64,000 nt of DNA from the NCBI GenBank assembly GCA_002328165.1, contig DCWS01000012.1, forward strand, positions 8,225 to 72,224. The letters run 5' to 3'. This DNA is from Desulfobacteraceae bacterium UBA2156 (GTDB lineage: Bacteria > Desulfobacterota > Desulfobacteria > Desulfobacterales > UBA2156). The notes under the pieces were generated by a model. That model saw only the letters and a program-made list of their open reading frames with translations, was not told where the DNA came from and ran no database searches. The translations under genes were made by a program, and so were the position numbers. Positions 1 through 64,000 of this stretch are shown here, one piece after another. Every line of letters starts with the position of its first letter. Within the stretch, counting starts at the first letter, position 1.

Positions 1-37
1 CTTTATATTGGGCGACCCAATTTGTCAACAGATGAAA

Positions 38-1990
38 TCATTCTTTTAACGATTTTCTGGCCGCCAAACGCGCATTGAGCTTGGGAAACTGATTCATATC
101 GGTGTGGGGCAAAAACAGAGCAGCAACATAATTGTCCATGTAAGATCCGGTTTCAGACAGCTCAAAATTGGTCATCTTATTGGTTACCTCCACTACGTCC
201 TGCCGGATATGGTTTGTCAGTGAACTCATCTTCGCTCCCATCAAGGATCCATTGCCGATAAATTTGACCTTATCCGGATCTGTTTCTGGCAGAAGACCGA
301 TGGTCATCGCTTTTTCAAGATCCACATAGCTTCCAAACCCACCGGCCAGAAAAATATGATCGAGATCTAAAACCGTGAGCCCCACCTCCTCCAAAAGCGT
401 CATACAACCGCTGTACATTGCCCCTTTTGCACGGATCAGGTTATCGATATCCGGTTCGGTTAGAACGACATCTCTGTCGATCTGGGTCTCATCCTTCCAT
501 GCAAGCACATATTCGTATATCCCACCATCTTCACGAATCCGGGGGGTGTCCAGATCGCGGTCATATTTTCCGCTGTTATTAATGATATCCATCTCAAACA
601 GCGTCGCCACAATTATAATCAGACCGGAGCCGCAGATGCCTTTGGGTCCGACATTTCCAACAGTGATAATCATGGGTTCCAATGTATTAGGATCTACGGA
701 AAAATCTTCAATCGCCCCTTTGCTTGCCCGCATGCCATGTTTGATACCGCCCCCCTCGAAAGCAGGACCGGCTGAACACGCTGCACAGGCCAGCCAATCC
801 TTATTGCCGATCACGATTTCAGCGTTGGTGCCGATATCCATATATAACGTCAGTTTATCTGTCCGGTACATTCCGGACCCCATGACACCGGCCACAATAT
901 CGCCTCCCACATAACTCGAAACTTCCGGATAAACCAGCGCGGTGACGTGATCACTCAACGACATACCCAAACCGGCTGCTTTTATGGGAGGGTAAAGCGT
1001 TGAAGCCGGTACATAGGGCGAGCGACGAATGTACTTTGGGTTTATCTTGAGCATCAGTTGCGTCATTGTTGTATTTCCAGCCAGTGTAATGGTTGAAATT
1101 TCTTCAGGATCAACACCGGCACGATCTATAACCTTCTTGATGATGCTGTTAATCGTGTGGATCACCACTTGATGGAGTTTGTCAAGGCCTCCCGGTTTTT
1201 CCGCATACAGAATCCTGGAGATCACATCTTCCCCATAGCTTATCTGGCCGTTGAATGCGCCATACTGGGACAGTGCCTCACCGGTTTTAAGATCGATCAA
1301 TTGGCCATAGATCGTCGTGGTGCCGATGTCCATTGCAATGGCGTAGTTTCGATCAGTGGTATCTCCTGGTTGTACGTTGATGATCCGGGTCCGCCCTCCC
1401 TCTTCGCGAACGGGACGAGCCAGTGTTGCCGTAACCCTGAAGCCGTCCTTTCTCAGCACATCAGGAATTTTACGAATCACGGAAAGATCGACCTCAAGAC
1501 GGTGTTCATTGTGATTCAGCTTTAAAAGGCTGATAAGCCTTGTGGTATCCGCAAGATTATCCTGTAGTGACGGCGGGGGAAGCTCCAGGTATTTTTTTTC
1601 CACCGGTGGAATGAAAAGTCCTCTTTCTTTTAATTCCTCTAGATTCATTTCCTGGATTCGAGCGGTATGTCGCGGGGTGCTTTGAATATTGAGGATGTTT
1701 GAATCAATGGCTGACTCTATCGGAATGCGAATTACCAGATCACTTCTAACGGTCGCCAAACAGGCCTGCCGGTAACCGCTTTCAAGATCCGCTTTGCTCA
1801 AGTTTTCTGAAATACCACCCTCAACCTCACCCGCTTCAATGACCACACGGCACTTTCCGCAAACCCCGCCGCCACCGCAGGATGCATTGACATGAACCCC
1901 GGCTTCCATGGCGGCACGGATCAGATTTTCTCCGTTCCGGACGATTATTTTTTTGTTGTGGGGTAGAAACGATACTTGGTATTCATTCAT
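38..1990 (-). CDS. Corrinoid reductive activase-like protein (2Fe-2S ferredoxin domain + ASKHA/DUF4445 ATPase, RACo/COG3894 type)
   Basis: From ORF 38..2026. The N-terminus has a plant-type ferredoxin Cys cluster 'ASCGGGGVCGKCRV'. The C-terminal ~400 aa has actin-fold phosphate motifs ('AMDIGTTT', 'YMDIGTNAE', 'FLAGGFGSY'). Start moved to MNEYQV at 1990. Confidence 0.75.
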   Translation of the reverse strand: MNEYQVSFLPHNKKIIVRNGENLIRAAMEAGVHVNASCGGGGVCGKCRVVIEAGEVEGGISENLSKADLESGYRQACLATVRSDLVIRIPIESAIDSNILNIQSTPRHTARIQEMNLEELKERGLFIPPVEKKYLELPPPSLQDNLADTTRLISLLKLNHNEHRLEVDLSVIRKIPDVLRKDGFRVTATLARPVREEGGRTRIINVQPGDTTDRNYAIAMDIGTTTIYGQLIDLKTGEALSQYGAFNGQISYGEDVISRILYAEKPGGLDKLHQVVIHTINSIIKKVIDRAGVDPEEISTITLAGNTTMTQLMLKINPKYIRRSPYVPASTLYPPIKAAGLGMSLSDHVTALVYPEVSSYVGGDIVAGVMGSGMYRTDKLTLYMDIGTNAEIVIGNKDWLACAACSAGPAFEGGGIKHGMRASKGAIEDFSVDPNTLEPMIITVGNVGPKGICGSGLIIIVATLFEMDIINNSGKYDRDLDTPRIREDGGIYEYVLAWKDETQIDRDVVLTEPDIDNLIRAKGAMYSGCMTLLEEVGLTVLDLDHIFLAGGFGSYVDLEKAMTIGLLPETDPDKVKFIGNGSLMGAKMSSLTNHIRQDVVEVTNKMTNFELSETGSYMDNYVAALFLPHTDMNQFPKLNARLAARKSLKE

Positions 1991-2060
1991 CTTTGGTTTT
2001 CCCGCATTTGTTACCGGTTGCAGCAAACAACAGACATTGAGCGTGTAGGCTCAGTTAGTT

Positions 2061-3938
2061 TTACGCCGGCTCATCAAATTTGCAACTCAGCCGAAGAATA
2101 TCACCATCAATGGAAGTCTGAGTTTTGTAAGGCAGTATTTTGAAAAGCTTTACCATTGGTTTGTTTCGAGATGATGTGTAGGCATGCATCCCTGAAATTC
2201 CGTTCTCCCTTGCTGCTTCGGCAAGTTTTTTAATTAAAATCTTGCCGATTCCCCTTCCCTGAAAATCCCTGCTCACGGAAAAAGCAATCTCCGCATTGTT
2301 TTCTTCTGTGTCAAAAAGATATTCTCCAACGGCAACCACCCTTCCAAAACCGAACTCCCCGATAATCGCCACAAGGGTCAGATTCTTAATATAGTCAATC
2401 TGGGACAACTCTTCCACCTCGTCACGGACGAAGCTCGATTTGTCATGGAAAAACCTTGAAATTACATCTTTTTTGTCAAGATTGTAAAAATGTTCCTGAA
2501 TCCTTCTTTGATCGACCGGTTTCACGGGCCGGATCGTGACCACTTCGCCGTCAATTTCCCTCGTCTCTTCTATCTTAAAAGGATAGACCCCATGACTGAA
2601 GTGGGAGCGTCTGCGTTTGGCATTAAGGAGATTCATATTTTTTGCCGTCTGAAAAAGCTCATCTCGAAAATCAGGATGCGCAATACTGATCATGGCTAGG
2701 GCTCTCTCATGGATACTCTTTCCAAACAGATTGACCGCCCCATATTCAGTGACAACGTAATGGATATCACCCCTTGGAACCACCACTGCTGTATCGTTGA
2801 GCGTTGGGACGATGCGGCTCTTTGTGCCGTCCCTCGACGTCGATGTGAGTATGAGGATCGATTTTCCCTTCTCCGACTGGGCAGCCCCCCTCACAAAGTC
2901 AAGCATACCGGTTACACCTGAGAAGTGGTTGTATGGAAGGGCATCTGCAGCTGTCTGGCCGGATAAATCCATGGCCATCACCACATTTATCGATACCATC
3001 TTGTTATGACGGGATATGATACCCGGATCATTGACATAGTCAGAGGGATAAAACTCGATGGACGGATTGTCATGCAGAAACTCATAAAGATTTTCAGTAC
3101 CGATCGCACTGCTTGCAACCAGTTTTCCCTCATTGTATCCTTTCTTGCGGTTTGTAATGATGCCCCTTTCTATAAGATGCAGGATATCATCGGTCAGAAA
3201 CTGAGTATGAATGCCGAGATCGTTCTTGTCTGAAAGGCCCAGAAGGATTGCCTGGGGGGTTGCGCCCAAACTGATCTGCATTGTTGAGCCGTCGTCGATG
3301 AGTCGCGCAATATGTCTGGCAATGATGTTCGCTGATTCCAACTCAGGATGCTCACCAATGGTAATAAGCGCCTCTTCGTATTCAACGAAAACATCCACAT
3401 CGTTAACATGGATGAAGCTTCGGCCCAAAACTCTCGGCATTTTGGGATTTACCTGGGCTATGACAAGATCAGCCGACAGGGCTGCCGAGAGGGTGATATC
3501 CACAGAAACTCCAAGGCTCATCCACCCAAAATCGTCCGGGGGCGAAACCTGAATTAGAGCGACCTGTATCGGAAGTCTTCTGGTTTTGAAGAGACGGGGA
3601 ATAGCCGAGAGATTCAACGGTGTGATAAACCGCTTGTTGCGCTCAAGGCCTTTGGCTTTAGCAGATCCAAGATAAAAAGACCGGATATTTAACCTCTGCC
3701 CCTTTGTTTTATTTGCAATCAATGTCAAAGGGGTTCTTTCCAGTGTCAGCAGGCGGACGATCTCGATGTCATTAAAATTGACAGACGCTTCGGCAAGTTC
3801 CCGCACCAGGTGTTGGGGTTCTCCGCAGGAAGACCCGATAAAAATCCTTTGTCCGTGCCGAATAAACCCAATGGCTTCCTGTCCGGTCCTCTTTTTTTTG
3901 GCATAGTTGTCTTCCCAATGGACTGTCGTCGCAATCAT
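2061..3938 (-). CDS. Acetyl-CoA hydrolase/transferase family protein fused to a C-terminal GNAT acetyltransferase domain
   Basis: 625-aa ORF. The N-terminal 'GQRIFIGSSCGEPQHLVRELAE' and ~430 aa are CoA-transferase-like. The C-terminal ~150 aa carries GNAT motif A 'QGRGIGKILIKKL'. Confidence 0.75.
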   Translation of the reverse strand: MIATTVHWEDNYAKKKRTGQEAIGFIRHGQRIFIGSSCGEPQHLVRELAEASVNFNDIEIVRLLTLERTPLTLIANKTKGQRLNIRSFYLGSAKAKGLERNKRFITPLNLSAIPRLFKTRRLPIQVALIQVSPPDDFGWMSLGVSVDITLSAALSADLVIAQVNPKMPRVLGRSFIHVNDVDVFVEYEEALITIGEHPELESANIIARHIARLIDDGSTMQISLGATPQAILLGLSDKNDLGIHTQFLTDDILHLIERGIITNRKKGYNEGKLVASSAIGTENLYEFLHDNPSIEFYPSDYVNDPGIISRHNKMVSINVVMAMDLSGQTAADALPYNHFSGVTGMLDFVRGAAQSEKGKSILILTSTSRDGTKSRIVPTLNDTAVVVPRGDIHYVVTEYGAVNLFGKSIHERALAMISIAHPDFRDELFQTAKNMNLLNAKRRRSHFSHGVYPFKIEETREIDGEVVTIRPVKPVDQRRIQEHFYNLDKKDVISRFFHDKSSFVRDEVEELSQIDYIKNLTLVAIIGEFGFGRVVAVGEYLFDTEENNAEIAFSVSRDFQGRGIGKILIKKLAEAARENGISGMHAYTSSRNKPMVKLFKILPYKTQTSIDGDILRLSCKFDEPA

Positions 3939-4245
3939 GATACCCAGCTTATGATAATCACATGCAAAAATCGATTAAACACCAAACGGGAAAACGCCCC
4001 TTTATCACCAACTTTAATAAAATTTTCACTCCCTGCACAAAAAGTAAATAATATTGACAGTCTCGTAAAAAGTCGAAATTAGATGGCAAAGTAAAAAGCT
4101 TCAAATTCAAGGCACGCAAATCCTGAGGAATGAGGCGTACTTACAGTACGCTGCAATGGCGAAGGATGCAGCGCAACACAGAAGTTGGGCTTTTTACGAA
4201 GCCGTCAATATTAACTTATCAAAAAATGGTAATCAAGAGTTACAT

Positions 4246-4260
4246 ACTCAAGTTTCACGC
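4246..4260 (+). repeat. Copy A of short intergenic motif ACTCAAGTTTCACGC
   Basis: Near-identical 12-15-mers occur at 4246-4260, 9438-9449 and 18976-18990, all in intergenic spacers. Confidence 0.3.
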
Positions 4261-4350
4261 CTTTTGATTTTATGAAGACTCGCATCCGGCATAGGGCGAA
4301 GGCGACACTCCTGCCGATTCATGGTGCGACACTTGATTACATATTAGAAA

Positions 4351-5664
4351 TCAAGCTTCGGGAACCGGATTTCGGGTCTTCCAAATCAGGAGCCCGATAG
4401 TCCCCACAGATGCCATGGAAACCAATCCGATTGCAGGGAAGACCATATGAATTCCGATACTGCTCTGGATACTTTCCACCATTTTGACCGCCAGCGCCCC
4501 GACCCCAAAGGTCAAAACAAACTTGGTGCCGAAGGCCGAGTGTTGCAACGATTCCGGTGTCATCCGGGCTATCAGTGTATTTTCAATCGGTTGCATACCC
4601 AGAAGAAAGAAAAAATAAATCAACGCCAGGAAAACCAACGGCAAATCCAACATGATGGCCATGGCAAAGGCGGCCGGAATCGTCGTGGCGTGAAAAATAA
4701 GATAACAAAATTTAGGTTCAAATCGCTCGGCCATTCGGCCGCCGACGAATTGACCCAGTATTCCTATAAAGTAAATCAGACAGGCGATGGATGTCGCCAC
4801 CAGGTTTTTGGAAAGTCCTCCACCGATCACTGAAAGTAACCATTGAAAAATTCCGGGATTTTTCAGCTCAAGGTAGACCGGGAGAATGACAGAAGCGCCT
4901 CTATATTCGACTCCTCCGAGCATCATGGCTACAAGGAGAATAAGGAAAGCCATGATCATTTTATTTGGTTTTTTATCACCCGACGCTGGTTTTTTCGATC
5001 GGGGCTGTTGTGTTAATGGAAAGACGATCATCAGCACCACACCCAAAATATTCAACAACCCCAGGAGAAAATAGGCGATCCGGGGTCCCCAAAGCCAGTT
5101 GGCAATGCCGGTCAACAGGGGCGCCATTGCAAGCCCCAGACTTCCAAACATGCCATTATACCCCATGCCGAGGCTGACCCGATTGATCTCTTTTGAGATG
5201 AGCCCAACGCCGGTGGGGTGATAGATAGCGGAGAAGAACCCAAGCGCCGCCAGCGTAATGGTCAATCCAGTGGGGGAATTGATCCACATCGCCGTACTCA
5301 AACCGCTGCAAGCTGAACCCAGATAAAAGAGCAACATCAGAGGCTGGACCTTCCACCGGTCAGCAACCATGCCCCACGGCAGTGCGGTAATACCAAACAA
5401 AAGATACATCCAAAAGGAAATGGCGAGGACACCGGCGATGTCCATTTTTAACAGGCCGGTCAATGGAATTACCACGGCAGGAAAAGCCAGCATGTTGAAA
5501 TGGCTCATAAAATGTCCAAAACAGGTGTTAACTAAAATTTGACGCTCTCGATTATCCACTGTGGCTCCATATTTACTGTCACATTCCGGCTTTACGTATA
5601 AACCGTAAGGAAAGATCCAATTGGGTAAGCCTAAAATAATATCGAAAATTAAGCTAAGAGTCAA
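4351..5664 (-). CDS. MFS transporter
   Basis: 437-aa ORF that is hydrophobic throughout, with about 12 predicted TM segments and a central basic loop 'PRSKKPASGDKKPNK'. Confidence 0.7.
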   Translation of the reverse strand: MTLSLIFDIILGLPNWIFPYGLYVKPECDSKYGATVDNRERQILVNTCFGHFMSHFNMLAFPAVVIPLTGLLKMDIAGVLAISFWMYLLFGITALPWGMVADRWKVQPLMLLFYLGSACSGLSTAMWINSPTGLTITLAALGFFSAIYHPTGVGLISKEINRVSLGMGYNGMFGSLGLAMAPLLTGIANWLWGPRIAYFLLGLLNILGVVLMIVFPLTQQPRSKKPASGDKKPNKMIMAFLILLVAMMLGGVEYRGASVILPVYLELKNPGIFQWLLSVIGGGLSKNLVATSIACLIYFIGILGQFVGGRMAERFEPKFCYLIFHATTIPAAFAMAIMLDLPLVFLALIYFFFLLGMQPIENTLIARMTPESLQHSAFGTKFVLTFGVGALAVKMVESIQSSIGIHMVFPAIGLVSMASVGTIGLLIWKTRNPVPEA

Positions 5665-5944
5665 TAATCATGTAAACGTTCAGCGATTCTTGGTGAAAGG
5701 TAAAATGAAAGGTATTTTAGCTGGGCACGAGGTTTTATGAATGAAAGTATCGAATGAGAGGTGAGCGGGGCGCGGTTTAGTGAGTCTTTTTTTGATGCAA
5801 GGGGCTGGCTGGAATTTGAACAACAGGAAGTCAGTCCGGATTTGGCCGCCTATAGAACAATGGTTTACAGCTTGACTTATTTCTTTGTTTTGCTTAAGGT
5901 CCGCAGACTTAATCTTAAACTTTGATCATTTTAGAGAGTAATCA

Positions 5945-6472
5945 ATGAATGGCCTAAAGCGTTACATAAAAATGATCGACTGGATTAACGAAAAGACAGG
6001 AATGTTCGCGGGTTGGCTGACCACTCTGCTGGTTATCAATGTTTTTTATGATACGGTCATGCGGTATGCGTTCAATAAAGGAAATATTGCCCTTCAGGAA
6101 TTGGAATGGCACATATTTTCAGTGATTTTTTTGATCGGTGCGGCCTATACGTTAAAACACGACGGCCATGTGAGAGTCGATATTTTTTACACCAAACTCA
6201 CCTCCAGAGCCAAGGCTTGGATCGACTTCATCTGCACTTTTACCTTCTTAATCCCGTTTTGCCTGCTCATCATCTATTCCACCAAGGGTTTTATTTTAAA
6301 CTCCTGGGCGGTCGGTGAAATATCTCCGGACCCCGGAGGACTTCCAGCCCGTTATATATTAAAGGCCATGATCCCGGCGGGTTTCTTCCTACTTCTACTA
6401 CAGGGTATCGCCCAGTCGTTTAAAAGCCTGCTCCATCTAATGGGTCAAGACATCCCGGGGAAGGGCAGGTAA
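5945..6472 (+). CDS. TRAP transporter small permease (DctQ/FcbT2-like)
   Basis: 175 aa with 4 hydrophobic segments. It lies immediately upstream of, and 1 nt from, the large permease gene. Confidence 0.8.
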   Translation: MNGLKRYIKMIDWINEKTGMFAGWLTTLLVINVFYDTVMRYAFNKGNIALQELEWHIFSVIFLIGAAYTLKHDGHVRVDIFYTKLTSRAKAWIDFICTFTFLIPFCLLIIYSTKGFILNSWAVGEISPDPGGLPARYILKAMIPAGFFLLLLQGIAQSFKSLLHLMGQDIPGKGR

Positions 6473-6473
6473 G

Positions 6474-7808
6474 ATGATGGAGCTCATACAGGAATTCTTG
6501 CCCCTGATTATGTTCGCGTTCGTTTTTGCGCTGTTACTGCTCGGCTACCCGGTGGCCTTTACCATCGGTGGGGTTTCCCTCTTTTTTGGCCTCATCGGTT
6601 TTGGTCCCGGCTTTTTCAATCTGCTGCCATTGCGGATCTGGGGCCGTATGACCGCCTTTACCCTTCTGGCCGTTCCCTTATTCATCTATATGGGTGTGAT
6701 GTTGGAAAAATCAGGCATCGCCGAGGAGTTGTTAGAGACCATGGCACTGGTGTTTGCCAAGATTCGAGGGGGTCTGGCGATTTCAGTGGTTTTTGTGGGT
6801 GCCCTGATGGGTGCATCCACCGGGATTGTGGGAGCAACGGTCGTTACCATGGGTCTGTTATCGGTCCCCACCCTGATGCACCGAAAATACAACAAGGCGC
6901 TTGCAACCGGAACTGTAGCAGCCTCTGGCACCCTGGGTCAGATCATTCCACCCAGCATTGTGCTGGTGCTTTTGGGGGACATCATCAACATACCGATCGG
7001 TGATCTTTTTATCGGGGCCGTGATACCCGGTCTCATCTTGGTTGTACTCTACATGCTCTATATTCTCATCGTAGCATTTATTCGGCCGAACTGGGCGCCA
7101 CCGGTCCCAAAAAAAGAACTGGATGAGATCTCCAAGAAGGAACTCTATGGCCGAGTATTTAAGGCGCTTATCCCGCCGGTGTTACTGATGTTTGCCGTTT
7201 TGGGCTCTATTTTTGCCGGTATAGCCTCACCTACGGAAGCGGCCTCGGTCGGCGCTGTTGGCGCCACCCTTCTTACCGTGATCCACAAGAAGTTCAACTA
7301 CACGGTATTATCGAAAGTCATGAAAACAACCACCAACCTGACCTGTATGGTCTTTATCATCCTGGTGGGTGCCACCACCCTAGGTCTGGTTTTCAGGGGG
7401 CTGGACGGGGACCGTCTGGTTCGCGAATTAATCGACGCCCTGCCATTTGGAAAATGGGGAGTACTGCTGATCGTCATGAGCATTATTTTCATCGCCGGCT
7501 TCTTTCTTGACTTTATTGAGATCACGTTTATTCATGTACCGGTACTGGCACCCATTATGATCACCATGGGCGTCAATCCCTTGTGGCTAGCAGTCCTGAT
7601 CGCCGTCAACCTTCAGACTTCTTTTTTGACCCCGCCCTTCGGGTTCTCACTCTTTTACCTCAAAGGGGTCACCCCGCCCGAGATTAAAACCATCGATATC
7701 TACAAAGGGATCGTCCCTTTTGTCATCATCCAGCTCATCGGCCTGGTCGTGATCTGTTTGATTCCCAAATCAGTTACGTGGTTGCCGACGTTGCTTTTGG
7801 GAGAATAG
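6474..7808 (+). CDS. TRAP transporter large permease (DctM/FcbT3-like)
   Basis: 444-aa polytopic membrane protein. Typical DctM stretches are present: 'GTLGQIIPPSIVLVLLG' and 'LQTSFLTPPFGFSLFYLKG'. Confidence 0.85.
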   Translation: MMELIQEFLPLIMFAFVFALLLLGYPVAFTIGGVSLFFGLIGFGPGFFNLLPLRIWGRMTAFTLLAVPLFIYMGVMLEKSGIAEELLETMALVFAKIRGGLAISVVFVGALMGASTGIVGATVVTMGLLSVPTLMHRKYNKALATGTVAASGTLGQIIPPSIVLVLLGDIINIPIGDLFIGAVIPGLILVVLYMLYILIVAFIRPNWAPPVPKKELDEISKKELYGRVFKALIPPVLLMFAVLGSIFAGIASPTEAASVGAVGATLLTVIHKKFNYTVLSKVMKTTTNLTCMVFIILVGATTLGLVFRGLDGDRLVRELIDALPFGKWGVLLIVMSIIFIAGFFLDFIEITFIHVPVLAPIMITMGVNPLWLAVLIAVNLQTSFLTPPFGFSLFYLKGVTPPEIKTIDIYKGIVPFVIIQLIGLVVICLIPKSVTWLPTLLLGE

Positions 7809-7854
7809 TCAGGCGACCGTTTACGGGTCTCACCGATGGGCTAACCGAAGAGGC

Positions 7855-7890
7855 AAAAAAAACGGGGCCTAAAAAAAGACCCCGCATGTT
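7855..7890. terminator. Candidate bidirectional intrinsic terminator between the convergent dctM-like and dctP-like genes
   Basis: A GC stem (CGGGG 7863-7867 / CCCCG 7880-7884) is flanked by an A8 run at 7855-7862, which gives a U8 tail on the minus strand, and by T-rich sequence downstream on the plus strand. Confidence 0.45.
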
Positions 7891-7916
7891 TACATTTGTT
7901 TATAAACGTCTCGAAT

Positions 7917-9002
7917 CTACAGATATTTAAACGTCTGGTATTGCTCTTCAGTATATTTTGCCCATTCACCGACATCATTTTGAAACTTAAGAAACGCCTC
8001 GTACACCTTCTTGCTCATGGGGTCCTTGGAAACAATCTCCTCGATCACTTCCTTTGCGTAACTTTTAAGCACTTTTAAAACCGATGGCGGAAACTGTTTT
8101 ATCGAAACCTTGTGTTTATTGATCAGCACTTGCAGCGCAGCATTGTTCTTAGCCTCGAACTCGCCAAGCATCCAGATGTTGGATTTATAGGCAGCGGCTT
8201 CCACAATGGCCTGCAGGTCCTTGGGCAACGAATCCCAGGCCTTCTTTCCCACCGTAATCTCAATACAGGTCCCCGGCTCATGCCAGCCCGGCCAGTAGTA
8301 GTATTTGGCTGCTTTGTAAAAACCCATTTTCAGATCATGATAGGGCCCCACCCATTCGGTGGCGTCAATCACACCGCGGTCCAGGTTGGTGAAAATTTCT
8401 CCGCCAGCCACCAGCACGGCATTTCCGCCGGCTTTGGCGACGACCTTGCCACCAAGACCCGGGATACGCATCTTGAGTCCCTTGTAATCGTCAATGGTCT
8501 TGATTTCTTTGTTAAACCAGCCGCCCGCCTGTACACCGCTGTTACCGCCGAGCAACGGTTTGACATTGAAAGGTGCATAGACCTCTTCCCAAAGCTTCAT
8601 GCCTCCACCGTTTAAAATCCAGGCGTTCATGCCCTGAGCATTGAGGCCAAAGGGAACAGCGCAAAAAAACTGGCAAGCGGGTGTTTTGCCGACCCAGTAA
8701 TAAGCGGCACTGTGTCCCATTTCCACCGTGCCTTGAGTGACAGCATCAAAAACACCCAATGGCGGAACCAGTTCACCGCCACCGTATACAGTGACATTCA
8801 AGCGGCCATTGCTCATTTCACTCACCCACTGGGCAAACAGATCAGCCCCTTCACCGAGAGCCGGTAAATGTGGCGGCCAGGTAGTCACCATTTTCCAATT
8901 ATACTTTTTCTGAGCACGTGCAGGAGCAACCCGTGTGGCCAGCCCGGTAGCGGCAGCTGCAGCACCGATTCCCAAATTCTTAATGAACTTTCGTCTTTTC
9001 AT
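7917..9002 (-). CDS. TRAP transporter solute-binding protein (COG4663/FcbT1-like) with twin-arginine signal peptide
   Basis: From ORF 7917..9050. Start set at MKRRKFIKNLGIGAAAAATGLATRVAPARA, which has a Tat motif RRxFxK. GGAGGA lies 8 nt upstream of this ATG. Confidence 0.8.
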   Translation of the reverse strand: MKRRKFIKNLGIGAAAAATGLATRVAPARAQKKYNWKMVTTWPPHLPALGEGADLFAQWVSEMSNGRLNVTVYGGGELVPPLGVFDAVTQGTVEMGHSAAYYWVGKTPACQFFCAVPFGLNAQGMNAWILNGGGMKLWEEVYAPFNVKPLLGGNSGVQAGGWFNKEIKTIDDYKGLKMRIPGLGGKVVAKAGGNAVLVAGGEIFTNLDRGVIDATEWVGPYHDLKMGFYKAAKYYYWPGWHEPGTCIEITVGKKAWDSLPKDLQAIVEAAAYKSNIWMLGEFEAKNNAALQVLINKHKVSIKQFPPSVLKVLKSYAKEVIEEIVSKDPMSKKVYEAFLKFQNDVGEWAKYTEEQYQTFKYL

Positions 9003-9395
9003 GTGCATTCTCCTCCCCATGGGTTTAAATGATGGCAATGGCAACATCACCGGTTCAAAAATAACAGCGACGACCTCCGATTCACCGGGGAATTGCCAGC
9101 ATAGAAAACGCTTGTCTATTTTCTCGAAAAGAGGCTTAATTCCTACAGTAATAATAACTTATAAAATTGTAAAGTCACATTGTCAAGCGTCAGACAGTCA
9201 AATTTAAAAAAATCATCCCTTTCAAGGCGTTGCAAGTAAATAAAAGCTGATCCACCGATGAGATTTGAGCCTTTTTTGGAAAAAGACAGATGGAGTTTTG
9301 AGTGGCAAAAAATATTATGCCGTTTAAGATGCGCCCTGATGAAACCGTTTTATCCAGAATTGCCGTAACTGGTTCAAAAAGAACCACGTTTATCC

Positions 9396-9424
9396 TTGAC
9401 CCGACTCTATCTTTTTCTTATAGT
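9396..9424 (+). promoter_or_regulatory. Candidate sigma70 promoter upstream of rmuC
   Basis: TTGACC (9396-9401), a 17-nt spacer, then TATAGT (9419-9424). Motif copy B lies just downstream of the predicted start site. Confidence 0.35.
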
Positions 9425-9437
9425 TTCAACTCAAGTT

Positions 9438-9449
9438 CAAGTTTCACGC
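9438..9449 (+). repeat. Copy B of motif (CAAGTTTCACGC, preceded by AACTCAAGTT)
   Basis: See copy A. Here the CAAGTT core is duplicated (9428-9449). Confidence 0.3.
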
Positions 9450-9566
9450 GCTCGAATTTAAAAAAAATCGCCGTCCTTTTCGTTGCGGCAAAAATATATC
9501 CTAATCAGATCTGCTATCCCACGATAAATATGGAACGCCCTGTTTTTTTGATTATAGGAAAAGTCC

Positions 9567-10880
9567 ATGCCTGATGTTGTTTTCACGCTCGCTTTTTTGT
9601 TTTTTGCTTTTTTGTTTATTCTTTTTTGGATGATACTGAAACGAAAAACAAAAAACACCTTTTCCGCTGTGGATGAACAATTGAGGCCCTTTGAAAAAAG
9701 GCAGGCGCATCTTGAGCACGTGGTAAAAGATGAAATAGCCCGAAACCGGGAAGAAACAGCAAACAGCGACAAACGGACACGGGAAGAACTCAGCCAATCT
9801 TTGAGGGGCTCAAGCGATTCATTGCTAATGCGATTGACAGAACATTTTGGCATGTACAAAAATCAGCTCGACTCATTTTCCAAACAACTTGGGGAGATGA
9901 CCAAACTCAACCAGGAAAAACTTGAACAGATGCGCAATACTGTGGAGAGACAGCTGCGGGTATTACAGGAAGAGAACAGCAAAAAACTGGAACAGATGCG
10001 GTCAACGGTTGACGAAAAACTGCAGACCACTTTGGAAAAACGTCTGGGCGAATCTTTTAAACAGGTGAGCGAACGATTGGAACAGGTCTATAAGGGTTTG
10101 GGGGAAATGCGCAGCCTGGCCTCCGGTGTGGGCGATTTGAAAAAGGTTCTGACAAATGTGAAGACCCGCGGAACTTGGGGGGAAATAAGACTTGGAAATA
10201 TTCTGGAGCAAATACTGACACCGGAGCAGTATGAAGTGAACGTTGCAATAAAAAAGAACAGCAGTGACCGGGTGGAATTTGCCATAAAGTTGCCCGGGCA
10301 GAATGTGGATAAAGATACGATAGTCTGGATGCCGATTGACTCCAAATTCCCCCAGGAGGACTACCAGCGATTGATCGATGCCCAGGAGGCAGCCGATAAA
10401 GAACAGGCTGAAAAATCGATAAAAAGCCTGGAAACACGCATAAAGTTAGAAGCAAAAGAAATCAAAGAAAAATATATTGACCCTCCCTATACCACCGATT
10501 TCGGCATCATGTTTTTGCCGGTCGAAGGATTATATGCAGAAGTTCTGCGCCGGCCCGGCCTGTGCGATACGCTGCAAAGAGAGTATCGTGTTGTTGTGAC
10601 CGGGCCGACGACCCTTGCCGCTTTATTGAACAGCCTGCAGATGGGGTTCAGGACACTGGCCATTGAAAAGCGTTCCAGTGAAGTGTGGGAACTGCTGGGT
10701 GCGGTTAAGACCCAGTTTGGCCAATTCGGTGACGCACTGTCAAAGACCAAAAAGAAACTCCAGGAAGCCAGTAACAGCATCGATAGCGCGGAGATCCGCA
10801 CCCGCGCCATCGAGCGAAAATTGAGGGATGTGCAGGAAATACCCGAAAAAGACCCGGTAGAATTGATCGAAAAAGATTAA
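9567..10880 (+). CDS. rmuC: DNA recombination protein RmuC
   Basis: 437 aa with an N-terminal TM segment, a long coiled-coil region, and a C-terminal RmuC nuclease-like region ('DFGIMFLPVEGLYAEVLRRPGL', 'VVVTGPTTLAALLNSLQMGF'). Confidence 0.85.
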   Translation: MPDVVFTLAFLFFAFLFILFWMILKRKTKNTFSAVDEQLRPFEKRQAHLEHVVKDEIARNREETANSDKRTREELSQSLRGSSDSLLMRLTEHFGMYKNQLDSFSKQLGEMTKLNQEKLEQMRNTVERQLRVLQEENSKKLEQMRSTVDEKLQTTLEKRLGESFKQVSERLEQVYKGLGEMRSLASGVGDLKKVLTNVKTRGTWGEIRLGNILEQILTPEQYEVNVAIKKNSSDRVEFAIKLPGQNVDKDTIVWMPIDSKFPQEDYQRLIDAQEAADKEQAEKSIKSLETRIKLEAKEIKEKYIDPPYTTDFGIMFLPVEGLYAEVLRRPGLCDTLQREYRVVVTGPTTLAALLNSLQMGFRTLAIEKRSSEVWELLGAVKTQFGQFGDALSKTKKKLQEASNSIDSAEIRTRAIERKLRDVQEIPEKDPVELIEKD

Positions 10881-11025
10881 TCCAACCTTCCAAAGCCCGT
10901 TATTTTATCAACTTCTATTGCAAATCTGCAACGGATTGATAGGGGATACGGTCGGATAATGCCTTTTCTAACCCGGCCAGGAAAATAATGGGAATCGTCA
11001 AAAAGTCATAAAAAGGAAAGACAAA

Positions 11026-11430
11026 ATGAAGAAGAATTCCTGGCGTATTGCTTGTGTGGGTGCGGGACTGATCGGTCAGGGCTGGACAACCCTGTTTTCT
11101 TCAAAAGGTTATCAGGTGATATTGCAGGATGTCAGCAAAACCGTCCTTGAAGGTTCGCTGAGAGCGATAAATAAAAATCTGATGTTTCTCGAAGCCAAAA
11201 CCATTTTGAAACCGGGTGAGTCTGCTGCGGCCATGAAACGAATAAAGACGACCAGGGATATTTCAGAATCGGCCGATTCAGCGGACTATGTCCAGGAGTC
11301 CGTTTTTGATGACCTTCAACTTAAAAGCCGGGTTTTTAAAGAAATTTTTTTAATTTCCTCTGCTTTTGGGGATGCGTTGACCGGATCACCCGGCCGGGTG
11401 AGTCCCTTTTCCAGAGGCCTTCCACGTTGA
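11026..11430 (+). pseudogene. 3'-truncated 3-hydroxyacyl-CoA dehydrogenase family gene (lambda-crystallin / L-carnitine dehydrogenase-like)
   Basis: Only the Rossmann N-terminus is recognisable ('IACVGAGLIGQGWTTLF', 'YVQESVFDDLQLKSRVFKEI'). Homology stops near 11340 and the tail is antisense read-through into the neighbouring gene. Confidence 0.6.
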
Positions 11431-11996
11431 AATACCGTAAGAAGAGGGAAGAGAACAATGAAAACGAGCCCTCCCAACAGCAGATATGCGTTTCGCCACC
11501 CTACTGTCTGTATGGCATATTGTATGAGAGGGATCAGAATAAGTGTTCCCATACCTCGTCCGGTGTTTGCAATGCCGAGCGCCAGAGCTCGGTGTCTAAA
11601 AAACCAGTTCGAGATGATAAGCACATTGGGAATGAAGCCGATATGAGTGACACCGGTGGCCATGAGGATTCCGTAAAAAACGTAAAGCTGCCACAAGGAG
11701 GAGATGAAACTCGAACTCAAAACCCCTATGGTGAGAACGATCACCCCAAACGGCATAACTCTACGTGAACCAAACCGGTCAAACAACCAGCCGACCAGAG
11801 GACCGCAGGCACTGAAGACAAGCATGCTAATGGAGTATGCCGCTGCCGTGTTAGCCCTGCTCCAGTGGAATTCCTCCAAGATCGCAAAAGAGCCATTGGT
11901 GGATCCCCCAACAGCCAATGTAAGGGAGGAAATCCCTACCACGACCCAACCATAAAAAAATCGAGATTTCCGATGAGTTGTCAGCGCTCCCCTCAA
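11316..11996 (-). pseudogene. 3'-truncated MFS transporter gene (N-terminal six-TM half only)
   Basis: 226 aa with 6 TM segments plus the central loop ('RGRPLEKGLTRPGDP'). The second half is missing and the ORF runs into the convergent dehydrogenase remnant. Confidence 0.6.
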
Positions 11997-12184
11997 AGCA
12001 ACCCCATCTGAGGCATCAAAATTCGGTTGGCCGAATTCAGCCGTATGTGGAACAAAACTGGGGACCTATGGAGCAAGAAATTTCTTTCTGTTGAAGTGGC
12101 TATGTAGATCTTAGACATATGTGTCAAATAAAAGGGCCACAAGATAGAACCGGGATAGAGGGCCAAAGGTGATGTTTGATACCA

Positions 12185-12331
12185 TTAAATATTAAAATTA
12201 AATAACGGCCTCGGAGGGTGGATCTGTTTCACATCGTGTCCCAGTGATTCGAGTTCCTTTTCTATCCATCACAGAACAGTAGCGGTATTTCCGTTTGTTT
12301 TAGCGCTACCCAGTAGAGTAACGACTTTCAT
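12185..12331 (-). pseudogene. Remnant of a flavodoxin-like NAD(P)H-dependent FMN reductase gene with an in-frame TGA
   Basis: My own translation gives AGGAGA-N7-ATG, then 'MKVVTLLGSAKTNGNTATVL*WIEKELESLGHDVKQI'. The TGA is at 12269-12271. Only about 45 codons of a normally ~180-codon gene remain. Confidence 0.45.
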
Positions 12332-12733
12332 AATCAGTTCTCCTATGTGATTATTCTTAAGAACACTCTACAAATGCGTATGGCCCATATGGCTCTGACC
12401 TTTACAAATGCAGTACATAAAAAATTGTAATTCTATTCCTCGTATTTAGTTAATCAGAAATAGTGCACATTGATAGACACATTCCTGTGAAAACGGATAA
12501 CGATCAAACACGGGGAAAACTCCAATATCGAAAGCCGGAAAGGTACTGGAAAGTTATATTTTGATGAACATTGTATTTGCTATTCTGCACTAGAAAATAA
12601 CATATAGGGATGTAATAGACAATTTTTTCGCCAATCTGTTCAATGTCTTTCCTGTTCATCTCCTACTTTAATCAGCAAGTATCATTCTGGTGTTCAAGTC
12701 TCTCTACCCTTTTTGTTTCGGTTTCGGAAACTA

Positions 12734-14062
12734 TCAGCTATTCTTGCCGTTACGATGTTGCAAGCGGACCCTGATGGAATGCGCATGTGCATCCAGCCCT
12801 TCGATTTCAGCCAAGCGGATGATCGCTTTTGCCTCCTGATTGAAGGCAGAACGGGAGTAGTGAAGGATATTTGTTTTCTTGATAAAGTGATCCACCGAAA
12901 GGCCTGAAGCAAATCTTGCCGTACCGGCGGTGGGGAGCACATGGTTTGGCCCAGCCATATAATCCCCAACCGGTTCAGGGGTATAATCTCCGACAAACAC
13001 GGCGCCCGCATTACGGATTTGTCCGATGTAGTCAAAAGGATCCTTGATATGCAATTCAAGATGCTCCGGTGCAATGCGGTTTGAAATTTCCATAGCGGTA
13101 TCTAAATCAGGCACCACCAGGATACCACCATACCGGGAAAGCGATTTTTGGGCGATCTCTTTGCGTAAAAGACTTTCTAGCTGCGTCCTTACAGCCAAAG
13201 CAACCGCGCCGGCGATTTCATGAGAATCGGTCACCAACAGAGCTGAAGCCAAGGGATCATGTTCTGCCTGGGAAAGAAGATCCGCAGCGGTAAATTCCGG
13301 ATTAGCGGTTCGATCAGCGATAATCAGAATTTCACTTGGCCCGGCGACTAGATCTATGCCGACAAGGTCTGTCACTATTTTTTTTGCCAGGGAAACGTAG
13401 ATATTGCCGGGCCCTACAATCACATCCACCTTCGGAACCGTCTCCGTACCAAAAGCCAATGCGGCGATTCCCCAGGCACTTCCGACCTTATAGACATCAC
13501 GGATTCCGACTTTCTTTGCAGCAACAAGAAGATGGGGATTTACACCTCCCTCCGTGGTTGACGGCGTTACCATCACCACCTTTTCTACACCGGCTATTCT
13601 GGCTGGAATGGCACACATCAGTATCGATGAGACCAATGGGGTCTTTCCGCCCCTTCCACCTGGAACATATATCCCTACTGATCCGACCGGATTGATCAGC
13701 TGTCCAAGCAATGTCCCGGGCCTATCCGTATCAATCCATGACGTCTTCAGTTGTTTTTGATGAAACGCCGTTATTTGGGATGCCGCACGACCTAAAGCCA
13801 GTTTAAATGACCGGTCTGTAAAAGATGCAGCGTTATCGATCTCTTTTTCCGTCGTCTTCAAGGTGTTTGCGGTCATGCCAGGGGAATCAAAACGCCGAAT
13901 ATATTTTACCAGAGCACGATCGCCGTTTTTTTTGACATCATCAAGGATACGGCTAACCCTTAGAAAGTCTTTCTTTTTGAAGCCGAGACCCCGGTTGATA
14001 ATGGCTGAAAGCCTTTTTTCAGCCTCTTGTGAAGGGAAGTTGTAGATTTTCATTTCCGCCAT
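12734..14062 (-). CDS. hisD: Histidinol dehydrogenase
   Basis: 442 aa with 'LLSQAEHDPLASALL', 'GPSEILIIAD' and 'GDYMAGPNHVLPT'. Confidence 0.9.
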   Translation of the reverse strand: MAEMKIYNFPSQEAEKRLSAIINRGLGFKKKDFLRVSRILDDVKKNGDRALVKYIRRFDSPGMTANTLKTTEKEIDNAASFTDRSFKLALGRAASQITAFHQKQLKTSWIDTDRPGTLLGQLINPVGSVGIYVPGGRGGKTPLVSSILMCAIPARIAGVEKVVMVTPSTTEGGVNPHLLVAAKKVGIRDVYKVGSAWGIAALAFGTETVPKVDVIVGPGNIYVSLAKKIVTDLVGIDLVAGPSEILIIADRTANPEFTAADLLSQAEHDPLASALLVTDSHEIAGAVALAVRTQLESLLRKEIAQKSLSRYGGILVVPDLDTAMEISNRIAPEHLELHIKDPFDYIGQIRNAGAVFVGDYTPEPVGDYMAGPNHVLPTAGTARFASGLSVDHFIKKTNILHYSRSAFNQEAKAIIRLAEIEGLDAHAHSIRVRLQHRNGKNS

Positions 14063-14360
14063 CTTTCTTTTTTTAGATTTTCCACTTATATTACAGGATC
14101 GTTTATGGATTTAGTGCTGCTTGAATCGATTTTCAAATAGGGTCCTTCGGTTTTACTTTTTAAGGTTTATTTTGAATCAGGGTTATTTGTCAACACGAAG
14201 CGTCATCATGGTCTATCAAAAATACCCGTTGACATATTTTTTAGATCTGCATAGATGGATGTGCTCTGCACATATGAAGGGTGAACCCAAATTCGACGAT
14301 CCGATGGATCGGCCCTGGGAAACTTGACGAATGAGTTTTGATTCAAGATGGAGGAAATCG

Positions 14361-15449
14361 ATGGAGAGAAACAGGATATATAATTTCAATGCAGGGCCCG
14401 CTGCCCTTCCTTTTCCTGTTTTGGAAGAAATACAGGATTCGTTTTTCAATTTTGCAGGGTCCGGGATGTCGATTATCGAGATGAGTCACAGATCCAAATG
14501 GTTTCAAGATGTTATAGATGATGTCATCACAAGAATCAGGCGCATTCTAAAGCTTGACGAAAAATTTCATGTCCTTTTTCTCCAAGGGGGTGCCAGCATG
14601 CAATTTTGCATGATCCCTATGAATTTTTTAAATAGGGAAAACCTGGCAGATTACGTTAATACCGGAACCTGGTCAACAAAGGCGATTAAAGAGGCACGGA
14701 TACAACACAAACGCATAAAGGTGGTCGCTTCCTCGGAGGATAAAAATTTTTCTTATATCCCGGACAAAATTCAATTCAACAGTGATGCGGTCTACTGCCA
14801 TATCACATCAAACAATACCATTAAGGGAACTCAGTGGTCGTCGTTTCCGGATACAAAAGACGTGCCACTGATCGCAGACATGTCATCCGATATTTTTTGG
14901 AGATTCTTTGACGTGGAAAAATTCGGACTGATCTACGCCGGTGCTCAGAAAAATATGGGACCCGCAGGGGTGTGTATGGTCATTATTCGAGACGACATGC
15001 TCGAACGGATACCCGACCACCTGCCGACGATGCTCAAGTATACCACTTTTGCTGAAAAAAACTCGCTGTATAATACACCGCCCTGTTTTGGTATTTATGT
15101 GATCCAACTGGTGCTGAAGTGGTTGGAGGAAACCGTTGGCGGTATTAAAAAAATGGAAGGAATCAATCGCAAAAAGGCGGGGCTTTTATACAGAACAATA
15201 GATGAAAGCGGCTTTTACAAAGGCACGGCAATGCCTGAAAGCCGTTCGATGATGAACATTACTTTTCGGTTGCCCAATGAAGATTTGGAGGTGGCATTTG
15301 TCAAAAATGCCGTTGAAAGCGGCCTGGGTGGTCTCCAAGGACACCGATCCGTCGGCGGGTGCCGGGCATCGATTTACAATCCCACGTCCCTTGAGGCGGT
15401 TTCCGCCCTTGTCGATTTTATGGGAGCGTTTGAACAAAAACATGGATGA
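14361..15449 (+). CDS. serC: Phosphoserine aminotransferase
   Basis: From ORF 14331..15449. Start set at MERNRIYNFNAGPAALP with GGAGGA 5 nt upstream. 'GAQKNMGPAGV' carries the PLP lysine. Confidence 0.9.
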   Translation: MERNRIYNFNAGPAALPFPVLEEIQDSFFNFAGSGMSIIEMSHRSKWFQDVIDDVITRIRRILKLDEKFHVLFLQGGASMQFCMIPMNFLNRENLADYVNTGTWSTKAIKEARIQHKRIKVVASSEDKNFSYIPDKIQFNSDAVYCHITSNNTIKGTQWSSFPDTKDVPLIADMSSDIFWRFFDVEKFGLIYAGAQKNMGPAGVCMVIIRDDMLERIPDHLPTMLKYTTFAEKNSLYNTPPCFGIYVIQLVLKWLEETVGGIKKMEGINRKKAGLLYRTIDESGFYKGTAMPESRSMMNITFRLPNEDLEVAFVKNAVESGLGGLQGHRSVGGCRASIYNPTSLEAVSALVDFMGAFEQKHG

Positions 15450-15838
15450 AACCGTTTTTAATCCTGTTCCGACCGGAATTCGATAACGAGGTGATCCAAA
15501 AGATGTCACAAGAAAACGATATCGTGCTGCTATATGTTGAAGAGAACCCCCTTGTTTTTGTCAGAATTGAAGAGATTTCTCCGGATGTCAAAGCAGGTTG
15601 GTACCGTATAAAACTGCTCATTTTGCAGCTACCCCTCCAGACCGTGACTTGGATTTTACGAGATTCCTATATTAACGGTGATACCTTTACCATGGATGGG
15701 AAAAAAATGAAGCTGGAAAGGGTGGTATGTCCGGAAAATTCAAAAAAGGAAGATCCTCTTTTGAAAAAAAAATTCGTGAAAAAGGATTCGCACTCCGCAA
15801 AGGTGATATCACTGACAGATATGAAAAAAAACAGCTGA
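15446..15838 (+). CDS. Hypothetical protein (130 aa), translationally coupled to both neighbours
   Basis: Its ATG overlaps the serC stop (ATGA at 15446-15449) and its TGA overlaps the next ATG (TGATG at 15836-15840). I recognised no family. Confidence 0.45.
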   Translation: MKPFLILFRPEFDNEVIQKMSQENDIVLLYVEENPLVFVRIEEISPDVKAGWYRIKLLILQLPLQTVTWILRDSYINGDTFTMDGKKMKLERVVCPENSKKEDPLLKKKFVKKDSHSAKVISLTDMKKNS

Positions 15839-16722
15839 TGGAACCTTCCACCCGGATCGTAATTTCTGCGTCTAGAAGGACGGATGTCCCCGCCTTCTAT
15901 ATGAAATGGTTCATGAAGCAGATCGAAAAGGGAATTTTTGAGATTACCAATCCCTACAACAGGCGTGTATCCAACCTGCCATCAACACCTGAAAAAGTCC
16001 ACACCATCGTATTTTGGTCAAAAAATTTCGGCCCCTTTATAAAAGGAGGGCTCGGCAATAGACTGGAAAAAATGGGATACAATCTCTTTTTTAACTTCAC
16101 CCTCAACTCGGATTCCCCCTGGCTTGAGCCGAACGTTCCACCTTTGGGCAAACGCCTCGATCAACTGGCAGTCTTGACGGATCGTTTTACCCCTGAGAGT
16201 GTTAACTGGAGATTTGATCCCATCTGTTTCTATCAGACGGAAAAAGGGGGGATACGGGACAATCTCGATGACTTCTCGCGCATCGCCCGTCAGGCCGGCC
16301 AAAACGGAATCTCAAGGTGTATCACCAGTTTCATGGATGATTATCCGAAGATTCAAAAACGGGTCCGAAAAATAAACGAATCCATACCCGGATTTTCATT
16401 TGTTGATCCTGGCATCGAAAAGAAAAAAAAGGTGATGCTTGCGATGGAACAGGAGCTTAAAGGAAAAAACATACGGCTTCAGGCCTGTTGTGAAAAAAGG
16501 ATCATCAATGTTCTTCCCGCATCGTCGGTCATCACACAAAGTGCTTGCATCCCGAACGATCTGCTCGTCAAAATTTTTGGCGGACATCTTTCTTTGAAAA
16601 TAGATACGGGTCAGCGGATAAAAGATGGGTGCGGTTGTATGGTCTCTGTTGATGTTGGATCTTATCACCTGCAACCATGCCATCATAACTGCCTTTTCTG
16701 TTATGCAAACCCCTCCATTTAG
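15838..16722 (+). CDS. DUF1848 domain protein
   Basis: From ORF 15727..16722. Start set at MEPSTRIVISASRRTDVPAFY. The C-terminal Cys cluster is 'CGCMVSVDVGSYHLQPCHHNCLFCYAN'. Confidence 0.65.
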   Translation: MEPSTRIVISASRRTDVPAFYMKWFMKQIEKGIFEITNPYNRRVSNLPSTPEKVHTIVFWSKNFGPFIKGGLGNRLEKMGYNLFFNFTLNSDSPWLEPNVPPLGKRLDQLAVLTDRFTPESVNWRFDPICFYQTEKGGIRDNLDDFSRIARQAGQNGISRCITSFMDDYPKIQKRVRKINESIPGFSFVDPGIEKKKKVMLAMEQELKGKNIRLQACCEKRIINVLPASSVITQSACIPNDLLVKIFGGHLSLKIDTGQRIKDGCGCMVSVDVGSYHLQPCHHNCLFCYANPSI

Positions 16723-16747
16723 AAAACTTCAGGCAACAGGTGTATGA

Positions 16748-17743
16748 ATGAAAATTGGTACCCTTGTTTTGGATAATAACCTGGTTATGGCGCCGCTCTC
16801 CGGAATATCCAACCTTCCGTTCCGGTTATTGGCCAGGGGGATGGGATGTGCCTTGGTCTGTTCGGAGATGGTCAGTGCCCACGGCTTGATTCAAAGATCG
16901 GAAAAGACCGAAAAGATGCTTTGCAGTGATCCAAAAGAAAAACCTCTCTCCATTCAGATTTTTGGCGCGGACCCTGACATCATGGCTGAAGCAGCCCGTA
17001 TCGTTGAATCAAAAGGCGCCAGCATACTCGATATTAACTTTGGCTGCTCGGTAAAAAAGGTGATCAAAACCGGAGCGGGTGCCGCTTTGATGAAGACACC
17101 CAAAAAGGTGGAGGCGCTGATAAAGGCAGTTCGAAAATCGATAACCATTCCCCTGACCGTAAAAATGAGGTCCGGGTGGGACAGGTCTGGTGACCAGGCC
17201 CTTCGCATCGCCGAAATCGCTGATGCATGCGGGGTGGACGCTGTCATTGTCCATCCGCGGGTCGCTACCCAGGGATTTGGGGGAACCGCTGACTGGTCCA
17301 TTATCGAAAAAATAAAAACGGCGATATCCGTTCCGGTTATTGGAAACGGAGACATCAAAGGGGCGGCGGATGCGATTTTAATGCAAAACACGACCGGATG
17401 TGACGGAATAATGATCGGCCGGGGGGCAATTGGAAATCCATGGTTATTTTCACAAATATTGTCCTGTTTTCGGGATGGAGAAATTCCATCTGTGAGCCTT
17501 GATCAGCGATTTGAAATGATGAAACAATATGTGGATTCCACCATAAGATGCCAGGGTGAAAAGCGGGGGTGCCATATGATGCGCAGTCGTCTCGGCTGGT
17601 TTGTAAAAGGGCTCCCGGGCAGCAACAAGTTTCGAGAATCGATAAAGCGAATTGCGTCTGAAGATGAAACGATACATTTGATCAAATCATACCTAAATGA
17701 TTTACAGAAGGTGTCCGTTCAAAACCCCACTGCTACTCCGTAA
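16748..17743 (+). CDS. dusB: tRNA-dihydrouridine synthase (DusB-like)
   Basis: 'VMAPLSGISNLPFRLL', 'LDINFGCSVKKV' (catalytic Cys) and 'IGRGAIGNPWLF'. Confidence 0.8.
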   Translation: MKIGTLVLDNNLVMAPLSGISNLPFRLLARGMGCALVCSEMVSAHGLIQRSEKTEKMLCSDPKEKPLSIQIFGADPDIMAEAARIVESKGASILDINFGCSVKKVIKTGAGAALMKTPKKVEALIKAVRKSITIPLTVKMRSGWDRSGDQALRIAEIADACGVDAVIVHPRVATQGFGGTADWSIIEKIKTAISVPVIGNGDIKGAADAILMQNTTGCDGIMIGRGAIGNPWLFSQILSCFRDGEIPSVSLDQRFEMMKQYVDSTIRCQGEKRGCHMMRSRLGWFVKGLPGSNKFRESIKRIASEDETIHLIKSYLNDLQKVSVQNPTATP

Positions 17744-17867
17744 AGCCATCTCTCAAATAAACTTGACCTTGATGAAAACCTCTACCCGTTTTATTATAAG
17801 GAAGACAGTCATTTGTTTCAAATCGATATTAAAAGATAAAAAGATCGGCTGAAAAAGGAGAAAAAAC

Positions 17868-18806
17868 ATGAAAAATCACCGGATGGCGATTGTGGGGATC
17901 GGGGCTACCGGTTGCGTCCTGGCGGCGGCGTTGCTCGACAAATACCCAGAAACCGTTCTTGTCGGTCACAGGGCTGAACAGGGTGAGATACTCAAAAAAG
18001 AAGGCGTCAACGTTTCAGGAGCCTTGACTTTGAAGGGAACGGTTAACAATTATCGTAACCAGATTGGCGCGTTGAGTCACTTCAACCCCACGCTCATTTT
18101 TCTTTCCACAAAAACCTTTCACCTCAAAGAAGTCCTTGAGGAACTTGAAAACATTTATCGACCCGGAATGAAGATTATTCCGACGCAAAATGGTCTGGGG
18201 ACAGAAGACCTTGTGGCGGACAGATTCGGCACTGAAGCCGTCTTCCGAATATCACTAAATTTTGGGGTTTCATTGAAAAGTCCAGGGGCCGCGACAGCGG
18301 CCTTTTTCAACCGACCCAACCATATGGGTGGATTTGCCCAAAAGAATCGAAAACAGGGGGTTCAGATTGCCAAAATGCTCACCGATTGCGGATTGGAGAC
18401 CGATTTCGTCAATGACATCAAACGTTATATATGGAAAAAAATGATCATGAAATGCACCATGGCCTCCATTTGTGCGATTACCGACCTGACCATAAAAGAG
18501 GCTTTGGATTTTCCCCCCACAAGAGAAATAGCAAATGCTTGTTTTCAGGAAGCCATGGCTGTTTCAAAGGCGGTCGGTTACGACTTGGGAGAAGATTATC
18601 TTAAACAAACCTTCGGGTACCTAGATAAGGTCGGCAGCCACAAAGACTCCATGTGCCATGACATCGAAAATAAAAAACCGACAGAAATTGATTTTTTAGG
18701 AGGAAAGATCGTAGATTATGCTCGTGCAAAGGGAGTCCCAACACCATTTTATATGGCCATGACCAACCTGGTTAAGACATTTGAAGAGAAGTATCGCGGA
18801 AGTTAG
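17868..18806 (+). CDS. 2-dehydropantoate 2-reductase family protein (PanE/ApbA-like)
   Basis: N-terminal Rossmann 'MAIVGIGATGCVLAAAL', then 'PTQNGLG', and the C-terminal 'SMCHDIENKKPTEIDFLGGKIV' typical of ketopantoate reductases. Confidence 0.7.
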   Translation: MKNHRMAIVGIGATGCVLAAALLDKYPETVLVGHRAEQGEILKKEGVNVSGALTLKGTVNNYRNQIGALSHFNPTLIFLSTKTFHLKEVLEELENIYRPGMKIIPTQNGLGTEDLVADRFGTEAVFRISLNFGVSLKSPGAATAAFFNRPNHMGGFAQKNRKQGVQIAKMLTDCGLETDFVNDIKRYIWKKMIMKCTMASICAITDLTIKEALDFPPTREIANACFQEAMAVSKAVGYDLGEDYLKQTFGYLDKVGSHKDSMCHDIENKKPTEIDFLGGKIVDYARAKGVPTPFYMAMTNLVKTFEEKYRGS

Positions 18807-18975
18807 TGGATCGGCCATCCCGCACCTTCTGCCTGCGCTTACAGCTAGAGGCGATCGCAACCCATTTGCGTACAGGGATCGGGTCCGCTGATCGTCAAAA
18901 AAGGTTTGTATGCCGGAGCGCAATCATTTGAAGGAAATCAGGAAAGACCACCAAGGGTGTGAGAATTTATTATTA

Positions 18976-18990
18976 ACTCGAGTTTCACAC
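18976..18990 (+). repeat. Copy C of motif (ACTCGAGTTTCACAC) inside an imperfect hairpin
   Basis: It lies in the loop and 3' arm of the hairpin CCAAGGGTGTGA (18951-18962) / TCACACCTTGG (18985-18995), between convergent genes. Confidence 0.3.
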
Positions 18991-19003
18991 CTTGGCTTGG
19001 GCA

Positions 19004-19549
19004 TCACCAGTACCGAATTTGGCCGACATCGACATGCACAAAATTTGACCGTCGATAATATCCCACTCCCCCCTGTTTTAGGTTCATGCTTGTCCTGCGC
19101 AACAAAGCGGTTTTGAACTTCGGTAGGCGAATATCAACCGCCTTTCCCCATACATGCATGCTATTTTTAGCTACTCTCCGACTTTTCTTGCGCAGCATTG
19201 CATTTGTGGACGGTGAGCGATATCCGGAAATAACATGAAAGGGTGAACGTGTATTGAGTTTCAGTGAAATGGCACAAAGCAGGTCAAGAAGCCGGATATC
19301 TATCGGCTTGATCTCTCCGGTGCGATGATCGCGCAGGATATAATTAATCTCTTCCAGCGCATTCAGTTGATACTTTCCTCTAATATAATAGTTGACAAAA
19401 AGGCGTTCGGTGGTTTGGGTACTATAAAGGGAAAGCGATCTGCGGGAAGGCAAAGACCGTTTCGCGTGTGCAAGCGCGAGAGCCGGCTGGAAAGAAGCCA
19501 TCGCAGAGAAGATTCCGAATTTAAGGAAATGACGACGGTTACATAGCAT
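19004..19549 (-). CDS. DUF882 / peptidase M15 family protein (YcbK/MepK-like) with Tat signal
   Basis: 'RRHFLKFG' Tat motif, plus 'VISGYRSPSTN', 'HVWGKAVDI' and 'FVHVD' metal-ligand motifs. Confidence 0.75.
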   Translation of the reverse strand: MLCNRRHFLKFGIFSAMASFQPALALAHAKRSLPSRRSLSLYSTQTTERLFVNYYIRGKYQLNALEEINYILRDHRTGEIKPIDIRLLDLLCAISLKLNTRSPFHVISGYRSPSTNAMLRKKSRRVAKNSMHVWGKAVDIRLPKFKTALLRRTSMNLKQGGVGYYRRSNFVHVDVGQIRYW

Positions 19550-19800
19550 TATTTTAGTGTGTGCCCAGTTTCTGAAAATTTTTTTAATGTCTCATATACA
19601 ACACTTTACCGGATGTCAAGAGAGAGAATAAAATTATCGCAAAAAGAAAGAGGCCCGCATGGCTCTTCAATAAAGTCGCCATCTGTCTTGACTCTCTTAA
19701 ATGTTTATGACATATAAGAAGATTTTTCGGGGTCATATCCGGCTCGGGACAAAAACCCTTCCCCAAACAAATAGACTACCAGACGCTGCGGAGGTACAAT

Positions 19801-21087
19801 ATGAGTGAATATATAAAGCTTGTTTATGGGGGAAAAACTTATCAGCTTCCCCTAATCACCAGTACGGAAAATGAGAAGGCTATCGATATTACTTCACTGC
19901 GGCAAGAGACCGGATTGATCACGTTCGATACCGGATATGCCAATACAGGGAGCTGTGCCAGCGCCATTACCTTTGTGGATGGTGAAAAGGGCATTCTCCG
20001 ATACCGTGGAATTCCGATTGAGCAACTCGCGGAGCGGTCCACGTTTACAGAAACGGCATTTCTCTTGATCAATGGTGTCTTACCCACTCGAAAAGAATTG
20101 AGCCACTTTTCTGTTCTTCTGAACGACCAATCGACACTGCATACGGACATGCAGTTTTTCTTCCAAAATTTTCCGAGGGGTTCCCACCCCATGGGAATTC
20201 TTTCGTCGATGGTTAACGCATTGAGGGGCTTTTATCCGGAGCTTCAGACGGTGGAGGAGGAGATCAACATTACGGTGACTCGCTTGATTTCAAAAATTCG
20301 CACCCTTGCTGCCATGTCTTATAAAATTTCTATGGGCTATAAAGTGGTCTATCCCCGTCCAGATCTGTCATATTGTGCGAACTTTCTGAATATGATGTTC
20401 GACAATCCTGTCAGACCCTATATTATCGATAAGGACCTTGTCAGGGCATTGGACATTTTTTGGATTTTACACGCCGATCACGAACAGAATTGTTCAACTT
20501 CGGCGGTGAGGTTGGTGGGAAGCGGGCGGGTTAATCTTTACGCTGCCATTTCTGCGGGCATCGCAGCTCTATGGGGTCCCCTGCACGGAGGTGCCAATCA
20601 GGCGGTTATCGAAATGTTTTTCGAAATTGCTGAAAAGGGTGGCAGTGTGACCCGAGCGGTTGAAAGGGCAAAGGACAAAAAAGATCCCTTTCGGCTGATG
20701 GGTTTTGGCCACCGGGTATACAAAACCTATGACCCCCGTGCCAAGATTATGAAAAAGACCTGTGGTAAGATTCTTAAAAAACTCAATATCCAAGACCCGT
20801 TGCTCAACATTGCACTGGAACTGGAAGAGGTTGTATCGACGGACGATTATTTTATTTCACACAATCTTTATCCAAACGTCGATTTTTACAGCGGCATCCT
20901 TCTTCGTGCCATCGGTATACCTATCAATATGTTTACGGTCATGTTTGCTATCGGTCGACTTCCGGGGTGGATCGCCCAGTGGAAGGAGAGTGCGGATGAC
21001 CCCAACTGGAAGCTCGGCCGGCCCCGGCAGATTTACGTGGGATCCAAAAAAATGAAGTATCTCCCAATCGATAAAAGGGAACGCTGA
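19801..21087 (+). CDS. gltA: Citrate synthase
   Basis: 428 aa with 'LHADHEQNCSTS', 'GPLHGGAN' and 'GFGHRVYKTYDPRA'. Confidence 0.9.
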   Translation: MSEYIKLVYGGKTYQLPLITSTENEKAIDITSLRQETGLITFDTGYANTGSCASAITFVDGEKGILRYRGIPIEQLAERSTFTETAFLLINGVLPTRKELSHFSVLLNDQSTLHTDMQFFFQNFPRGSHPMGILSSMVNALRGFYPELQTVEEEINITVTRLISKIRTLAAMSYKISMGYKVVYPRPDLSYCANFLNMMFDNPVRPYIIDKDLVRALDIFWILHADHEQNCSTSAVRLVGSGRVNLYAAISAGIAALWGPLHGGANQAVIEMFFEIAEKGGSVTRAVERAKDKKDPFRLMGFGHRVYKTYDPRAKIMKKTCGKILKKLNIQDPLLNIALELEEVVSTDDYFISHNLYPNVDFYSGILLRAIGIPINMFTVMFAIGRLPGWIAQWKESADDPNWKLGRPRQIYVGSKKMKYLPIDKRER

Positions 21088-21328
21088 TTTTTTTGGCGCT
21101 AAGCCCCCAAAGCTGTAATTAGCATTCCTTTGCTTTTTTCTTGGACTTGGAAATGAAGATTGTAGAAACAGAGGATTTCAGCAGGTGATAAAAACGCTCC
21201 CCCCATTCATTCGATTCATTAACGGCGCTTTGGCTCAATCAAACATATCAACATTTATATGATGGAAAGCCTGTGCGAAGAAGCGCCCGTTGAAATATCG
21301 GAACCAATGAAAAGGAGGAGAATATCTC

Positions 21329-22081
21329 ATGCATAAAATAATAGCTATTTGTGTTGTTTGGATATTTTGTTCAGTCCCGGCCTGGGCTTTGGTGGAGATA
21401 GAGGGATTTTTCTGGTTAATGAAACCCGAAGGTCAGGCTTCGGTCGGCAACTATGGCCTTGAAGGGACAAAGATAGATCTTGAGAATGATTTTGGATACG
21501 GAGACATTGAAACGGTTCCTGGCGTCCTGGTTATTATGGGTAACACCCATCAGTTCGGCCTCTCCATTTTCAAACTGGACGCTTCAGCACGCAATCGAAT
21601 CGATCGTACCATTTATTTCGGGGGTGAGGAGTTTACCATAAATGAGAATATTTCAAGTTCCATCGAAATGACCGTGATGCAAGGTCTTTATCGTTTTAAT
21701 ATCGGCCCTGAAGCATTCCACGGCGGGTTGATGATCGGAGGGGAATATCTCGCCATCGAGACGCAAGCTGCCCCTGGTCAGAGTGAGCCCGCAAAAGCGG
21801 ATGCCGATACCGGCTTGCTGTTTTTTGGAGGTTTTGTAGAGAGTGACCCTTTTTCATTTCTCAGATTGCGTGCTTCACTGCTGGGCGGCACCTGGGAAAT
21901 TAGTGATGTGGAGGCCGATTATCTTGAATTAGAGGTGTCTGTGTTGGCCAGAATTACACCTCAATTCCATATCGGTGCCGGGTATCGACAAATCAATATT
22001 GATGCAAAAGTTAAAAGCCTGCCCCTGGAAATCGATCTTGCCTTCAAGGGACCAACGCTTTTCATCGGGTTCGAGTGGTGA
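21329..22081 (+). CDS. Hypothetical outer-membrane beta-barrel-like protein
   Basis: Strong RBS AAGGAGGAG and a signal peptide 'MHKIIAICVVWIFCSVPAWA'. The sequence has an alternating amphipathic pattern and a C-terminal aromatic signature '...LFIGFEW'. Confidence 0.45.
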   Translation: MHKIIAICVVWIFCSVPAWALVEIEGFFWLMKPEGQASVGNYGLEGTKIDLENDFGYGDIETVPGVLVIMGNTHQFGLSIFKLDASARNRIDRTIYFGGEEFTINENISSSIEMTVMQGLYRFNIGPEAFHGGLMIGGEYLAIETQAAPGQSEPAKADADTGLLFFGGFVESDPFSFLRLRASLLGGTWEISDVEADYLELEVSVLARITPQFHIGAGYRQINIDAKVKSLPLEIDLAFKGPTLFIGFEW

Positions 22082-22405
22082 GACTTCTATTTCCGTGGCG
22101 AAGCTGATTCGGTGTGATGTCGACACGGTAGCCATGGGGTTGTGAAATAGGCAGACCGTTTTGTTTTTGGTTCAAAATGTTTCAATTTTATTCCGAAATT
22201 TGATATAGCGACTTTGGCTCCATCCCCCTGATTTGATCGGACAGTGAAGTTTACAAATAGCGTTTTGATGTTTAATATGTTGCGTAATCCGATTAATAAC
22301 AACCAAAATGGTATTCCGATAACCAAAAACAAAATTTCTGCGTTTTGAAATAGCTTCCAGTTTTTTCAAATGAAATGCCGGAGATTTTTCTCGATTAGAT
22401 AACCG

Positions 22406-23380
22406 ATGCACGCAACAAGAATAAAGACCAAAGCTGTCGGTTTGTTGTCCGGTGGACTCGACAGCACGCTTGCCGCAAAACTCATGCAGGAGCAGGGGGT
22501 TGAGGTATGCGCCGTCAACTTTACCTCCTCCTTTTGCACCTGTACGCCGAAGAAAGCAGGATGTGCGGCGGCTGTCACGGCCGTAAAAGGTCTGGGCGGC
22601 GTATCACTTAAGCAAATCGCGTTGCGCGATGAATATCTGGATATGGTGAAGCATCCGAAACACGGATATGGATCCCAGATGAATCCGTGTATCGACTGCA
22701 GGATCATGAAAATAAAAAAAGCAGGCGAATACATGAAAAAAATAGATGCAGATTTTATGTTTACCGGTGAAGTCCTGGGCCAGCGTCCCATGTCCCAACA
22801 CAAGCGGGCCATGCAGATGATCGCAGCAGAATCCGGTTTTCCGGAGTATCTTTTGCGACCCCTCTCGGCCGCACATTTTGAACCGACAGTTCCGGAGCTG
22901 GAAGGGTGGGTAGATAGGAATAAATTGTTGGCGATTACCGGGCGGTCAAGGAAAACTCAGATCTCCCTTGCCGCTGAGAAGGGTATTCGTGACTATCCCT
23001 GTCCGGCAGGCGGCTGTCTTTTGACCGACAAAAATTTTTCAGAGAGAATACGCGATTATTTTATTTTCACAAAAAACCCATCCATGGGAGATATCCCCCT
23101 TCTTAAAACAGGAAGGCATTTTCGACTGGAAAATGGCGACAAGGTGATTGTCGCACGCAATGAAAATGAATGCAACGTGTTGAGAAATCTCTGGATAGAG
23201 AGCGATCACTTCCTTGTTCCGTTTGACTTTTCCGGTCCCACCGTGATTCTTCAGGGAACCGATTTAAAGACCGCTCTCGGGAAACTGGTTGCATATACCA
23301 CGCCACCTGTTTGGGATACCGCCCGTGTTACCCACCGACATGGGGCAGAAAAAAAAATCATGTTCCTTGATGCGTTTTAA
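22406..23380 (+). CDS. PP-loop ATP pyrophosphatase, MnmA/ThiI-like tRNA sulfurtransferase paralogue (no THUMP domain)
   Basis: 'GLLSGGLDST' PP-loop at residue 12 and 'NPCIDCRIMK' (compare MnmA NPCxxCN). It lies directly upstream of mnmA. Confidence 0.6.
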   Translation: MHATRIKTKAVGLLSGGLDSTLAAKLMQEQGVEVCAVNFTSSFCTCTPKKAGCAAAVTAVKGLGGVSLKQIALRDEYLDMVKHPKHGYGSQMNPCIDCRIMKIKKAGEYMKKIDADFMFTGEVLGQRPMSQHKRAMQMIAAESGFPEYLLRPLSAAHFEPTVPELEGWVDRNKLLAITGRSRKTQISLAAEKGIRDYPCPAGGCLLTDKNFSERIRDYFIFTKNPSMGDIPLLKTGRHFRLENGDKVIVARNENECNVLRNLWIESDHFLVPFDFSGPTVILQGTDLKTALGKLVAYTTPPVWDTARVTHRHGAEKKIMFLDAF

Positions 23381-23381
23381 G

Positions 23382-24485
23382 ATGATAACATCGCGTAACA
23401 AAATAAAGATCGCCGTCGGGCTTAGCGGAGGGGTCGATTCTTCGGTTGCTGCGGTACTGCTCAAAGAAAAAGGCTATGACCTGATCGGTGTCACCATGGA
23501 AATATTTGATGGTTGTGGGGAACTCAAGGAGATTGGAAGACATGGATGTTATGGTCCGGGGGAAACAGAGGATGTTGAAACGGCTGCACGGATCTGCAAA
23601 AGACTCGACATTCCCTATTACACTTTCGACCTGAAAGAAGCGTACAGAAAGCATGTTATCGGATATTTCAAGCGTGAGTACCTTCTGGGGAGAACACCGA
23701 ATCCCTGCGTGGTGTGCAACCAAAGGATTAAATTTGGCTTTCTTTTGAAAAAGGCGATAGAAAAAGGAGTGGATTTTCAGTTTTTTGCCACCGGGCACTA
23801 TGCAAAGCTGACAAAAACCGGCGGAAGATTTCTGCTGAAAAAGGCTGAAGACCGGTCAAAAGACCAGACCTATTTTCTTTATCGGTTAACTCGAAAGCAG
23901 CTTTCCCGTACCCTCTTTCCCCTTGGCGAATACACCAAAGCCAAGGTCAGAAAAATTGCACGGTCCATGGAACTGGAAACAGCCTACGGGGCCGAAAGCC
24001 AGGACTTTGTCGCTAGAAATGACTATGCGGTTCTTTTCAACGAGGAAGAGGTGAAGAGCGGCGATATTGTGGATGAAAATTTAAATCTCCTGGGAAGGCA
24101 TCGAGGGATCATCCATTACACAATTGGGCAGCGGAGGGGATTGGGGATTGCATCGGACCGCCCACTCTATGTGACGAAAATTGACACCGAAAACAACAGG
24201 ATCGTTGTGGGTGACAGGGAGAATCTTTTTTCCAAAGGGTTGATCGCAAAGGACCTTAACCTGGTGGCCATTGATAGGCTTGACCGGCAGCATAAGATAG
24301 GGGCAAAGATCCGGTTGAACCATCAAGAGATTCCCGCCACGCTGTTTCCACACGGAAACGATAGGGCTAAAATACTATTTAACACCCCGCAGATGTCGGT
24401 AGCGCCCGGACAGTCAGCTGTCTTTTATAGGGGGGATACCGTGCTTGGCGGTGGCATTATTGAACGGGCACTTCGATCGAATTAA
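23382..24485 (+). CDS. mnmA: tRNA-specific 2-thiouridylase MnmA
   Basis: From ORF 23289..24485. Start set at MITSRNKIKIAVGLSGGVDSSV, 1 nt after the upstream stop. 'PNPCVVCNQRIKF' and 'KDQTYFLY' are present. Confidence 0.9.
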   Translation: MITSRNKIKIAVGLSGGVDSSVAAVLLKEKGYDLIGVTMEIFDGCGELKEIGRHGCYGPGETEDVETAARICKRLDIPYYTFDLKEAYRKHVIGYFKREYLLGRTPNPCVVCNQRIKFGFLLKKAIEKGVDFQFFATGHYAKLTKTGGRFLLKKAEDRSKDQTYFLYRLTRKQLSRTLFPLGEYTKAKVRKIARSMELETAYGAESQDFVARNDYAVLFNEEEVKSGDIVDENLNLLGRHRGIIHYTIGQRRGLGIASDRPLYVTKIDTENNRIVVGDRENLFSKGLIAKDLNLVAIDRLDRQHKIGAKIRLNHQEIPATLFPHGNDRAKILFNTPQMSVAPGQSAVFYRGDTVLGGGIIERALRSN

Positions 24486-24614
24486 CTGTTGTTTTTTAAC
24501 CGGCTGGCATATCATCCGATCAGAACGATCCGCTCTGCTGCCCAGATTGGTCAAAGACTTCGCTATGCGCTGGAAATCTGATGGAGAATATGCCCGGCAT
24601 TTGGGTTCAGGTGG

Positions 24615-24643
24615 TTGACATTCATACTACGTTGTGGTATTTT
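24615..24643 (+). promoter_or_regulatory. Candidate sigma70 promoter upstream of cysE
   Basis: TTGACA (24615-24620), a 17-nt spacer, then TATTTT (24638-24643) preceded by TGG (extended -10 like). Confidence 0.35.
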
Positions 24644-24723
24644 TAATCTGTCAAGGTTGCATGGATTCGAAAGTCGATTTGGCGTTATCAAAATTTTATA
24701 AAAAATTGAAAAGGTAACTGAAA

Positions 24724-25758
24724 ATGACCGCTCCATCTTTAAAATCAAAGCAAGTTAAAAGGGATACCGCAACGGTAACCCGTTTTTATAAAACCGTCCC
24801 CAAGACCATGCAGCGGCTGTTAGTCCCATCTGAAGAAGATGCCCTGTCTTTCGAACACGTGGACATTACACCGATTGCGTCACAGGACTCGGTAATTGAG
24901 ATCATCCAACAGGCCAGACGCCTGATCTTTCCGGGATATTTCATCCAAACCCGGATGGATCCGATCAATTTGGAGCCTTTTTTGTGTCAGGAGGCGATGG
25001 CCCTTTTTAATCGGCTTTCACAACAGATTGTTTTGTCCATTCAGCATGAGTGCCTCCGTTTGGATATGCCCTGCTCGAAATGTCTGGAAAGTAGTCATGA
25101 AACCGCGTTTCAATTTATTCAATCGCTGCCTGATTTAAAGGTCATACTGACCGGAGACATCGATGCGGCTTTTGCGGGAGACCCTGCTGCAAAGAGTTAC
25201 GATGAAATTATTTTCAGTTATCCCGGGTTGTTCGCCATTACCGTCTACCGTCTGGCGCACAACCTCTATGAAATGGAGGTACCACTTTTGCCGCGAATGA
25301 TGACCGAATATGCCCATAGTCTCACCGGTATTGATATCCATCCCGGTGCAACAATCGGGCAGCGCTTTTTTATCGATCATGGCACCGGTGTGGTCGTGGG
25401 TGAAACCACGGAAATCGGAAACCGAGTGAGGATCTACCAGGGCGTGACTCTGGGTGCTTTATCCCTCCCGGCGGATAAGATCGATCAATTCAAGGATCAG
25501 AAGCGGCATCCCACCATCGGGGATGATGTGATTATCTATTCAAATGCGACTTTGTTGGGCGCGAAGGCAATTATAGGCGCCAGATCGATCATCGGTGGAA
25601 ACGTATGGATCACAGAAGGCGTTCCACAGGACACGAAAGTGGTGTTAAAAAAGCCGGAGTTGGTCTACATCGGGAATCATAATCGATCGGGTGATTTGAA
25701 ATCGGTTCATCAACAGAGCCGTCGTGGGGAAAAAGGGGGTGGAGATGAAATTTGTTGA
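24724..25758 (+). CDS. cysE: Serine O-acetyltransferase (long form)
   Basis: Hexapeptide-repeat core 'GIDIHPGATIGQRFFIDHGTGVVVGETTEIGNRVRIYQGVTLGA' with an N-terminal SATase-type helical region. Confidence 0.8.
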   Translation: MTAPSLKSKQVKRDTATVTRFYKTVPKTMQRLLVPSEEDALSFEHVDITPIASQDSVIEIIQQARRLIFPGYFIQTRMDPINLEPFLCQEAMALFNRLSQQIVLSIQHECLRLDMPCSKCLESSHETAFQFIQSLPDLKVILTGDIDAAFAGDPAAKSYDEIIFSYPGLFAITVYRLAHNLYEMEVPLLPRMMTEYAHSLTGIDIHPGATIGQRFFIDHGTGVVVGETTEIGNRVRIYQGVTLGALSLPADKIDQFKDQKRHPTIGDDVIIYSNATLLGAKAIIGARSIIGGNVWITEGVPQDTKVVLKKPELVYIGNHNRSGDLKSVHQQSRRGEKGGGDEIC

Positions 25759-25993
25759 GAAACAGCCAGCTGACGCCACTTTAGACCTGGTATGCCGTAT
25801 GTGTCCTCTCCATCTTTTGGAACCGGGTGACAGGCTAAAGTGCTTAAAAAAGGGGCAGGTCTTGGAAGTGCTGACCGATTATGACGGTGCCCTGGAAGAT
25901 ATTCCCAAGTGGTGTGAAAAGTGTGGGCAGGAATTTATCGGTGTAGAGGAAGACGAGGATTGTTACAAACTCTATATTCGAAAGGTTAAATGA
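25745..25993 (+). CDS. TusA/SirA-like sulfur carrier protein
   Basis: 'LDLVCRMCPLHLL...GQVLEVLTDYDGALEDIPKWCEKCGQEF' matches the TusA pattern (LDxxGxxCPxP ... DIPxW). The start is uncertain (25724 or 25745). It overlaps the end of cysE. Confidence 0.55.
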   Translation: MKFVEKQPADATLDLVCRMCPLHLLEPGDRLKCLKKGQVLEVLTDYDGALEDIPKWCEKCGQEFIGVEEDEDCYKLYIRKVK

Positions 25994-26004
25994 GGGAATT
26001 TGAT

Positions 26005-27180
26005 ATGAAGCGGGTTTATTTGGATCATGCCTCTGCCACGCCGATGAGGAGAGAAGTCATCGAAGCCATGCTTCCTTATTTTGACCAGCATTTTGGGAAT
26101 CCCTCGATGGTTTATGACATCGGTTCAAACGTCAAAGAGGTAATGGAGGAACAACGGCTAAAGATAGCAAAGCTCATTGGTGCAAACGCCGAAGAAATCA
26201 TTTTCACCTCATCTGGAGCTGAAGCCAACAATCTTGCGATCAAGGGCGTCGCTTTTGCCAGACAGAAAAAAGGGAAACATATCATCATTTCTGCCATTGA
26301 ACACCACTCGGTTCTCAACTCCGCTCGATTCTTCGAGCGCATGGATTTCGAGGTGACTCTCCTCCAAGTGGATGAACACGGCCTGGTGGACCCGGAACGT
26401 CTGTCTAAGGCGATAACGTCTGAAACGATTTTGGTATCCGTCATGCACGCAAACAATGAAATTGGAACCATCGAGCCGATTTCAGAACTTTCTGCCATAT
26501 GCAGATCAAAAGGAATTGTCTTTCATACCGATGCAGTTGCAACCGTTGGGAATATTCCGGTCGACGTCAATGAGCTGAATGTGGACCTATTGAGTTTTTC
26601 CGGTATTTCAATGGGGGCGCCTAAAGGAGTTGGGGCACTCTATTTCAGGGATAATTTAAGGCTGATGCCTTTAATTCACGGCGGTATCCAGGAAAAGGGG
26701 AGGCGGGGAGGAACCGAGAATATCCCAGGTATTGTCGGTTTAGGCAAGGCAGCTGAAATCATTTCAAAAGAACTGCCCGGCAAAGTGGCCCGCACGCGGA
26801 ACCTGAGGGACTTTTTAATCAAAGGCATCGGAGAACGGTTGGAATTTGTCAAATTGACCGGCCACCCGGACAAACGACTCCCAGGTCACGCCAGCTTTTG
26901 TGTTGAAGCGATCGAGGGAGAAGCCCTAACCTTTATGCTCAGTCAAGAGGGTATCTACGCAAATACCGGTTCCGCCTGTGCTTCAAAAGCCCTTAAAACA
27001 TCTCCGGTTCTGGTGGCCATCGGTGTTCGTCCGGAACTCGCCCAGGGCTCTGTCGTATTTACTCTCAATGGGAACCATGCGGTTGAAGAGTTGGAATATG
27101 TGCTGGAAAAATTTCAAGGTGATGTTGCAAAGCTTCGTGCACTTTCTCCCATTTGGATGGGAAAGGCGGCGACTAGATAA
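26005..27180 (+). CDS. IscS/NifS-family cysteine desulfurase homologue lacking the PLP-binding lysine
   Basis: Class V aminotransferase motifs are present ('SSGAEANN', 'AIEHHSV', 'MHANNEIGT', 'HTDAV') and the Cys loop 'TGSACAS' is retained. However, 'SFSGISMGAPKG' replaces the canonical 'SFSGHKxxGPKG'. Confidence 0.8.
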   Translation: MKRVYLDHASATPMRREVIEAMLPYFDQHFGNPSMVYDIGSNVKEVMEEQRLKIAKLIGANAEEIIFTSSGAEANNLAIKGVAFARQKKGKHIIISAIEHHSVLNSARFFERMDFEVTLLQVDEHGLVDPERLSKAITSETILVSVMHANNEIGTIEPISELSAICRSKGIVFHTDAVATVGNIPVDVNELNVDLLSFSGISMGAPKGVGALYFRDNLRLMPLIHGGIQEKGRRGGTENIPGIVGLGKAAEIISKELPGKVARTRNLRDFLIKGIGERLEFVKLTGHPDKRLPGHASFCVEAIEGEALTFMLSQEGIYANTGSACASKALKTSPVLVAIGVRPELAQGSVVFTLNGNHAVEELEYVLEKFQGDVAKLRALSPIWMGKAATR

Positions 27181-27193
27181 AAGGGGGTGAATC

Positions 27194-27562
27194 ATGTATT
27201 CAGAAAAAGTGATGGATCATTTCTCAAATCCGCGAAATGCTGGGAGCATCGAGGATGCCGACGGTATCGGCGAGATCGGCAACCCGGTCTGCGGTGACAT
27301 GATGACATTTTATATCAAGGTCAAAGATGATAAAATTTCCGAGATAAAATTCCAAACCTTCGGGTGTGTTGCCGCAATAGCTGTGTCGAGCATGGTTAGC
27401 GAGATGGCAGAAGGATGTACGTTAAAAGAAGCCAAAAAGATAAGCAACAAAAGCGTTGCATCCTCGCTTGACGGTCTTCCAAAGCAAAAGCTGCATTGCT
27501 CCAATCTTGGTGCTGATGCCCTCGCCAAGGCGATCCAGAATTATGAAAACAAAAATGTGTAA
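27194..27562 (+). CDS. iscU: Fe-S cluster scaffold protein (IscU / NifU N-terminal type)
   Basis: 122 aa with 'GNPVCGDMMTFYI', 'FQTFGCVAAIA' and 'LHCSNLGADAL', giving all three Cys ligands and the Asp. Confidence 0.85.
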   Translation: MYSEKVMDHFSNPRNAGSIEDADGIGEIGNPVCGDMMTFYIKVKDDKISEIKFQTFGCVAAIAVSSMVSEMAEGCTLKEAKKISNKSVASSLDGLPKQKLHCSNLGADALAKAIQNYENKNV

Positions 27563-27580
27563 AACTAATTTATTAAAAAA

Positions 27581-28681
27581 ATGAAAGAAAATCTTACGAA
27601 CGGCGAACTGGAGACCTATTCCAGACAGGTCGTCCTGGCTGGCATCGGTTATAGTGGACAGTTGAAACTCAAAAACGCCAAGGTCTGTATCATCGGGATG
27701 GGTGGTCTGGGGACACAGATTGCTTTTAAACTGGTTGGAATGGGGATCGGCTACCTCCGTATGGTTGACAGGGATATCGTTTCACGATCAGATTTGCACC
27801 GACAGTACCTATACAATGTTGATGTTGTGGGACAACCAAAAGTCGAAGCCGCTTTACAAAAACTGAACCGCTTAAATCCAGATGTGGAGCTCGATCCGGT
27901 TCCGGAATCTATGAATTCATCCAATGCCAAAGCGTTGATAGATGGCGTGGACATCGTTCTTGACGGTCTGGACAGTCCCCAAACCCGTTACCTGGTAAAT
28001 CGAACCTGCAACCATTTCAAGATACCCTATGTCTTTGGTTCTGCCATTGAAGCTTTTGGAAATGTCTCTACCATCGTGCCGGATAAAACGTTCTGTCTGG
28101 AGTGTTTCATGCCGGGTTTAAAAGATGAGGACCTTCCGTCATGTGGTGTCGTCGGTGTTCATCCGTCTGTTTTGGGTTTGGTTACAGCGATTCAGGTTGC
28201 AGAGGCGGTGAGATTCTTGACCGGCAAGGACCCGAAGTTGCTCAATAAGCTTTTATATATCGACCTTCAAGAGTTGGCGTTCGATACCATTGACATCTCT
28301 TCCTCACAAAACTGCCCTGTATGCGGAATCAAACCTGCCGGACCGCCGGAACGTTTGACGGACAACCTATTTGTGGAAACATGCGCAAAGGATGGAATGA
28401 GAAATTTTATCATTTCCCCCAGGGAAAGGATTGAAATTGACATTGAACGTCTGGATGCTGTTCTAAAAGAAAAAAGTTTGTCTGTAAAAAGTTCCAGCCC
28501 TTTTGGGATTACTTTCGAGGTATCCGAAGGCGTGCAAGGTAGCTTGCTTAAAAGCGGCCTTATGATCGTGCAGACATCTCCAAAACCGAAAAACAATATA
28601 AAAGACGATCTCTTTACGGCATACAAATCTGTCCTTGTGGACGGATTGGGCTTATCCCCAAACATTTTGCCCGATGTCTGA
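27581..28681 (+). CDS. ThiF/MoeB/HesA-family E1-like adenylyltransferase with an extra ~115-aa C-terminal domain
   Basis: 'YSRQVVL', 'IIGMGGLGTQIA', 'RSDLHRQ', and Zn-site pairs 'CLEC' and 'CPVC'. Residues ~250-366 match no domain I recognise. Confidence 0.75.
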   Translation: MKENLTNGELETYSRQVVLAGIGYSGQLKLKNAKVCIIGMGGLGTQIAFKLVGMGIGYLRMVDRDIVSRSDLHRQYLYNVDVVGQPKVEAALQKLNRLNPDVELDPVPESMNSSNAKALIDGVDIVLDGLDSPQTRYLVNRTCNHFKIPYVFGSAIEAFGNVSTIVPDKTFCLECFMPGLKDEDLPSCGVVGVHPSVLGLVTAIQVAEAVRFLTGKDPKLLNKLLYIDLQELAFDTIDISSSQNCPVCGIKPAGPPERLTDNLFVETCAKDGMRNFIISPRERIEIDIERLDAVLKEKSLSVKSSSPFGITFEVSEGVQGSLLKSGLMIVQTSPKPKNNIKDDLFTAYKSVLVDGLGLSPNILPDV

Positions 28682-28694
28682 AAAAAACCCTTTT

Positions 28695-29534
28695 TCATTC
28701 TTCCACCTTGCTTTTCCGGTGTTGAATATACGCATCCCGGAGCGCCTCATAGGGATCAATTGCAGCTTCTTTCAAGGACTCGTAATCACCCAGTCGGAAG
28801 GAGGTATCGTTTACGATCCTGTAACCATAGATACCAACCGCGGCTTCAACCGGTTCCATATAGGAAAGTGGGTTGATGAAGCTGTCTCCAAGCAAACCCA
28901 CTGAATCGCGCAGGGTGGATGGGCCCAGAAAAGGCCAAACGATATACACACCCTCTCCGATTCCATAGACACCTAAGGTTTGACCCAGATCCTCCTCACT
29001 TGGTTTTAAACGAGGATATCTCTTTGCCGGATTTCCAAAGCCGAGAATACCGAAGATGCTGTTCAACAGAAACCGATCGATTTCCGCATGAGCAGATTGC
29101 CACTTTCCTTGGAGGATGCAATTGGCCAAACGAATGGGGGTGGTTAGGTTGGTGAAAAAATTACTGACGCCAATTCGGGCAAGTTCTGGAACTACTACCT
29201 TATATGTCTTTGTAACAGGCTTGAGTATCCAGAAGTAAAATTTGTCGTTGAAGTGAAACATCCCTTTGTTCCAGAGCGATAGAGGATCCGGAACAGAGAT
29301 CTCATCTTCATCTTCGTATTCATCATCGTCAAAACTATCAGGGTCGTCGTTTTGATCAGCCGCATCATCCTCTGCGGGATTTGTTGACAACATTGAATTT
29401 CCCGTAGAAGCCAGCAGGTTTTGAATTTGATGAAAGGATGGATCTGCAAGAGATGGCGGAGGGTTTTCAGGAACAAGGGCACATCCAATCATGAATGAGA
29501 AAAGAAAAGAAAAGAACACGATTTGATGTTTCAA
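28695..29534 (-). CDS. mlaA: MlaA/VacJ family outer-membrane lipoprotein
   Basis: Lipobox 'MIGCA', an acidic linker, and the VacJ core 'FNDKFYFWILKPV...VSNFFTNLTTPIRLANCILQGK...FLLNSIFGILGFGNPA'. Confidence 0.8.
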   Translation of the reverse strand: MKHQIVFFSFLFSFMIGCALVPENPPPSLADPSFHQIQNLLASTGNSMLSTNPAEDDAADQNDDPDSFDDDEYEDEDEISVPDPLSLWNKGMFHFNDKFYFWILKPVTKTYKVVVPELARIGVSNFFTNLTTPIRLANCILQGKWQSAHAEIDRFLLNSIFGILGFGNPAKRYPRLKPSEEDLGQTLGVYGIGEGVYIVWPFLGPSTLRDSVGLLGDSFINPLSYMEPVEAAVGIYGYRIVNDTSFRLGDYESLKEAAIDPYEALRDAYIQHRKSKVEE

Positions 29535-29605
29535 GGGATGTGACGCTCCTCATATCAATTATTAATTAGCAGGGATAGAAGCGATTTCTTTTTCCACCGA
29601 TTCTC

Positions 29606-30226
29606 TTATTGTTGTGCGGTTTTCTTTTTTTGCGCCTCATTTTTCTTTTTCAGACGTTCGATTAATTGATCGGGGGATACTTTTCGGAGGATTTTTTTGA
29701 ACTGGGTCCGGTAGTTTTTTACCAGTCCCACTCCCTCGATGATAACATCGTAGATCTTCCATTTTTTCCCGTGCAGACGCAGGTGGTAGTTCATCGGGAT
29801 TTTACCGTTTTCCCGGACGATTTCGGTTTTTACAATCGCCTTTTTATCTTTGATAATTGCCTCACCCAGATAGACCACCCTTTCATCATGGTACTCTCCC
29901 TGTACCTTGTTCAGATAAATGTTTCCGAGGAGTGTGGAAAAAACATCAGTAAACCGATCCCGTTGGCCGGAATTAAAGCGCTTCCAGTTGCGGGCCAGAG
30001 ATCGCTTGGACATCTCCCGAAAATCAAAGATCCCCCGTATGATCTTCCACAGTTCTTCCCGCTGGACCTCTTTTTTGTCTTTTTCACGGTATTGGGGGTC
30101 TTTTAGGATGCTGACGATTTCATTCATCGGTTTCTGCAGCGTTTCCATCGGCGGTGTGCCATGGACCAATGTCGTCATCCCGACAAGCATCAGAACCAGT
30201 GATAGCCCAAGCCATTTCGTGATCAT
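29606..30226 (-). CDS. mlaC: MlaC/Ttg2D periplasmic phospholipid-binding protein
   Basis: Signal peptide, then 'FDFREMSKRSLARNWKRF', 'YLNKVQGEY' and 'WKIYDVIIEGVGLVKNYRTQF'. Confidence 0.8.
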   Translation of the reverse strand: MITKWLGLSLVLMLVGMTTLVHGTPPMETLQKPMNEIVSILKDPQYREKDKKEVQREELWKIIRGIFDFREMSKRSLARNWKRFNSGQRDRFTDVFSTLLGNIYLNKVQGEYHDERVVYLGEAIIKDKKAIVKTEIVRENGKIPMNYHLRLHGKKWKIYDVIIEGVGLVKNYRTQFKKILRKVSPDQLIERLKKKNEAQKKKTAQQ

Positions 30227-30264
30227 TGAACCTCCTGTTGCTGTGTTACGGGTGGTTCGAGTTA

Positions 30265-30711
30265 TTAAACCCCGCCAAACACATATTTGCTGACCATCTC
30301 TTCCAAGTCAAGGGCGGACTCGGTTTCAGTTATCAGGTCTCCGGGTTTAAGAATCTCATCGGACCCACCCGACGAAAGTTTGATATACTTGTCTCCGATT
30401 AATCCGGCCGTTTTGACCGAGGCGATCACATCGTCGGTTAAAACCACTTCATTTTGTATTTTCATCTCAACAACGGCAATCTGCTTTTCGAGATCCAGTG
30501 AGATATCGGCAATATGGCCAATCTGAACCCCTGCCATTTCTATTTGGCCGCCTTTTCTGAGGCCGGTAATGGAATCGAAGTTGGCGAAGATAGAATAGTG
30601 ATTTTGGCCGATCCAATCCATTTGCCCCAGCTTGACGGTCAGGTATCCGACACATGCGATGCCGATCAAAACGAAAATACCGACACATGTATCAATGGTC
30701 GTTTTTTTCAT
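30265..30711 (-). CDS. mlaD: MlaD (MCE domain) protein
   Basis: From ORF 30265..30723. Start set at MKKTTIDTCVGIF with GGGAGG upstream. There is one TM segment and the MCE core 'GLRKGGQIEMAGVQIGHI'. Confidence 0.8.
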   Translation of the reverse strand: MKKTTIDTCVGIFVLIGIACVGYLTVKLGQMDWIGQNHYSIFANFDSITGLRKGGQIEMAGVQIGHIADISLDLEKQIAVVEMKIQNEVVLTDDVIASVKTAGLIGDKYIKLSSGGSDEILKPGDLITETESALDLEEMVSKYVFGGV

Positions 30712-30725
30712 AACGCCTCCCAAGC

Positions 30726-31940
30726 CTAACTAACAATGAACTCATAAAATGAATTCGTTATCGACTCTGCGCTGGCAAGCACATCGCCGATGGTTTTTTC
30801 TTTTTTTATCTCCTCATAGCCCGCGGTGACCGTAAAGCAGAATCCAGGATAGGGCTGAACCTCCAAAATTTCATTCCCCTTCAACTGGTCAGCCAATTTA
30901 GCGCAGAACATCCGGGCCTGTTTCAAGTTCGTGTTGGGGAGAATAACCATAATTTTATCCCGGCCTGCCCGGGAACAGGCGTCGGAAATACGGATGCGAT
31001 TCTTAACCTGTGTGGCAAAATTTATCAGTACGGTTTGAGCAGCGAGATGCCCCATTTCCCGAGAAATTTCATTTAGATTTTCCAATTTAAAAAGAACCAG
31101 GGAAAAGAAGGTGTTATGCCGGAGCATCCGAGCCACTTCTTCCCTGAACTTTTTTTCCATCTGGAGCTGGGTGGGCATTCCGGTCAGCCCGTCCTTTGGG
31201 GTGTCCAAACCCCGGATAAAATTCCGCACAACCGGATCCGAAGTATTACCGATTTCTTCCGGAGTTCCTTCAAAGACGATCCGGCCCTCATTCAACATGG
31301 CGATCCGTTGTGAAATGTAGAAAATATCCGGTATCTCATGGCTGACCATCACGCCGGTAAATCCAAACTTTTTCTGATAATCGGAAATCATGTGGTGCAC
31401 GGTTGTTTTGCGGATCGGGTCGAGGCCGGTGGTCGGTTCGTCAAAAAGGATAATCTCCGGATCCGTGACCAGCGCCCTTGCCAGGGCGATCCTTTTTTTC
31501 ATCCCCCCTGAGACCTCGGAAGGAAATTTGTGGTCAATCCTACCCAGGTCGAGCTGTTTCATTCTTTTCTTTACTCGCTGGTGAACCGCCTGTTCGGAAA
31601 ATGCTCCCCTCTCCCTCAAGGGGAGTGCGATATTATCAAAAATATCCAGCGAATCGAAAAGAGCCGTACTCTGGAACAGGTAACTGAATTTATGTTTCAG
31701 CTTCCTTTTCGCACGGTTATTCATCTCGGAAAGCGTCTTTCCACGAAAAAGGATTTTGCCTGAATCCGGCTCGATGAGACCGATGATGTGTTTGAGCAGG
31801 ACGCTCTTCCCCACCCCGCTTTTCCCGATGATGGTGGAAATCTCCCCCTGAAAAATACTGAGATCGGTTCCTTGCAAAACAGGCTGGCCACCAAATTTCT
31901 TAAAGACATTTTGAAATTGAATCAGTGGTTGTTTCATCAT
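30726..31940 (-). CDS. mlaF: MlaF-type ABC ATPase fused to a C-terminal degenerate GGDEF domain
   Basis: Residues 1-245 carry Walker A 'GKSGVGKS', signature 'VSGGMKKR', Walker B 'ILFDEPTTGLD' and H-loop 'VSHE'. Residues ~250-404 are colinear with the GGDEF fold (see the domain feature). Confidence 0.8.
   Translation of the reverse strand: MMKQPLIQFQNVFKKFGGQPVLQGTDLSIFQGEISTIIGKSGVGKSVLLKHIIGLIEPDSGKILFRGKTLSEMNNRAKRKLKHKFSYLFQSTALFDSLDIFDNIALPLRERGAFSEQAVHQRVKKRMKQLDLGRIDHKFPSEVSGGMKKRIALARALVTDPEIILFDEPTTGLDPIRKTTVHHMISDYQKKFGFTGVMVSHEIPDIFYISQRIAMLNEGRIVFEGTPEEIGNTSDPVVRNFIRGLDTPKDGLTGMPTQLQMEKKFREEVARMLRHNTFFSLVLFKLENLNEISREMGHLAAQTVLINFATQVKNRIRISDACSRAGRDKIMVILPNTNLKQARMFCAKLADQLKGNEILEVQPYPGFCFTVTAGYEEIKKEKTIGDVLASAESITNSFYEFIVS
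30729..31193 (-). other. Degenerate GGDEF-like domain of MlaF (A-site lost, RxxD I-site retained)
   Basis: 'DGLTGMPT', 'FSLVLFKLENLNEISREMGHLAAQTVL' and 'RISDACSRAGRDKIMVILPNT' align with the canonical 'DxLTGLxNR', 'DxDxFKxxNDxxGHxxGDxxL' and 'RxxDxxxRxGG(D/E)EFxxxLP'. RISD is at 30981-30992 and GRDKI at 30951-30965. Confidence 0.65.
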
Positions 31941-31943
31941 CTC

Positions 31944-32741
31944 TTACAGAAAAAAGGATGTCAATATATAATCGACTATAAGGATTAGGACACAGGAAGT
32001 CACCACGGCGGCGGTTGTCGCACTGCTAACCCCCTCAGCGCCGAATTTCGCCCGGGTGTGGGTAAAAAACCCCTGAAAACAGCATACCGTGACAACCACG
32101 GCGCCAAAAACAATCGATTTGATGAAACCGCTGGCAATGTCCTCCATTAAAACAGCGGATTCAACCCTGAAAAAATAAGTGCCGGGATTGATGCCGAGCA
32201 AAACCGAACCGCTGACATACCCGCCGAAAATGCCCACCACGTTAAAAAGGGCGGTCAATAAGGGAAAACTGATCACCGCAGCAGCGAACCTGGGGCTGAC
32301 CAGATACCGTATCGGGTTGATGTCCATGGTTTCGAGGGCATCGATCTGTTCGGAGATTCTCATGATTCCAATTTCCGCGGCTATGGACGACCCGGCTCTT
32401 GCAATCACCATAATTGCAGTCATCACCGGCCCCATTTCGCGGATCAGCGAAAGGGCCACGGCCGCACCGAGCAACCCCTCAGAGCCAAATTGCACCAGGG
32501 TGTAATATCCCTGGAATCCAAGTACCATTCCCGTGAATGTACCGGTCAAAATGATGACGAAAATCGATTTCGTCCCAATAAAATAAATCTGTTGAACGGT
32601 CTTTACAATCTGCAAGGGAAAAGAAAAAATATAGAAAAAGCCCTGAAAAAAAAAGACAGCAACACTTCCAAGCTCTCGAATTTTTAAGACGGTCAGTCTA
32701 CCCAGAGTGGACAAGGAATTTTTCAATATTACAAAGTTCAT
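31944..32741 (-). CDS. mlaE: MlaE ABC permease
   Basis: 265-aa polytopic protein with 'REMGPVMTAIMVIARAGSSIAAEIGIMRISEQIDALETM', diagnostic of the MlaE/Ttg2B family. Confidence 0.85.
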   Translation of the reverse strand: MNFVILKNSLSTLGRLTVLKIRELGSVAVFFFQGFFYIFSFPLQIVKTVQQIYFIGTKSIFVIILTGTFTGMVLGFQGYYTLVQFGSEGLLGAAVALSLIREMGPVMTAIMVIARAGSSIAAEIGIMRISEQIDALETMDINPIRYLVSPRFAAAVISFPLLTALFNVVGIFGGYVSGSVLLGINPGTYFFRVESAVLMEDIASGFIKSIVFGAVVVTVCCFQGFFTHTRAKFGAEGVSSATTAAVVTSCVLILIVDYILTSFFL

Positions 32742-32976
32742 TTCGGATGGCCAATAGACTGCTTACGGATTCAGTTTTTCCGTTATATCTTTTTAATTTT
32801 ATTAAATAAAACATAGAAAAACACACTTTTAGTGTCAAGAATAAAGCTTCACAATGGTTCATTTTTTCCCTTGCCCTCAAACCGCGATGGGTGCTAAAAT
32901 TTTAAAATGATGTTACATCAGTTTGTATAATTGTGCGATCTGTTCGACGAATCATCGACCAGAGGGTAATCGGATC

Positions 32977-33117
32977 ATGTCTTTTTTTCATCATTTTCTT
33001 CAGATTATCCGGGATTATATTTTTAATCGGCTTGAAACATCGCGTGAATCTTATCGACATAGAATCTACAATGATCTGAACAAGTTGTATGAGTACATCT
33101 GGAAAGGAAATTGTTAA
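32977..33117 (+). CDS. Possible 46-aa leader ORF abutting mttB-1
   Basis: GAGGG lies 9 nt upstream of ATG 32977, and the stop TAA (33115-33117) directly abuts the ATG of the MttB gene. TATAAT at 32926-32931 could serve as a -10 element. No family recognised. Confidence 0.2.
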   Translation: MSFFHHFLQIIRDYIFNRLETSRESYRHRIYNDLNKLYEYIWKGNC

Positions 33118-34581
33118 ATGAGAACAAACTATCGAATCAATTCAGGGATACGATTCAACGTGTTGTCAAAAGATCAATTGCAGGCCTTATTTGATGGCGT
33201 GCTTCACCTTCTGGAGTACACCGGTCTTGACGTACATCACGAAGAGGCGCGTGACATTCTCCAGAAATCCGGCGCAACAATAGAAGGTCTCAGAGTACGC
33301 ATACCTGCCTATCTGGTGAAACGCGCTTTGCAGATGGCACCCCGGAGCTTCACCATCTTTGCACGCGATGGAAATCCCGATCACGATATTCACATCGGCC
33401 CAGGCCGGGCATACTTTGGTCCGGGCCCGACCCCCCCTAATTTCATTGATGTAGAGACCCTGGAGCGACGACCCTTCCTAAAATCCGATGCACGCATTGT
33501 AGCAAAAGTGGTGGATGCCCTTCCAAACATCGATTTTTGTGAGTCGCTGGGTACGATCAGTGACGTTCAATTTGAACTGGCAGCCAGCTATGAATTTGCA
33601 GAAATGTTTCCCAATACTAGTAAACCGATCGTGGCCTGGTCCTACGGGTGGGACGATTCGGAGGACATCCATAAAATCGCCGTTGCCGAGGCAGGGGGGC
33701 AGGAGGCATTTGAAAAACGTCCCAACTATATCCATTACTGTGAACCGCTGTCACCGCTGGTGAGTACATTCGAGGCGGTTGACAAACTCATTTTTGCGGT
33801 CAGACATCGGGTACCTCTGATATTTACCCCGTGTCCCTTGGCCGGAGGGACTGCACCGGTGACAGCGGCCGGCATCATCATCCAGTCAACGGCCGAATCA
33901 TGGATGGGGCTGGTTCTTTCCCAGACCATCCAACCCGGCATCCCTTTTTTCATGGGAGGGGTTCTATCGGTAATGGATATGAGTGACATGATACTTTCCT
34001 ATGGTGCACCCGAACTGTCCCTGATGATGGCCGGCAGTACCGAATTGGCCCATTACGCCGGTATCCCTCTTTGGCAAACAGGGGGCTGCACTGATTCTAA
34101 AGTGCTCGACGAACAGGCTGCGCTCGAAGGCTCACTTTCTTGCTTTTTTTCTGCACTGACAGGCGGCGATCTGTGCCACGACGTTGGATACACCGAGAGC
34201 GGAATGACTGGCTCTATTTTACAAACAGCAATGATGGACGAAGCAATCGGCTATTCGCGCCGTATAACACGGGGTATCGATGTTAACGACGAAACATTAG
34301 CCACCAACGTCATCCATAAGGTCGGTCCCAATGGGCACTATTTGTATGAAAAACACACGCGCCGACATTTCAAGAGTGAGTACTGGTACCCCAATCTATG
34401 TGATCGGCACAGTTTTGAGGAGTGGGAAAAGAAGGGACGTACAACCATGCGCGATAGGGTCATTACGCGGGTTCAAGACATCCTGGGCACTCATCAAACC
34501 TCTCCCATTAAACCGGACACAGAGGCGGCGATCAGGGAGGTTCTGGAAGCAGCTGAAGACCGGGTTAAGAAATCCGCCTAG
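33118..34581 (+). CDS. MttB-superfamily methyltransferase, non-pyrrolysine type (quaternary-amine:corrinoid methyltransferase candidate), paralogue 1
   Basis: 487 aa. The N-terminal 'LSKDQLQALFDGVLHLLEYTGLDVHHEEARDILQKSGA' and the overall length are typical of the MttB family. The ORF is uninterrupted with no in-frame TAG. Confidence 0.8.
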   Translation: MRTNYRINSGIRFNVLSKDQLQALFDGVLHLLEYTGLDVHHEEARDILQKSGATIEGLRVRIPAYLVKRALQMAPRSFTIFARDGNPDHDIHIGPGRAYFGPGPTPPNFIDVETLERRPFLKSDARIVAKVVDALPNIDFCESLGTISDVQFELAASYEFAEMFPNTSKPIVAWSYGWDDSEDIHKIAVAEAGGQEAFEKRPNYIHYCEPLSPLVSTFEAVDKLIFAVRHRVPLIFTPCPLAGGTAPVTAAGIIIQSTAESWMGLVLSQTIQPGIPFFMGGVLSVMDMSDMILSYGAPELSLMMAGSTELAHYAGIPLWQTGGCTDSKVLDEQAALEGSLSCFFSALTGGDLCHDVGYTESGMTGSILQTAMMDEAIGYSRRITRGIDVNDETLATNVIHKVGPNGHYLYEKHTRRHFKSEYWYPNLCDRHSFEEWEKKGRTTMRDRVITRVQDILGTHQTSPIKPDTEAAIREVLEAAEDRVKKSA

Positions 34582-34618
34582 GGGCCTGTATCGGACTCGA
34601 ATCAAAAGGAGAATTACA

Positions 34619-35260
34619 ATGAGTACAATTTATCAGCAATTGTCAACGTCCATCATTGATGGAGATGAAGAGAAGACTCCCGAGTTAGTCCGGAAAGCAT
34701 TGGATCAGGGATTGGCACCCGTAGAAATCCTGGACAATGGGCTTCTTCTTGGAATGAACAAAGTGAGCCGCCGATTCGAACAAGAGGAAATGTTTGTACC
34801 CGAAGTGCTGTTGGCGGCCAAAGCTATGCATGACGGTCTAGAAGTGTTACGACCCCATCTGATTGCTACCGGAACCAAGCCGATCGGTAGGATTGTTCTG
34901 GGCACCGTAAAAGGCGACATCCACGATATCGGTAAAAACTTGGTCGGCATGATGTGCGAAGGTGCTGGCTTTGAAGTGATTAATCTGGGCTTTGATGTAG
35001 ACCCCGAGAAATTTATAGAGGCTGTCAAGGAAAATCAGCCGGATATCATTGGCATGTCAGCGATGCTGACCACAACGATGATCACCATGGGTTATACCAT
35101 TAAAGCCTTAAAAGAAGCGAATCTGCGCGATTCGGTAAAAGTGATCGTTGGTGGTGCTCCCGTCGATTCCGAAACTGTCGAGCGGATCGGCGCTGATGGG
35201 TATGCCTACAATGGACCCACTGCGGTTAAATTGGTAAAGCGTCTATTAGACGTGGCCTAG
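34619..35260 (+). CDS. Cobalamin-binding corrinoid protein (MtgC/MttC-like)
   Basis: Start set at MSTIYQQ (AAAGGAGAA upstream). The ORF-track start 34331 is an in-frame extension. It has a B12-binding-2 cap helix region, 'GDIHDIGKN' (DxHxxG), 'MSAMLTTTM' and 'VGGAPV'. Confidence 0.85.
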   Translation: MSTIYQQLSTSIIDGDEEKTPELVRKALDQGLAPVEILDNGLLLGMNKVSRRFEQEEMFVPEVLLAAKAMHDGLEVLRPHLIATGTKPIGRIVLGTVKGDIHDIGKNLVGMMCEGAGFEVINLGFDVDPEKFIEAVKENQPDIIGMSAMLTTTMITMGYTIKALKEANLRDSVKVIVGGAPVDSETVERIGADGYAYNGPTAVKLVKRLLDVA

Positions 35261-35522
35261 CCTATGGGAGCTGACGACAACAGCCAGAACGAACTAGAAG
35301 CATATCGGCCTCAAGCACACAAAGTTGCCCACTATTATGAGCAGTAGGGTCTGCACTACGAAGAGATCCTCGGCGCCGATGAATATGTGCGCTGTCTGGT
35401 CGATGTGGCTAGCATGACAGACAAAACTGACGACAATTTTGCAATAATTCCGTCTGGTGGAGAGATCCGACAGGAACAATTCATACGTCAATAAGGCGTA
35501 AGCAACATAAGGAGAACCGATT

Positions 35523-37025
35523 ATGCAAGTACACAGGACGAATTATCAGATAAACGAAACGCCAACGCTCCAAGTACTTACCGAAGATCAGATCGAAGCT
35601 ATCTATTATGCTGCTCTACGGGTGTTATATGAAACAGGGGTTCGCGTATATGACAAAGAAGGCGTTGAAGTTGCCTATTCCGGTGGCGCAATTGTGGAGG
35701 ATAAAACCGATGAGAGTCACTTGGTGCAAATTCCGCATTGGCTGGTAGAAAAGGCGCGGGTCACCGTGCCGAGCAAGGTAGTTCTCGCTGGATTCGACCG
35801 AAAGTACCGTATGGAACTTTACAAAAACCAGATCTATTTTGGAGGTGGCTCAGACACACCGTTTACCCTTGATCCTTACACAGGAAAACGGCGACGTACT
35901 ACGTACCGAGATGTGAAAAATATTGCTCGGCTGGCGCAGGCGTTACCCAACTTAAACTTCCACATGTCCTTGGGGATTACCCAGGACACCGCTGTAAGTA
36001 CATACGACCGCTGGCAATATTTGGCCATGGTAGAGGGGACCAGCAAGCCGATCAATGTCACCGCTGTAGACGCCGAAGGCCTGGGTGATATCCTTGAAAT
36101 GGCTCACATCCTGGTGGGCGGTAAGGAAGAGTGGCGGAAAGGCCCGACATTTTCAATTTATATCGAGCCTGTATCGCCGTTGAGCCACACTAAAGAGGTC
36201 GTGCAAAAGCTTCTGTTTGCCACCGACAACGACATTCCCTGTGTCTATACGCCCTGTCCACTTGCCGGTGCGACGGCACCAACCACTTTGGCTGGTTTAC
36301 TGGTACAATCCCTGGCTGAAAGCCTGTTCGGTATTGTGATCAGCCAGATACGAAAACCAGGGGCTCAGATCATCATCGGCGGTTTGATGTCAAACATGGA
36401 TATGAAAACCGCCACCTATACATACGGCTCCCCGGAGATGGCCCTGATGAGCGCTGGTTACACCGATATCACCAAATGGCTGCGAGTGCCGATGTATGAA
36501 ACAGCCGGATGCTCCGATGCCAAGCTTTTCGACGAGCAATCGGTGATGGAGGCGACGATCAACATCTCCACCGCCGCTCTCATCGGTGGCAACATGATTC
36601 ATGATGTGGGTTATCTTGACTCGGGCTTGACCAGCTCAATGGAGCAGATGGTCGCTGCCGACGAAATCATTGATATGGTGAAGCGCATTTTGCGGGGCAT
36701 TCCTGTGAACGACGATACAATGGCCCTGGATGTGATGGGTGCTGTTGGCCCGAGTGGCCATTTTATGGAACACAATCACACCTACAACCACTTTAAGAAC
36801 GAAATTTGGCGGCCAAAGCTGATTGATCGTCAAAATTGGGAGGACTGGACCCACTGCGGAAGCAAACGTTACGGCGAACGGGTCCACGATCGGGTGATCA
36901 AAATACTGGAGACCGAAACAGAGCCCCTCCTGAACGAAGCAACTTACAAGGAGCTGAGCCGCATCTGTGAACTGGCCGATACTCGTCACAAAGACGAAGA
37001 GCTCGATGTAAAGATGTTTGTGTAG
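35523..37025 (+). CDS. MttB-superfamily methyltransferase, non-pyrrolysine type, paralogue 2
   Basis: 500 aa and colinear with paralogue 1 ('LTEDQIEAIYYAALRVLYETGV', 'YTPCPLAGATAP', 'HDVGYLDSG'). No in-frame TAG. Confidence 0.8.
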   Translation: MQVHRTNYQINETPTLQVLTEDQIEAIYYAALRVLYETGVRVYDKEGVEVAYSGGAIVEDKTDESHLVQIPHWLVEKARVTVPSKVVLAGFDRKYRMELYKNQIYFGGGSDTPFTLDPYTGKRRRTTYRDVKNIARLAQALPNLNFHMSLGITQDTAVSTYDRWQYLAMVEGTSKPINVTAVDAEGLGDILEMAHILVGGKEEWRKGPTFSIYIEPVSPLSHTKEVVQKLLFATDNDIPCVYTPCPLAGATAPTTLAGLLVQSLAESLFGIVISQIRKPGAQIIIGGLMSNMDMKTATYTYGSPEMALMSAGYTDITKWLRVPMYETAGCSDAKLFDEQSVMEATINISTAALIGGNMIHDVGYLDSGLTSSMEQMVAADEIIDMVKRILRGIPVNDDTMALDVMGAVGPSGHFMEHNHTYNHFKNEIWRPKLIDRQNWEDWTHCGSKRYGERVHDRVIKILETETEPLLNEATYKELSRICELADTRHKDEELDVKMFV

Positions 37026-37267
37026 ATTCGGCCGATCGCCCCAACCCGTTGCACAGCGCCGGCAAACGGCTCCATGCCGGTGCATTCGATTAGGAGGGCA
37101 GCGATACTGGGGTGTTTTTGGTAAAATTCACCGCAGATGTGGCTCATATCTTTTTCAGCCCTGTCGTAATAACTTTCGGGAACTTCCGGACGTTTTTCGG
37201 GGTTCCAAAGATTGTCAAACTCCGGGCACTCATATTCTTCCTCCGCCCCGGTTTTTTTCGAATCCAA
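36986..37267 (-). pseudogene. Gene fragment, possibly the C-terminal third of an Asp/Glu-racemase-superfamily protein
   Basis: 'HPSIAALLIECTGMEPFAGAVQ' resembles the 'xxLECTNMPPYAxAVQ' motif of that superfamily as I recall it. Only about 80 codons remain, and the tail overlaps the 3' end of mttB-2. Confidence 0.25.
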
Positions 37268-37306
37268 CGCTCCATGTTTTCAGAAGATTTTCAACAAGTG
37301 ACCAAG

Positions 37307-37555
37307 CGTGAAATTGTGCTGGAAGAAAACCTGCCCAGCGCTATAAACCCTCCCAAAGGCTGCCCATTTTGTACCCGCTGCCCGCGGAGAATTGGCGATA
37401 TTTGTGATAACGATCCGCCGCCGGAGCAGGTCGTGGTAGATCGGCACGTCATCAAATGCCATATACCGATCGAAGAGTTAAGCAAGGTGGAGCCCGTAAT
37501 CCATGTGCCGGATGCTTCAGAGCGTCTCCAAAAACCGGTGGCGGTCGGTCAATAA
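37307..37555 (+). pseudogene. Fragment: C-terminal domain of an oligopeptide/dipeptide ABC transporter ATPase (OppD/F-type)
   Basis: 'LPSAINPPKGCPFCTRCPRRIGDICDNDPP...HVIKCH' matches the Opp/Dpp C-terminal Cys motif. The whole NBD is missing upstream. Confidence 0.5.
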
Positions 37556-37603
37556 TAGGTGCTGAAATTGAGAACAGTTTTTCAAAACCAATGTTCAGTC
37601 CAT

Positions 37604-37996
37604 TCATTTGACTGTAACCACCAAGCATGGCGCATTCAGGATGACATACTGAGCAGTGGAACCGAGGATTAATTTGCCGACTTTTGATCTTCTTCTAACT
37701 CCGATAATAATTTCATCAATAGCGTTGTCTTTCGCGAATTGAACCAGATCTTCCCCTGGAGACAGGTAATTAACGGATGCATGTGTTTCACATGAAATAT
37801 CATCTGTGTTGAAGGATGTTCTTAGATATTCCAGCTTGCCTTCCGCTTTATCAATATCTTCTTTTTGCAACGTATGACTTTGTTCCAGTGAGGTTACTAT
37901 AAAAATATCGGCCTTAAAGGCATTCGCATGTTTTTGAGCTATCTTCAGAGCATCTTCGGCTACCTTAGAACCGTCATAACCCACCAGTATTTTCAT
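37604..37996 (-). CDS. Universal stress protein (UspA family)
   Basis: 130 aa with 'MKILVGYDGS' and 'IIIGVRRRSKVGKLILGSTAQYV' (ATP-binding G-x2-G-x9-GS). Confidence 0.8.
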   Translation of the reverse strand: MKILVGYDGSKVAEDALKIAQKHANAFKADIFIVTSLEQSHTLQKEDIDKAEGKLEYLRTSFNTDDISCETHASVNYLSPGEDLVQFAKDNAIDEIIIGVRRRSKVGKLILGSTAQYVILNAPCLVVTVK

Positions 37997-38361
37997 TTTG
38001 TCATCCTTTCTGTATTAAAGTATGGAAACGATACAAAGTTTTTATAGACTAAAATCAGCGTATTAAACTGAAAGATTGTTGTCAAGATATTGTTAACTTG
38101 GGTAGAGGGGTTCGCGTCTTGACACGTCTTGTCATTTGATATTTTCGCCTGACTTTAAAGATCAATATGACCGGAAGGGTCTTTTTTCCACCTCAGATTC
38201 AAAAAGTCCGGCTTTAAAGAGCTCAAGGAAAATAAGATGATGACTTTGCAGCGCTTACCACCGGGCAGTCACCTTTTCACGTGCCGCCACCACTGGCTGT
38301 GAGACAGATTAGGGGCAATAAATTCCAAAGAATGCAAACTATTGTACCATGAGGAGGGGAA

Positions 38362-39493
38362 ATGAGTCTATGTGTCAAAAATGATGTTTACTGGGCAGGT
38401 AAAATCGATTGGGAGCTTAGAAAATTCAATGGTGACGAGTATTCCACCCATCGGGGATCGACCTACAATCCATACTTAATTAAAGAGGAAAAAGTGGCCC
38501 TGATCGATACTGTTCGGGCGCCTTTTTCGAAGGAATTTATAACCAATCTTGTCAAGAAAATCGACCTTAGGAAAATTGACTATGTGATAGCCAACCATGC
38601 AGAGATCGATCACAGAGGCGCGCTTCCAGAATTAATGCTATATATTCCCGACACGCCAATATATAGTACGAAAAACGGCATCAATTCATTGAGAGGACAT
38701 TATCATCAGGATTGGAATTTTAATGTTGTTAAAACCGGCAATCGCCTGAGCTTGGGGCCAAAAGAACTGCTTTTCATTGAAGCCCCGATGTTCCATTGGC
38801 CAGACAGCATGTTTTGCTGTTTGACTGAAGATAATATGCTCTTCAGCAATGATGGGTTCGGGCAGCACTATGCTTCCGAATATATGTTCAATGATCTTGT
38901 TGATCAATCGGAGTTGTTCAATGAGTGTATGAAATATTATGCGAATATACTAACCCCCTTCAGTCCCATGTTTATTAAAAAGGAAAAAGAAGTCCTCGGC
39001 TTTAATCGCCCCTTGGATATCATCTGCACCGGTCACGGGGTAATATGGCGGGATAACCCCCGGGCAGATCGTTGAACAGTACCTGGAATAGGCTGGTAAT
39101 TATCAAGAAAACCAAATTACCATTATTTATGACACCATGTGGAACAGCACTCGACTGATGGCCGAAAATATTGCCGAGGGAATACAAAACAGCGATTCAG
39201 AGGTCAGCCTAAAGCTATTTAATTTGTCGAAAACAGATAAGAACGATGTTATCGCTGAAGTCTTCAAATCCAAGGCGATTCTAGTCGGGTCCCCAACTAT
39301 CAACAGAGGAATCTTGGTTCCGGTTGTTATGAGTGGAGTGGAGAATCGGTCAAGATTATCAGTGCGTTATTATAAGGAATGCGGATTTGATGTTGGCGGT
39401 GAAGGTTTGCGAGTAATGTGGAACCCTGATAGTGAAAGTATGGCAAAATGTTTTGAATATGGAAGACAATTTTCTTTAAATGTTTCTGTTTAG
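38362..39493 (+). pseudogene. Flavodiiron protein (NorV/FprA-type) pseudogene
   Basis: Colinear with flavorubredoxin-type FDPs ('HAEIDH', 'HWPDS', 'SNDGFGQHY', '[10 protein letters not shown]', 'ITIIYDTMWNSTRLMA'). There are three lesions: a +1 frameshift in a C5 run (39057-39061), an in-frame TAG at 39089-39091, and about 20 codons missing from the flavodoxin domain. Confidence 0.8.
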
Positions 39494-39508
39494 AAGAAGG
39501 GTAGATCA

Positions 39509-40060
39509 ATGAACGATCAGGGGGCCAACCGCTCATTTTCACTAATTATTTATTTTGTTGCCACGCTTTGGGCGGTGGAGGCGGTTAATTTTGTAACCGG
39601 TCACGAGTTTATCAGGTGGGGCATACTCCCAAGGACCGTAAAAGGCCTTGTGGGCATACCCCTTAGTCCTTTCATTCATACCGGTATAATGCATCTTATT
39701 TTGAATACGGGTCCCATCGCCATCCTTGGAGGCCTCATCTGTTGGCGAGGCAAATGGATATTCCTGGAAAAAACATTCTTCATTATTTTGGTCGGTGGAC
39801 TGGGGCTATGGATAATCGGAAGATCATCCTATCATGTAGGGGCAAGTGGTTTAATGTTTGGATATTTTGGATACTTGGTTTCGAGGGGAATCCTTGAAAA
39901 GAGCTTCAGTTCGCTCATCGTTTCTTTAATTACTGTTTTTGCCTATGGTGGTTTAATATGGGGCCTGCTGCCCACTTACTCCTGGATTTCATGGGAGGGC
40001 CATCTTTGTGGATTCGTAGCTGGTATTGTTGCCGCACGGTTTGAACGATCCCGAACCTAA
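39509..40060 (+). CDS. Rhomboid family intramembrane serine protease
   Basis: 183 aa with 6 TM segments, 'HVGASGLMFGYFGY' (GxSG) and 'WEGHLCGFVAG' (catalytic His). Confidence 0.7.
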   Translation: MNDQGANRSFSLIIYFVATLWAVEAVNFVTGHEFIRWGILPRTVKGLVGIPLSPFIHTGIMHLILNTGPIAILGGLICWRGKWIFLEKTFFIILVGGLGLWIIGRSSYHVGASGLMFGYFGYLVSRGILEKSFSSLIVSLITVFAYGGLIWGLLPTYSWISWEGHLCGFVAGIVAARFERSRT

Positions 40061-40095
40061 CCTTTTAGACAAAAATCCGATCAAGGAGAATCAAG

Positions 40096-40338
40096 ATGGC
40101 TTCCATTAAGATGATTGATGAAAAAGAAGCAACAGGCAAAGTTAACAATATCTATGACCAATTAAAAGAATCGCTTGGAATCGATTCTGACCCAAATATG
40201 TATAATGGAAATCGCCCACGAACTTGCCGCAGTCTCTTGTCTGAAAACTCAGTTGTAACTATCCCTTCATATTTTCTAAAATGCAATGACCAAGATTCAA
40301 TTTTTCATTTTTCAAATTTAAGATACAATTTGACCTGA
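40096..40338 (+). pseudogene. Frameshifted, truncated N-terminal fragment of a carboxymuconolactone-decarboxylase-family (AhpD-like) gene
   Basis: 'IDEKEATGKVNNIYDQLKESLGIDSDPNMY' fits the family N-terminus. Similarity then continues in another frame ('MEIAHELAAVS') and is lost. Confidence 0.4.
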
Positions 40339-40591
40339 CAACACGCTGAGTTACGATACGGAATGGATATGTCAGGTTTTCAGGAGGATGAAAAAATTAG
40401 GTATGTTGGAGATATCTTGATTAACTTGAGCATAACCTGCGCGAAAGGCAAGAGAACTGAATGTCGATAAACCACGAAACTCTGCGAATGCCCTGAACTC
40501 TGAAATCGTACAATCGCTTTCGCGTCAGGTTGATGCATTGTTAAAAGCTATTGTATTGATCCATTGCTTGAACGGCATTAGAAATTATAGC

Positions 40592-41428
40592 CTACATTAG
40601 TCTTCCTGCTTCGCCAGTTGTGTTAAGCTTTGGATAATAACAGGCGATACTCATTCCAAAAAAAGAACCTGTACACAATAGCTGAAATAAGAAGTCTTGA
40701 GTTTGCTCAAAAGTCAAGCCATTTGAAGTTGGGATGAGAACCGGCACAAGACTCGGGTCAATGACGTCTACGTCGAAATGCAGCCACAAAGGCAGTTCGG
40801 AAGTTACCAGGTGACTCAATCCTTCTTTGGCTGATTGTGTGATGCCGATTTGGACCATCTGTTCTTTGGTGTAGACCTGTAGATTTGATTCAGCGATGAG
40901 ATCTGGCTCGCGCAAACCATAAACTATTATATTTTCGTCAGATATTAATGGGCATTTTTCAAACAGCGCGGTGATTTCTTCAGATCCACGACCTGTTAAA
41001 AATTCGAGTTCGCAATCAGCAGTCTCACCTGTTGGCGATGTTTCTTTGCTGTGAAAATCTGCAGGGCCGTCAAAAAATATAAGACCGACACTAATGTCCC
41101 TGGCCGCGAAAGCGTCAGAAATACCGATGAGGATTGCGCAGTTACCGCCGAGCACAATTGAGAACTCGTTTGGGCCCAGAGTTTCATTGAGTTTTGCTGC
41201 AAGCCGACGGGCAGTCTCTTGTAATGCGCTTAGATTCAAAATGCATGTCTGTTTGTCTCGCTAGCCTTCTGGTTTCGGAATTGCAATATCGCCATAATCC
41301 GTAACGGAGTGTCCCTTTGATTTCAACAAAGTAGTCAGCCCGGTATTGCGAAGAACTTTTGCCGGGTTCTCTTCTTCCGGGGTTGTACCGTCACTATTAA
41401 ACGGTACGCCAAGTAAGCTAATCTTCAT
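40592..41428 (-). pseudogene. Arginase/ureohydrolase-family gene with an in-frame TAG and degenerate metal ligands
   Basis: Translation from ATG 41428 gives 'MKISLLGVPFNSDGTT...AIPKPEG*RDKQTCILNLSALQ...'. The TAG is at 41261-41263. 'GGNCA' replaces GGDHS, 'FDGPADF' replaces DAHxD, and 'HFDVDVIDP' is retained. Confidence 0.6.
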
Positions 41429-41527
41429 TGCAGCTACTTTATTGTATCACTTGCACTGCGCTCGTAGCTTCTAACAAGTGATTATGGGGTTACAGATTGT
41501 AATTATGGAGCGTTATCTGATACTATG

Positions 41528-41797
41528 CTATTTGACCGCATCCTTCAATGCCTTCCCGGAAACGAACTTCGGCACCATTCTCGCTTCAATATCGATCTCC
41601 TCTCCAGTCTGTGGATTCCTGCCCTTTCTGGCTTCCCTTTTGCTCACCTTAAAGCTGCCGAACCCTGAAATTTGCACTGCTTCTTTGTTCCTCAGAGCTT
41701 CCGTAATATTTGATAAAACACAATCCACAGCTGCCTGAGCTTCTTTTTTGGTCGAAACTACCTTGGCTACCTCATTAATCAAATCGCCTTTGTTCAT
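41528..41797 (-). CDS. hup: DNA-binding protein HU
   Basis: 89 aa: '[12 protein letters not shown]...[28 protein letters not shown]'. Strong RBS AAGGAGGA. Confidence 0.9.
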
Positions 41798-41955
41798 GTT
41801 TTTCCTCCTTTCTTTGCAATATTATAGTATATTACAGAGACTATATCGAGTCCCTTTTTAAAGATTTACTATGCCCATGCCCAATTTTAAAGCCGTTGTC
41901 AGATGTTATTTATATACTACTGATGATCACTACGGTTCTTATGTCCGCGTGTCGC

Positions 41956-42264
41956 TCACGAAAAGCGTCGCCCTCCGCCACGCCTTGGTCCTCCAAGTCT
42001 CGCACCACCTCGACGGCCTTCAGAGCGAGGCCGGGCTTCATTGACATTAAGGTTTCAGCCTTTCAAATCCTTCCCATTAAAGCCTCCGATTGCAGACTGT
42101 GCTTCAGATTTAGCGGGCATCTCCACAAATCCAAACCCTCTTGATCTGCCAGTGTAATCGTCTTTTATAACCTTGACGGTATCAATCTCTCCAAAGATCT
42201 CAAAAGCTTTTTTAAAATCCTCTTCGGTAACCTCATACGATAAATTCCCCATGTAAATATTCAT
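41956..42264 (-). pseudogene. RRM-type RNA-binding protein gene interrupted by an in-frame TGA
   Basis: RNP2 'IYMGNL' and RNP1 'RGFGFVEM' are present. ORF 42055..42264 stops after 'NGKDLKG'. The same frame continues 'NLNVNEARPRSEGRRGGARLGGPRRGGGRRFS*' to 41956. Confidence 0.6.
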
Positions 42265-42568
42265 TCTGAACTCTTTCTAATAAAGATAATTTTAAAGGTT
42301 CAGTTTTTTGCCATTTAAGATCGTCATAGAATAATAGTTTCCTTTTTAAGATCGAGGCAAGAAAAAACCTAAAGTTGTGTACTATAACCGGTTGAATCCC
42401 AATCTATAGTAAGGATGGATATCAAACAGCAATCATACTGCGGCAACCGACGATTTGGATTCAGATACCGGATACCGGTCGTATTGTCAAGAAGGCATTT
42501 TCCTGTAAACAGGCTGAAAGGTACGCTCCAATATTTGTAACCATCGAAACCGAAGCAGGCTTGCCACA

Positions 42569-42940
42569 TCATTTAATCTTTAGGTAGGCCTTTCGATAAA
42601 CCCATAAATATAAGGCGGCATTAATAACAATTACCAAGCAGGCCAAAATGATTTGAAATCTTCTTGTTAATTTATCGGGATAAATAATTGGCATCAAATA
42701 ATGCTCAATAAAGCTTTGATTATACATCTTCTGCCCTCCTTTTGCCCTAAGCCAATTTTCTATCGGTGTAAGGGGACATATCTAGCCTTTGATCTCTAAA
42801 ATTATCGCCCAAACAATTGCAGGCAAATGGATGATCATCCATTTTTTGTTTTTTAGCAGAAAAAATCCACCAATTACAACAAATATAATGAAGATTAAAT
42901 GTATAATTAAGACTAAATCAGCAGATATTCTGTAAACCAT
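42569..42940 (-). pseudogene. DUF2784 membrane protein gene interrupted by an in-frame TAG
   Basis: My own translation gives 'MVYRISADLVLIIHLIFIIFVVIGG...LEIKG*ICPLTPIENWLRAKGGQKMYNQSFIEHYLMPIIYP...'. The TAG at 42782-42784 sits where the family has 'GWxCPLT'. Confidence 0.55.
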
Positions 42941-43014
42941 TATTATGAAGATTGCCGTTCAACCAACTGTATTGCAAAGGAATATAAGCGAATGGACGAG
43001 AAGGCGTGCAAAAA

Positions 43015-44205
43015 TCAGTTTTTGCCCTTTTCCGTTAAAACATTAACCTGCTTATGAACGATTATACCCCGCTTCTCAAGCTCGGCGAACATTTCTTCAG
43101 GACTGAAAGCAAGTTCCAGAGCTATCACACCGCTACCCTTCACTCGTCCTTTGCTGGTCATCTGCGCCCCTATGCCCATTGGTACACCTACACACCGGGT
43201 ATACGCACGCAGTTCTTCCCATCCTTCCACTGAACCGTCCGATTTCGGATGAGTATGAGTCAGGATATATTGAACAGACCTTTTCTATTTTATTCCAGTT
43301 ACTTCCACATGGAGCGCATAACCGTATAGATCGGTTTTCTGATCTTCTTCAGATTGAATAAGATAGCTGAAAATGACATCGAGGACGCCCACCTCACTAT
43401 CCTCGCTTTTTACTTTGTCGTTACGCAGGAATCCCCAGTCATAGAGTCCCTTTATCAGCCACATGTTTTTTGGGGGCCATGTCCCGCAAACTTCTATCAA
43501 CCGGACATCCTTGTCCGCCGAAGATTCTCCGGGGGTCAGGGTCTCCGCATGGGGTATGATATACTGGGGAAGGGTGCCAAAAGGCTCCGGTAATTCGGTG
43601 TTTCGAGGCCTGGCAAATGGCGGGACTTGAACGAGTTTTCCGTCCTCATAAACTAGACAGGTCTCCAGATTTGGATCATACTCAATACGGGTTGTCTCTG
43701 CGATTGAGGACGAAAAGGCGATGGGTCTAAACGCACCGTGACCGATACGTATCGTATCAACGGTATCCAGCCTGTCGGCAGCGTACTTTGCCATCAGGTT
43801 AGTAACACCCGGCGTCATCCCGACACTCGGTACGAAGGTCTTCCCTGTTTCTTTGAACTCTTTATCAAAATCCCATTCCAAGCTACACCCGTTCAGATTG
43901 ATCCCGTGAACTCCGGATTCGAAAATCGGAGCTATCGTGTGATCGTTCATGGATATGGTTGTACCGTCCAGGACGATATCGTATTGTTTCATCAGATTGA
44001 GGGTCTTTTCCCTGTCATATACATCGACCTTCATGAAATAAACACGGTGATCATCAAGCCAGGCAACCACTTCAAGACCTGTCCCCTCACTTACATCAGC
44101 AACGGTAATCTTATTGTAATCAGAACACTGTAGTATGTCATAAACCGATTCACGGCAGATTTTACCTGCACCTCCCAGGCACAATGCCTTCATGTTGCCA
44201 TTCAT
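43015..44205 (-). pseudogene. Saccharopine dehydrogenase-family oxidoreductase gene interrupted by an in-frame TAG
   Basis: ORFs 43285..44205 and 43015..43230 are in the same frame. The read-through is '...HVEVTGIK*KRSVQYILTHTHPKSDGSVEGWEEL...'. The TAG is at 43285-43287. N-terminal Rossmann 'ALCLGGAGKICR'. Confidence 0.65.
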
Positions 44206-44359
44206 TCCTTTATCAACCGATGTCTTAATTTTGCAATCACCCGATTTGCTCCATCCTCTTGGTGGAATGTATATACATTAAATGCCGATGTAGGTTGTGT
44301 AATAGTGTCGTAAAGGGGGGGGTGGGCGGAGAACATTCATACAATTTCTTCCTATTCAT

Positions 44360-45895
44360 TCATTTGTACTGCCCCCCCCGATCCAGATTGCGGTACTGAA
44401 TAGCCTCGGAGATATGGTCCACTTTGATATCGGGCTCTTTTTCAAGGTCGGCTATGGTGCGGGCAATTTTCAAGATGCGATTATAGGCTCGGGCCGAGAG
44501 CCCCAGTTTGTCGGTGGCAGATTCCAAAAGGTTGATTGAGGCATCACCAATGTGGCAATGTTTTTTGATATGGCGGCTGCTCATTTTGGCATTACAATAA
44601 ATCTTTGTTCTTGAAAATCTAGCAGACTGAATCTCTCTGGCCATTAACACGCGCGTTCTTATCTCTACCGACGATTCCGTTTTAATTTCTCCCTTCAGAT
44701 CTCTGAAGGGAACCGCCGGTACCTCCACATGGATGTCGATTCGATCCAGCAGTGGACCCGATATTTTTGATCGATACCTATGGATTTGTGAATAGGTGCA
44801 TCTGCACTCATGCTTTGGATCAGAAAGATATCCGCAGGGACATGGATTCATGGCAGCGATCAGCATAAAATTTGAAGGATAGGTCAGGGTTGATGCTGCC
44901 CTCGAAATGGTGACATGCTGATCTTCCAAAGGTTGGCGAAGCACCTCCAGGACATGTTTTTTATATTCGGGGAGTTCGTCCAAAAAAAGGACGCCGTTGT
45001 GGGCCAGGCTGACCTCGCCGGGTCTTGGAATATGGCCCCCGCCGATTAAACCGGCGTCTGAAATGGTATGATGCGGGGCCCTGAAAGTTCTTCTGGTGAT
45101 CAGCGACCGGTCGCTTGACAGCATCCCAATCACACTGAATATTTTTGTGATCTCGATGGCTTCATCAAATGTTAACGGCGGAAGTATGGAAGGGAGTCGT
45201 CGTGCCAACATGGTCTTCCCAGAACCCGGTGGACCGATCATGATCAAGTTGTGCCCACCGGCAGCGGCAATTTCTAAGGCCCGCTTTGCATGCTCTTGCC
45301 CCATGACCTCTGAAAAGTCCGCCTCGGATGTGTCGTCGAACTCAGAAATTGTCGAAATATCTGCTTTTTCCGGCTCTATATGGATAAAACCACGAAAAAA
45401 TTCGACGACTTGTGACAAGGTTTTCACAGGATGGACCGAAATTCCATCTACGACAGATGCTTCCCGTCTATTGCCATATGGGACTACTATCCCCTGATAA
45501 CCGGCTTTTTTTGCGGCAAGGGCCATGGGAAGTGAGCCGTTGACCGGTTTAATTCGGCCATCCAATGAAAGCTCACCCAGAATCAGGTATTTGGAAATGA
45601 TTTCTTGTGGTATGGTTCCGGTTGCAGCCAATATTCCCAAAGCGATCGGCAGGTCAAAACCGGTTCCTTCTTTTTTAATATTGGCAGGGGCCAAATTAAC
45701 AGTGATTCGGTCATCGGGAAAGGTAAAACCTGAATTGCTTATGGCTGTTTTCACCCGCTCTTTACTCTCTTTCACGGTAGCCTCTGGAAGACCGACCGTG
45801 GTAAAAGCAGGCAGTCCCGGGGTGATATCCACCTCGACCTCAATGGTAAACGCATCAATGCCGATAACCGCGCTGCTTAATATCTTTGCTATCAA
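44360..45895 (-). CDS. comM: YifB/ComM family Mg-chelatase-like ATPase
   Basis: 511 aa with a Lon-protease-like N-domain, Walker A 'GPPGSGKT', and '[11 protein letters not shown]'. Confidence 0.9.
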
Positions 45896-46138
45896 AGCGT
45901 TTCCTTTTTTTATTTCAATTTAAAGCAATCATTTTATTCCGGACAACCGCATTATCATCTCTGTTCCCTTCGATTTTACAAAGCCCGAGTTAAAAAAACA
46001 ACCTGTTTCAGACAAGAGTTGTATTATCTGCAATTCTGTGTTAACGAAAATATCGGCAAAATCATGATTTGAGAAAAATCTCACTGGATACAAATTTAAA
46101 TGCGCCATTTATCTTTTTAAAGTTCACCTTTTACCGGT

Positions 46139-47023
46139 ATGTATTATAATCAAAGAACAGTTGCAAAGCCTGTATTTTGCTCCGGTGTCGGTGTTCACTC
46201 CGGCAAAAAGGTAAATTTGACCATTAAACCGGCGCCTCTCAACCATGGCATCAAATTCAAAAGAACAGACCTGCCGAATAGTGCCTGCATATCGGCTCGT
46301 TTTAATATGGTGGTGGACACCAGCCTCGCCACTGTCATTGGGTATGACGGATTTATCGTCTCAACAATAGAACATCTCATGGCCAGCTTTTCAGGCCTTT
46401 CAATCGATAATGCCCTGGTTGAGATTGATGCCTATGAGGTGCCGATAATGGACGGTAGCGCCGGTCCTTTTACTTCAGCAATTTTAAAAGCCGGGATAAC
46501 TGAGCAAATTGGGCCAAAGTATTTTTTTGTGGTAAAAAAACCGGTTGAAATAAAGGAAGGTGATAAATCTGTCAGCATGTACCCCTCTTCAACTTTTAAA
46601 ATCAGCTATACCATCTCCTTTGATCATCCCTTAATTAAATATCAGTCCTATACAATAAATGTGTCCGACAAAGTGTTTGAAAAAGACATATGCAGTGCCA
46701 GAACATTTGGCTTTTTAAATGAAATAAAATACCTAAGATCCTATGGTTTCGCTAAGGGAGGATCCCTCGATAATGCTGTCGTCATCGATAAGGAGGCAAT
46801 TATAAATAGTGGTGGTCTGCGCTATCCGAACGAGTTTGTGCGCCATAAAATCCTTGACTGCATCGGTGACTTTTCACTCCTCGGTCTGCCGATTATGGGC
46901 CATGTCATCTTGAACAAATCCGGCCATTCTTTCAACCATGCCTTCCTTAGAGAGTTCATTAACCAAAAGGAATCATGGGAGACCCGCGCAGTTCAGGATA
47001 TGGATGACCTCTCCCGTACTTAA
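46139..47023 (+). CDS. lpxC: UDP-3-O-acyl-N-acetylglucosamine deacetylase
   Basis: 'GVGVHSGKKV', 'TIEHLMASF', 'EVPIMDGSAGPF' and 'FVRHKILDCIGD'. Confidence 0.9.
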   Translation: MYYNQRTVAKPVFCSGVGVHSGKKVNLTIKPAPLNHGIKFKRTDLPNSACISARFNMVVDTSLATVIGYDGFIVSTIEHLMASFSGLSIDNALVEIDAYEVPIMDGSAGPFTSAILKAGITEQIGPKYFFVVKKPVEIKEGDKSVSMYPSSTFKISYTISFDHPLIKYQSYTINVSDKVFEKDICSARTFGFLNEIKYLRSYGFAKGGSLDNAVVIDKEAIINSGGLRYPNEFVRHKILDCIGDFSLLGLPIMGHVILNKSGHSFNHAFLREFINQKESWETRAVQDMDDLSRT

Positions 47024-47032
47024 TCAAAATAG

Positions 47033-47070
47033 CTTGCCATTTGAAAAGACATTCGGTATGGTATGGCAAG
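47033..47070 (+). terminator. Hairpin downstream of lpxC (weak terminator candidate)
   Basis: An 8-bp stem CTTGCCAT (47033-47040) / ATGGCAAG (47063-47070) with a 22-nt loop. T-rich tracts follow about 25 nt later. The geometry is atypical. Confidence 0.2.
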
Positions 47071-47150
47071 AGAGAGCGCTCACCGGTTTTTAGGTTTTTT
47101 CTAAAATAACCAGTCCCACAGCTAACTGTTATAAACACATTCAAATATAA

Positions 47151-47720
47151 ATGGCCTCCATATCACGCCAAAAAATAGGTGCAATTTTCATTGGACTCTT
47201 TTTTTTGTTTCAGAATTTGGTTTTCGCCCAGGAAGCAAAGCTTACAAACATAATTGTTACAAATACACGTGATGATCTCCTTCTTTACCTTAATGTTGAG
47301 GGAGCATTCAGAGAAAAAATGAAAGATGCGATTTTAAGCGGAGTTCCCACCACTTTTTCATTTTTTATTACCCTCTATCTGAAGCGCAATTTTTGGATCG
47401 ATGAGAAGATCGCAGATATCACCATCACCCATACCATAAAATATAGCAATATTAAGAAGGAATATAGTGTCAAAAGATCTTGGGAGAATGGAGAGGCCAA
47501 AATTATCCAATCGTTCAGGGAGGCACAGAAATTGATGACCGAAATTGCCAGCTTAAAAATTCTTCCGTTATACAAGCTGGAAAAGGGCGTGCCGTATCAA
47601 ATTAGGGCAAAGGCCAAACTTAGTAAACTGACACTTCCTCTCTACCTGCATTATGTCCTGTTCTTTGTTTCTCTTTGGGATTTTGAAACCGATTGGTATA
47701 CAACCGATTTCATCTACTGA
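47151..47720 (+). CDS. DUF4390-like secreted protein
   Basis: Signal peptide, then 'ILSGVPTTFSFFITLYLKRNFWIDEKIADITITHTIKYSNIKKEYSV', which fits my recollection of DUF4390. Its position upstream of an NtrY-like kinase is typical. Confidence 0.5.
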   Translation: MASISRQKIGAIFIGLFFLFQNLVFAQEAKLTNIIVTNTRDDLLLYLNVEGAFREKMKDAILSGVPTTFSFFITLYLKRNFWIDEKIADITITHTIKYSNIKKEYSVKRSWENGEAKIIQSFREAQKLMTEIASLKILPLYKLEKGVPYQIRAKAKLSKLTLPLYLHYVLFFVSLWDFETDWYTTDFIY

Positions 47721-47792
47721 TCTTAATCGATGGACAGCTGAAATTGGAAAAAGCAAACCATACTTCAGCCCTCGACTTCCCGACATTAACCG

Positions 47793-50027
47793 ATGAAAGC
47801 TAACAGACACAAAAAAACCCCATCGTCTCTTTCGCAAAAGGAGCGAAGGAAACGGAAACGCGAAATCGTCCTTATTGCGATCATTGTCGTGGTCGTGGGC
47901 CTTATCACTTTTGCCGAAATCAAGATTATCAGTTTTGGATCTGGCTTTCCCGTTTCAAATACAACGTTGATGTTTATTCTGATCAACATTAACTTGCTGT
48001 TACTACTTTTATTGATTTTTCTTGTTTTGAGAAACCTTGTAAAGCTCCTCTATGACCGGAAACGAAAAGTGATGGGAGCCAGGCTCCGTACGAGACTCGT
48101 TATTGCTTTCATTGCACTCACTCTTTTGCCAACGAGCGTGCTTTTTTTCTTTTCCATTAACTTCATTACCACCAGTATCGAGTTTTGGTTCAATGTTCCC
48201 GTAGAACAGGCTCTCGAAAACTCTCTACAAGTGGGAAGGAGTTTATATAACCATGTTAAGGATAATAATAGCTTTTTTCTTAAAAGAATCGCATACCAGG
48301 TGAATGCAAAAAAACTGCTAGACCCAAAAAAAAGCAAGGCCCTTTCCCGCTACATTCAAGTCGCCCAGCGAGCGTTTAACCTCGATGCAGTAGAAATTTA
48401 TTCTATCAACTCAAAACGGCTTACACTTGCCCTCGCCTCTGATTTGGAAAACGAATATTTAAGGGTTGTTTCCGCTGACAATCTTCAAAGAGAAAAAGGA
48501 TCGGACGGCGCCATCAGCGTTACCGAAGCGATCCTCACCGGAGAATTGATAAGAACCATCGGCACTGTTCCCTTTGGCGCCCAAAAAAAAGACATCGATG
48601 CTTTTGTGGTGTTGACCAATCTGGTCCCACCGGATCTCTTAAGCAACATGGCATCCATTTCAAAAGGATATGAGGAATATCAACAGATCAAGCTTCTAAA
48701 AAAACCAATTAAGATCACCTATTACATCACGCTCTCCATTGTGGCCTTGCTGGTGATATTTTGCGCCATTTGGTTTGGCTTTCGTCAGGCAAAATCGATC
48801 ACCATACCGATTATGGAGATGGCTGATGGTACACGAAGAGTTGCTGAGGGAGATCTGGGGTTTAGCATTGGTTCGACGGCTGATGACGAAATCGGGATCC
48901 TCGTTGATTCATTTAACAAAATGACAAACGATCTGCAAGTCGGGAGAGAGCAGCTGGAGCTATCTGCCCGCATGTTACAACGCCAAAATATCGAGATCGA
49001 AGAGAAACGGCGATACACGGAATTTGTCCTAAAAAATGTTTCCGCTGGTGTTATTACGCTTGACGCAGACGGCCTTATCACCTCAATCAATACATCCGCC
49101 GAGAAGATGCTCAATCTAACACCCAAGGAGATCTTAAATAAAAGCTATCAAAATCTTCTTAATGAACAGCATTTAAACCTTGCAAAGGAAATAATGGAAA
49201 ATCTTATGAGTTCCCGGCGAGATACGGTTGAGCTCCCTTTCAGATTGAGCATAGATGGAAGATCCCGAAGTTTTTTAGCACACATCACCGCCATCAGCGA
49301 CGATGCCGGGAAGCATATGGGTATCGTCATGGTATTCGACGATCTGACCGAAATAGAAAAGGCCCAGCGGATGGCGGCTTGGCGGGAGGTTGCACGCAGG
49401 ATTGCACATGAAGTGAAAAACCCATTAACCCCCATAGCGCTCTCGGCTCAACGGTTGCGGCGAAAATATTCCGACCAGCTGAGTGACGAGGTATTTGATG
49501 AATGCACCAAGACGATAATTGATCATGTTGATTTAATCCGGAACCTGGTAAATGAATTTTCATCCTTCGCCCGCTTTCCCACAGCAAGCCCTCAGCCCTG
49601 TAATTTGCTTCCCATCATCGAAGAGACGGTCGCACTCTATCAAGAGGGCTATAATAATATTCATTTTGAAATCACCACGCCAGATGACTTTCCCCGTATG
49701 AACCTTGACCGTCAGCAGATAAAGCAAGCGATGATCAATCTGATCGAAAATGCCATCGCAGCCCTAAAAGAACGAGGCCGTATTTCCATCTCATTAACCG
49801 ATGATCCCATTTTAAAACTGATCCGGATAGAAATTGCAGATAACGGACCCGGTATTCCCGATGAGAATAAGACCCGTCTTTTTGAACCCAATTTTTCAAC
49901 TAAAAAGTCAGGCATGGGATTAGGGCTTACAATAGTGAATTCGATTGTGGATGATCACGGTGGTCGGATCCGCGTTCAGGACAACCAGCCCCGGGGGGCT
50001 AAATTTGTCGTCGAACTACCAACTTGA
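47793..50027 (+). CDS. NtrY-like sensor histidine kinase (TM-HAMP-PAS-HisKA-HATPase)
   Basis: 744 aa with an H-box 'RIAHEVKNPLTPIALSAQRLRRK', N-box 'INLIENA', 'DNGPGI' and 'GMGLGLTIV'. Confidence 0.85.
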   Translation: MKANRHKKTPSSLSQKERRKRKREIVLIAIIVVVVGLITFAEIKIISFGSGFPVSNTTLMFILININLLLLLLLIFLVLRNLVKLLYDRKRKVMGARLRTRLVIAFIALTLLPTSVLFFFSINFITTSIEFWFNVPVEQALENSLQVGRSLYNHVKDNNSFFLKRIAYQVNAKKLLDPKKSKALSRYIQVAQRAFNLDAVEIYSINSKRLTLALASDLENEYLRVVSADNLQREKGSDGAISVTEAILTGELIRTIGTVPFGAQKKDIDAFVVLTNLVPPDLLSNMASISKGYEEYQQIKLLKKPIKITYYITLSIVALLVIFCAIWFGFRQAKSITIPIMEMADGTRRVAEGDLGFSIGSTADDEIGILVDSFNKMTNDLQVGREQLELSARMLQRQNIEIEEKRRYTEFVLKNVSAGVITLDADGLITSINTSAEKMLNLTPKEILNKSYQNLLNEQHLNLAKEIMENLMSSRRDTVELPFRLSIDGRSRSFLAHITAISDDAGKHMGIVMVFDDLTEIEKAQRMAAWREVARRIAHEVKNPLTPIALSAQRLRRKYSDQLSDEVFDECTKTIIDHVDLIRNLVNEFSSFARFPTASPQPCNLLPIIEETVALYQEGYNNIHFEITTPDDFPRMNLDRQQIKQAMINLIENAIAALKERGRISISLTDDPILKLIRIEIADNGPGIPDENKTRLFEPNFSTKKSGMGLGLTIVNSIVDDHGGRIRVQDNQPRGAKFVVELPT

Positions 50028-50274
50028 CAACTTTGATAAATCCGTAAAAGCAGGTTTGAGAATCATATGGCGCAATTTTAAACCGAAACAGCGATCGCAT
50101 TTTCCGTAGCTTGTCGAAGCGCAGCGCAGATCCCGATATCCTTGGCTGCGGGATTCTTCAAGAGATGAATTTTAAATTGCAGATTCGTGAGAATTGTGTT
50201 TTAACCTGCGGTCATTCCGGTTGCAACAGAACCGGGGAGATAATTCTTTATAACTGGCAATTTATATTTGGCAT

Positions 50275-51624
50275 ATGTTTCCATCTATTTTAATCGTCGA
50301 TGACGAACCTTCTATACTTAAATCTTTAAGCGGCCTTCTCTCTGATGAAGGATTCGAAGTTTCAACAGCTTCAAATGGTTATGAAGCAATTCAGCTCGTT
50401 AGTACCGAATCCCCGGATCTTATTCTACTTGATATTTGGATGCCAGGATTAGATGGTATCGAAACCTTGACCGAAATTAAAAAAGAGAATCCCCACATAC
50501 AGATTATTATCATCACAGGGCATGGAACAATAGAAACTGCAGTGAACGCCACAAAGCTCGGTGCGTTCGACTTTATCGAAAAACCGCTCTCAATCGACAA
50601 GGTTATTGTCGCGATCAACAATGCCCTCAATTTCAGGCGGCTTGAAGAAGAGAATAAATATTTACGAAAAAAAACCATGGAAAAGCACTCAATTAACGGA
50701 ACCAGCCCAGCCACTCTTGAGTTAAAAAAGCAGATCGCCACTGCAGCACCAAGTGATAAATCGATTTTCATCACCGGGGAGAATGGTACAGGAAAAGAAC
50801 TGGTTGCAAGATCCATTCATCTTCTAAGCCCGCGTGTCAATCATCCTCTCATTGATGCAAATTGTGCTGCAATTCCTGATAAATTTATCGAAAGCGAACT
50901 GTTCGGTCATGAAAAAGGGGCACTTGCGGCGGCAACCCCAAAAAAGATCGGTAAATTTGAGCTGGCTACCAATGGAACTCTTTTTTTTGATGAAATAAGT
51001 GACATGAGTTTAAGGACCCAAGCTATGCTTCTTCGGGTCTTACAGGAGCAGCAATTCCAGAGAATTGGCGGCGGGAGAGTACTGAATGTGAATGTAAGGG
51101 TGATAGCTGCCAGTAACAAAGATATTGAAACAGAAATTGAAAAAGGCCGTTTTAGAAAAGAGCTTTATTATCGGTTGAATGTGATACCGATTGAAGTTCC
51201 CCCCTTAAGACATCGTCCTGATGATATACCTCTATTGGTCGAAATCTTTTTTGACGAACTTTCAAAGGAAAATCAGCGTCAAAAAAAAAGAATGAACCAC
51301 GACGCGTTGGAATTACTGTTTAACTACTCCTGGCCCGGGAATGTCAGGGAGCTTAAAAATCTTACGGAACGATTGGCCATCATGATCCAAAGTGATGCCA
51401 TTGATGCTTCAGATATCCCGCATCCGTATAATCCGAATGCGGGTGAAGGGGAACAGCCATCTGAATCGAATCTGTTTTTTATTGATCGGCTCGAGGATGC
51501 CAAAAAAGCTTTTGAAATGGCATTTATCAAAAACAAGCTTTCCAAAAACAAAAACAATCTCGCCAAAACGGCCGAAGCAATCGATATCAAACAGAGTTAT
51601 CTAGATGAAATCCTCAACCGTTGA
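50275..51624 (+). CDS. NtrX-like response regulator (REC-AAA+-Fis HTH) with degenerate GAFTGA loop
   Basis: REC 'LILLDIWMPGLDG' and Walker A 'GENGTGKE'. 'ESELFGHEKGALAAA' (50917-50934) replaces GAFTGA. C-terminal HTH 'NNLAKTAEAIDIKQSYLDEIL'. Confidence 0.85.
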   Translation: MFPSILIVDDEPSILKSLSGLLSDEGFEVSTASNGYEAIQLVSTESPDLILLDIWMPGLDGIETLTEIKKENPHIQIIIITGHGTIETAVNATKLGAFDFIEKPLSIDKVIVAINNALNFRRLEEENKYLRKKTMEKHSINGTSPATLELKKQIATAAPSDKSIFITGENGTGKELVARSIHLLSPRVNHPLIDANCAAIPDKFIESELFGHEKGALAAATPKKIGKFELATNGTLFFDEISDMSLRTQAMLLRVLQEQQFQRIGGGRVLNVNVRVIAASNKDIETEIEKGRFRKELYYRLNVIPIEVPPLRHRPDDIPLLVEIFFDELSKENQRQKKRMNHDALELLFNYSWPGNVRELKNLTERLAIMIQSDAIDASDIPHPYNPNAGEGEQPSESNLFFIDRLEDAKKAFEMAFIKNKLSKNKNNLAKTAEAIDIKQSYLDEILNR

Positions 51625-51699
51625 ATCCCGTCTTCTTTCCGCCTGTCACCGTTTCGTACGTTTAATCCTGCATCCTAAGTTATAACATTTTATCGTGGC

Positions 51700-52260
51700 A
51701 TGAAATTGAGAATCATTGGTGGAAATTTTAAAGGCAAGAAACTGCAACCGGTTCGAGGCAGACGAACTCGGCCGACAGCCGATCGAATTCGGGAGTCGAT
51801 ATTTGATATTATAGGAGATCGCGTTCGTGAAGCTATGGTTCTGGATTTATTTGCCGGTACGGGGGCCCTCGGAATCGAGGCGTTGAGCAGGGGCGCTGAT
51901 GGTGCTGTATTCATTGACAACGACGAGAACTCCAATTTCATGATTCGAAAGAACATCCACTCATGTGCCTTCGATGAAAAGACAAAGGTTATTAAATGGG
52001 ATATTGTTAAGAATTTAAATTGTATTTGCACCATTAAACCGAAGTTTGATCTTGTCTTGATGGATCCGCCTTATAACAAAAAAAAAATAACAATGACGCT
52101 GCTCAATTTACACCAAAGCCGCTCTTTAATCAAAAGGGCCGATATCATTATTGAACACAGTGTCGCGGAACCGATTTCTGAAAACCATTCGATATTCAAG
52201 ATGATTGATCAGAAAAGATATGGAAAAACCCTTGTTTCAATTTTAAATTTCATGATATAA
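51700..52260 (+). CDS. rsmD: 16S rRNA (guanine966-N2)-methyltransferase RsmD
   Basis: 'RPTADRIRESIFDII', 'DLFAGTGALGIEALSRGA' and 'LMDPPYN'. Confidence 0.85.
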   Translation: MKLRIIGGNFKGKKLQPVRGRRTRPTADRIRESIFDIIGDRVREAMVLDLFAGTGALGIEALSRGADGAVFIDNDENSNFMIRKNIHSCAFDEKTKVIKWDIVKNLNCICTIKPKFDLVLMDPPYNKKKITMTLLNLHQSRSLIKRADIIIEHSVAEPISENHSIFKMIDQKRYGKTLVSILNFMI

Positions 52261-52329
52261 ATTGTGTTCCAACACTCATTCTGATTTACTGGGTAAAACC
52301 GCCTTAATTTATTGACGGAGAGGTCTCAA

Positions 52330-52833
52330 ATGGGAACAATCGCCATATATCCAGGGTCATTTGATCCGGTCACAAATGGTCATCTGGATATGATTGAAAG
52401 AGGATTGAAACTTTTTGATAGAATTATTGTGGCAATACTGATCAATCTCGACAAGGATTCTCTATTTTCTTTAGAAGAACGGACAGAGATGCTTGAAATA
52501 AGCTTGAAAAGATTTTCAAACATTGAAGTGGACACCTTTGACGGTCTTCTCGTCGATTATGCAGCTAAGCGGAATGTCCACGCGATACTTCGGGGATTGC
52601 GTGCGTTATCGGATTTTGAATACGAATTTCAGATGGCGATGATGAACCGTCGGTTAAACAAAGAAATTCAATCGGTCTTCCTCATGACTGGGCTCCGATG
52701 GATATTTACCAGTTCGTCTATAATTAAAGAAGCGGCGAAGTTCGGCGGCAATATCTCCGATATGGTTCCTCAATTGGTCTATGAGAAGCTTAAAGAAAAA
52801 TTCAATCGCCCCACCAAAATGGGTTCAGATTAG
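52330..52833 (+). CDS. coaD: Phosphopantetheine adenylyltransferase
   Basis: Start set at MGTIAIYPGSFDPVTNGHLD (GGAGAGG upstream). 'ILRGLRALSDFEYE' is present. Confidence 0.9.
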   Translation: MGTIAIYPGSFDPVTNGHLDMIERGLKLFDRIIVAILINLDKDSLFSLEERTEMLEISLKRFSNIEVDTFDGLLVDYAAKRNVHAILRGLRALSDFEYEFQMAMMNRRLNKEIQSVFLMTGLRWIFTSSSIIKEAAKFGGNISDMVPQLVYEKLKEKFNRPTKMGSD

Positions 52834-52932
52834 GATCTTCCCAACGGTCAAAGCAGAAACCCGGTTGACTGAAATATGAACCCTCAACCGCAAGATCTTA
52901 TTCCCTCACCGAATCACAACGGAGAAATAAAC

Positions 52933-55101
52933 ATGTCCCTATCCCTTTCCAAGAATGCAAAGATCGTTATTGAAAAACGGTATCTTAGAAAAGATAAAAA
53001 TGGAAAAACAACGGAGACGCCAGGGGGCCTCTTTGAAAGGGTGGCTACAAATGTTGCCGCAGCAGATGCAAAGTTTGAATCCTCTTGCGATGTTGATAGA
53101 ACGACGAAAAAATTCTTAAAACTTCTCAGCAATAGGTTGTTTTTACCCAACTCGCCCACCCTGATGAATGCAGGACAGCGGCTCGGGCAACTCGCCGCCT
53201 GTTTTGTACTGCCCATCGAAGATTCGATGGAAAGCATCTTTGAGACCCTAAAGCATACGGCCGCGATTCATAAAAGCGGCGGCGGGACCGGATTTTCCTT
53301 TTCAAAGATTCGTCCCCATAACGATGTCGTGTTGTCAACAGCAGGTATATCAAGCGGCCCAATTTCATTTATGTCTGTTTTTGACACGGCCACAGAGACG
53401 GTCAAGCAGGGCGGAACCCGAAGAGGGGCGAATATGGGATTGTTACGGGTTGATCACCCTGACATAGAAGCGTTTATTGAGTCAAAAAATGATCTCGAAA
53501 AATTAAACAATTTTAATATATCAGTCGCCTTGACCCGGGAATTTTTGACTGCTTTGGAAAAAGGATCCCAATATGATCTGATCAATCCCCGTACAACCAA
53601 CACCAAGGGATCGGTTTCCGCCAGAAAAATTTTCGATAAAATCGTATTTTCCGCCTGGCAGAGCGGGGAACCTGGAGTCGTTTTTATCGATCGCATCAAT
53701 GAAAAAAATCCGACCCCCCACCTAGGCAGTATCGAGGCCACAAATCCCTGTGGGGAACAGCCGCTGTTGCCATATGAATCCTGCACATTGGGTTCAATCG
53801 ATCTGTCAAAAATGGTCGACAAAAACAGTGTTAATCTGGGCAGGCTTAAAAAAACGGTTCGTGACGCCGTTCACTTCCTTGATAATGTTATCGAAATCAA
53901 CAACTATCCCCTGCGACGCATTGAAGAAATGAGCAAAGGGACAAGAAAAATCGGTCTTGGTGTAATGGGTTTTGCCGATATGTTGATAAAAATGGAAATA
54001 CTTTATGATTCTGAAAAAGCGGTTGTCCAGGCCGAGAAAATCATGTCCTTGATTGCGCATGAATCAAGACAAGCGTCTGCAAACCTCGCTAAAAAACGAG
54101 GGAACTTTCCATTTTATAAGGGCAGCATATTTGATAATGAATCCACACCTTATATGAGAAATGCCACTACCACCACAATCGCACCAACCGGTACGATCAG
54201 CATCATTGCAGACACATCAAGTGGTATCGAACCGATTTTTGCCGTGGTCCATCAAAGACATGTCCTTGACGGCCAGACGCTTTACGAAATCCATCCACTG
54301 TTTGTTCAACTGGCTAAAAAGGCGGGCTTCTATAATAAGACCCTTGCCGGTGAAATTGCAAAAACAGGTTCTGTCCAATCGATCGATATGGTTCCGGACC
54401 ATATCAAAAAATGCTTCAGAACTTCCCATGACATCGCACCTGAATGGCATGTCCGGATTCAATCTGCGTTTCAAAAATATACAGATAATGCGGTTTCAAA
54501 GACAGTTAACTTTCCAGCGGATGCCACCCCGGAACAGGTTGAAAAGGTGTATCGACTCGCCTATAAAACCGGATGTAAAGGCGTTACCATTTACAGGTAT
54601 GGAAGTCGAGGTAAACAAGTTCTGAATCTCGACATAGATAAACAAGAGAGTACAAAAATTTTACCTAGACCCAGACCGATCCGGACCCGGGGCATTACCG
54701 AACGAATGAAAACCGGATGCGGTAAACTGTATGTTACCATAAATTCTGACGATATGGGGATGTGTGAGGTTTTTGCTCAGATGGGAAAGACCGGCGGATG
54801 CGCCTCCTCTCAAATAGAAGCGGCGGGTCGTCTTATTTCGCTCGCTTTACGGTCAGGTGTAAAGGTGGACGCCATCGCAAAACAGCTCATCGGAATTAGA
54901 TGTCCTTCACCTTCATGGCAAAACGGCAGCATGGTTCTCTCCTGCCCGGATGCCATTGCACAGGTGCTAAAAAACCTAACTGATTCAGATATTGTCGAAA
55001 ACGAGGTGATGATGGGCGTATGCCCTGACTGCAGCGGGATTATGGCCCACGAGGAAGGGTGTCTGGTCTGCCATTTGTGCGGGTTCTCAAAATGCAGTTA
55101 G
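52933..55101 (+). CDS. nrdJ: Adenosylcobalamin-dependent (class II) ribonucleotide reductase
   Basis: Start set at MSLSLSKNAKIVIEKRYL (GGAGA upstream). 'LPNSPTLMNAG', 'ATNPCGEQPL' and a C-terminal Zn ribbon 'CPDCSG...CLVCHLCGFSKC'. Confidence 0.85.
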   Translation: MSLSLSKNAKIVIEKRYLRKDKNGKTTETPGGLFERVATNVAAADAKFESSCDVDRTTKKFLKLLSNRLFLPNSPTLMNAGQRLGQLAACFVLPIEDSMESIFETLKHTAAIHKSGGGTGFSFSKIRPHNDVVLSTAGISSGPISFMSVFDTATETVKQGGTRRGANMGLLRVDHPDIEAFIESKNDLEKLNNFNISVALTREFLTALEKGSQYDLINPRTTNTKGSVSARKIFDKIVFSAWQSGEPGVVFIDRINEKNPTPHLGSIEATNPCGEQPLLPYESCTLGSIDLSKMVDKNSVNLGRLKKTVRDAVHFLDNVIEINNYPLRRIEEMSKGTRKIGLGVMGFADMLIKMEILYDSEKAVVQAEKIMSLIAHESRQASANLAKKRGNFPFYKGSIFDNESTPYMRNATTTTIAPTGTISIIADTSSGIEPIFAVVHQRHVLDGQTLYEIHPLFVQLAKKAGFYNKTLAGEIAKTGSVQSIDMVPDHIKKCFRTSHDIAPEWHVRIQSAFQKYTDNAVSKTVNFPADATPEQVEKVYRLAYKTGCKGVTIYRYGSRGKQVLNLDIDKQESTKILPRPRPIRTRGITERMKTGCGKLYVTINSDDMGMCEVFAQMGKTGGCASSQIEAAGRLISLALRSGVKVDAIAKQLIGIRCPSPSWQNGSMVLSCPDAIAQVLKNLTDSDIVENEVMMGVCPDCSGIMAHEEGCLVCHLCGFSKCS

Positions 55102-55106
55102 GATCT

Positions 55107-55691
55107 CTAAAAAATATACCGGAGGACCACAAATCCGGCTATAAGAAAAACTGTGAATGCAACAGCGAGTAAATTGAAATAGTTGTCAATAAAAGACTGA
55201 ATCCTTGGGCCAAAACAGTAGATGAGCCCTCCCACCAGAAAAAATCGTGCTGAACGGGAAACAACAGATGCAACGATAAACACCCAGAAATTGATATTAA
55301 ATGCACCTGCCGAAATTGTGAACACCTTATAGGGTATCGGTGTAAACCCGGCAATACCGATCGCCCATGCATCGTATGCTCGATAGAGCTCCCTTATATA
55401 ATCAAATTTTTGATCTAGACCATAAAAGGCAATTATCCGCTCACCGATCCCGGACATAAACTGCCATCCGATGATATAGCCTATGCAGCCCCCGATCACA
55501 GACCCAACTGAACAAATCAGTGCAAATTTAAACGATTTTTTAGGTGCGCCGATCGAGAGGACGATGAGCAAAACATCAGGAGGTATCGGAAAAAAAGAAG
55601 ACTCGCTCAATGCGAGTAGAAATAATGCCAACGCCCCATATGGCGTTTCAGCCCAGTGGAGCACCCAATCGTAAAGTCGACGCAACATCAA
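55107..55691 (-). CDS. DedA/YqaA family membrane protein
   Basis: 194 aa. 'SFFPIPPDVLLIVL' and a polytopic profile are typical of YqaA-type DedA proteins. Confidence 0.7.
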   Translation of the reverse strand: MMLRRLYDWVLHWAETPYGALALFLLALSESSFFPIPPDVLLIVLSIGAPKKSFKFALICSVGSVIGGCIGYIIGWQFMSGIGERIIAFYGLDQKFDYIRELYRAYDAWAIGIAGFTPIPYKVFTISAGAFNINFWVFIVASVVSRSARFFLVGGLIYCFGPRIQSFIDNYFNLLAVAFTVFLIAGFVVLRYIF

Positions 55692-56348
55692 CTATATTCT
55701 CCATCCACATTCGCCCACCAGTTTGACAAACCTGCACCCCCCCAGATTCGTTTCGCGGACACCGCCTTCATCCTTATACAGTTTTATCAGCGATTGTGAA
55801 TACTGATCACCGACAGGTATTACCAAACGTCCGTGAACAGCCAGCTGATTTACCAGAACTTCCGGGATGTCAGGGGCACCCGCGGTAACGATAATGGCAT
55901 CGAAAGGACTTTCATCGCGCCATCCTGCCGTGCCATCAGAATATTTGGTTACAATATTGTAATAGTAAAGTTTATCAAAAAGCTTTCGTGTTTTTAAATA
56001 TAGTGAGTGTATTCGTTCAATGGTATAAACACGATATGCTAATTTTGCAAGAATTGCCGCCTGATATCCGGATCCTGTCCCAATTTCGAGCACACGATCC
56101 TCTTCTGAAAGTTGCAGTGCTTCAGTCATTTCAGCCACAATATAGGGTTGAGATATGGTCTGCTGGTCTCCGATGGGGAGCGGGAAATCACCATATGCCT
56201 GATCCATCAGGGCCTCGTCGACAAAAAGATGCCTTGGCACGGTTCGCATTGCCGAGAGCACCCCTGGATCGGTGATGCCCCGTGCTTCAATTTGTTTCTG
56301 AACCATCCTTTCACGAAAGTGTTCGTACTTTATGGATTCTTTTTTCAT
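55692..56348 (-). CDS. pcm: Protein-L-isoaspartate O-methyltransferase
   Basis: '[13 protein letters not shown]', '[16 protein letters not shown]' and '[12 protein letters not shown]'. The start is uncertain (56348 or 56387) and there is no clear RBS. Confidence 0.8.
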
Positions 56349-56547
56349 AATTGAAATTTCACTATCAAAACAACGAAGTGGGGTCAAGAATATAGGAATT
56401 AGTCTGGTGATTCCTTAAAAAAGAAATACAAAAAGTCCTTGATTTTTAAGCAAAATGTTACATAATCTGGAGCAAATTCAATTCAAGTTCTCCGCTCAGC
56501 TCAATCGGTTGATTTACGAGCTGTTTTGATTAAAAAGCGTTTCCCAC

Positions 56548-57546
56548 ATGAACAGTATAAAACATCTTCTACTATCTGTCTTTGTCGCTTTGTTCATTGT
56601 TGTTCTCGGAACAACCGGATATATGGTAATCGAAGGATAGAACGTTCTGGATTCCCTATATATGACCGTCATTACACTATCAACCGTTGGATACGATGAG
56701 GTAGAAGAAACAAGTAACATTGGACGCATATTCACTATTTGCCTGATTTTTCTGGGGGTTGGCTTTTTTTTATATATTACAGGCGCCATCGTCCAATTCA
56801 TGGTGGAAGGGCGAATCGGAGCCGTATTGGGGAGGAGAAAATTGGAAAGAAAAATCGACCAGTTGAAAAACCATTATATCATCTGTGGATATGGCCGTAT
56901 TGGAAGGACTTGATATAAAAACATTCAAAGAAAACCGCTCAATCTGGTGGTTATTGAGAAAAACCCGGAATTGATTCCCGCAATGGACGAGGACGGCATT
57001 CTTTATGTGTCCGGAGATGCTTCGGATGCGGGCAACCTGATCAAAACCGGGATAGAACACGCAAACGGCCTCATTGCCGCGTTAGGCTCTGATGCCGACA
57101 ATGTCTTTCTGGCTTTGACCGCCAGGCAACTCAACCCGGATCTGTTTATTTTGGCAAGGGCGAGCCAGAAGGAATCCATCTCGAAATTGACGGCTGCAGG
57201 TGCGACTCAAGTGGTATCACCCTATGACATAGGCGCCGCCAGTATGGCTCAACGGATATTGAGGCCTGCAGTGACAAGTTTTTTTGATCTTGCTTTGACA
57301 CACGAACGTAAAGATATTCATATGGAAGAGATGCCTGTAAGTGCTTAATCCAAACTGACAAATGTCATGTTGAGGGATTCCGGTATCAGACAACAACTGA
57401 ACTTGATCATCATTGCCATAAAGGCTTCGGATGGCGGAATGCTGTTCAACCCATCATTTGAGACCACCATCCAGGCGGGGGATACGGTTATCGCTGTGGG
57501 AGAATTAGAAAACCTTGAAAAATTAGAGGCTATCTTGAATCCATAA
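56548..57546 (+). pseudogene. MthK/Kch-like 2-TM potassium channel with RCK (TrkA-N/TrkA-C) domains, inactivated by three in-frame stops
   Basis: A single frame reads 'MNSIKH...YMVIEG*NVLDSLYMTVITLSTVGYDEVEE...ICGYGRIGRT*YKNI...VVIEKNPE...MPVSA*SKLTNVMLRDSGIRQ...ILNP*'. The stops are TAG 56638-56640, TGA 56911-56913 and TAA 57346-57348. The selectivity filter reads GYDE instead of GYGD. Confidence 0.75.
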
Positions 57547-57547
57547 A

Positions 57548-58135
57548 TCAGATCTTATAGATGATCCTTTTTTCCGTAATGAGGATGTCAATGTACCGAT
57601 CGTGAGATTCCATCGGTACCTGCTGAACAATCTGGTCTTCAAAGGCAAGGGAAACCTTTCGAGTGGTGTTCGGGAGTTTTGAAATAAGCCGGTCGTAATA
57701 TCCTTCACCAGATCCGATTCTTCCTCCTTTTTCATCAAACGCAATCCCGGGAATAAATGCAATATCAATATACTCAATCGGAACAACTTTACAAAGGTGC
57801 CTTTTGGGTTCTTTTATACCTCTCGCTCCTGTTTTTAAATTTGCTTTTAAATTATCAACTTTCATCAATTTCATCTCATGTTTTCCAATGTCAAAGGCTG
57901 GGAGAACAACGGTTTTGTTGATACTGAAACATCTCTCAATGATTTCCCTCATCTTGATCTCATTGTATCTATTGAGATGGAGAAGTGCAATTTTTGCTTC
58001 CAGGAAATTGGCAAATTCAAACAATCGATTTTCAATATCTTGGGTTTTTTTTAATCGCTCGCTACCAGAGAGTGAATTGAGAACATTTTTTATTTCACTC
58101 CGTATGTCGTTCTTTGTTGCTTGGATTTCTTCCAT
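57548..58135 (-). CDS. 5-formyltetrahydrofolate cyclo-ligase
   Basis: 'IAFIPGIAFDEKGGRIGSGEGYYDRL'. Start set at MEEIQ (GGAGA 6 nt upstream). The ORF track extends to 58153. Confidence 0.8.
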   Translation of the reverse strand: MEEIQATKNDIRSEIKNVLNSLSGSERLKKTQDIENRLFEFANFLEAKIALLHLNRYNEIKMREIIERCFSINKTVVLPAFDIGKHEMKLMKVDNLKANLKTGARGIKEPKRHLCKVVPIEYIDIAFIPGIAFDEKGGRIGSGEGYYDRLISKLPNTTRKVSLAFEDQIVQQVPMESHDRYIDILITEKRIIYKI

Positions 58136-58296
58136 CGGTGTCTCCTGCCACAATAATCAAAAATAATTTGCGGTGGTTATACTAGACAAAATAGACCACC
58201 AAAGTCAACTTTCAAAGATCATTGACTAAAAACCGGATGCATGTTAATTTTGATAGTTTAAATAAAACTGATTTTCCAAAAAATATAGGTATTGTT

Positions 58297-59571
58297 ATGC
58301 TTGAAATCAAGTTTGTTAAAAAAAATTTATTTGAGGTAAAAAATGCCCTTTTGATGCGGGGGGAAACCGGTGATCTCGATACTTTCGAGAGTTGTGAAGC
58401 CAAACGCAGAGAATTTCTTTTTGAAATTGAACAATTGAGACATCACCGCAATGTGGTTTCTGATCAGATTGCGGAAATGAAAAAAAAAAGTGAGACCGAC
58501 GACGACCTGCTAAAAAAAATGCGCGGTGTTTCAAAAACGATCAAACAACTTGAAAAGAATCTTTCAGAATGTGAAGAAACAATGGAGCAGATTCTCATGG
58601 CTCTGCCCAATATACCCCATCCATCGGTTCCATTGGGAAAGGACAGTTCAGATAATCCGGTTTTAAAGCAGGTGGGTGAGCATCCGGATATACGTTTCAA
58701 ACCACAGCCACATTGGAGCATAGGGAGCCGGCTCAACATTCTCGATTTTGACAGAGCCTCCAAGATAGCAGGTGCCCGCTTTCCTCTATATTTCGGTGCG
58801 GGTGCAAGACTAGAGAGGGCCCTTATTAATTTTATGCTCGATGTACACACCACTGAACACGGTTACAAAGAGGTTCTTCCTCCCTTTATTGTGAATCGAC
58901 AAAGCATGACGAATACCGGTCAACTCCCGAAGTTTGAAGAAGATCTTTTTAAACTGGAGGGCTGGGATTATTTTCTGATCCCGACAGCAGAGGTCCCGGT
59001 TACCAATATCCACCAGAATGAGATCCTGGATGAAGATGTCCTCCCAATTAACTACACCGCCTACACCCCCTGCTTCCGCAGCGAAGCAGGATCCTATGGA
59101 AAAGATACAAAGGGACTAATCCGTCAACATCAGTTCAACAAAGTGGAACTGGTCAAATTAACCAAGCCGGAAACTTCCTACGATGAACTCGAAAAACTTC
59201 TCGGCCATGCTGAAACCATTCTACAATACTTAAAACTCCCTTATCAGGTTATAACCCTATGTTCAGGAGACCTGGGCTTCTCAGCGACAAAAACTTATGA
59301 TATTGAAGTCTGGCTGCCGGCCCAAGCCGTTTACAGGGAAATTTCTTCGTGTAGTAATTTTGAAAGCTTCCAGGCCCGGCGTGCGAACATCAGGTTCAGA
59401 AGAAAAGGGAAAAAGGGTACGGAATTGGTCCACACGTTGAACGGATCAGGGCTCGCGGTAGGACGTACGGTTGCCGCCATACTAGAGAACAATCAGCAGG
59501 CGGACGGATCGGTGGTCATCCCCGAGGTTTTAATATCTTATATGGGAAAAATGGAAGTAATCAAACCATGA
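58297..59571 (+). CDS. serS: Seryl-tRNA synthetase
   Basis: Start set at [11 protein letters not shown]. It has a coiled-coil tRNA-binding arm and class II motifs '[21 protein letters not shown]' and '[11 protein letters not shown]'. Confidence 0.9.
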
Positions 59572-61070
59572 TACTGCAGGACTGTCCGAAAACTATCCGG
59601 CCTTATCTCCTTCCGAAGCAAAAAGGGAAGCTGATTTATCGTTGTTTGGGTTGTGGTTTGGAATCCGGCATAGAAACGCTTTTATATACTTGTCCAAGCT
59701 GTAGTCAGGTGCTTTTGATTTATGATCTGGAATTTGACCGATTAAAAAAAATCTCGAAAAAAACATGGCAACAGATTTTCAATTATCGTAAAATGCTGAC
59801 GATCCCCGCGCTTAAGGGGATCTACATGTATCACGAATTTATCGGACCGATCATGCCCCTCGACGCCATTGTCTATTTGGGTGAGGGTCACACACCTGTT
59901 GTGGAAGCAAATGCGTTTATGCAGGATCGTGCAGGCATACAATTCTACTTCAAAAACGACGGCCAGAACCCCAGTGCGTCTTTTAAAGACCGGGGGATGG
60001 CCAGCGCCATAAGTTACATTCATTTTTTGTTACAGAAAGGATACCTCTCAGATGTGTTGGCCATATGCGCATCCACCGGAGATACATCCGCGGCAGCAGC
60101 CTTATACGCATCCTTTCTGAATCCCCGGGTCAAATCCGCCGTCTTGCTGCCCCACAAAAAGGTAACGGGACAACAGCTTTCCCAGCCATTGGGCAGCGGA
60201 GCGAAAGTGTTTGAAATTCCAGGGGTATTTGACGATTGCATGAAAGTGGTCGAAGCTTTATCAGACACGTACAATGTGGCCCTTTTAAACTCAAAAAATG
60301 CTTGGCGACTTCTGGGGCAGGAATCGTATTCCTATGAAATCGCACAAGATTTTGAATTTGACATGGAGAACAAGGTCGTGGTTTTGCCTATCGGCAATGC
60401 AGGCAATATCACGGCTGTGATGGGCGGATTTTTAAAGTTTTATGAAATCGGCATTATCAGCACCCTGCCAAAAATAATAGGAGTTCAGTCGGAACACGCC
60501 AACCCGGTTTATCGCTATTATCTGGAACCGGATCCGAAAAAACGCAAATTCGTTCCAATGACCGTAAAATCGAGCGTCGCCCAGGCTGCCATGATCGGCA
60601 ACCCGGTTTCAATGCCAAGGGTGATTCACCTGGTAGATATGTATAACAACATGTCAGACAAACAGAAAACTTTTTTTGTTGATGTTCCTGAACAGGCCAT
60701 AATGGATTGGGAGATTCTGGCAAACCGTAATGGACATATTGCCTGTACGCACGGTGGCGAATCTCTCGCCGGACTCGTGGTCGCCAGGCAAAAAGGGATT
60801 GTTGATAAAAACGAAATTGCTATCGTCGATTCCACTGCACATGCCTTGAAATTTTCTGGTTTTCAGGAAATGTATTTTAAAAAAAAATTTCCGCCGGAAT
60901 TTGAAATACTTCCTAATCCGGGCATAGTTAACACTCCTGAACTGATTCGACCAAAAGACCTCAAAAAGGTTCCGGAACCGGGAAGACCACTGAAGGGGAC
61001 CGAATTGAGGCTGTTTATCAGCCGTATTTCCGAAGAGATAGCAAAGATCCTTGAACTGGAAAAGGTATAA
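59568..61070 (+). CDS. thrC: Threonine synthase (long form with N-terminal Zn ribbon)
   Basis: Its ATG overlaps the serS stop (ATGA). 'CLGCG...CPSC', '[12 protein letters not shown]' (PLP Lys) and 'GNAGNITA'. Confidence 0.8.
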
Positions 61071-61075
61071 ATCCC

Positions 61076-61837
61076 ATGAAACCGTTTTGTTTTCATTTTG
61101 CAACCGGGTTTCTGGTAATACTCTTTTTAATTGGACCGTGGCATCCTGACCCCGTCTATAGCACTTTTTTATATAAAACCTACGTCGTGAAACAGGATAT
61201 GGGGTGGGACATCCTGTGTGACCCCCATATTGTTCAAAAGAATGAATCGCTTATAAACCTCTTTAAACAAAAAGGGGAGATTGCCTATAAGAATTTTCAA
61301 GGGTTTTTGAGAATATTTCGACGGATTAACCTGCATGTCCGGGCTATCGACAAGATTTTGCCCGGTCAGCACATTATTATCCCCATAAAAAAATTGGAAT
61401 CTGATGCCCTGCCCGGGCAATCGACAGGGATTGTTACTATCCCATTTGTGACCATCACCAACGTAAAGGAAATAATCGAATCGCACTCCACAGCCTATGA
61501 AATACAAAAAGGTGATTCCATATTCAGCCTGATCGACAGTAAATTCCGCAGGCACGGAAAAAAGTCATACCAGGAGAGAACCAGGTTGTTTTGGTTGATC
61601 AACCCTGATATCGAAGATCTGAATCGTATTTACCCCGGTCAGGCTATCCTGCTGCCGGATCCGGCAATGCGGAATCAACCGTGGAACCCTTCCTTGTTTG
61701 ACCGTAAGGGCAATCTGGTATCCATGGCATACATCGGCACAGTCTATCCAAGTACCGGTTCAATGTTGTATCAACCGATTGAAGCATCGGTACATCCGGC
61801 ATACTTTCCGCGTCAGTTTTCTTTTCTGTCAATATAA
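61076..61837 (+). CDS. Hypothetical secreted protein with two LysM-like repeats
   Basis: The repeats are 'HIVQKNESLINLF...INLHVRAIDKILPGQHIIIPI' and 'YEIQKGDSIFSLI...INPDIEDLNRIYPGQAILLPD'. The 3' ~190 nt overlap the convergent pilQ remnant, so the true end is uncertain. Confidence 0.4.
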   Translation: MKPFCFHFATGFLVILFLIGPWHPDPVYSTFLYKTYVVKQDMGWDILCDPHIVQKNESLINLFKQKGEIAYKNFQGFLRIFRRINLHVRAIDKILPGQHIIIPIKKLESDALPGQSTGIVTIPFVTITNVKEIIESHSTAYEIQKGDSIFSLIDSKFRRHGKKSYQERTRLFWLINPDIEDLNRIYPGQAILLPDPAMRNQPWNPSLFDRKGNLVSMAYIGTVYPSTGSMLYQPIEASVHPAYFPRQFSFLSI

Positions 61838-62339
61838 CCGGTTTTTTTGTTTTAGCTTCTTGTTTCAATATATCAGACGAAATTATCGGTGCTTTTTGAA
61901 ATGACACCCTAAGACCGCCGTTTTCCAGGTTGACGACATAAGGGGCATCTTTTTTCAAAAAAATCAATATCTTCGTCGTATGTCCCTCCTCGGTTAATTC
62001 CGAAGCTTGAATTAAACCAACGGTGTTGCTGTCCACCGTCTGTTTGATTTTGACATTCTCGAGCGTTGTTTCCGGAAAGAAAAGAACAACTCTCAAAGGT
62101 GAAGGCTGTTTAAAAGCACTGTAAGTGAGAAGCGGTTTCCCTTTGATCAGGACATGAATCGATTTCGGGTCATCGGTTGTGCTGATGTCGGTGATCCGCC
62201 TGAGCACTTGCGGTTTCTCAATGTCCTTTTGGGTCTGTTTTTTTACTCCGGTGGCACATCCTGTCAACAGTGCGATCAGTATTGCTCCACAGACGGCCCG
62301 GCGGAGATTTCTTCCCACAACTCCCATGTTACCTTCCAT
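61644..62339 (-). pseudogene. pilQ: Remnant of a PilQ-type secretin gene: lipoprotein signal plus one AMIN domain only
   Basis: Lipobox 'LLTGCA' and the AMIN-like 'ITDISTTDDPKSIHVLIKGKPLLTYSAFKQPSPLRVVLFFPET'. No secretin domain is present. The last ~40 codons are antisense read-through of the neighbouring gene. Confidence 0.5.
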
Positions 62340-62340
62340 G

Positions 62341-63152
62341 TTATCTTTCTCCAGGAGGCTTTTGGAGGTTCAGTTCTTGTTTACGCAAGGTCATTTTACC
62401 CAATAAATCTTCGGGAGAAATTTTATCAGGATGTTTTCCGAATTTAAGTTTTTCGGACTCCTCAGCAGAACAATCGAGATACGAAATTATTTGTTGATTG
62501 ATTTGGTCACATCCAACCGGAATATCTCGAATAAATTCAGAGGAAGCGCCTCTTAGCACGTTCAATGACGTTTTACTGGCACCAATATCAACCAGAGCTG
62601 CATTCCCGGGTTTTATACCATAATTCAACTCAAATATGTTTTGGAGTGAAAACGCATCGACATCTATGATGCTGTGGTGCAGTCCGGCCATCTAGATCAG
62701 ATCAATGTAGCTATTAATCATTTCCTGCTTTGCTGATACAGGAAGAACACTCATCTGGTCGGGATTATTTTCACTTTGCTCAAAGATTTGAAAATCAAGA
62801 TTTACATCGTTGATATCAAATGGAATATACTGTTCAGCTTCGAAATGAATAGTTTCCTGCAGTTGATCTTCCGGCATGCGTTGGATATTGATCTTTTTAA
62901 CTATAACCGAATATCCGCCAATTGATATGGCAACATTCTTCTCTTTGAATTTAGCCTGCTTAAAAAGATTTCGGATAGAACCGGCAACAGCTTCAAGGTC
63001 CTTAATCTCACCTTCCTGAATGGCATCTGCGGCAGTATCGATTACACCAAATTTGGTTAAGCGGTGCCCTCGATTTGTTTTTACGATTTCGGCCACTTTA
63101 ATGACTCTTGAACCAACATCAAGGCCAAAGAGATGGGTTTTTCCCCAAACAT
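62341..63152 (-). pseudogene. pilM: Type IV pilus assembly gene pilM, frameshifted, with an in-frame TAG and 3'-truncated
   Basis: ATG 63152 is 1 nt out of frame with 'THLFGLDVGSRVIKVAEIVK...' (indel in GGGG/AAAAA/CCC runs, 63135-63149). TAG at 62692-62694 interrupts 'YIDLI*MAGLHHSIIDVDAFSL'. Homology ends about 90 codons short of a full PilM. Confidence 0.7.
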
Positions 63153-63164
63153 AACGATTTCTTC

Positions 63165-63362
63165 TTAATCGGAAAATATTTTATTTTTTTCAGCAAGATC
63201 ATAGCCCAATACTAAAATCAGCTTGCGTTTGGTTTATAGCCGGCAGGGCATGCCGTTTTCTATTCGCGAAATGGTTATGGGGGAGACATTTGCCCTTTTG
63301 GCCAGCTCGGGTTTGCCCAGTAACAACGATTCTCTGATTTCTTTAAGAAAGTTATTCTTCAT
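63165..63362 (-). pseudogene. XRE-family helix-turn-helix regulator gene with an in-frame TAA
   Basis: My own translation gives 'MKNNFLKEIRESLLLGKPELAKRANVSPITISRIENGMPCRL*TKRKLILVLGYDLAEKNKIFSD*'. The TAA is at 63234-63236. Confidence 0.5.
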
Positions 63363-63572
63363 ATTCAGGGTCCCTATTAAAGCGGAACATAAAGCTCAAA
63401 ATGAATAAAATATAAATCAAAATTGTATCTCATCTATACAAAGTATATAGGTTAGTGAACAGAATTAAAGCCAAATAACCATTAACATTTAACCAACATC
63501 CCCAGTTGAGCCTTTTTTGTTCAATTGGGTTTATATAAAAACAACATAATTATATATAATTATACTCAAGTT

Positions 63573-63590
63573 TTGCAACTGATATTGCAA
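63573..63590. repeat. Palindromic operator-like site TTGCAACTGATATTGCAA
   Basis: Two TTGCAA hexamers are separated by 6 nt. A near copy AGCAACTGATATTACAA lies at 63695-63711. Confidence 0.3.
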
Positions 63591-63694
63591 GGAAAGTCGC
63601 ATCAGACATAAGGTAAAAAGAAATTTTTCCGGAAAAAATTGATGATGAGCGCTTTGACAACGGCACAAAACCTTATAAGAGTTAGCATTTCAGA

Positions 63695-63711
63695 AGCAAC
63701 TGATATTACAA
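63695..63711. repeat. Second copy of the operator-like site (AGCAACTGATATTACAA)
   Basis: It matches the 63573-63590 site at 15 of 17 positions, about 120 nt away, in an AT-rich non-coding region. Confidence 0.3.
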
Positions 63712-64000
63712 AAGAAACCAGACCATCGCATGCCTGTGCACGGTGATTACTTTATGGATAGCGATTCAAACTGATTGCCGCATTGTTTTTCCAAAAAAAT
63801 TTATTTACCCCACACCAGATGCGGCACCGTGCCCCATTGGAGGTGCGAAACTTGAAATTATATATTTATTCATGGAGTGAAAATAATGCTTTATCTTGAC
63901 TTTAAACAGGCGTTTTCTATATGGTTGCAGAGCTACTTTCAGACAATATGATCCCGTATTTTCTCTTAATCTTAGGATATCTAGTCGATTTTCAGCAACA

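Follow-up and report, generated by a model that had tools for sequence, protein, structure and literature searches.

An IscS homolog without the Schiff-base lysine, encoded between tusA-like and iscU genes in a Desulfobacterales genome, and the linkage of such homologs to TusA and DsrE sulfur carriers

In E. coli, IscS acts as a hub for sulfur: a PLP-dependent source whose mobile loop, carrying Cys328, reaches the cysteine of TusA as well as the scaffold IscU (PDB 3lvj/3lvl), with TusA Cys19 and IscS Cys328 about 4 Å apart in the crystallized complex and sulfur flowing from IscS to TusA (PMC2854127). Its clients include ThiF/MoeB-type pathways, MnmA, ThiI, and FdhD. The K206A and Q183E variants of the enzyme lose activity (PMC9978102). 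The IscS of Archaeoglobus fulgidus (IscS2, AF_0564; PDB 4hvk, 4eb5, 4r5f) has the Schiff-base lysine replaced and the cysteine loop kept, and desulfurase activity is absent (PMC7585200; PMC8918507). Its crystals contain non-covalent PMP, PLP was modelled in the IscS-IscU complex, the loop cysteine ligates a [2Fe-2S] cluster on IscU, and a D199K back-mutant still binds PMP but does not regain activity (PMC8918507). IscS1 of M. acetivorans is likewise reported to be without the catalytic lysine (PMC7585200).

Two systems for building iron-sulfur clusters bear on what follows. The ISC system (IscRSUA-HscBA-Fdx) has chaperones, a ferredoxin, an A-type carrier, and an LPPVK motif in IscU, whereas the MIS system of anaerobes and archaea is a two-gene pair, MisS-MisU, without chaperones or carriers. 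As described, MIS presumes that MisS is a cysteine desulfurase, and the review that describes it names neither Lys-less members nor TusA/DsrE partners (PMC13066941). Carriers of these two families are known from the Rhd-TusA-DsrEFH-DsrC system of Allochromatium vinosum, where conserved cysteines of TusA and DsrE proteins hand sulfane sulfur from one to the next (PMC3397948).

The locus considered here lies within a 64,000-nucleotide stretch of the genome of Desulfobacteraceae bacterium UBA2156 (contig DCWS01000012.1), the whole of which is called the window. It encodes the same three proteins as the E. coli hub: TusA, an IscS of the same fold (the window IscS), and IscU. They are flanked by ThiI-like, MnmA, and ThiF/MoeB-type genes, counterparts of E. 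coli IscS clients, in the following order, after which comes an Mla operon:

22406..23380, plus strand: ThiI-like PP-loop ATPase with an NFACT-R_2 domain, 324 aa (PF02568, PF03054, PF18297)
23397..24485, plus strand: MnmA tRNA 2-thiouridine synthase (NF001138, 388 bits, above the cut-off of 284)
24724..25758, plus strand: serine O-acetyltransferase-like protein (cysE), 344 aa, with an N-terminal extension of ~140 aa (NF041874 EpsC, 153.7 bits, above 150)
25745..25993, plus strand: TusA-family sulfur carrier, 82 aa from the ATG at 25745, the listed ORF beginning with GTG at 25724 (PF01206)
26005..27180, plus strand: window IscS, a Lys-less type-I cysteine-desulfurase homolog, 391 aa (PF00266, PDB matches, AF2)
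27194..27562, plus strand: IscU, a clostridial-type NifU scaffold, 122 aa (PF01592, 1.6e-47; TIGR03419, 189.6 bits, above 187.9)
27581..28681, plus strand: ThiF/MoeB-family E1-like adenylyltransferase, 366 aa, with an unassigned C-terminal extension of ~110 aa (PF00899, 1.6e-65)

The preliminary description had placed the gene between a tusA-like gene and iscU, and rightly so: the upstream neighbor matches PF01206 (3.7e-16; 59.2 bits, cut-off 28.6) and the downstream one NifU_N (1.6e-47). The 5' end of tusA overlaps the end of cysE, and the gaps from tusA to iscS, from iscS to iscU, and from iscU to thiF are 11, 13, and 18 nt, spacing that suggests that tusA, iscS, iscU, and thiF, with cysE, form one operon. 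A scan of the window for promoters and terminators gave counts at the level of chance, the sole notable site being a 10/12 match in the gap between mnmA and cysE (24615-24643). In the interval from 22 to 29 kb of the window, no hscBA, fdx, or iscA was found, and the window IscU carries the Cys-Gly-Asp, Gly-Cys, and His-Cys ligand motifs but not the LPPVK chaperone motif (it has LPKQK). In all these respects the module differs from ISC, and its pair of IscS and single-domain IscU-type scaffold resembles MIS, likewise a system of anaerobes.

The window TusA keeps the cysteine of the Cys-Pro motif; its RMCPLH and TDYDGALEDIP align to C19, D45, and D51 of E. coli TusA, and TusA of PDB 3lvj_C also matches. 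A double CxxC in this protein was considered as a metal or Fe-S site and rejected, as the first (VCRMCP) is kept only within the Desulfobacterales clade and the second not even there. In the window MnmA, BLASTP against the E. coli protein places Cys-x-x-Cys where E. coli has Asp99-x-x-Cys102, with no cysteine at the position of Cys199. The E1-like protein matches MoeB (PDB 1jw9, 6e-40) over residues 5-249 only.

The start of the window IscS at 26005 is preceded at 7 nt by a Shine-Dalgarno sequence (GAGGGA) and gives a length in agreement with homologs of 390-391 aa; an alternative in-frame ATG lies upstream at 25990, overlapping the stop of tusA. That the protein is colinear with class V cysteine desulfurases, as first described, is plain from its match to PF00266 (1.5e-76) and from end-to-end alignments with solved structures (9wep, 5e-121; A. 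fulgidus IscS2 4eb5, 1e-103; E. coli IscS, 1.6e-88), PDB matches covering residues 2-384 and thus the full class-V aminotransferase fold. Its scores, however, fall short of the NCBIfam equivalog cut-offs for NifS (TIGR03402, 473.4 against 530.75 bits) and IscS (TIGR02006, 380.7 against 643.2 bits). A second desulfurase was sought in the window: a phmmer search of its six-frame ORFs returned the window IscS alone, and the other PF00266 protein, at 14331-15449, is the phosphoserine transaminase SerC, with its lysine intact, and therefore not a desulfurase.

The residues that distinguish the window IscS, found by alignment to 9wep and E. coli IscS and compared in E. coli numbering, are as follows:

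26218..26220, plus strand: GCT, Ala72, in place of Thr76 (contact with the PLP phosphate)
26539..26541, plus strand: GCA, Ala179, in place of Gln183 (hydrogen bond to O3' of PLP)
26605..26610, plus strand: ATT TCA, Ile201-Ser202, in place of His205-Lys206
26965..26985, plus strand: mobile cysteine loop TGSACAS, kept, its Cys325 (codon 26977-26979) corresponding to Cys328
27055..27057, plus strand: GTA, Val351, in place of Arg354 (substrate carboxylate and Cys-aldimine positioning)

The central observation of the preliminary description, that Ile-Ser stands for His-Lys with four of six nucleotides differing from CAT AAA, is confirmed. The HMMER alignment sets sfsgis-m-gapkg opposite sfsahk-m-ygpkg, and neither it nor MAFFT places a lysine in the Schiff-base column. 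The glutamine of HxDAxQ, also reported missing, is indeed gone (HTDAVATVG), and the catalytic cysteine loop is intact as reported. The changes at Arg354 and Thr76 come in addition to those given at first. Since the lysine, Gln183, Arg354, and Thr76 have all been replaced, the protein should no longer be able to make persulfide from L-cysteine; desulfuration by the canonical mechanism appears very unlikely, and desulfurase activity has presumably been lost. Because His104, Asn155, Asp180, Ser203, and Thr243 are kept, the protein may still bind a B6 ligand non-covalently.

These substitutions are not peculiar to one genome. The lysine is absent from all 120 of the nearest homologs (cluster representatives from Desulfobacterales MAGs, 75-98% identical), every one of which has an intact ORF with G[VIPAL]S at the Schiff-base block. 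In comparison with a 97%-identical relative (L081), iscS has a dN/dS of 0.13 and tusA one of 0.05, as low as or lower than the values of the six other genes compared, evidence of purifying selection. The claim of a lineage trait, as opposed to decay, is thus upheld. The fold has been retained: the AF2 model has a pLDDT of 91.5 and TM scores of 0.92-0.96 to NFS1, A. fulgidus IscS, and E. coli IscS (Foldseek), with residues 324-329 at pLDDT below 50, as might be expected of a flexible cysteine loop.

Lys-less relatives occur in many lineages, and in those from GTDB loci the substitutions go together. Position 183 is Ala in 22 of 22 Lys-less sequences and Gln in 62 of 62 canonical ones; position 354 is Val or Leu in 22 of 22, as against Arg in 61 of 62; and position 76, Thr or Ser in all 62 canonical sequences, is Ala in 12 of the 22. 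The loop cysteine is invariant (20 of 20 diverse Lys-less proteins, 22 of 22 from GTDB loci), as are His104, Asn155, Asp180, and Thr243, while Ser203 is Ala in 10 of 22. The residue at the lysine position itself varies by lineage (S, Q, P, G, T, D, A, R, or L). Fitch parsimony on neighbor joining trees whose deep topology is unreliable gives about eight changes between Lys and non-Lys (4-13 in bootstraps), which suggests several such changes among the relatives and perhaps more than one origin of the Lys-less forms.

A. fulgidus IscS2 is the closest parallel, and its choice as precedent was sound. It shares the co-substituted positions (Q183A, H205N, K206D, and R354L in A. fulgidus), and its fold (4hvk) is nearly identical to that modelled for the window IscS (TM 0.97, normalized to the target; rmsd 1.6 Å). 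In both loci IscU lies directly downstream and a carrier gene directly upstream, of the DsrE family in A. fulgidus and TusA in the window. The two proteins, however, one archaeal and the other from Desulfobacterales, are only ~45% identical, they differ at the lysine position (Asp in A. fulgidus, Ser here) and at Thr76 (kept in A. fulgidus, lost here), and they fall into separate Lys-less clades in neighbor joining trees, subject to the same unreliability of deep topology. One detail of the precedent needs correction: A. fulgidus IscS was said to bind no PLP, but PMP is present in its crystals and PLP was modelled in its complex with IscU (PMC8918507).

The Lys-less copies are further set apart by the company they keep, and this genomic context is the new point. 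Among loci from GTDB genomes, TusA and/or DsrE is encoded within 3 kb of 13 of 21 Lys-less but 0 of 59 canonical copies (Fisher p=6.5e-10), and in an independent metagenome scan, of 6 of 15 but 0 of 65 (p=1.7e-5), counts that are not phylogenetically independent, seven close loci (L001-L007) being one clade. The contrast holds also within Desulfobacterota, Chloroflexota, and Nitrospirota. In six of those seven loci TusA lies directly upstream of IscS; in the exception, L003, it follows IscU at a distance of 3 kb. It lies directly upstream also in L081, L092, L093, and L094. Of two 77%-identical relatives, one (L092) has the order TusA-IscS-IscU-MOSC-FdhD-NadA and the other (L093) the same order, except that an Rrf2 gene separates IscS from IscU. 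Elsewhere, in independent Lys-less clusters, the arrangement varies: IscS-DrsE_2-TusA (L082), TusA-IscS (L086, of the A. fulgidus type), ThiS-MoaE-IscS-TusA-Mrp-ThiI-like (L089, Latescibacterota), DsrE-IscS-IscU (L090), and Rrf2-IscS-IscU-DsrE (L091). The A. fulgidus genome itself has DsrE-IscS2-IscU, with ThiS-ThiF-TusA-DsrE-TusA-Pyr_redox_2...FdhD 3-8 kb upstream. ThiF or ThiS genes are near Lys-less IscS in L090 and L174 as well, the ThiI-like/NFACT-R_2 architecture of the window recurs beside IscS-TusA in L089, and a ThiI-like homolog adjoins in L160. The most frequent neighbor is IscU, adjacent in most Lys-less loci, although none was called near the clusters of L082, L086, and L089. The carrier is not obligatory, since in some Lys-less lineages (e.g., L047 and L071 of Desulfomonilales), several in all, neither TusA nor DsrE is encoded within 10 kb; nor was either found at P0124 and P0127 within the 4-6 kb examined. 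In the full texts consulted, a link between Lys-less IscS and TusA/DsrE is not described, and a prior report may exist elsewhere.

Relays of TusA and DsrE in sulfur oxidizers feed dissimilatory oxidation (DsrC/DsrAB). The carriers of the present module, unlike those, are tied to IscS-like/IscU biosynthesis, and no dsr genes were found in the gene cluster. Nor do cysE and mnmA belong to the module: close relatives have neither of them alongside it, and both are typical of loci with a canonical copy. The adjacent cysE had been thought puzzling, but there is no CysE match beside the Lys-less IscS of L001-L007 and none called in L092 or L093, relatives that are 64-77% identical. With cysE missing there and characteristic of canonical nifS loci, its position here is a lineage-specific juxtaposition, not a paradox. 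(The product of the window gene scores 166 against a TIGR01172 cut-off of 210.65.)

How, then, might such a protein work? Our preferred reading, to which we would give an even chance, is that the window IscS is a functional, selectively maintained, "PLP-dead" paralog of type-I desulfurases that passes persulfide from TusA by way of Cys325 to IscU and other clients. It would keep the dimeric fold and long mobile cysteine loop of its relatives and would be co-transcribed with its carrier and its scaffold. Sulfane sulfur from an inorganic or low-molecular-weight source would first form a persulfide on TusA or, in other lineages, on a member of the DsrE family, alone or together with TusA. The persulfide would then move to Cys325, opposite to the direction in E. 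coli. This reversed flow, which we infer, is proposed because PLP chemistry is disabled in the window IscS and because tusA is translationally coupled to its gene, the E. coli isc operon region having no tusA. Finally the loop would hand sulfur to IscU, perhaps also ligating the nascent [2Fe-2S] cluster as in A. fulgidus IscS-IscU, and perhaps to further clients, which would be the ThiF/MoeB-type E1 in the window and, in relatives, FdhD, MOSC, and NadA. Two observations weigh against this relay. Charging TusA with persulfide in a sulfidic, reducing cytoplasm calls for an oxidant or an enzyme, and none was identified in the window; and the invariance of His104, Asn155, Asp180, and Thr243 suggests that the B6 pocket is still in use, as it is for PMP in A. 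fulgidus IscS. Comparison of residues was uninformative about an E. coli-type surface for binding TusA: the contact residues Trp45, Glu49, Asp52, and Arg237 are not specifically kept in Lys-less proteins, in which acidic residues are no more than slightly overrepresented at position 49.

The strongest rival, though we think it somewhat unlikely, is the model offered initially, that of a scaffold partner as in A. fulgidus: the window IscS would never be persulfidated but would stabilize IscU, with Cys325 as the fourth ligand and free sulfide, plentiful in a sulfate reducer, as the sulfur of the cluster, while TusA would serve, for example, tRNA thiolation or Moco. The substituted positions and the fold are those of A. 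fulgidus IscS2, from which the model comes, IscU adjoins most Lys-less loci, and in some Lys-less lineages no TusA or DsrE is nearby. In E. coli under anaerobic conditions, moreover, sulfide can stand in for IscS, and sulfide also supplies the SMS system (PMC13015791; PMC12192291; review, PMC13066941); a sulfide-rich lifestyle is plausible, the relatives being Desulfobacterales MAGs. The model nonetheless leaves unexplained why TusA/DsrE is linked to Lys-less copies, that of A. fulgidus included, and never to canonical ones, why clusters of Lys-less IscS with TusA/DsrE occur with no IscU called (L082, L086, L089), and why FdhD and the like, known to accept persulfide, are clustered with the module. 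The direct use of sulfide survives as a live alternative, but it passes over the strongest signal of the comparison, a linkage that speaks for sulfane sulfur handed on by carriers, in place of free sulfide or in addition to it.

It is less probable still that the polarity is reversed or the role lies outside Fe-S clusters: the window IscS might acquire sulfur by some other route and be the donor to TusA, the direction known from E. coli (PMC2854127), or with TusA it might be mainly an adaptor for enzymes of thio-cofactor synthesis and tRNA thiolation (ThiF/MoeB, MnmA, ThiI-like, FdhD) and not for IscU. Genes for ThiI-like, MnmA, and ThiF proteins do flank the module in the window, and in L089 ThiS, MoaE, and ThiI-like genes lie beside IscS-TusA with no IscU called nearby; however, in the absence of PLP chemistry the protein can be assigned no activity that would load sulfur, the neighbor met most often is IscU, and neither MnmA nor CysE is kept beside the module in close relatives.

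PMP-dependent dehydratases (ColD/E1) work without a Schiff-base lysine. By analogy, the window IscS might yet be an enzyme, using non-covalent PLP or PMP for a different or slower reaction, e.g., on a carrier-bound substrate, and the five pocket residues it keeps would suit such a role, as would the PMP in crystals of A. fulgidus IscS (PMC8918507). But since the residue replacing the lysine is not conserved across lineages, Lys-less proteins have no substitute catalytic base; Gln183 and Arg354 are gone in every case, and A. fulgidus D199K keeps PMP with no return of activity (PMC8918507), all of which makes this reading very improbable. A decaying pseudogene or an assembly artifact, which loss of the hallmark lysine and scores under the equivalog cut-offs might bring to mind, is scarcely credible and is ruled out by the conservation of the trait in intact ORFs of 120 homologs (75-98% identical) and by a dN/dS of 0.13, besides the invariant cysteine loop, the confident fold prediction, and the synteny kept.

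The relay proposed for the window may be extended, more tentatively and at somewhat less than an even chance, to Lys-less IscS paralogs in general. Rather than passive scaffolds, they would be persulfide adaptors, a widespread means of cysteine-independent sulfur entry. In it, DsrE/TusA carriers, which might draw on a Pyr_redox_2 flavoprotein encoded nearby or on thiosulfate or polysulfide, would charge the cysteine loop for IscU, FdhD, MOSC, and ThiF/MoeB-type clients, and anaerobic bacteria and archaea would have evolved or kept this route time and again. How A. fulgidus IscS-IscU builds clusters without a desulfurase has been flagged as an open question (PMC8918507), and MIS is, according to a review, the least studied Fe-S machinery (PMC13066941). 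Lys-less IscS turns out to be common not just among archaea but among anaerobic bacteria too, to have a fixed signature (Lys lost, Q183A, R354V/L, cysteine loop kept), and to be tied specifically to TusA/DsrE carriers, the archetype genome of A. fulgidus included. Together these make for a concrete hypothesis, which three small recombinant proteins would be enough to test, and if the persulfide-adaptor reading is true, it would answer where A. fulgidus IscS-IscU gets its sulfur. The TusA/DsrE context suggests a testable, cysteine-independent route of sulfur into iron-sulfur cluster assembly. Entries annotated as cysteine desulfurases that bear the signature should not be counted as cysteine-dependent sources of sulfur when the metabolism of sulfate reducers, Anaerolineae, Nitrospirota, and other groups is reconstructed.

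The gene iscS* encodes an IscS/NifS homologue without the lysine that would form a Schiff base with PLP (we extend the name IscS* to its Lys-less relatives and call canonical those homologues that keep the lysine). Its neighbourhood, all on the forward strand, is as follows:

22406-23380, +, ThiI-like PP-loop ATPase
23397-24485, +, MnmA
24724-25758, +, serine O-acetyltransferase-like gene (cysE)
25745-25993, +, TusA
26005-27180, +, IscS* (391 aa, preceded by the ribosome-binding site GAGGGA)
27194-27562, +, IscU
27581-28681, +, ThiF/MoeB-like E1

The cysE and tusA ORFs overlap, and tusA, iscS*, iscU, and thiF are spaced by 11-18 nt. A further ATG at 25990, in frame, overlaps the stop codon of tusA, but homologues are 390-391 aa long.

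The protein matches Pfam Aminotran_5 (1.5e-76) and aligns over its full length to solved type-I cysteine desulfurases: 9wep (5e-121), A. fulgidus IscS2 (4eb5; 1e-103), E. coli IscS (1.6e-88), and human NFS1 (7e-87). In the Schiff-base block, 'SFSGIS-M-GAPKG' stands opposite 'SFSAHK-M-YGPKG' of the solved enzymes. These alignments and codons 26605-26610 (ATT TCA) bear out the preliminary description, which had read Ile-Ser where His-Lys is expected, and the profile alignment placed no substitute lysine. Positions were mapped on E. coli IscS (from NC_000913). His104, Asn155, Asp180, Ser203, Thr243, and Cys328 are kept (the last as Cys325 in 'TGSACAS'); Thr76 is replaced by Ala72, Gln183 by Ala179, His205 by Ile201, Lys206 by Ser202, and Arg354 by Val351. 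The initial case was understated, because a substrate-binding arginine and a phosphate-binding threonine are likewise lost. In E. coli IscS, Lys206 makes the internal aldimine, and the K206A and Q183E variants are inactive (PMC9978102). Among NCBIfam models, IscS* is nearest to NifS (TIGR03402) and IscS (TIGR02006), under both curated cut-offs (473<531 and 381<643, respectively). It does not have the catalytic features that define a cysteine desulfurase, and that annotation should be avoided.

No other cysteine desulfurase appeared among the 22 window ORFs scanned against Pfam, nor among the remaining ORFs by IscS*-seeded phmmer alone, a search that overlooked SerC. That gene, the second class-V aminotransferase (PF00266), was ruled out as a second desulfurase, being a transaminase with its lysine intact:

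14331-15449, +, SerC phosphoserine transaminase (NF003764, 496 bits; PDB 1w3u, 1e-120)

The iscS* gene is intact, its product is predicted to fold, and it is under purifying selection. Thousands of relatives emerged from a word-indexed protein search, and in all of the best 120 (75-98% identity) G-[V/I/P/A/L]-S occupies the His-Lys position, with HTDAVA, SSGAEANN, and TGSACAS retained. Named sources among them are MAGs of Desulfobacterales, Desulfobacteraceae, or Desulfobulbaceae, and also marine sediment. Compared with L081, a 97%-identical relative of identical synteny, dN/dS is 0.13 for iscS*, 0.05 for tusA, and 0.15-0.38 for six other genes. The AlphaFold2 model (mean pLDDT 91.5, pTM 0.90) falls below pLDDT 50 only at the Cys loop, residues 324-329, as expected for a type-I mobile loop, and Foldseek matches it to NFS1, A. 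fulgidus IscS (4hvk, rmsd 1.6 A), and E. coli IscS with TM 0.92-0.96. The earlier judgment that this is a lineage trait rather than decay thus stands, given the 120 Lys-less relatives and the low dN/dS.

The lysine is absent from 19 of the 150 best representatives (50% clustering); various residues take its place (S, Q, T, R, G, A, L, D, P, and others), and most of the 19 lack Gln183 and Arg354 as well. A survey of GTDB species genomes covered 80 loci, 21 Lys-less and 59 canonical; their sequences were aligned together with the query, 9wep, E. coli IscS, and the second IscS copy of locus L065 (84 sequences). Here position 183 is Ala and position 354 is Val or Leu in each of the 22 Lys-less sequences, whereas canonical sequences have Gln183 (62/62) and Arg354 (61/62); neither group varies at His104, Asn155, Asp180, Thr243, or Cys328. 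Loss of Lys, Gln183, and Arg354 therefore co-varies near-perfectly. A. fulgidus IscS2, the sole Lys-less member studied biochemically, follows the same pattern (Q183A, H205N, K206D, R354L; sequence rebuilt from the PDB alignment). In neighbour-joining trees made with the signature columns removed, the query clade is separate from the A. fulgidus clade, and about 8 Lys/non-Lys changes are implied (4-13 over 100 bootstraps); a single recent origin is unlikely. Also, Ca. Psychracetigena formicireducens (L065) carries a tandem pair of IscS/NifS genes upstream of IscU, both with the lysine, one with Val for Arg354. The latter may be an intermediate toward the Lys-less signature.

TusA, IscS*, and IscU occur together at each of the seven GTDB loci nearest to the query (64-77% identity; Desulfobacterales, 'Ca. 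Desulfatibia', and a single MAG under the label Desulfohalobiaceae), in that order at six; in the seventh, L003, TusA lies 3 kb downstream of IscU. CysE, MnmA, and ThiF were not found at these seven. Over all 80 GTDB loci, 13 of 21 Lys-less vs none of 59 canonical genes have a gene for TusA or a DsrE-family protein within 3 kb (Fisher p = 6.5e-10), and in an independent scan of metagenome contigs, using a profile of diverse Lys-less proteins, such a gene is adjacent in 6 of 15 Lys-less (many on contigs of only 2-5 kb) vs none of 65 canonical loci (p = 1.7e-5), the loci in these counts not being phylogenetically independent. A permissive TusA HMM added a single hit, for a canonical gene 4 kb away. 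The contrast holds also inside three phyla: Desulfobacterota (Desulfobacterales vs Desulfatiglans and Syntrophales), Chloroflexota (Anaerolineae, with IscS*-IscU-x-DrsE_2-TusA, vs Dehalococcoidia), and Nitrospirota. In several Lys-less lineages (e.g., Desulfomonilales), no carrier gene occurs within 10 kb. Other Lys-less cluster representatives were examined individually, together with two long Desulfobacterales contigs, L092 and L093:

IscS*-DrsE_2-TusA, bacterium BMS3Abin14
TusA-IscS*, A. fulgidus-type protein
ThiS-MoaE-IscS*-TusA-Mrp-ThiI-like, Latescibacterota
DsrE-IscS*-IscU, a further representative
Rrf2-IscS*-IscU-DsrE, a further representative
TusA-IscS*-IscU-MOSC-FdhD-NadA, L092, with an Rrf2 regulator gene upstream
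the L092 order with Rrf2 between IscS* and IscU, L093

Two of the individually examined representatives had no carrier nearby. In L093, the cluster is also preceded by a gene for a Pyr_redox_2/FCSD-like flavoprotein and followed by one for DrsE_2. The genome of A. fulgidus (AE000782.1) has a DsrE-family gene directly before IscS2 and IscU after it; 3-8 kb upstream lie ThiS-ThiF-TusA-DsrE-TusA-Pyr_redox_2, a PP-loop ATPase, and FdhD. A. fulgidus and Desulfobacterales thus share a recurring set of genes around Lys-less IscS. The flavoprotein (L093, 7304-8557, -, FCSD/SQR-like; A. fulgidus locus L174, 2099-3241, +) is a candidate for generating or reducing sulfane sulfur on TusA/DsrE.

Canonical loci have CysE upstream and/or MnmA downstream. 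The adjacent cysE had been thought puzzling, but it adjoins iscS* only in the window and L081, elsewhere accompanying canonical nifS, and needs no special explanation; sulfur-assimilation genes seem to have been grouped together in this lineage. The cysE product scores above the EpsC and below the CysE cut-off and has an N-terminal extension of ~140 aa (residues 1-140) without family match. In the window MnmA, Cys-x-x-Cys ('NPCVVCN') stands in place of Asp99-x-x-Cys102 of E. coli MnmA, and no Cys occupies the second catalytic position, Cys199 (gap/'SQD--FVA'). CxxC-type MnmA, reportedly (Shigi et al. 2020), is [4Fe-4S]-dependent and uses a third Cys near position 199; here the third ligand may come from elsewhere, e.g., the N-terminal 'DGCGELKEIGRHGC'. 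The ThiI-like ATPase carries a fused NFACT-R_2 RNA-binding domain and no rhodanese domain; it recurs beside IscS*-TusA in unrelated lineages (L089, Latescibacterota, 6677-7717; L160, a metagenome contig) and beside canonical IscS-MnmA in loci L038 and L041. The E1 has a C-terminal extension of ~110 aa (residues ~255-366), not a rhodanese domain, with no Pfam/PDB match, and no ThiS/MoaD-like gene was seen among the cluster's listed ORFs and called genes. Elsewhere in the window, two uninterrupted MttB-family methyltransferase ORFs, a B12-binding corrinoid protein, and a RACo-type reductive activator (38-2026, -; 33118-34581, +; 34331-35260, +; 35523-37025, +) suggest a corrinoid-dependent methyl-transfer system in a putative sulfate reducer, possibly acting on a quaternary amine such as glycine betaine. 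An Mla operon (28695-32741; MlaA-MlaC-MlaD-[ABC+GGDEF]-MlaE) has an unusual architecture, with an MlaF-like ABC ATPase fused to a GGDEF domain (30726-31940, -; per precomputed Pfam matches of L081).

IscS* most closely resembles A. fulgidus IscS2-IscU and putatively works alike. A. fulgidus IscS lacks desulfurase activity, but in an (IscS-IscU)2 complex it contributes its own Cys as a ligand of the [2Fe-2S] cluster, and it holds non-covalent PMP in crystals; a review of these findings counts the sulfur source among the open questions (PMC7585200, PMC8918507). The iscS* neighbourhood also matches the gene content of the minimal MisS-MisU system (MIS), an S-U pair with no HscBA, Fdx, or IscA, its IscU being of the clostridial NifU type, without LPPVK.

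The preliminary description suggested that IscS* may be a scaffold partner, supplied by free sulfide. This is a tentative possibility, viable especially in lineages without a carrier gene, but it leaves unexplained why carriers associate with Lys-less copies only and why some IscS*-TusA/DsrE clusters have no called IscU nearby. Residual B6-dependent activity is unlikely, despite the invariant His104, Asn155, Asp180, and Thr243, because the residue replacing Lys varies and Gln183 and Arg354 are lost in all 22 aligned Lys-less sequences. Judging by those invariant residues, a vitamer may still sit in the pocket, so the description's 'PLP-independent' is right if it means no Schiff base, but not if it means no cofactor.

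Combining the linkage data with published facts on IscS, TusA, and A. fulgidus, we arrive at a relay as the model with the best support and give it an even chance as a whole: IscS* would be a PLP-dead persulfide adaptor, to whose mobile Cys loop TusA (elsewhere DsrE, with or without TusA) would hand sulfane sulfur, and from the loop the sulfur would reach IscU and, probably, further classical IscS clients with genes close by. In the docked E. coli proteins, ~4 A separates TusA Cys19 from IscS Cys328 (PMC2854127). From sequence, the canonical chemistry appears lost in IscS*, and the linkage of Lys-less copies to TusA/DsrE genes is shown; the direction of transfer and the set of clients we infer. 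A non-exhaustive literature search found no account of Lys-less IscS in bacteria or of its link to TusA/DsrE, and this genomic context is the main new result on Lys-less IscS.

What the first reader, a model, noticed from the sequence alone, without database searches (positions are those of the whole stretch)
30726..31940. MlaF lipid-transport ATPase fused to a degenerate GGDEF domain that keeps the c-di-GMP I-site
The sequence shows a complete ABC nucleotide-binding domain in residues 1-245. It is followed by about 155 aa that align block by block with the GGDEF fold. 'DGLTGMPT' corresponds to DxLTGLxNR, and 'LVLFKLENLNEISREMGHLAAQTVL' corresponds to DxDxFKxxNDxxGHxxGDxxL. 'RISDACSRAGRDKIMVILPNT' corresponds to RxxDxxxRxGG(D/E)EFxxxLP. 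The catalytic positions are gone: GGDEF is replaced by GRDKI, the metal-binding D-x-D is lost, and substrate-binding N/R are replaced by T/Q. The RxxD inhibitory-site motif survives at exactly the canonical five-residue distance from the former A-site. Established knowledge says that degenerate GGDEF domains with an intact I-site act as c-di-GMP receptors (PelD and PopA are the classic cases). My inference is that c-di-GMP, or another nucleotide, may allosterically gate Mla-type phospholipid trafficking and so link biofilm/motility signalling to outer-membrane lipid homeostasis. I am not aware of a described MlaF-GGDEF architecture.
Basis: partly seen in the sequence, partly recalled or inferred. 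Interest (0 to 1): 0.8.

Follow-up and report, generated by a model that had tools for sequence, protein, structure and literature searches.

The report
MlaF lipid-transport ATPase with dead GGDEF domain

Summary
A 404-aa ORF on the minus strand (30726-31940) is the MlaF ATPase of an mlaE-F-D-C-A operon, fused to a GGDEF domain (Pfam 64.7 bits; Foldseek probability 1.0 to SiaD, WspR and PleD).

The catalytic site is destroyed: GGDEF reads GRDKI, and the family consensus is GLNKI. All four residues that build a PleD-type c-di-GMP inhibitory site are present: R271, R317, D320 and K348. Across 121 Desulfobacterales homologues all four co-occur in 74 %, against 59 % in the nearest intact cyclases. 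None of the 121 keeps GG(D/E)EF. So the A-site decayed while the I-site was kept.

There is an important qualification. A sister clade of about 411-aa fusions (120 sequences, including Desulfocurvibacter africanus) keeps the domain but has no I-site at all. It shares other derived residues instead: T285, N288, Q302, I330 and C368. The domain's core role is therefore independent of the I-site, and is probably dimerisation or regulation of the ATPase. c-di-GMP control is a plausible layer specific to the window's clade.

The architecture is widespread and automatically annotated, sometimes as "diguanylate cyclase". I found no paper describing it.

The parts
30726..31940 (-). mlaF-GGDEF fusion gene, 404 aa plus stop codon
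   Evidence: ORF list; Pfam ABC_tran + GGDEF; identical gene call in four public sources
31206..31940 (-). ABC nucleotide-binding domain, residues 1-245 (MlaF-type)
   Evidence: PF00005 E 1.5e-33; best NCBIfam model MlaF NF008809, 191.9 bits, aligned 4-245
31803..31826 (-). Walker A, GKSGVGKS (residues 39-46)
   Evidence: invariant in alignment A1
31497..31514 (-). ABC signature VSGGMK (residues 143-148), with the Met typical of Mla/TGD ATPases
   Evidence: the Met at this position is stated to be conserved in Mla-type NBDs in PMC7367683
31437..31454 (-). Walker B, IILFDE (residues 163-168)
   Evidence: D167 and E168 invariant
31338..31340 (-). H-loop histidine, H201
   Evidence: invariant
31194..31205 (-). 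Four-residue linker DTPK (residues 246-249) between the two domains
   Evidence: pLDDT falls to about 60-67 around here in the full-length model
30729..31193 (-). Degenerate GGDEF domain, residues 250-404
   Evidence: PF00990 64.7 bits; TIGR00254 63.5 bits; GGDEF fold by Foldseek against the PDB
31128..31130 (-). R271, equivalent of PleD R313 (the I-site arginine supplied by the partner domain)
   Evidence: Mapping n -> PleD n+42, assumed ungapped because the spans are equal in length; role from PMC7288161; R in 107/121
31026..31100 (-). Former A-site segment LVLFKLENLNEISREMGHLAAQTVL. K285, E287, S293 and Q302 replace the canonical D, D, N and D; N288 is invariant
30981..30992 (-). RxxD I-site motif, RISD (residues 317-320)
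   Evidence: Aligned to WspR RPSD and 3ign RQSD; R 88 %, D 100 % of 121
30951..30965 (-). GRDKI (residues 326-330), in place of GG(D/E)EF
   Evidence: family consensus GLNKI; 0 of 121 intact
30897..30899 (-). K348, equivalent of PleD R390 (third I-site residue)
   Evidence: K95 + R16 of 121
30975..30977 (-). C322, Cys near-invariant in clade 1, two residues after D320
   Evidence: 120/121; Cys in only 8/96 canonical GGDEFs
30903..30905 (-). C346, Cys near-invariant in clade 1, two residues before K348
   Evidence: 116/121; Cys in only 7/96 canonical GGDEFs
31944..32741 (-). mlaE permease gene; its stop codon lies 3 nt before the mlaF start
   Evidence: PF02405 E 1.6e-80
30265..30711 (-). mlaD (MCE domain). 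The ATG start with a GGGAGG Shine-Dalgarno gives 148 aa; an alternative TTG at 30723 gives 152 aa
   Evidence: PF02470; public gene calls give 148 aa; sequence
29606..30226 (-). mlaC, periplasmic lipid shuttle
   Evidence: PF05494 E 2.2e-45
28695..29534 (-). mlaA/vacJ, outer-membrane lipoprotein
   Evidence: PF04333 E 3e-68
32810..32838 (-). Candidate operon promoter, TTGACA-17-TATGTT, upstream of mlaE. This is a consensus match only
   Evidence: the number of such sites in the region is not above the shuffled expectation

Best explanation
SHOWN: the gene is the resident MlaF ATPase of a five-gene mlaE-mlaF-mlaD-mlaC-mlaA operon. Its intact ABC domain is followed, after a four-residue linker, by a GGDEF-fold domain that cannot make c-di-GMP. 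The fusion is old: it is shared by Desulfobacterales, Desulfovibrionales, Smithella/Syntrophales relatives and a Lentisphaerales MAG, and it is always degenerate.

INFERRED: MlaF works as a dimer, so the two C-terminal GGDEF-like domains lie side by side beneath the nucleotide-binding domains. They would act as a dimerising and regulatory module, comparable to the C-terminal regulatory domains of other ABC ATPases and to the C-terminal 'handshake' that E. coli MlaF needs.

INFERRED for the window's clade: this clade keeps a full PleD-type inhibitory site. RxxD (R317, D320) and K348 come from one domain, and R271 comes from the partner domain. Intercalated c-di-GMP dimers would cross-link the two domains. 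That would restrict the opening and closing cycle of the ATPase dimer and so modulate, most probably inhibit or uncouple, phospholipid transport when c-di-GMP is high. This would link the sessile/biofilm signal to outer-membrane lipid homeostasis.
For: Architecture and operon.

GGDEF homology and fold.

Dead A-site: K285/E287/S293/Q302/GRDKI stand against D/D/N/D/GG[DE]EF, which are 92-96 of 96 in the nearest intact relatives. None of 121 family members keeps the motif.

Complete I-site: the four-residue rule comes from PMC7288161. The mapping by the phmmer match to PleD (equal spans, taken as ungapped) gives R271=R313, R317=R359, D320=D362 and K348=R390. D320 is 121/121, R317 106/121, R271 107/121 and K/R348 111/121. 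All four co-occur in 89/121, against 57/96 in intact relatives. With sequence weighting D320 ranks 3rd and R317 33rd of 159 positions.

The fusion is the operon's own MlaF: synteny holds in every fusion locus with enough flank.

Single origin: one clade in the ABC-domain tree, and shared derived residues between the two clades.

Precedents: a C-terminal dimeriser (GCN4) substantially rescues E. coli MlaF lacking its handshake (PMC7367683). c-di-AMP bound between the CBS domains that follow the OpuA ATPase domains blocks transport (PMC7673798).
Against: There are no binding or activity data. R317 is replaced by P, E, G, S, N or Q in 15/121 sequences, in about six sublineages, and a quarter of the family lacks at least one of the four residues. 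The R390-equivalent is mostly Lys, not Arg.

The sister clade (120 sequences) has R at position 317 in 0/120, G69/D37 at 320 and mostly Glu at 348, yet it keeps the domain well conserved. The distant fusions at loci L006-L014 also lack RxxD. So selection keeps the domain for a reason other than the I-site.

Plain MlaFs of about 247 aa work in the same operon context in Desulfobacula and other Desulfobacteraceae, so the domain is dispensable.

The relative geometry of the two domains in a dimer could not be modelled. The baseline set of intact GGDEFs was chosen by similarity to the query, and this may inflate its I-site frequency. The direction of the effect (inhibition or activation) is pure analogy.
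Confidence: 0.45

Rival explanations
1. Ligand-independent dimerisation or scaffold module. The dead GGDEF domain simply holds the two MlaF subunits together, or on MlaE. It would do the job that the C-terminal handshake and MlaB do in E. coli. The I-site residues of clade 1 would be leftovers, or would now serve protein-protein contacts.
For: The domain is conserved in the sister clade without any I-site. No MlaB/STAS gene and no E. coli-type C-terminal extension is present in the operon. An artificial C-terminal dimeriser substantially rescues E. coli MlaF lacking its extension (PMC7367683). Helix alpha1 (E262, R264, F265, E267, E268, R271) is highly conserved, as expected of an interface.
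Against: This does not explain why all four I-site residues are kept at 74-100 % in clade 1 at a divergence where clade 2 has none. Plain MlaFs of about 247 aa, with neither an extension nor this domain, exist in the same clade and operon context, so a dimeriser is not obligatory.
Confidence: 0.27
2. Sensor of a different signal. A remodelled pocket on the former A-site face (T/S285, N288, Q302, R324, DxLTG), or the conserved cysteines, would bind another nucleotide or small molecule, or sense redox state, and pass this on to the ATPase.
For: The residues shared by both clades lie in the former substrate-binding half: N288 is 121/121 and 91/120, Q302 is 101/121 and 109/120, R324 is 118/121 and 119/120, and C368 is 94/121 and 111/120. 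These are specific replacements, not random decay. C322 and C346 are near-invariant in clade 1 but are Cys in only 7-8 % of canonical GGDEFs.
Against: The Mg2+ ligands are lost, and the C-terminal helix that carries the phosphate-binding Lys/Arg of cyclases (recalled from the PleD literature) is not matched by the Pfam profile. Canonical GTP binding is therefore unlikely, and no candidate ligand is indicated. Cysteine geometry could not be measured because no coordinates were available. The window protein itself has Ser in place of the terminal Cys.
Confidence: 0.2
3. Active diguanylate cyclase, as some database records name it. The protein would make c-di-GMP locally at the transporter.
For: Some automatic annotations say 'diguanylate cyclase'. 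The domain passes the Pfam GGDEF threshold.
Against: GG(D/E)EF is GRDKI here and GLNKI in the family consensus, and 0/121 sequences are intact. Both metal-binding acidic positions and the guanine-binding Asp are replaced, whereas they are 92-96/96 in intact relatives.
Confidence: 0.01
4. Assembly or gene-calling artefact. A frameshift or chimeric contig would have joined an mlaF gene to an unrelated GGDEF gene.
For: None found.
Against: The identical 404-aa product is on 8 contigs, with places shown from NCBI, ENA, JGI and Logan. There are 240 listed 90 %-identity clusters with the same two-domain layout and length, in conserved synteny.
Confidence: 0.01

Closest known systems
PelD and PopA type degenerate-GGDEF c-di-GMP receptors (PelD: PMC7288161; PopA from memory)
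   Same: A catalytically dead GGDEF domain that keeps RxxD at the canonical position plus a downstream basic residue. It is proposed to act as a receptor rather than an enzyme.
   Different: The output here is an ABC ATPase fused directly upstream, not a polysaccharide synthase complex or a proteolysis adaptor. The partner-domain arginine (the R313 equivalent) is also kept, which suggests cross-linking of two identical domains. Binding is untested.
Product inhibition of PleD and WspR through the I-site (PMC7288161)
   Same: The same four-residue site (R359, D362, R390, plus R313 from the neighbouring domain). The same proposed mechanism applies: c-di-GMP dimers immobilise two GGDEF domains relative to each other.
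   Different: In PleD and WspR the immobilised activity is the cyclase itself. Here the immobilised partner would be the pair of ABC nucleotide-binding domains.
OpuA/OpuC osmolyte ABC transporters regulated by c-di-AMP through CBS domains C-terminal to the ATPase (PMC7673798)
   Same: A cyclic dinucleotide binds between two regulatory domains that follow the two NBDs. This restrains NBD movement and blocks transport. It is the closest mechanistic precedent.
   Different: The messenger differs (c-di-AMP), the sensor fold differs (CBS) and the transporter class and substrate differ. That case is shown experimentally, unlike this one.
E. coli MlaF C-terminal extension plus MlaB (STAS) (PMC7367683)
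   Same: An accessory element at the C-terminus of MlaF that promotes NBD dimerisation and association with MlaE, and is proposed as a regulatory site.
   Different: E. coli uses a 25-aa extended peptide and a separate STAS protein. Here a 155-aa GGDEF fold is fused in cis, and no MlaB gene is in the operon.
C-terminal regulatory domains of MetN, ModC and MalK (MetNI mentioned in PMC7367683; the others from memory)
   Same: Dimeric ligand-binding domains below the NBDs that set the NBD configuration (trans-inhibition).
   Different: The folds and ligands are unrelated, and those ligands are the transported substrates or regulators of sugar uptake.

Membership tests
MlaF (ATPase of the Mla/MCE phospholipid ABC transporter) | Complete ABC nucleotide-binding domain with Walker A, Q-loop, signature, Walker B and H-loop | tested here: met
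   PF00005 E 1.5e-33; motifs read directly and invariant in the family
MlaF (ATPase of the Mla/MCE phospholipid ABC transporter) | Met in the signature motif (LSGGM), typical of Mla- and TGD-type NBDs | tested here: met
   VSGGMK at residues 143-148; the feature is described in PMC7367683
MlaF (ATPase of the Mla/MCE phospholipid ABC transporter) | Encoded next to the MlaE permease and the MlaD MCE protein (with MlaC and MlaA) | tested here: met
   mlaE-F-D-C-A in the window and in all related fusion loci with enough flank
MlaF (ATPase of the Mla/MCE phospholipid ABC transporter) | Score above the NCBIfam equivalog cutoff for MlaF (NF008809) | tested here: not met
   MlaF is the best-scoring model, but at 191.9 bits against a cutoff of 441. 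The model is built on proteobacterial MlaF, so orthology here rests on synteny instead
MlaF (ATPase of the Mla/MCE phospholipid ABC transporter) | E. coli-type C-terminal handshake and an MlaB (STAS) partner | tested here: not met
   The GGDEF domain starts four residues after the NBD, and there is no further gene in the operon. This feature is lineage-specific rather than defining
GGDEF domain superfamily (PF00990) | Profile match above the curated threshold | tested here: met
   64.7 bits against 23.8; TIGR00254 63.5 against 37.4; 41,262 representatives matched at E <= 1e-3
GGDEF domain superfamily (PF00990) | GGDEF (palm-like) fold | tested here: met
   Model pLDDT 83.5. All 50 listed PDB hits are GGDEF-domain structures, probability 1.00, TMq 0.67-0.78
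Active diguanylate cyclase | GG(D/E)EF active-site motif | tested here: not met
   GRDKI in the window; 0/121 intact in the family
Active diguanylate cyclase | Metal-binding acidic residues and guanine-binding Asn/Asp (PleD D327, D329, N335, D344 by the n+42 mapping) | tested here: not met
   K285, E287, S293 and Q302 in the window; these positions are D/D/N/D in 92-96 of 96 intact relatives
I-site c-di-GMP receptor (degenerate GGDEF of PelD/PopA type) | RxxD motif five residues upstream of the (former) GGDEF motif | tested here: met
   R317-I-S-D320, in register with WspR and 3ign; R 88 %, D 100 % in the family
I-site c-di-GMP receptor (degenerate GGDEF of PelD/PopA type) | Additional basic residues that complete the site (PleD R390, and R313 from the adjacent domain) | tested here: met
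   K348 and R271 by the n+42 mapping; basic in 92 % and 92 % of the family. K rather than R at 348 is a caveat
I-site c-di-GMP receptor (degenerate GGDEF of PelD/PopA type) | Measured, I-site-dependent binding of c-di-GMP | not testable with these tools
   Needs a biochemical assay
ABC ATPase with a C-terminal ligand-sensing regulatory domain (OpuA, MetN type) | Extra globular domain fused C-terminally to the NBD | tested here: met
   Residues 250-404
ABC ATPase with a C-terminal ligand-sensing regulatory domain (OpuA, MetN type) | Ligand binding at the domain dimer changes transport | not testable with these tools
   Only monomer prediction was available, and there is no assay

The most novel reading that the evidence does not exclude
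In Desulfobacterales, c-di-GMP dimers bridge the two dead GGDEF domains of the MlaF dimer (RxxD and K348 of one chain, R271 of the other) and directly gate the Mla phospholipid transporter. This would be the first second-messenger switch acting on the machinery that maintains outer-membrane lipid asymmetry. It would be layered on an older, I-site-independent role of a remodelled GGDEF pocket (T285, N288, Q302, C368) whose ligand or partner is unknown.
Probability: 0.4. Interest if true: 0.8.

Novelty: new variant of a known kind. Interest (0 to 1): 0.6.

Why it matters
How bacteria adjust Mla-type lipid trafficking after translation is largely unknown. In E. coli only the MlaB/handshake site has been proposed as a control point (PMC7367683). 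A c-di-GMP-sensing domain built into the ATPase would give a direct, testable route from the biofilm/motility messenger to outer-membrane lipid balance. By extension (from memory: lowered Mla activity raises vesicle release) it would also reach vesicle production and envelope permeability.

Nature has also supplied controls. One clade has a complete I-site, a sister clade has none, and a sublineage has lost the domain altogether.

In practical terms, database records that call these proteins 'diguanylate cyclase' are very likely wrong, and genome censuses of c-di-GMP enzymes in sulfate reducers should not count them.

Tried and rejected
1. A locus search seeded with the C-terminal domain alignment alone failed because no stretch was conserved enough. 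I used the full-length alignment instead.

2. The exhaustive representative search with the domain mainly returned short, probably fragmentary proteins plus ordinary GGDEF proteins. The family collapses into a few 50 % clusters, so the search sized the superfamily but not the fusion family.

4. No model coordinates are exposed. I therefore could not measure the C322-C346 distance, domain packing against the NBD, or dimer geometry. Only monomer prediction is offered.

5. I considered and rejected an active cyclase (motif and metal ligands gone) and an assembly artefact.

6. I considered and down-weighted a simple replacement of MlaB, because plain MlaF operons in related genomes also lack MlaB.

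7. L048 (Verrucomicrobia), which sits next to the fusion clade in the tree, was checked and is a plain MlaF followed by a non-coding spacer.

8. A tblastn of the window with 40 canonical GGDEF fragments found no other GGDEF gene, so the window itself gives no independent evidence of c-di-GMP turnover in this organism.

9. Five literature searches found no description of the architecture. The library lacks most subscription journals.
Full report
**What is there.** The coordinates 30726-31940 hold a single 404-aa ORF on the minus strand. It lies in a tight five-gene cluster on that strand. The genes are MlaE permease (31944-32741), this gene, MlaD (30265-30711), MlaC (29606-30226) and MlaA (28695-29534), and each carries a strong Pfam match. 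The mlaE stop is 3 nt from the mlaF start. mlaD starts 14 nt after the mlaF stop, behind a GGGAGG ribosome-binding site. The exact protein is on record in an NCBI MAG (GCA_030743995.1, 85-kb contig) and in ENA, JGI and Logan metagenome assemblies, with the same gene calls and the same neighbours.

Residues 1-245 are a complete ABC ATPase domain, and every catalytic motif is present. The best NCBIfam model is MlaF, although the score is below the equivalog cutoff, which was built on proteobacterial sequences. The signature motif carries the Met that the MlaFB paper describes as typical of Mla-type ATPases.

Residues 250-393 match the Pfam GGDEF model at 64.7 bits against a cutoff of 23.8. They also match solved GGDEF domains by sequence. 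A domain-only AlphaFold model (pLDDT 83.5, pTM 0.80) finds only GGDEF structures in the PDB, at probability 1.00.

DGLTGMPTQ aligns with DxLTGLxNR. K285, E287, S293 and Q302 replace the canonical D, D, N and D. RISD aligns with the RxxD of WspR and 3ign. GRDKI aligns with GGEEF.

**It is a family, not an accident.** All 120 best homologues are about 403 aa, carry both domains and are 55-64 % identical to the window protein apart from one 91 % match. Where a source names them they come from Desulfobacterales lineages (Desulfococcaceae, Desulfatirhabdiaceae) or are labelled only Thermodesulfobacteriota, Deltaproteobacteria or Pseudomonadota.

The fusion is therefore the operon's own ATPase and not an extra paralogue. 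The ABC half is more conserved than the GGDEF half (weighted top-residue frequency 0.79 against 0.63), but both are clearly constrained.

**A-site dead, I-site kept.** None of the 121 members has GG(D/E)EF, and the consensus is G-L-N-K-I. In the 96 nearest catalytically intact GGDEF representatives, the positions that the family has replaced are essentially invariant: D 96/96, D 92/96, N 96/96 and D 93/96.

A review of cyclic-dinucleotide signalling states the I-site rule (PMC7288161). The site is formed by RxxD (PleD R359, D362) and R390 of one domain, plus R313 of the adjacent domain, and c-di-GMP dimers cross-link the two domains.

The phmmer match to PleD covers spans of equal length, so I take it as ungapped, with protein residue n corresponding to PleD n+42. 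On that mapping the four residues are R317, D320, K348 and R271. Their frequencies in the family are:

| Residue | Count of 121 |
|---|---|
| R317 | 106 |
| D320 | 121 |
| K/R348 | 111 |
| R271 | 107 |

All four co-occur in 89/121 (74 %), against 57/96 (59 %) in the intact relatives.

**What weakens it.** R317 is lost in about six small sublineages. More importantly, the fusion is much wider than the window's clade. Fusions of 405-418 aa occur in Desulfovibrionaceae, Desulfohalobiaceae, Smithella and other delta-proteobacterial MAGs, and in one Lentisphaerales MAG. Their GGDEF scores range from 59 bits down to undetectable.

A search seeded with the Desulfovibrionaceae protein found 120 clusters of mostly about 411 aa, all carrying both domains and including cultured Desulfocurvibacter africanus. 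In that clade position 317 is never Arg (D52, G50). Position 320 is Gly or Asp. The R390-equivalent is mostly Glu. C322 and C346 are Ser and Leu.

The same clade nevertheless shares with clade 1 a set of specific derived residues: T/S285, N288, Q302, I330, R324, C368, the DxLTG motif and a Cys near the C-terminus. A crude neighbour-joining tree of the ABC domains, without support values, puts all fusions in one clade. That clade also contains four plain Desulfobacteraceae/Desulfobacula MlaFs of about 247 aa, and one long-branch Verrucomicrobia sequence (L048) that is also a plain MlaF.

The simplest history is one old fusion of an already or soon-dead GGDEF domain. The I-site was then retained only in the Desulfobacterales clade, and the whole domain was lost secondarily in one sublineage. 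So the domain is attached to MlaF for a reason that does not depend on the I-site.

**How it most likely works.** MlaF acts as a dimer. In E. coli it needs a C-terminal handshake to stay dimeric and bound to MlaE, and an artificial C-terminal dimeriser (GCN4) substantially restores function when the handshake is deleted (PMC7367683). A GGDEF-fold domain fused four residues after the ATPase domain is well placed to play that part, and also to act as a regulatory domain.

For the window's clade the complete four-residue I-site fits the PleD/WspR mechanism. In that mechanism, c-di-GMP dimers tie two GGDEF domains together. Here that would restrain the two ATPase domains.

The closest worked example is OpuA. 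There, c-di-AMP binds between the CBS domains that follow the ATPase domains, keeps the ATPase domains from opening fully, and blocks transport (PMC7673798).

I therefore commit to a dimerising regulatory module that, in this clade, responds to c-di-GMP and most likely inhibits or uncouples transport. I put the c-di-GMP step at about 0.45. The architecture, the loss of catalysis and the operon context are shown. The dimer geometry, the binding and the direction of the effect are inferred.

**Rivals.**
- A ligand-independent dimeriser (0.27). It explains clade 2 but not the selective retention of four I-site residues in clade 1.
- A sensor of another ligand, or of redox state, through the remodelled A-site face or the conserved cysteines (0.2). 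It explains the residues shared by both clades but has no candidate ligand.
- An active cyclase and an assembly artefact. Both are excluded.

**Novelty.** Databases name these proteins automatically as ATP-binding cassette proteins or Mla ATP-binding proteins, and sometimes as diguanylate cyclases. The last label is very likely wrong. Five full-text searches found no paper describing an MlaF-GGDEF fusion or a link between c-di-GMP and Mla at the protein level. The library omits most subscription journals.

Both ingredients are known kinds: degenerate GGDEF receptors, and ABC ATPases with C-terminal regulatory domains. Their combination on a lipid-asymmetry transporter is a new variant.

**Limits.**
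- The two sets of about 120 sequences are top-hit lists and are not independent lineages. A sequence-weighted check gave the same picture.
- The baseline set of intact GGDEFs was chosen by similarity to the query.
- The tree has no support values.
- PleD numbering rests on equal-length match spans plus the numbering given in the review.

Noticed in passing
window 30975-30977 (C322), 30903-30905 (C346), 30837-30839 (C368), 30729-31 (S404): There are four conserved Cys positions in the GGDEF-like domain. C322 (120/121) and C346 (116/121) flank the I-site residues D320 and K348, at positions that are ordinary hydrophobic residues in canonical GGDEFs (Cys in 7-8 %). C368 and a C-terminal Cys are conserved in both fusion clades. 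The pattern C-C-C-C occurs in 82/121 sequences. The window protein is an exception, with Ser at the last position. A redox or metal role is possible. Distances could not be measured.
   Followed up: partly
window 31026-31100; related proteins P0271-P0390: The former A-site face carries specific replacements that are conserved across both fusion clades, not random decay: T/S for the metal-binding Asp, invariant N288, and Gln for the guanine-binding Asp. This suggests a remodelled pocket or interface with an unknown partner.
   Followed up: partly
L008 6001-6744, L013 3499-4251, L015 and L017 6001-6741: Desulfobacteraceae and Desulfobacula genomes carry a plain 246-250-aa MlaF in the same mlaE-F-D-(C)-A order. 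mlaD starts a few to about 35 nt after the stop, so there is no room for a GGDEF domain. In the tree these branch inside the fusion clade, which fits secondary loss of the domain.
   Followed up: partly
L080 6001-7557; L049 6001-7496: Two other unusual MlaF layouts turned up. One is a single ORF with two tandem MlaF-like ABC cassettes (L080, a Proteobacteria MAG). The other is two adjacent MlaF-like ABC matches (L049, Leptospiraceae).
   Followed up: no
window 33118-37025 (+ strand): Divergently oriented next to the mla operon are two MttB-family methyltransferase genes (487 and 500 aa, PF06253), flanking a corrinoid-binding protein gene (B12-binding, about 213 aa). This is a methylamine or glycine-betaine type methyltransferase set in a marine Desulfobacterales MAG. 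The mechanical ORF 34331-35260 (309 aa) overlaps the end of the first MttB gene; public calls use a shorter 213-aa product.
   Followed up: no
window about 25990-28681 and beyond (seen in L081/L082): Downstream of mlaA on the opposite strand lies a sulfur-relay and tRNA-thiolation cluster: a ThiF/MoeB-like E1 enzyme, NifU_N, a cysteine desulfurase, TusA, an MnmA-type tRNA methyltransferase/thiolase and ThiI.
   Followed up: no
window 30711-30723: The mlaD start is ambiguous in a mechanical ORF list (TTG at 30723, 152 aa). That TTG lies inside the GGGAGG ribosome-binding site of the ATG at 30711 (148 aa), and the ATG is the start used by all public gene calls.
   Followed up: yes
P0411/P0414 (Desulfocurvibacter africanus), P0067, P0312, P0331: Several public records name these fusion proteins 'diguanylate cyclase' although none has a GG(D/E)EF motif or the metal ligands. 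This is a probable systematic mis-annotation.
   Followed up: partly

Follow-up and report, generated by a model that had tools for sequence, protein, structure and literature searches.

The 64-kb stretch of DNA analysed here (the window) encodes two MttB-superfamily proteins, B1 and B2, on either side of a gene for a corrinoid carrier protein (Table 1). All three ORFs are intact, are preceded by good Shine-Dalgarno sequences and contain no in-frame TAG, TGA or TAA codon. An earlier note on this DNA had described the same ORFs, had seen no in-frame TAG and had remarked that both mttB genes end at a TAG stop. All of this is borne out, and the corrinoid gene ends at TAG as well, but TAG terminates 14 of the 47 genes in the window and orthologues of the three genes do not conserve the stop codon, so the TAG stops carry no signal. 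The DxHxxG motif of the corrinoid protein is DIHDIG (residues 100-105, inside GDIHDIGKN), and its top NCBIfam matches, MtgC_2 and TIGR02370, are both under cut-off. It is 56-72% identical to the corrinoid protein found between B1 and B2 at other loci, here termed Cor(b), versus 51-58% to a second such protein, Cor(a), encoded upstream. Sequence comparison supports the view that B1 and B2 are MT1-type enzymes of the non-Pyl kind and that the corrinoid protein is their cognate carrier.

Table 1. Features of the mttB locus and its surroundings (positions within the window)
Feature	Position	Strand	Remarks
RACo/RamA-type ATP-dependent reductive activase (candidate)	38-2026	-	PF14574, PF17651, PF17650, PF00111
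Truncated 5' end of Peptidase_C92 gene ('leader ORF')	32977-33117	+	~44 codons; collinear with and near-identical to N-terminus of L008/L009 C92
Deletion junction	33102-33111	+	Microhomology GAAAGGA(G/A)A; base-by-base comparison with both L008 flanks
mttB1 (B1 family)	33118-34581	+	487 aa, MttB-superfamily MT1; PF06253 E=9e-91
Corrinoid (B12-binding) carrier protein, Cor(b) type	34619-35260	+	213 aa; PF02607+PF02310
DUF1638 pseudogene remnant	35279-35488	+	C-terminal ~70 codons only; tblastn E=2e-24 / 2e-21
mttB2 (B2 family)	35523-37025	+	500 aa, MttB-superfamily MT1; PF06253 E=1e-97
Asp/Glu-racemase-like remnant	37043-37279	-	tblastn E=3e-33 to L014 protein, residues ~160-234
Putative Opp/Dpp-type ABC ATPase tail (oligo_HPY C-terminal motif)	37300-37555	+	PF08352 E=8e-4, below gathering

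B1 and B2 are anciently diverged. They share 38% identity and in a neighbour-joining tree they form two separate families (bootstrap 100 each) that are not sister groups, in agreement with the suggestion that the paralogues are divergent and not the product of a recent duplication. The deep nodes of this tree are weak (bootstrap 26-51). Both families fall outside an Arg-type clade that includes MtgB and 4yyc (bootstrap 100), and it is this clade, rather than B1 or B2, that Pyl-MttB joins. For MtpB, MtcB, MtyB and MthB, which are not among the sequences of the tree, conservation of the arginine is taken from the literature (PMC13080624).

Of the enzymes of known structure, Desulfitobacterium hafniense MtgB (a glycine betaine:corrinoid methyltransferase; PDB 2QNE/9YCE), which works with MtgC and MtgA, aligns over its full length with B1 (218 bits) and B2 (188 bits), although identity is only 28-29%. 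It shares with them superfamily and fold, the lack of Pyl, a B12-binding carrier partner and a conserved His (H348), and the same chemistry, methylation of Co(I), would be expected of B1 and B2. Three of the four MtgB residues that bind glycine betaine are not kept, however: the carboxylate-binding R312, which MtgB cannot do without and which MtcB, MtpB, MthB and MtyB also have (PMC13080624), is replaced by W in B1 and by Y in B2, whilst the aromatic pair is gone (Y97 to P/S, F356 to G). MtgB Leu317 is Cys in both. The top PDB match of B2 (215 bits) is the trimethylamine methyltransferase Pyl-MttB of Methanosarcina barkeri (PDB 7XCL; partner MttC), with which there are likenesses at Gly110, at the aromatic position 329 (Tyr in B2) and in the Gly at the position of MtgB F356. 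B1 and B2 differ from it in lacking UAG/Pyl; identity is 29-30% and scores against TIGR02369 are 372 and 408 (cut-off 525). The Pyl334 position is Cys in 240/240 database orthologues of B1 and B2, Met249 is Cys in 119/120 of each family and Tyr364-Gly365 is His-Asp in both. The resulting signature reads G101/C239/Y295/W319/C324/H354/D355 in mttB1 and G107/C245/Y301/Y325/C330/H360/D361 in mttB2, with pocket differences between the two at several positions, among them W319 versus Y325, P104 versus S110 and C353 versus I. Sister families of the wider His-Asp class have A, S, T, G, N or H in place of the Cys at the Pyl position; the Cys is therefore not universal across the class, weakening any claim that it is catalytic. 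With the Arg and the aromatic pair absent, neither protein belongs by sequence to the characterised quaternary-amine clade, and the premise that a non-Pyl MttB homologue is a quaternary-amine enzyme does not carry over to this pair.

The orthologues of B1 and B2 that were found, all from MAG or metagenome sources, occur as an obligate syntenic pair. The two genes are found together in fixed order at all 83 testable loci (Desulfobacterales and Chloroflexota MAGs), with B2 following B1 in all 43 genome loci and B1 preceding B2 in all 40 metagenome loci, from which we infer that the two proteins act in one pathway. The canonical cassette runs Pterin_bind MT2, Cor(a), B1, Cor(b), DUF1638, B2, HydA-like, GntR and RACo. 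Cor(b) is present at 42/43 loci, the HydA-like gene at 30/32, the Pterin_bind gene at 29/38 and Cor(a) at 36/45, so that two corrinoid proteins are usual. A full-length DUF1638 gene separates Cor(b) from B2 at 32 of 43 related loci and is absent from the other 11, which include several other lineages. Hints as to substrate come from recurrent flanking genes, which encode a Liv/HAAT amino-acid ABC transporter, EamA, GntR/FCD, ornithine cyclodeaminase-family and DAO proteins. PutA, SSF and YbaK-like genes are met with in the flanks too, and at 17 of 49 long loci the cassette adjoins a further paralogue in which the MtgB motif is complete.

The architecture of this cassette matches that of a cluster in 'Ca. 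Formimonas warabiya' DCMF (Ga0180325_114734-42), a strain that converts glycine betaine by demethylation to dimethylglycine and on to sarcosine. That cluster (CoP-MTI485-CoP-MTI488-HydA668-MTII-MtgB471) is induced by glycine betaine, is syntenic with clusters in Sporomusa ovata and 'Ca. Frackibacter', and its multiple MTI/CoP pairs have been proposed to handle glycine betaine and dimethylglycine in turn (PMC9768040). These clusters are from Firmicutes, whereas the B1/B2 loci belong to Desulfobacterales or Chloroflexota; they have no reported DUF1638 and are associated with BCCT/ProX betaine transporters rather than the Liv type, and they have the HydA and second CoP that the window has lost. 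DUF1638 is known from the split MetH / MtgBCD system of Ruegeria pomeroyi and Phaeobacter inhibens, which likewise comprises a Pfam06253 MT1, a corrinoid protein and a pterin-binding MT2, and in which RamA-like and DUF1638 proteins have been proposed to act in reductive reactivation of cobalamin (PMC12478193). There, however, the genes are dispersed in aerobic Alphaproteobacteria and tied to methionine synthesis, and the window retains DUF1638 only as a pseudogene.

The window's lineage has lost Cor(a) and the local MT2, together with DUF1638, the HydA-like ATPase and GntR. The DUF1638 remnant, which the earlier note did not record, occupies the 262-nt gap between the corrinoid gene and mttB2 (35261-35522), is 48-53% identical to DUF1638 of two other loci (L004/L002) and carries a TGG to TAG change at a conserved Trp site (35345-35347). 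Upstream, a 46-codon ORF whose TAA abuts the mttB1 ATG had been put forward as a possible leader. The ORF exists, but it is a deletion scar: in sister strains L008 and L009 the Peptidase_C92 gene encodes 272/282 aa, and a 713-bp microhomology deletion (L008 7083-7795 is missing from the window) has cut it, leaving a junction that doubles as the mttB1 Shine-Dalgarno sequence. The TAA-ATG abutment is native mttB1 upstream sequence, present in L008. Downstream of mttB2 lie a remnant of a racemase-like gene that is full length (~262 aa; weak PF01177 match) near the cassette at other loci, and what is probably, on a match below threshold, the end of an Opp/Dpp-type ABC ATPase gene. In L008, mttB2 is followed by an Opp-type transporter, although this segment gave no direct match to the partial ATPase of that strain. 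Further truncated or split genes occur elsewhere in the window.

A Pfam scan (ORFs of at least 150 aa) and tblastn revealed no Pterin_bind, URO-D or MtrH-type MT2 in the 64 kb, so that the earlier placing of this component outside the window stands. Elsewhere, it is encoded by the Pterin_bind gene of the canonical cassette or, in sister strains, by a URO-D-type gene next door. The activase candidate previously noted 31 kb from the three genes was likewise recovered and has 2Fe-2S and ASKHA domains; it is only 33% identical to the cassette-linked RACo of locus L006. That MT2 and the accessory genes are missing is the outcome of gene loss in the lineage and does not represent how the system is natively built.

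Could what is left be a decaying, non-functional relic? The four scars around and within the three genes (C92, DUF1638, racemase-like, ABC tail), the other damaged genes and the absence of an MT2 would fit such a view, but we consider it very improbable, as the three genes are under strong purifying selection. Their dN/dS values (mttB1 0.06-0.07, corrinoid gene 0.07-0.09, mttB2 0.05-0.07) compare with 0.16-0.29 for flanking genes, and family-invariant columns show no deviation in mttB1 (0/207) or mttB2 (0/233). Between the window and L001, two strains that share the deletions, the genes have diverged by 0.6-0.9% (20 synonymous and six non-synonymous changes), the DUF1638 remnant by 2.3% and the scars generally by 2.3-2.4%, three to four times faster. 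Moreover, the same pared-down arrangement is fixed across at least 24 contigs, drawn from many samples and including TARA Oceans contigs, and DUF1638 is dispensed with in several other lineages too.

The earlier note proposed that B1 and B2 are independent quaternary-amine:corrinoid methyltransferases that pass methyl groups from different substrates, via one carrier, to one pool. A shared carrier does describe the window's lineage, where a lone corrinoid gene lies between them, and the high divergence of the pair and their differing pocket positions would suit two substrates. There is also a precedent in Eubacterium limosum, in which MtpB, MtcB and MtyB share the carrier MtqC (PMC8604678), with MT2 (MtqA) and activase (RamQ) encoded elsewhere, whilst MthB has its own carrier MthC and MT2 MthA. 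By description, however, the E. limosum enzymes still have the R312 equivalent, their substrates are acidic quaternary amines, and their genes are scattered and individually induced. Fixed-order co-occurrence would be unexpected for independent modules, most loci have two corrinoid proteins, the quaternary-amine-binding residues are absent from both proteins and the linked transporters are of amino-acid rather than BCCT/OpuA betaine types. We therefore think independent action unlikely and a single pathway the better description. We are somewhat more sceptical still that the pairing reflects physical assembly of B1 and B2 into a single heteromer, either a heterodimer or a larger oligomer, with one substrate. 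In the dimers of MttB and MtgB, a C-terminal loop of one subunit completes the rim of the partner's active site and touches the corrinoid protein (PMC9842639; PMC13080624), and strict co-occurrence would follow, but both proteins have a complete active-site signature under equal constraint, such that neither looks like a degenerate scaffold subunit, and the two separate corrinoid proteins of most loci suggest two catalytic units.

The account that we favour, and which taken as a whole we consider reasonably probable, is that B1 and B2 would each take a methyl group off a small N-methylated substrate and place it on Co(I) of the intervening B12 carrier, a separate MT2 would then hand it to tetrahydrofolate and a RACo-type activase would rescue oxidised Co(II). 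Most likely, the two enzymes would take one compound through consecutive steps of demethylation, and we regard a pair of unrelated quaternary amines as less likely substrates. Candidate routes are dimethylglycine to sarcosine to glycine, glycine betaine to dimethylglycine to sarcosine, or demethylation of another N-methyl amino acid. Dimethylglycine and sarcosine carry a carboxylate and the MtgB-type Arg is missing, so a different mode of carboxylate binding would be needed. Taken together, these results suggest that the region is likely to be a two-step B12-dependent module for N-demethylation of N-methyl amino acids and, with the same reasonable probability, that it represents the pared-down core of a widespread, conserved corrinoid-dependent demethylation cassette.

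The three genes analysed here, mttB1, mttB2 and the corrinoid protein gene between them, lie exactly where the earlier note had placed them, with the lengths it had given and the DxHxxG motif it had recognised in the corrinoid protein (DIHDIG, residues 100–105). Each ORF starts with ATG behind a good Shine–Dalgarno sequence, has no internal stop and ends in TAG. The products of mttB1 and mttB2 (B1 and B2) score 304.8 and 327.4 bits respectively against PF06253 (Pfam gathering cut-off 25), spanning positions 30–491 and 22–489 of this 500-position profile, and phmmer comparison with the PDB matched 2qne/9yce, 7xcl and 4yyc with E values of 1e-44 to 1e-63 across residues ~7–487. Judged by their sequences, B1 and B2 are full-length members of the MttB superfamily, homologous from end to end with the solved MttB/MtgB TIM-barrels; they are 38% identical to one another. 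The corrinoid protein has a B12-binding_2 cap (PF02607, 80 bits) and a Rossmann B12-binding domain (PF02310, 102 bits), and scores 206.1 against TIGR02370 (cut-off 215.3), 214 against MtgC_2 (370) and 188 against MtbC (350).

Coordinates of the mttB1–corrinoid–mttB2 trio, the neighbouring gene remnants and other features of the window
Feature	Position (nt)	Strand	Description
RACo/RamA-type activase gene	38–2026		
MFS transporter gene	11316–11996	−	half-length, 226 aa; profile positions 9–187 of 347
Mla lipid-transport operon	28695–32741	−	upstream of mttB1
MlaF-type ABC ATPase gene	30726–31940	−	fused to C-terminal GGDEF (diguanylate cyclase) domain
mttB1	33118–34581	+	487 aa; PF06253, E=9e-91
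B12-binding corrinoid protein gene	34619–35260	+	213 aa; PF02607+PF02310
DUF1638 remnant	35279–35488		C-terminal ~70 codons, in the 262-nt gap between corrinoid gene and mttB2
mttB2	35523–37025	+	500 aa; PF06253, E=1e-97
Asp/Glu-racemase-like remnant	37043–37279	−	E=3e-33
Probable ABC-ATPase tail	37300–37555		weak oligo_HPY match only
Usp gene	37604–37996		
Flavodiiron-type protein, first ORF	38362–39075	+	237 aa; ODP/metallo-beta-lactamase domains
Flavodiiron-type protein, second ORF	39137–39493	+	118 aa; no Pfam match; 61-nt gap to first ORF
Arginase-family ORF	40592–41239	−	215 aa; profile positions 66–263 of 280

The earlier note had also drawn attention to TAG codons. It was right that neither mttB gene has one in frame and that both end in TAG, but the stops carry no meaning, because TAG ends 14 of the 47 window genes and the trio orthologues use all three stop codons. 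Pyrrolysine (Pyl) read-through of these stops can be ruled out, as it would yield only short nonsense tails and the stop is not conserved; a search of the window for tRNA genes gave none. In two sister strains (L008, 9270–9314, and L058) the mttB1 stop (window 34579–34581) reads CAG and there is a 1-nt indel, giving a protein 13 residues longer (500 aa) whose gene overlaps the start of the corrinoid gene (ATGA). The mttB1 orthologues are mostly 485–487 aa, as in the window.

The class to which B1 and B2 belong can be addressed through the active site. In Desulfitobacterium hafniense MtgB, glycine betaine is bound by Y97, R312, H348 and F356: R312 binds the carboxylate, is conserved in MtcB, MtpB, MthB and MtyB, and cannot be replaced by leucine without loss of activity, whilst Y97 and F356 form an aromatic pair making cation–pi contacts to the quaternary nitrogen (PMC13080624). 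The corresponding residues (PDB sequences were taken from HMMER alignments, with lengths and the four MtgB residues verified) are P104, W319, H354 and G362 in B1 and S110, Y325, H360 and G368 in B2. At the R312 position, where conserved G-x-P and D-x-K flanks enclose a gap-free stretch of alignment, the aromatic residue is invariant: Trp319 in 120 B1 orthologues and Tyr325 in 120 B2 orthologues. The active site of Pyl-MttB, on the other hand, is framed by Gly110, Met249, Pyl334 and Tyr364, with Gly110 and Tyr364 being 100% conserved among Pyl-MttBs (PMC9842639). These positions read Gly/Cys/Cys/His in B1 and B2, followed by an invariant Asp. Gly110 is thus kept (G101 and G107), the Pyl334 position of Methanosarcina barkeri MttB is Cys324 or Cys330 (Cys in 240/240 orthologues) and Tyr364 is replaced by His354 or His360, which occupy the H348 position of MtgB and are likewise invariant in all 240 orthologues.

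Two familiar identities can be set against these residues. That B1 and B2 are Pyl-dependent trimethylamine methyltransferases is ruled out, despite the shared glycine, by the replacement of Tyr364 with His, by the lack of an in-frame TAG and by scores against TIGR02369, the Pyl-dependent MttB model, of 372.1 and 408.4 bits against an equivalog cut-off of 525. The alternative favoured in the earlier note, that non-Pyl MttB homologues are quaternary-amine enzymes, fails the defining test of the characterised enzymes, R312 being Trp or Tyr in B1 and B2; an MtgB-like glycine betaine enzyme is not supported either, given this substitution, the loss of the aromatic pair and the tree position, even though H348 is retained. 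In a neighbour-joining tree (numpy implementation; 62 sequences, built without MtpB, MtcB, MtyB and MthB; 468 columns; 200 bootstraps), MtgB and 4yyc group, at bootstrap 100, with paralogues that are encoded by the same genomes and keep the R312 equivalent (Arg-type); B1 and B2 both fall outside this clade, so that neither clusters with MtgB. Pyl-MttB is sister to the Arg-type clade (bootstrap 99). The B1 and B2 families are separate (bootstrap 100 each) and are not each other's sister, and support for the deeper nodes is weak.

When 1.84 billion cluster representatives were searched with a profile, 13,147 of them matched the MttB superfamily at E<=0.001, and a large and diverse class emerged whose members combine Gly110 with an aromatic residue at 329 and His364-Asp365. 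Of the top 150 families, 60 have Cys at the Pyl position; elsewhere it is A, S, T, G, N or H, and with this variation at the Cys334 position in sister families a zinc site formed by Cys239, Cys324 and His354 is no more than a speculation. All 20 family representatives looked up come from MAGs or metagenomes, none from a cultured organism.

B1 and B2 each define one large orthologue family with members at least 78% identical, found in MAGs of Desulfobacterales and Chloroflexota. The canonical gene order in relatives is Pterin_bind (a methylcorrinoid:THF methyltransferase, MT2)–[GntR]–Cor(a)–B1–Cor(b)–DUF1638–B2–HydA-like ASKHA (~668 aa)–GntR/FCD–RACo, where Cor(b) is the carrier between B1 and B2 and Cor(a) a second carrier upstream of B1. 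A B1 orthologue is present in 52 genome loci; with each feature scored only where the contig leaves room, B2 lies downstream of B1 in 43/43, with Cor(b) present in 42/43, DUF1638 in 32/43, the HydA-like gene in 30/32, Cor(a) in 36/45 and Pterin_bind in 29/38. Starting instead from B2, a scan of metagenomes showed B1 to lie upstream in every locus (40/40). Taken together, the two scans define B1–B2 as an obligate, order-conserved pair (83/83 loci), a conserved functional pair rather than the two independent substrate modules envisaged in the earlier note.

Between Desulfobacterales and Chloroflexota (Anaerolineae, Caldilineae, Promineifilaceae), B1 and B2 are 70–84% identical (loci L012–L150), far above the expectation for vertical descent, which suggests that the cassette has been transferred horizontally or is under extreme constraint. 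The cassette is also present in the Olavius algarvensis Delta-3 symbiont (L029) and, with 45–49% identity and a different gene order, in a Planctomycetaceae MAG (L064). Seven Anaerolineales cassettes (L034, L035, L051, L054–L056 and L061) have a second HydA-like paralogue after RACo, ~19–20 kb in and 47–52% identical to the first, and at locus L004 a small protein of ~278 aa with a weak 4Fe-4S match precedes RACo; both may be extra reactivation parts. Some Desulfobacterales carry a second module beside B1–B2 (L008, 11708–15296; L010, 18356–21503; L074), comprising a DAP_epimerase-like protein (293 aa), a URO-D-type MT2 (341 aa) and an Arg-type MttB (470 aa) with the signature Y-R-V/L-H-M, followed in L008 by an Opp-type ABC transporter. 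The window lacks this module, which probably constitutes a quaternary-amine system of its own.

In gene order, the canonical cassette resembles the glycine-betaine-induced cluster of 'Ca. Formimonas warabiya' DCMF, CoP–MTI485–CoP–MTI488–HydA668–MTII–MtgB471–OpuD x2 (CoP, corrinoid protein; MTI and MTII, equivalent to MT1 and MT2), the first half of which recurs in Sporomusa ovata (PMC9768040). DCMF removes methyl groups from glycine betaine one at a time, giving dimethylglycine and sarcosine, and several MTI/CoP pairs have been suggested to serve successive substrates (PMC9768040).

The window retains only B1–Cor(b)–(DUF1638 remnant)–B2, and tblastn found no match in it to HydA, GntR, Cor(a) or Pterin_bind. 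Both the 262-nt 'intergenic gap' and the 46-codon ORF that the earlier note had offered as a possible leader are, by comparison with related loci, gene scars. The gap holds a DUF1638 remnant (53% identity to intact genes, E=2e-21 to 2e-24) in which a conserved Trp codon has become TAG (35345–35347). Relative to sister strains L008, L009 and L058 (94–96% nucleotide identity), 713 bp upstream of mttB1 are missing from the window, and with them the greater part of a Peptidase_C92 gene; the 46-codon ORF corresponds to the first ~44 codons of that gene (as in L008/L009). The deletion joined two GAAAGGA(G/A)A copies, one within the C92 gene and the other the mttB1 ribosome-binding site, a microhomology of 9–10 bp. 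The TAA-ATG junction is native mttB1 upstream sequence, and the ORF is specific to the window's strain group rather than conserved across orthologous loci. A leader peptide, an attenuator or translational coupling is thereby ruled out. On the far side of mttB2, the window and the sister strains cease to be homologous after 37042; beyond this point the sister strains carry the DAP-epimerase-like gene, the URO-D-type MT2, the third (Arg-type) MttB and the Opp-type transporter, and the window instead has the racemase-like remnant and the probable ABC-ATPase tail. The latter matches the L008 Opp transporter only at chance level, the L008 locus ending before the relevant part.

The trio itself appears to be functional despite the surrounding scars. 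Against three relatives, dN/dS is 0.05–0.09 for all three genes, compared with 0.16–0.29 for the flanking mlaE, mlaF and thiF. The window and L001 have all deletions in common; between them the trio has diverged by 0.6–0.9% (20 synonymous and 6 non-synonymous changes) and the scars by 2.3–2.4%. Neither window protein deviates at any of the family columns that are at least 98% invariant (207 in B1, 233 in B2). At least 24 contigs, drawn from many samples, show the stripped arrangement, including TARA Oceans scaffolds (ERZ2773064), JGI 3300020361 and 3300035250, and MAG GCA_030746515.1. Contigs with an identical Usp (L151–L155) share the stripped locus and are syntenic over about 20 kb, with no other arrangement found among them; the Usp protein is indexed in 72 blocks. 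Given this recurrence on many contigs, the source organism seems to be a cosmopolitan marine population and not only a sediment dweller.

Beyond the trio, the MlaF–GGDEF fusion is an unusual architecture conserved in L008, L058 and L151–L155. The flavodiiron split downstream of Usp (237 + 111/118 aa) recurs on L151–L155 and in L001, so it is no sequencing error but a fixed trait of the population. The seemingly truncated arginase-family and MFS genes, together with four scars around the trio, suggest that gene loss is ongoing in this genome. No Rfam model matched the 64 kb at gathering score, and a promoter/terminator scan was uninformative, being near shuffle expectation (promoters 8 vs 6.3±2.4).

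The trio can be described with confidence as two MT1-type enzymes (substrate:corrinoid methyltransferases) with a carrier, obligately paired and not of the quaternary-amine (Arg) type. Of the earlier interpretation, the MT1 enzymes with a shared carrier and the absence of recent duplication stand; independent quaternary-amine modules do not. B1 and B2 would each transfer a methyl group to Co(I) of the carrier; from there an MT2 whose gene lies elsewhere would pass it to THF, and RACo would reactivate Co(II). As the earlier note had said, the window has no MT2: a Pfam scan of ORFs of at least 150 aa and tblastn found none of the Pterin_bind, URO-D or MtrH type. That B1 and B2 are so strictly paired, and that two corrinoid proteins usually accompany them, speaks for two steps of one pathway. 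DUF1638 and RamA have been proposed to act in cobalamin reductive reactivation (PMC12478193), and the HydA-like protein, an ASKHA ATPase related to oxoprolinase and hydantoinase A subunits, could be a reactivase or, by analogy with MthK (PMC12155760), a substrate activator.

Further clues come from the genes that recur around the cassette: a Liv/HAAT amino-acid ABC transporter, EamA, GntR/FCD regulators, CBS proteins, an ornithine cyclodeaminase-family enzyme and DAO, with PutA, SSF symporters and YbaK-like proteins in individual loci. In 17/49 long loci the neighbouring genes include a paralogue that has the complete MtgB motif [YF]-R-H-[FY]. This context hints at N-methyl amino acids rather than betaines as substrates. 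A free-standing YbaK/ProX-like 'tRNA_edit' protein (~150 aa) often lies just upstream of Desulfobacterales cassettes (L006, L010, L011, L014, L018, L021, L023, L029 and L075), in L006 beside PutA and SSF symporter genes, a setting in which proline-related substrates are possible.

To our knowledge, substrates have been assigned to only a minority of the very large MttB superfamily, and the characterised non-Pyl members all demethylate acidic quaternary amines, stopping after one methyl group; we know of no resolved route by which the remaining methyls (of dimethylglycine, sarcosine or N-methylproline) are removed anaerobically without oxygen or pyrrolysine. One reading, which we consider possible but rather unlikely, is that B1 and B2, and perhaps the wider aromatic-329/Cys-334/His-Asp class, are Pyl-independent corrinoid methyltransferases for non-quaternary methylamines, with Cys/Cys/His-Asp activating the amine. 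Substrates would then be tertiary or secondary N-methyl amino acids (dimethylglycine, sarcosine, N-methylproline), and the residues at the Met249, Pyl334 and Tyr364 positions would form a metal or acid–base site activating the amine leaving group. If true, B1 and B2 would, with an MtgB-type enzyme, allow all methyl groups of glycine betaine to be removed anaerobically by B12-dependent steps, down to glycine, a route that would operate in marine Desulfobacterales and Anaerolineae.

Not every non-Pyl MttB should be annotated as a quaternary-amine or glycine betaine methyltransferase. B1–B2 is a sharply delimited, always-paired duo with a distinctive active-site signature and a conserved accessory set (DUF1638, HydA-like ATPase, pterin-binding MT2 and RACo), distributed widely across sediment Desulfobacterales, Chloroflexota and, from TARA Oceans data, a seemingly cosmopolitan marine population. 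As such, it offers a concrete and testable candidate for the missing pyrrolysine-independent demethylation of non-quaternary methylamines.

Follow-up and report, generated by a model that had tools for sequence, protein, structure and literature searches.

The in-frame stop codons that interrupt several genes of the window (the whole 64-kb stretch of DNA analysed here) are real, fixed point mutations which very likely accumulated through ordinary pseudogenisation under weak purifying selection. Throughout the window we counted nine solid in-frame stops in seven genes, namely the flavodiiron, arginase-like, RRM, DUF2784, saccharopine-dehydrogenase-like, K+ channel (three stops) and PilM genes. 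An earlier note on this DNA had listed 11 stops in 9 frames against about three indels. The number of stops was lower in our count and the indels had been underestimated, since at least 3 to 5 frameshifts and at least 3 large truncations are present. The flavodiiron gene by itself shows +1, -64 and +1 changes, and a neighbouring remnant two 1-bp deletions.

Source lineage and fixation of the stops

The window genotype matches the MAG GCA_002687435.1, and the closest named relative of the organism is Desulfonema magnum. The organism is an uncultured member of the marine Desulfobacterales, recovered from metagenomes and with a GC content of about 45%. An assignment to the Tara heterotrophic diazotroph MAGs was rejected on this ground, HBD-02 having 53% GC, and a plasmid collection yielded no match to the source.

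One near-clonal window genotype occurs in many ocean metagenomes. The same in-frame stops were detected in dozens of independent metagenome assemblies on contigs 99.95-100% identical to the window. These assemblies, which are held in ENA, JGI, NCBI and Logan, were produced by different groups with different assemblers from different samples. Judged from assembled contigs, the identical bases across independent assemblies show that the stops are fixed in the population. The sister strains, moreover, differ among themselves in a phylogenetically coherent pattern. Errors of sequencing or assembly, and likewise the low-frequency variant or consensus artefact considered in the earlier note, are thereby refuted and retain practically no probability; no evidence supporting them was found.

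The comparison set consisted of sister strains diverged by about 1% and a sister species diverged by about 6%, the tree being ((window),(L096,L102,L106)),(L091,L100). Eight of the nine stops could be polarised, the arginase-like TAG being left out. Their ancestral codons, each a sense codon one substitution away in the orthologue, are TGG (three times), CAG, CGA, GAG, TTA and TCA. Six stops appeared within the window lineage itself, after about 0.6% divergence (three TGG>TAG, CAG>TAG, TTA>TGA and TCA>TAA). The older ones, common to all strains, are the CGA>TGA in the RRM gene, the GAG>TAG in the saccharopine-dehydrogenase-like gene and the arginase-like TAG. The earlier reading of the stops as real and recent point mutations that inactivate genes is supported. 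A synteny search with YifB as query in species-representative genomes returned one locus with an orthologue of the channel (60% identity) and none with the other genes.

Flavodiiron pseudogene and adjacent remnant

38362..39493, + strand: flavodiiron (NorV/FprA-like) pseudogene with four lesions, based on NorV alignment and sister comparison
39057-39061, + strand: lesion 1, +1 in a C-run, species-wide
39089-39091, + strand: lesion 2, TAG (TGG>TAG), window lineage only
39318/39319, + strand: lesion 3, 64-bp deletion, species-wide
39373, + strand: lesion 4, +1 T, window lineage only
40096..40590, + strand: remnant too degraded to be recognised, perhaps derived from a CMD/AhpD-like gene
~40270 (species-wide) and 40396 (window only), + strand: polarised 1-bp deletions in the remnant

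The flavodiiron TAG had been proposed to replace a conserved tryptophan. This was borne out, as E. coli NorV has Trp at this site and the codon is TGG in the sister strains and in the gene of the sister species (L114/L115), which is intact and encodes 397 aa. Polarisation of the indels revealed that the frameshift and the 64-bp deletion are older than the TAG, and that the +1 T at 39373 restored the frame by chance. The remnant, which contains more in-frame stops, among them a TGA at 40336-38, was excluded from the counts since it has no Pfam match and is degenerate in the sister species too.

Further disrupted genes

40592..41428, - strand: arginase-family pseudogene, in-frame TAG at 41261-41263, common to sister strains
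41980..42264, - strand: RRM RNA-binding-protein pseudogene, in-frame TGA at 42055-42057, CGA>TGA (Arg>stop)
42569..42940, - strand: DUF2784 gene, TAG at 42782-42784 (TGG>TAG) as sole lesion
43015..44193, - strand: saccharopine-dehydrogenase-like pseudogene, in-frame TAG at 43285-43287, GAG>TAG (Glu>stop)
61076..62339, no strand assigned: collision of two truncated genes, synteny with L091 stopping at 61758
61076-61837, + strand: truncated gene, first ~230 codons of a gene of 595 aa in the sister species
61644-62339, - strand: AMIN-domain lipoprotein fragment (truncated gene)
62341..63096, - strand: PilM remnant without C-terminus, TAG at 62692-62694, CAG>TAG (Gln>stop), window lineage only

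Based on sequence, the genes bearing stops are presumably non-functional, and most of them show relaxed constraint or further lesions. Besides the four lesions of the flavodiiron gene and the three stops of the K+ channel gene, this applies to the arginase-like gene, whose metal-ligand motifs have decayed (GGDHS>GGNCA, DAHAD>DGPAD). Its TAG falls in a variable loop according to a PDB alignment, and no sister-species orthologue was found when the ancestral codon of this TAG was sought. It applies likewise to the RRM gene, which shows changes at near-invariant columns and shares its TGA with all strains of the window species. The proposed origin of this TGA from an arginine codon CGA was confirmed by Arg in 12 of the 12 closest homologues and by CGA in the syntenic RRM-HU orthologue (L159). 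The saccharopine-dehydrogenase-like gene, finally, is intact in the sister species, while along the window branch it has acquired 9 nonsynonymous vs 4 synonymous changes; its stop is a G>T transversion common to the sister strains. The collision at 61076..62339 stems from a large deletion or a rearrangement and belongs to the same decay process.

The DUF2784 gene differs in carrying a single lesion. Its TAG is restricted to the window lineage, the gene being intact in all sister strains and in the sister species, and six other strains or species have TGG at the site. The claim of a conserved tryptophan therefore stands for the close relatives, but not for the whole family: among the representatives found with the C-terminal fragment as query Trp is the commonest residue but occurs in just 44 of 127. 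The TAG, with no second lesion beside it, may have abolished the function of the gene.

K+ channel pseudogene

56548..57546, + strand: MthK-type K+ channel pseudogene (Ion_trans_2 + TrkA_N + TrkA_C), three window-lineage-specific stops
56638-40, + strand: stop 1, TAG (TGG>TAG), window lineage only
56911-13, + strand: stop 2, TGA (TTA>TGA), within a cluster of three substitutions at 56909/12/15
57346-48, + strand: stop 3, TAA (TCA>TAA), window lineage only

The site of the channel TAG is TGG in L102, L106 and L091 and encodes Trp in P0001, P0002, P0004 and P0007, but MthK has Glu at this position. All three TAG codons assigned to tryptophan sites therefore correspond to TGG in relatives and changed on the window lineage, although Trp is not always conserved family-wide. 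The GYDE selectivity filter, interpreted in the earlier note as a lesion of GYGD, is ancestral, as GYDE is likewise found in an intact orthologue of 90% identity, and GYNE or GYGE in further orthologues. A template switch was considered as the origin of the substitution cluster at 56909-56915 and was dropped, since neither a direct nor an inverted template was found nearby.

Rates of decay and the recurrence of TAG at tryptophan sites

On the window branch the pseudogene class has acquired 13 nonsynonymous and 4 nonsense vs 8 synonymous changes, compared with 29 nonsynonymous vs 36 synonymous changes in the intact genes; the pseudogenes hence evolve near-neutrally on this branch. Relative to the sister species the median dN/dS is about 0.26.

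The excess of nonsense over frameshift mutations reported before proved just marginal (p ~0.05-0.06) once the hidden frameshifts were counted. Within the species the dead DNA contains 178 segregating substitutions vs about 12 indel events, and about 0.7 nonsense mutations per frameshift are expected under neutrality. For the dead DNA this amounts to 5.4 expected vs 8 observed nonsense mutations beside 8 frameshifts. The window branch alone has 6 nonsense vs 2 frameshift mutations at a neutral nonsense share of 0.40 (p = 0.05). This value, the TGG>TAG share and the share of nonsense changes in the K+ channel gene (both given below) are nominal excesses that count against ordinary decay.

TGG>TAG accounts for three of the six lineage-specific nonsense mutations at a neutral share of 9.3% (nominal p = 0.013, in a post hoc test). 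Pooling with TGG>TGA, for which the count was zero, gives p ~0.05, as estimated by hand. Two of the three tryptophan sites hit lie in genes already dead or dispensable (flavodiiron, K+ channel). The recurrence of TAG at tryptophan sites is explained by the single transition that separates TGG from TAG, C/G>T/A transitions being the most frequent kind of mutation. An origin of TGG>TAG in Dcm-type CCWGG hotspots was rejected on inspection of the flanks (AATGG, GCTGG, GATGG).

Alternative explanations

The earlier note had attributed the inactivation to GC-to-AT transitions, with relaxed selection, a repair defect or deaminase-type damage as possible causes. Most stops are indeed GC>AT transitions, but their share (five of the eight polarised nonsense mutations) matches the expectation from the genetic code combined with the lineage's usual AT-biased spectrum: in a neutral codon model built on the window lineage's own spectrum nonsense changes make up 3.5% of the coding substitutions, and 62% of the nonsense changes are of the C>T type. 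A lineage-specific mutator state (ung, mutY, mismatch repair) or exposure to a deaminase, e.g. an interbacterial toxin, might be suspected from the length of the window branch, which is about 1.3 times that of the sister lineages (83 vs 63 substitutions), from its few indels and from the three-substitution cluster in the channel gene. The GC>AT share is also higher than on the sister branches (41/83, 49%, vs 37/99, 37%), but this difference is not significant (p = 0.13). The base 5' of the mutated C is evenly spread (C 17, T 17, A 12, G 11), and transversions, each of a different kind, account for three of the eight stops (TTA>TGA, TCA>TAA, GAG>TAG). Homopolymer frameshifts, expected to increase under a mismatch-repair defect, are scarce on the window branch. 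With no context bias and a spectrum like that of the sister branches, no deaminase or repair defect is therefore needed, and we regard such a cause as improbable. DddA-type toxins and APOBEC-like enzymes resemble the present case in that C/G>T/A is the largest substitution class, but no 5' TC or CC preference is seen here and other classes are well represented. The window-branch excess of GC>AT over AT>GC, about twofold per site, and the prevalence of C/G>T/A transitions among the nonsense mutations, as the code dictates, agree instead with the GC-to-AT mutational bias that is reportedly universal in bacteria and as a rule this large. The AT>CG transversions, unusually frequent on all branches (15-22%), set the window apart from this general picture.

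It is even less probable that TAG is read through, by a Trp-inserting amber-suppressor tRNA or by pyrrolysine decoding, so that TGG>TAG would be tolerated. TAG recoding is known in some phages, and pyrrolysine in methylamine-using Desulfobacterota and Firmicutes. As in these systems, several unrelated genes of the window have in-frame TAGs where a sense codon is conserved. TGG>TAG makes up half of the new stops and stands alone in the DUF2784 gene. Moreover, two genes of the MttB family lie nearby at 33118-37025, together with one for a corrinoid protein. However, TAG is a common terminator that ends 13 of the 47 intact genes and has been kept in the sister lineages, none of the genes having shifted away from it. 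The in-frame TAGs replace three amino acids, Trp three times, Glu (GAG) once and Gln (CAG) once, and in-frame stops of the TGA and TAA types are present as well. None of them lies in a demonstrably constrained gene; they are recent and lineage-specific and occur in genes with other lesions, including two of the three TGG>TAG changes. Both MttB-family genes (33118-34581 and 35523-37025) are full length without the in-frame TAG typical of pyrrolysine enzymes, and the 64-kb window contains no tRNA gene. That the clonal genotype carries an amber-suppressing tRNA (e.g. Trp-inserting), still makes the DUF2784 protein and represents a first step of TAG reassignment in a natural population accordingly seems a very faint prospect.

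Selection in favour of some gene losses appears somewhat more plausible than either of these, though still unlikely, the main candidate being the K+ channel. Within about 1% divergence three sub-lineages each lost the channel separately, one through the three nonsense mutations, one through CAA>TAA and one through the deletion of 1 bp, and on the window branch three of only 10 substitutions in the gene are nonsense (p = 0.004 before correcting for ~27 genes). However, stops following the first knock-out are neutral and the triple hit therefore says nothing on selection. Parallel loss is also expected if the channel became dispensable in the common ancestor, and the numbers are small.

Probable gene decay under weak purifying selection

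Under ordinary pseudogenisation, weak purifying selection in the window species would allow an accessory gene set to decay, consisting of the flavodiiron, arginase-like, RRM, saccharopine-dehydrogenase-like, K+ channel, pil and DUF2784 genes. The stops would be spontaneous base changes of the usual kind, fixed by drift or hitch-hiking and presumably neutrally, and most of the six on the window branch would have struck genes already dead or dispensable, with neither recoding nor a special mutagen involved. How the code is built, together with an unremarkable AT-biased spectrum acting on dead genes, accounts for the pattern, which fails as a lead to an altered genetic code or to unusual mutagenesis.

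Comparable decay is known from bacteria that were recently bottlenecked or are restricted in niche, e.g. Mycobacterium leprae, Shigella, Salmonella Typhi and Sodalis. The window resembles these pseudogene-rich bacteria in its accessory genes broken by nonsense mutations, frameshifts and deletions, in secondary hits in dead genes and parallel loss of the same gene, and in elevated dN/dS, an IS insertion polymorphism and a near-clonal population. It differs from them in belonging to an uncultured marine member of the Desulfobacterales known from metagenomes only, with no documented shift of host or lifestyle, and in that 64 kb were examined.

The value of the locus is modest: it offers a clean natural case of stepwise gene decay, with a K+ channel lost three separate times, in which the age and direction of each lesion can be worked out from strains 0-1% and species 6% apart. 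A near-clonal Desulfonema relative in ocean metagenomes may also be of interest for work on bottlenecks or lifestyle shifts in marine relatives of sulfate reducers. For annotation, the flavodiiron gene illustrates that two mutually cancelling frameshifts can mimic an in-frame deletion.

In-frame stop codons and their ancestral states

A scan of all frames of the window (GC content ~45%) revealed nine solid in-frame stop codons across seven recognisable genes.

In-frame stops in recognisable genes (window positions)
39089-91: TAG, flavodiiron gene
41261-63: TAG, arginase-family gene (40592-41428)
42055-57: TGA, RRM gene
42782-84, minus strand: TAG, DUF2784 gene
43285-87: TAG, saccharopine-dehydrogenase-like gene
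56638-40, 56911-13 and 57346-48: TAG, TGA and TAA, MthK-type K+ channel gene (56548-57546)
62692-94: TAG, PilM gene

An extra in-frame TGA (40336-38) lies inside an unrecognisable remnant at 40.1-40.6 kb. The stops are the result of ordinary pseudogenisation, that is, of spontaneous substitutions under weak selection, and of neither recoding, a special mutagen nor an artefact. The earlier note's observation of TAG in place of tryptophan in the flavodiiron, DUF2784 and K+ channel genes is real and well placed, all three in-frame TAG codons being confirmed.

Relatives were gathered by protein searches using read-through translations as queries and fell into three tiers.

Related sequences by nucleotide divergence from the window
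Sister strains of the same species, ~1-1.5%: L096-L099, L102, L106, L110-L112
Sister species group, ~6%: L091, L100/L101, L114/L115
Outgroup, ~14%: L093

Pairwise distances gave the tree ((window),(L096,L102,L106)),(L091,L100). The tryptophan claim holds for all three sites: every sister strain and species carries TGG there, so each of these stops is a TGG>TAG change that arose after the window lineage had split off. The PilM stop (CAG>TAG) and the further stops of the K+ channel (TTA>TGA and TCA>TAA) are likewise confined to the window branch. The RRM TGA, the saccharopine dehydrogenase TAG and the arginase-like TAG are older lesions common to all strains of the species. The saccharopine dehydrogenase stop derives from GAG, the gene being intact in L100/L101, and the suggested CGA origin of the RRM stop is borne out by arginine in 12/12 nearest homologues and by CGA in a syntenic RRM-HU orthologue.

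Conservation of the tryptophan within the wider families is less uniform than the earlier note had stated. E. coli NorV does have tryptophan at the flavodiiron site. In DUF2784 it is the commonest residue but far from invariant (44/127 family representatives), and MthK has glutamate at the K+ channel site.

Assembly artefact and TAG recoding

Exact-protein look-ups recovered the window DNA from many independent assemblies (ENA, JGI, Logan and NCBI), including Tara Oceans samples and the MAG GCA_002687435.1. These are 99.95-100% identical to the window and carry every stop, so that a consensus artefact, which had been put forward as an alternative, was rejected. A reassignment of TAG was also rejected, since TAG terminates 13 of the 47 intact genes, and neither the window lineage nor its sisters have altered these terminators. 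Further arguments against recoding are the variety of the amino acids displaced by the in-frame TAGs (Trp, Glu and Gln) and the interruption of the K+ channel by TGA and TAA as well as TAG. No tRNA genes were detected within the 64-kb window.

Two full-length MttB-family methyltransferase genes flank a gene for a corrinoid-binding protein (33118-37025). Neither contains an in-frame TAG, and both are therefore of the non-pyrrolysine type.

The closest named relative is Desulfonema magnum (79% identity in YifB). The window genotype was found again at no more than 0.05% divergence in dozens of metagenomes (L103-L109), Tara Oceans samples among them, with one of its proteins in up to 83 collection blocks. 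This implies that the population is nearly clonal and distributed worldwide. One sample of otherwise identical genotype (L003) carries an IS3-type transposase pair (HTH_Tnp_1 and rve) past window position 63459, where the window runs on, and thus represents an IS insertion polymorphism.

Mutation spectrum

Based on 110 substitutions polarised to the window branch in 19.2 kb, C/G>T/A transitions account for 52%, A/T>G/C transitions for 19% and A/T>C/G transversions for 15% of the changes. The last class is unusually frequent for bacteria, with a share of 15-22% on each of the intraspecific branches (42575-61750).

A deaminase had been considered as a possible cause; however, no deaminase-like context was found on the window branch, the base preceding the mutated C being C (17), T (17), A (12) or G (11). 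A mutational process specific to the lineage is not supported either, given that in the 15.2 kb where both branches could be polarised the share of GC>AT transitions was 41/83 in the window and 37/99 on the sister branches (p = 0.13).

A codon model in which the window-branch rates were applied to the window's genes predicted that 3.5% of coding substitutions are nonsense, that C>T-type changes contribute 62% and TGG>TAG 9.3% of the nonsense, and that 40% of new stops are TAG. The proposed inactivation driven by GC-to-AT changes holds insofar as 5/8 polarised stops (the nine solid stops minus the arginase-like TAG) are such transitions, but this is the share that the model already predicts. 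Three of six to eight stops arose by TGG>TAG (a post hoc comparison with a nominal p of 0.013 to 0.03), and 6/9 stops are TAG (p = 0.10).

Nonsense and frameshift mutations

Among the strains of the species, the dead genes and spacers contain 178 segregating substitutions and, once alignment-edge artefacts are removed, ~12 indel events, eight of them frameshifting within dead genes. From these numbers ~5.4 nonsense mutations are predicted against 8 frameshifts, while 8 and 8 were observed (p = 0.18). If only the window branch is considered, there are 6 nonsense mutations and 2 frameshifts (p = 0.05; against 3:8 in the sisters, Fisher p = 0.055). The claimed excess of nonsense over frameshifts is therefore marginal at best. 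The count behind it, 11 stops in 9 frames against about 3 indels, became 9 stops in 7 genes against at least five small frameshifts and three large truncations in the whole window.

Condition of individual genes

DUF2784 is the only gene whose sole lesion is the TAG. The flavodiiron gene is intact in the sister species (397 aa). In this species two lesions predate the window branch, namely a +1 within the C-run (39057-61) and the loss of 64 bp at 39318/9. The TAG and a +1 T (39373) followed on the window branch, and the sister strains have 1-bp deletions of their own. The +1 T restores the frame by chance, so that the C-terminal region, where the species-wide deletion and the later window-only insertion cancel out, resembles an in-frame deletion. 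Besides carrying its TAG, the arginase-family gene has lost the canonical Mn-ligand motifs (GGDHS>GGNCA, DAHAD>DGPAD, HG>DC).

The K+ channel, intact in the sister species, was inactivated on three independent occasions within one species: the window type has the three stops, L106 has CAA>TAA (codon 127), and L102 has lost 1 bp at 57019. The change from GYGD to GYDE had been listed as a further lesion but is none: an intact 90%-identical orthologue likewise has GYDE, and others have GYNE or GYGE. The selectivity filter of this channel clade is non-canonical, TVGY(D/N/G)E rather than TVGYGD (56680-56700; homologues P0001, P0002, P0004 and P0007), intact orthologues included. Of the ten changes that the channel acquired on the window branch, three are stops, a nominal excess (p = 0.004, uncorrected for multiple testing). 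One of them, the TGA, belongs to a window-branch cluster in which three successive codons are each changed at the second position (56909, 56912 and 56915; T>C, T>G and G>A), and for which no direct or inverted template was found nearby.

PilM lacks its C-terminus. It is part of what is left of a pil operon, which collides with a further truncated gene (61076-63096). An AMIN-domain lipoprotein fragment directly after PilM overlaps this gene, which encodes 253 aa in the window and 595 aa in the sister species L091; synteny with L091 stops at window position 61758. An apparent further scar of a deletion or rearrangement lies at 11026-11996, where a 134-aa N-terminal fragment of a 3-hydroxyacyl-CoA dehydrogenase abuts and overlaps half of an oppositely oriented MFS transporter gene. 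In the sister strain L099 the DUF4390 gene, which lies upstream of the NtrY-like kinase, has an internal 34-bp deletion (equivalent to window ~47247).

Selection

Intact genes accumulated 29 nonsynonymous and 36 synonymous changes along the window branch, and the pseudogene class 13 nonsynonymous and 4 nonsense against 8 synonymous changes. Relative to the sister species (L091/L100; 42569-61750), dN/dS ranges from 0.11 to 0.69 (median ~0.26), even for RNR, SerRS and YifB, suggesting weak purifying selection across the whole clade, which fits a nearly clonal genotype in which disabling mutations build up and become fixed.
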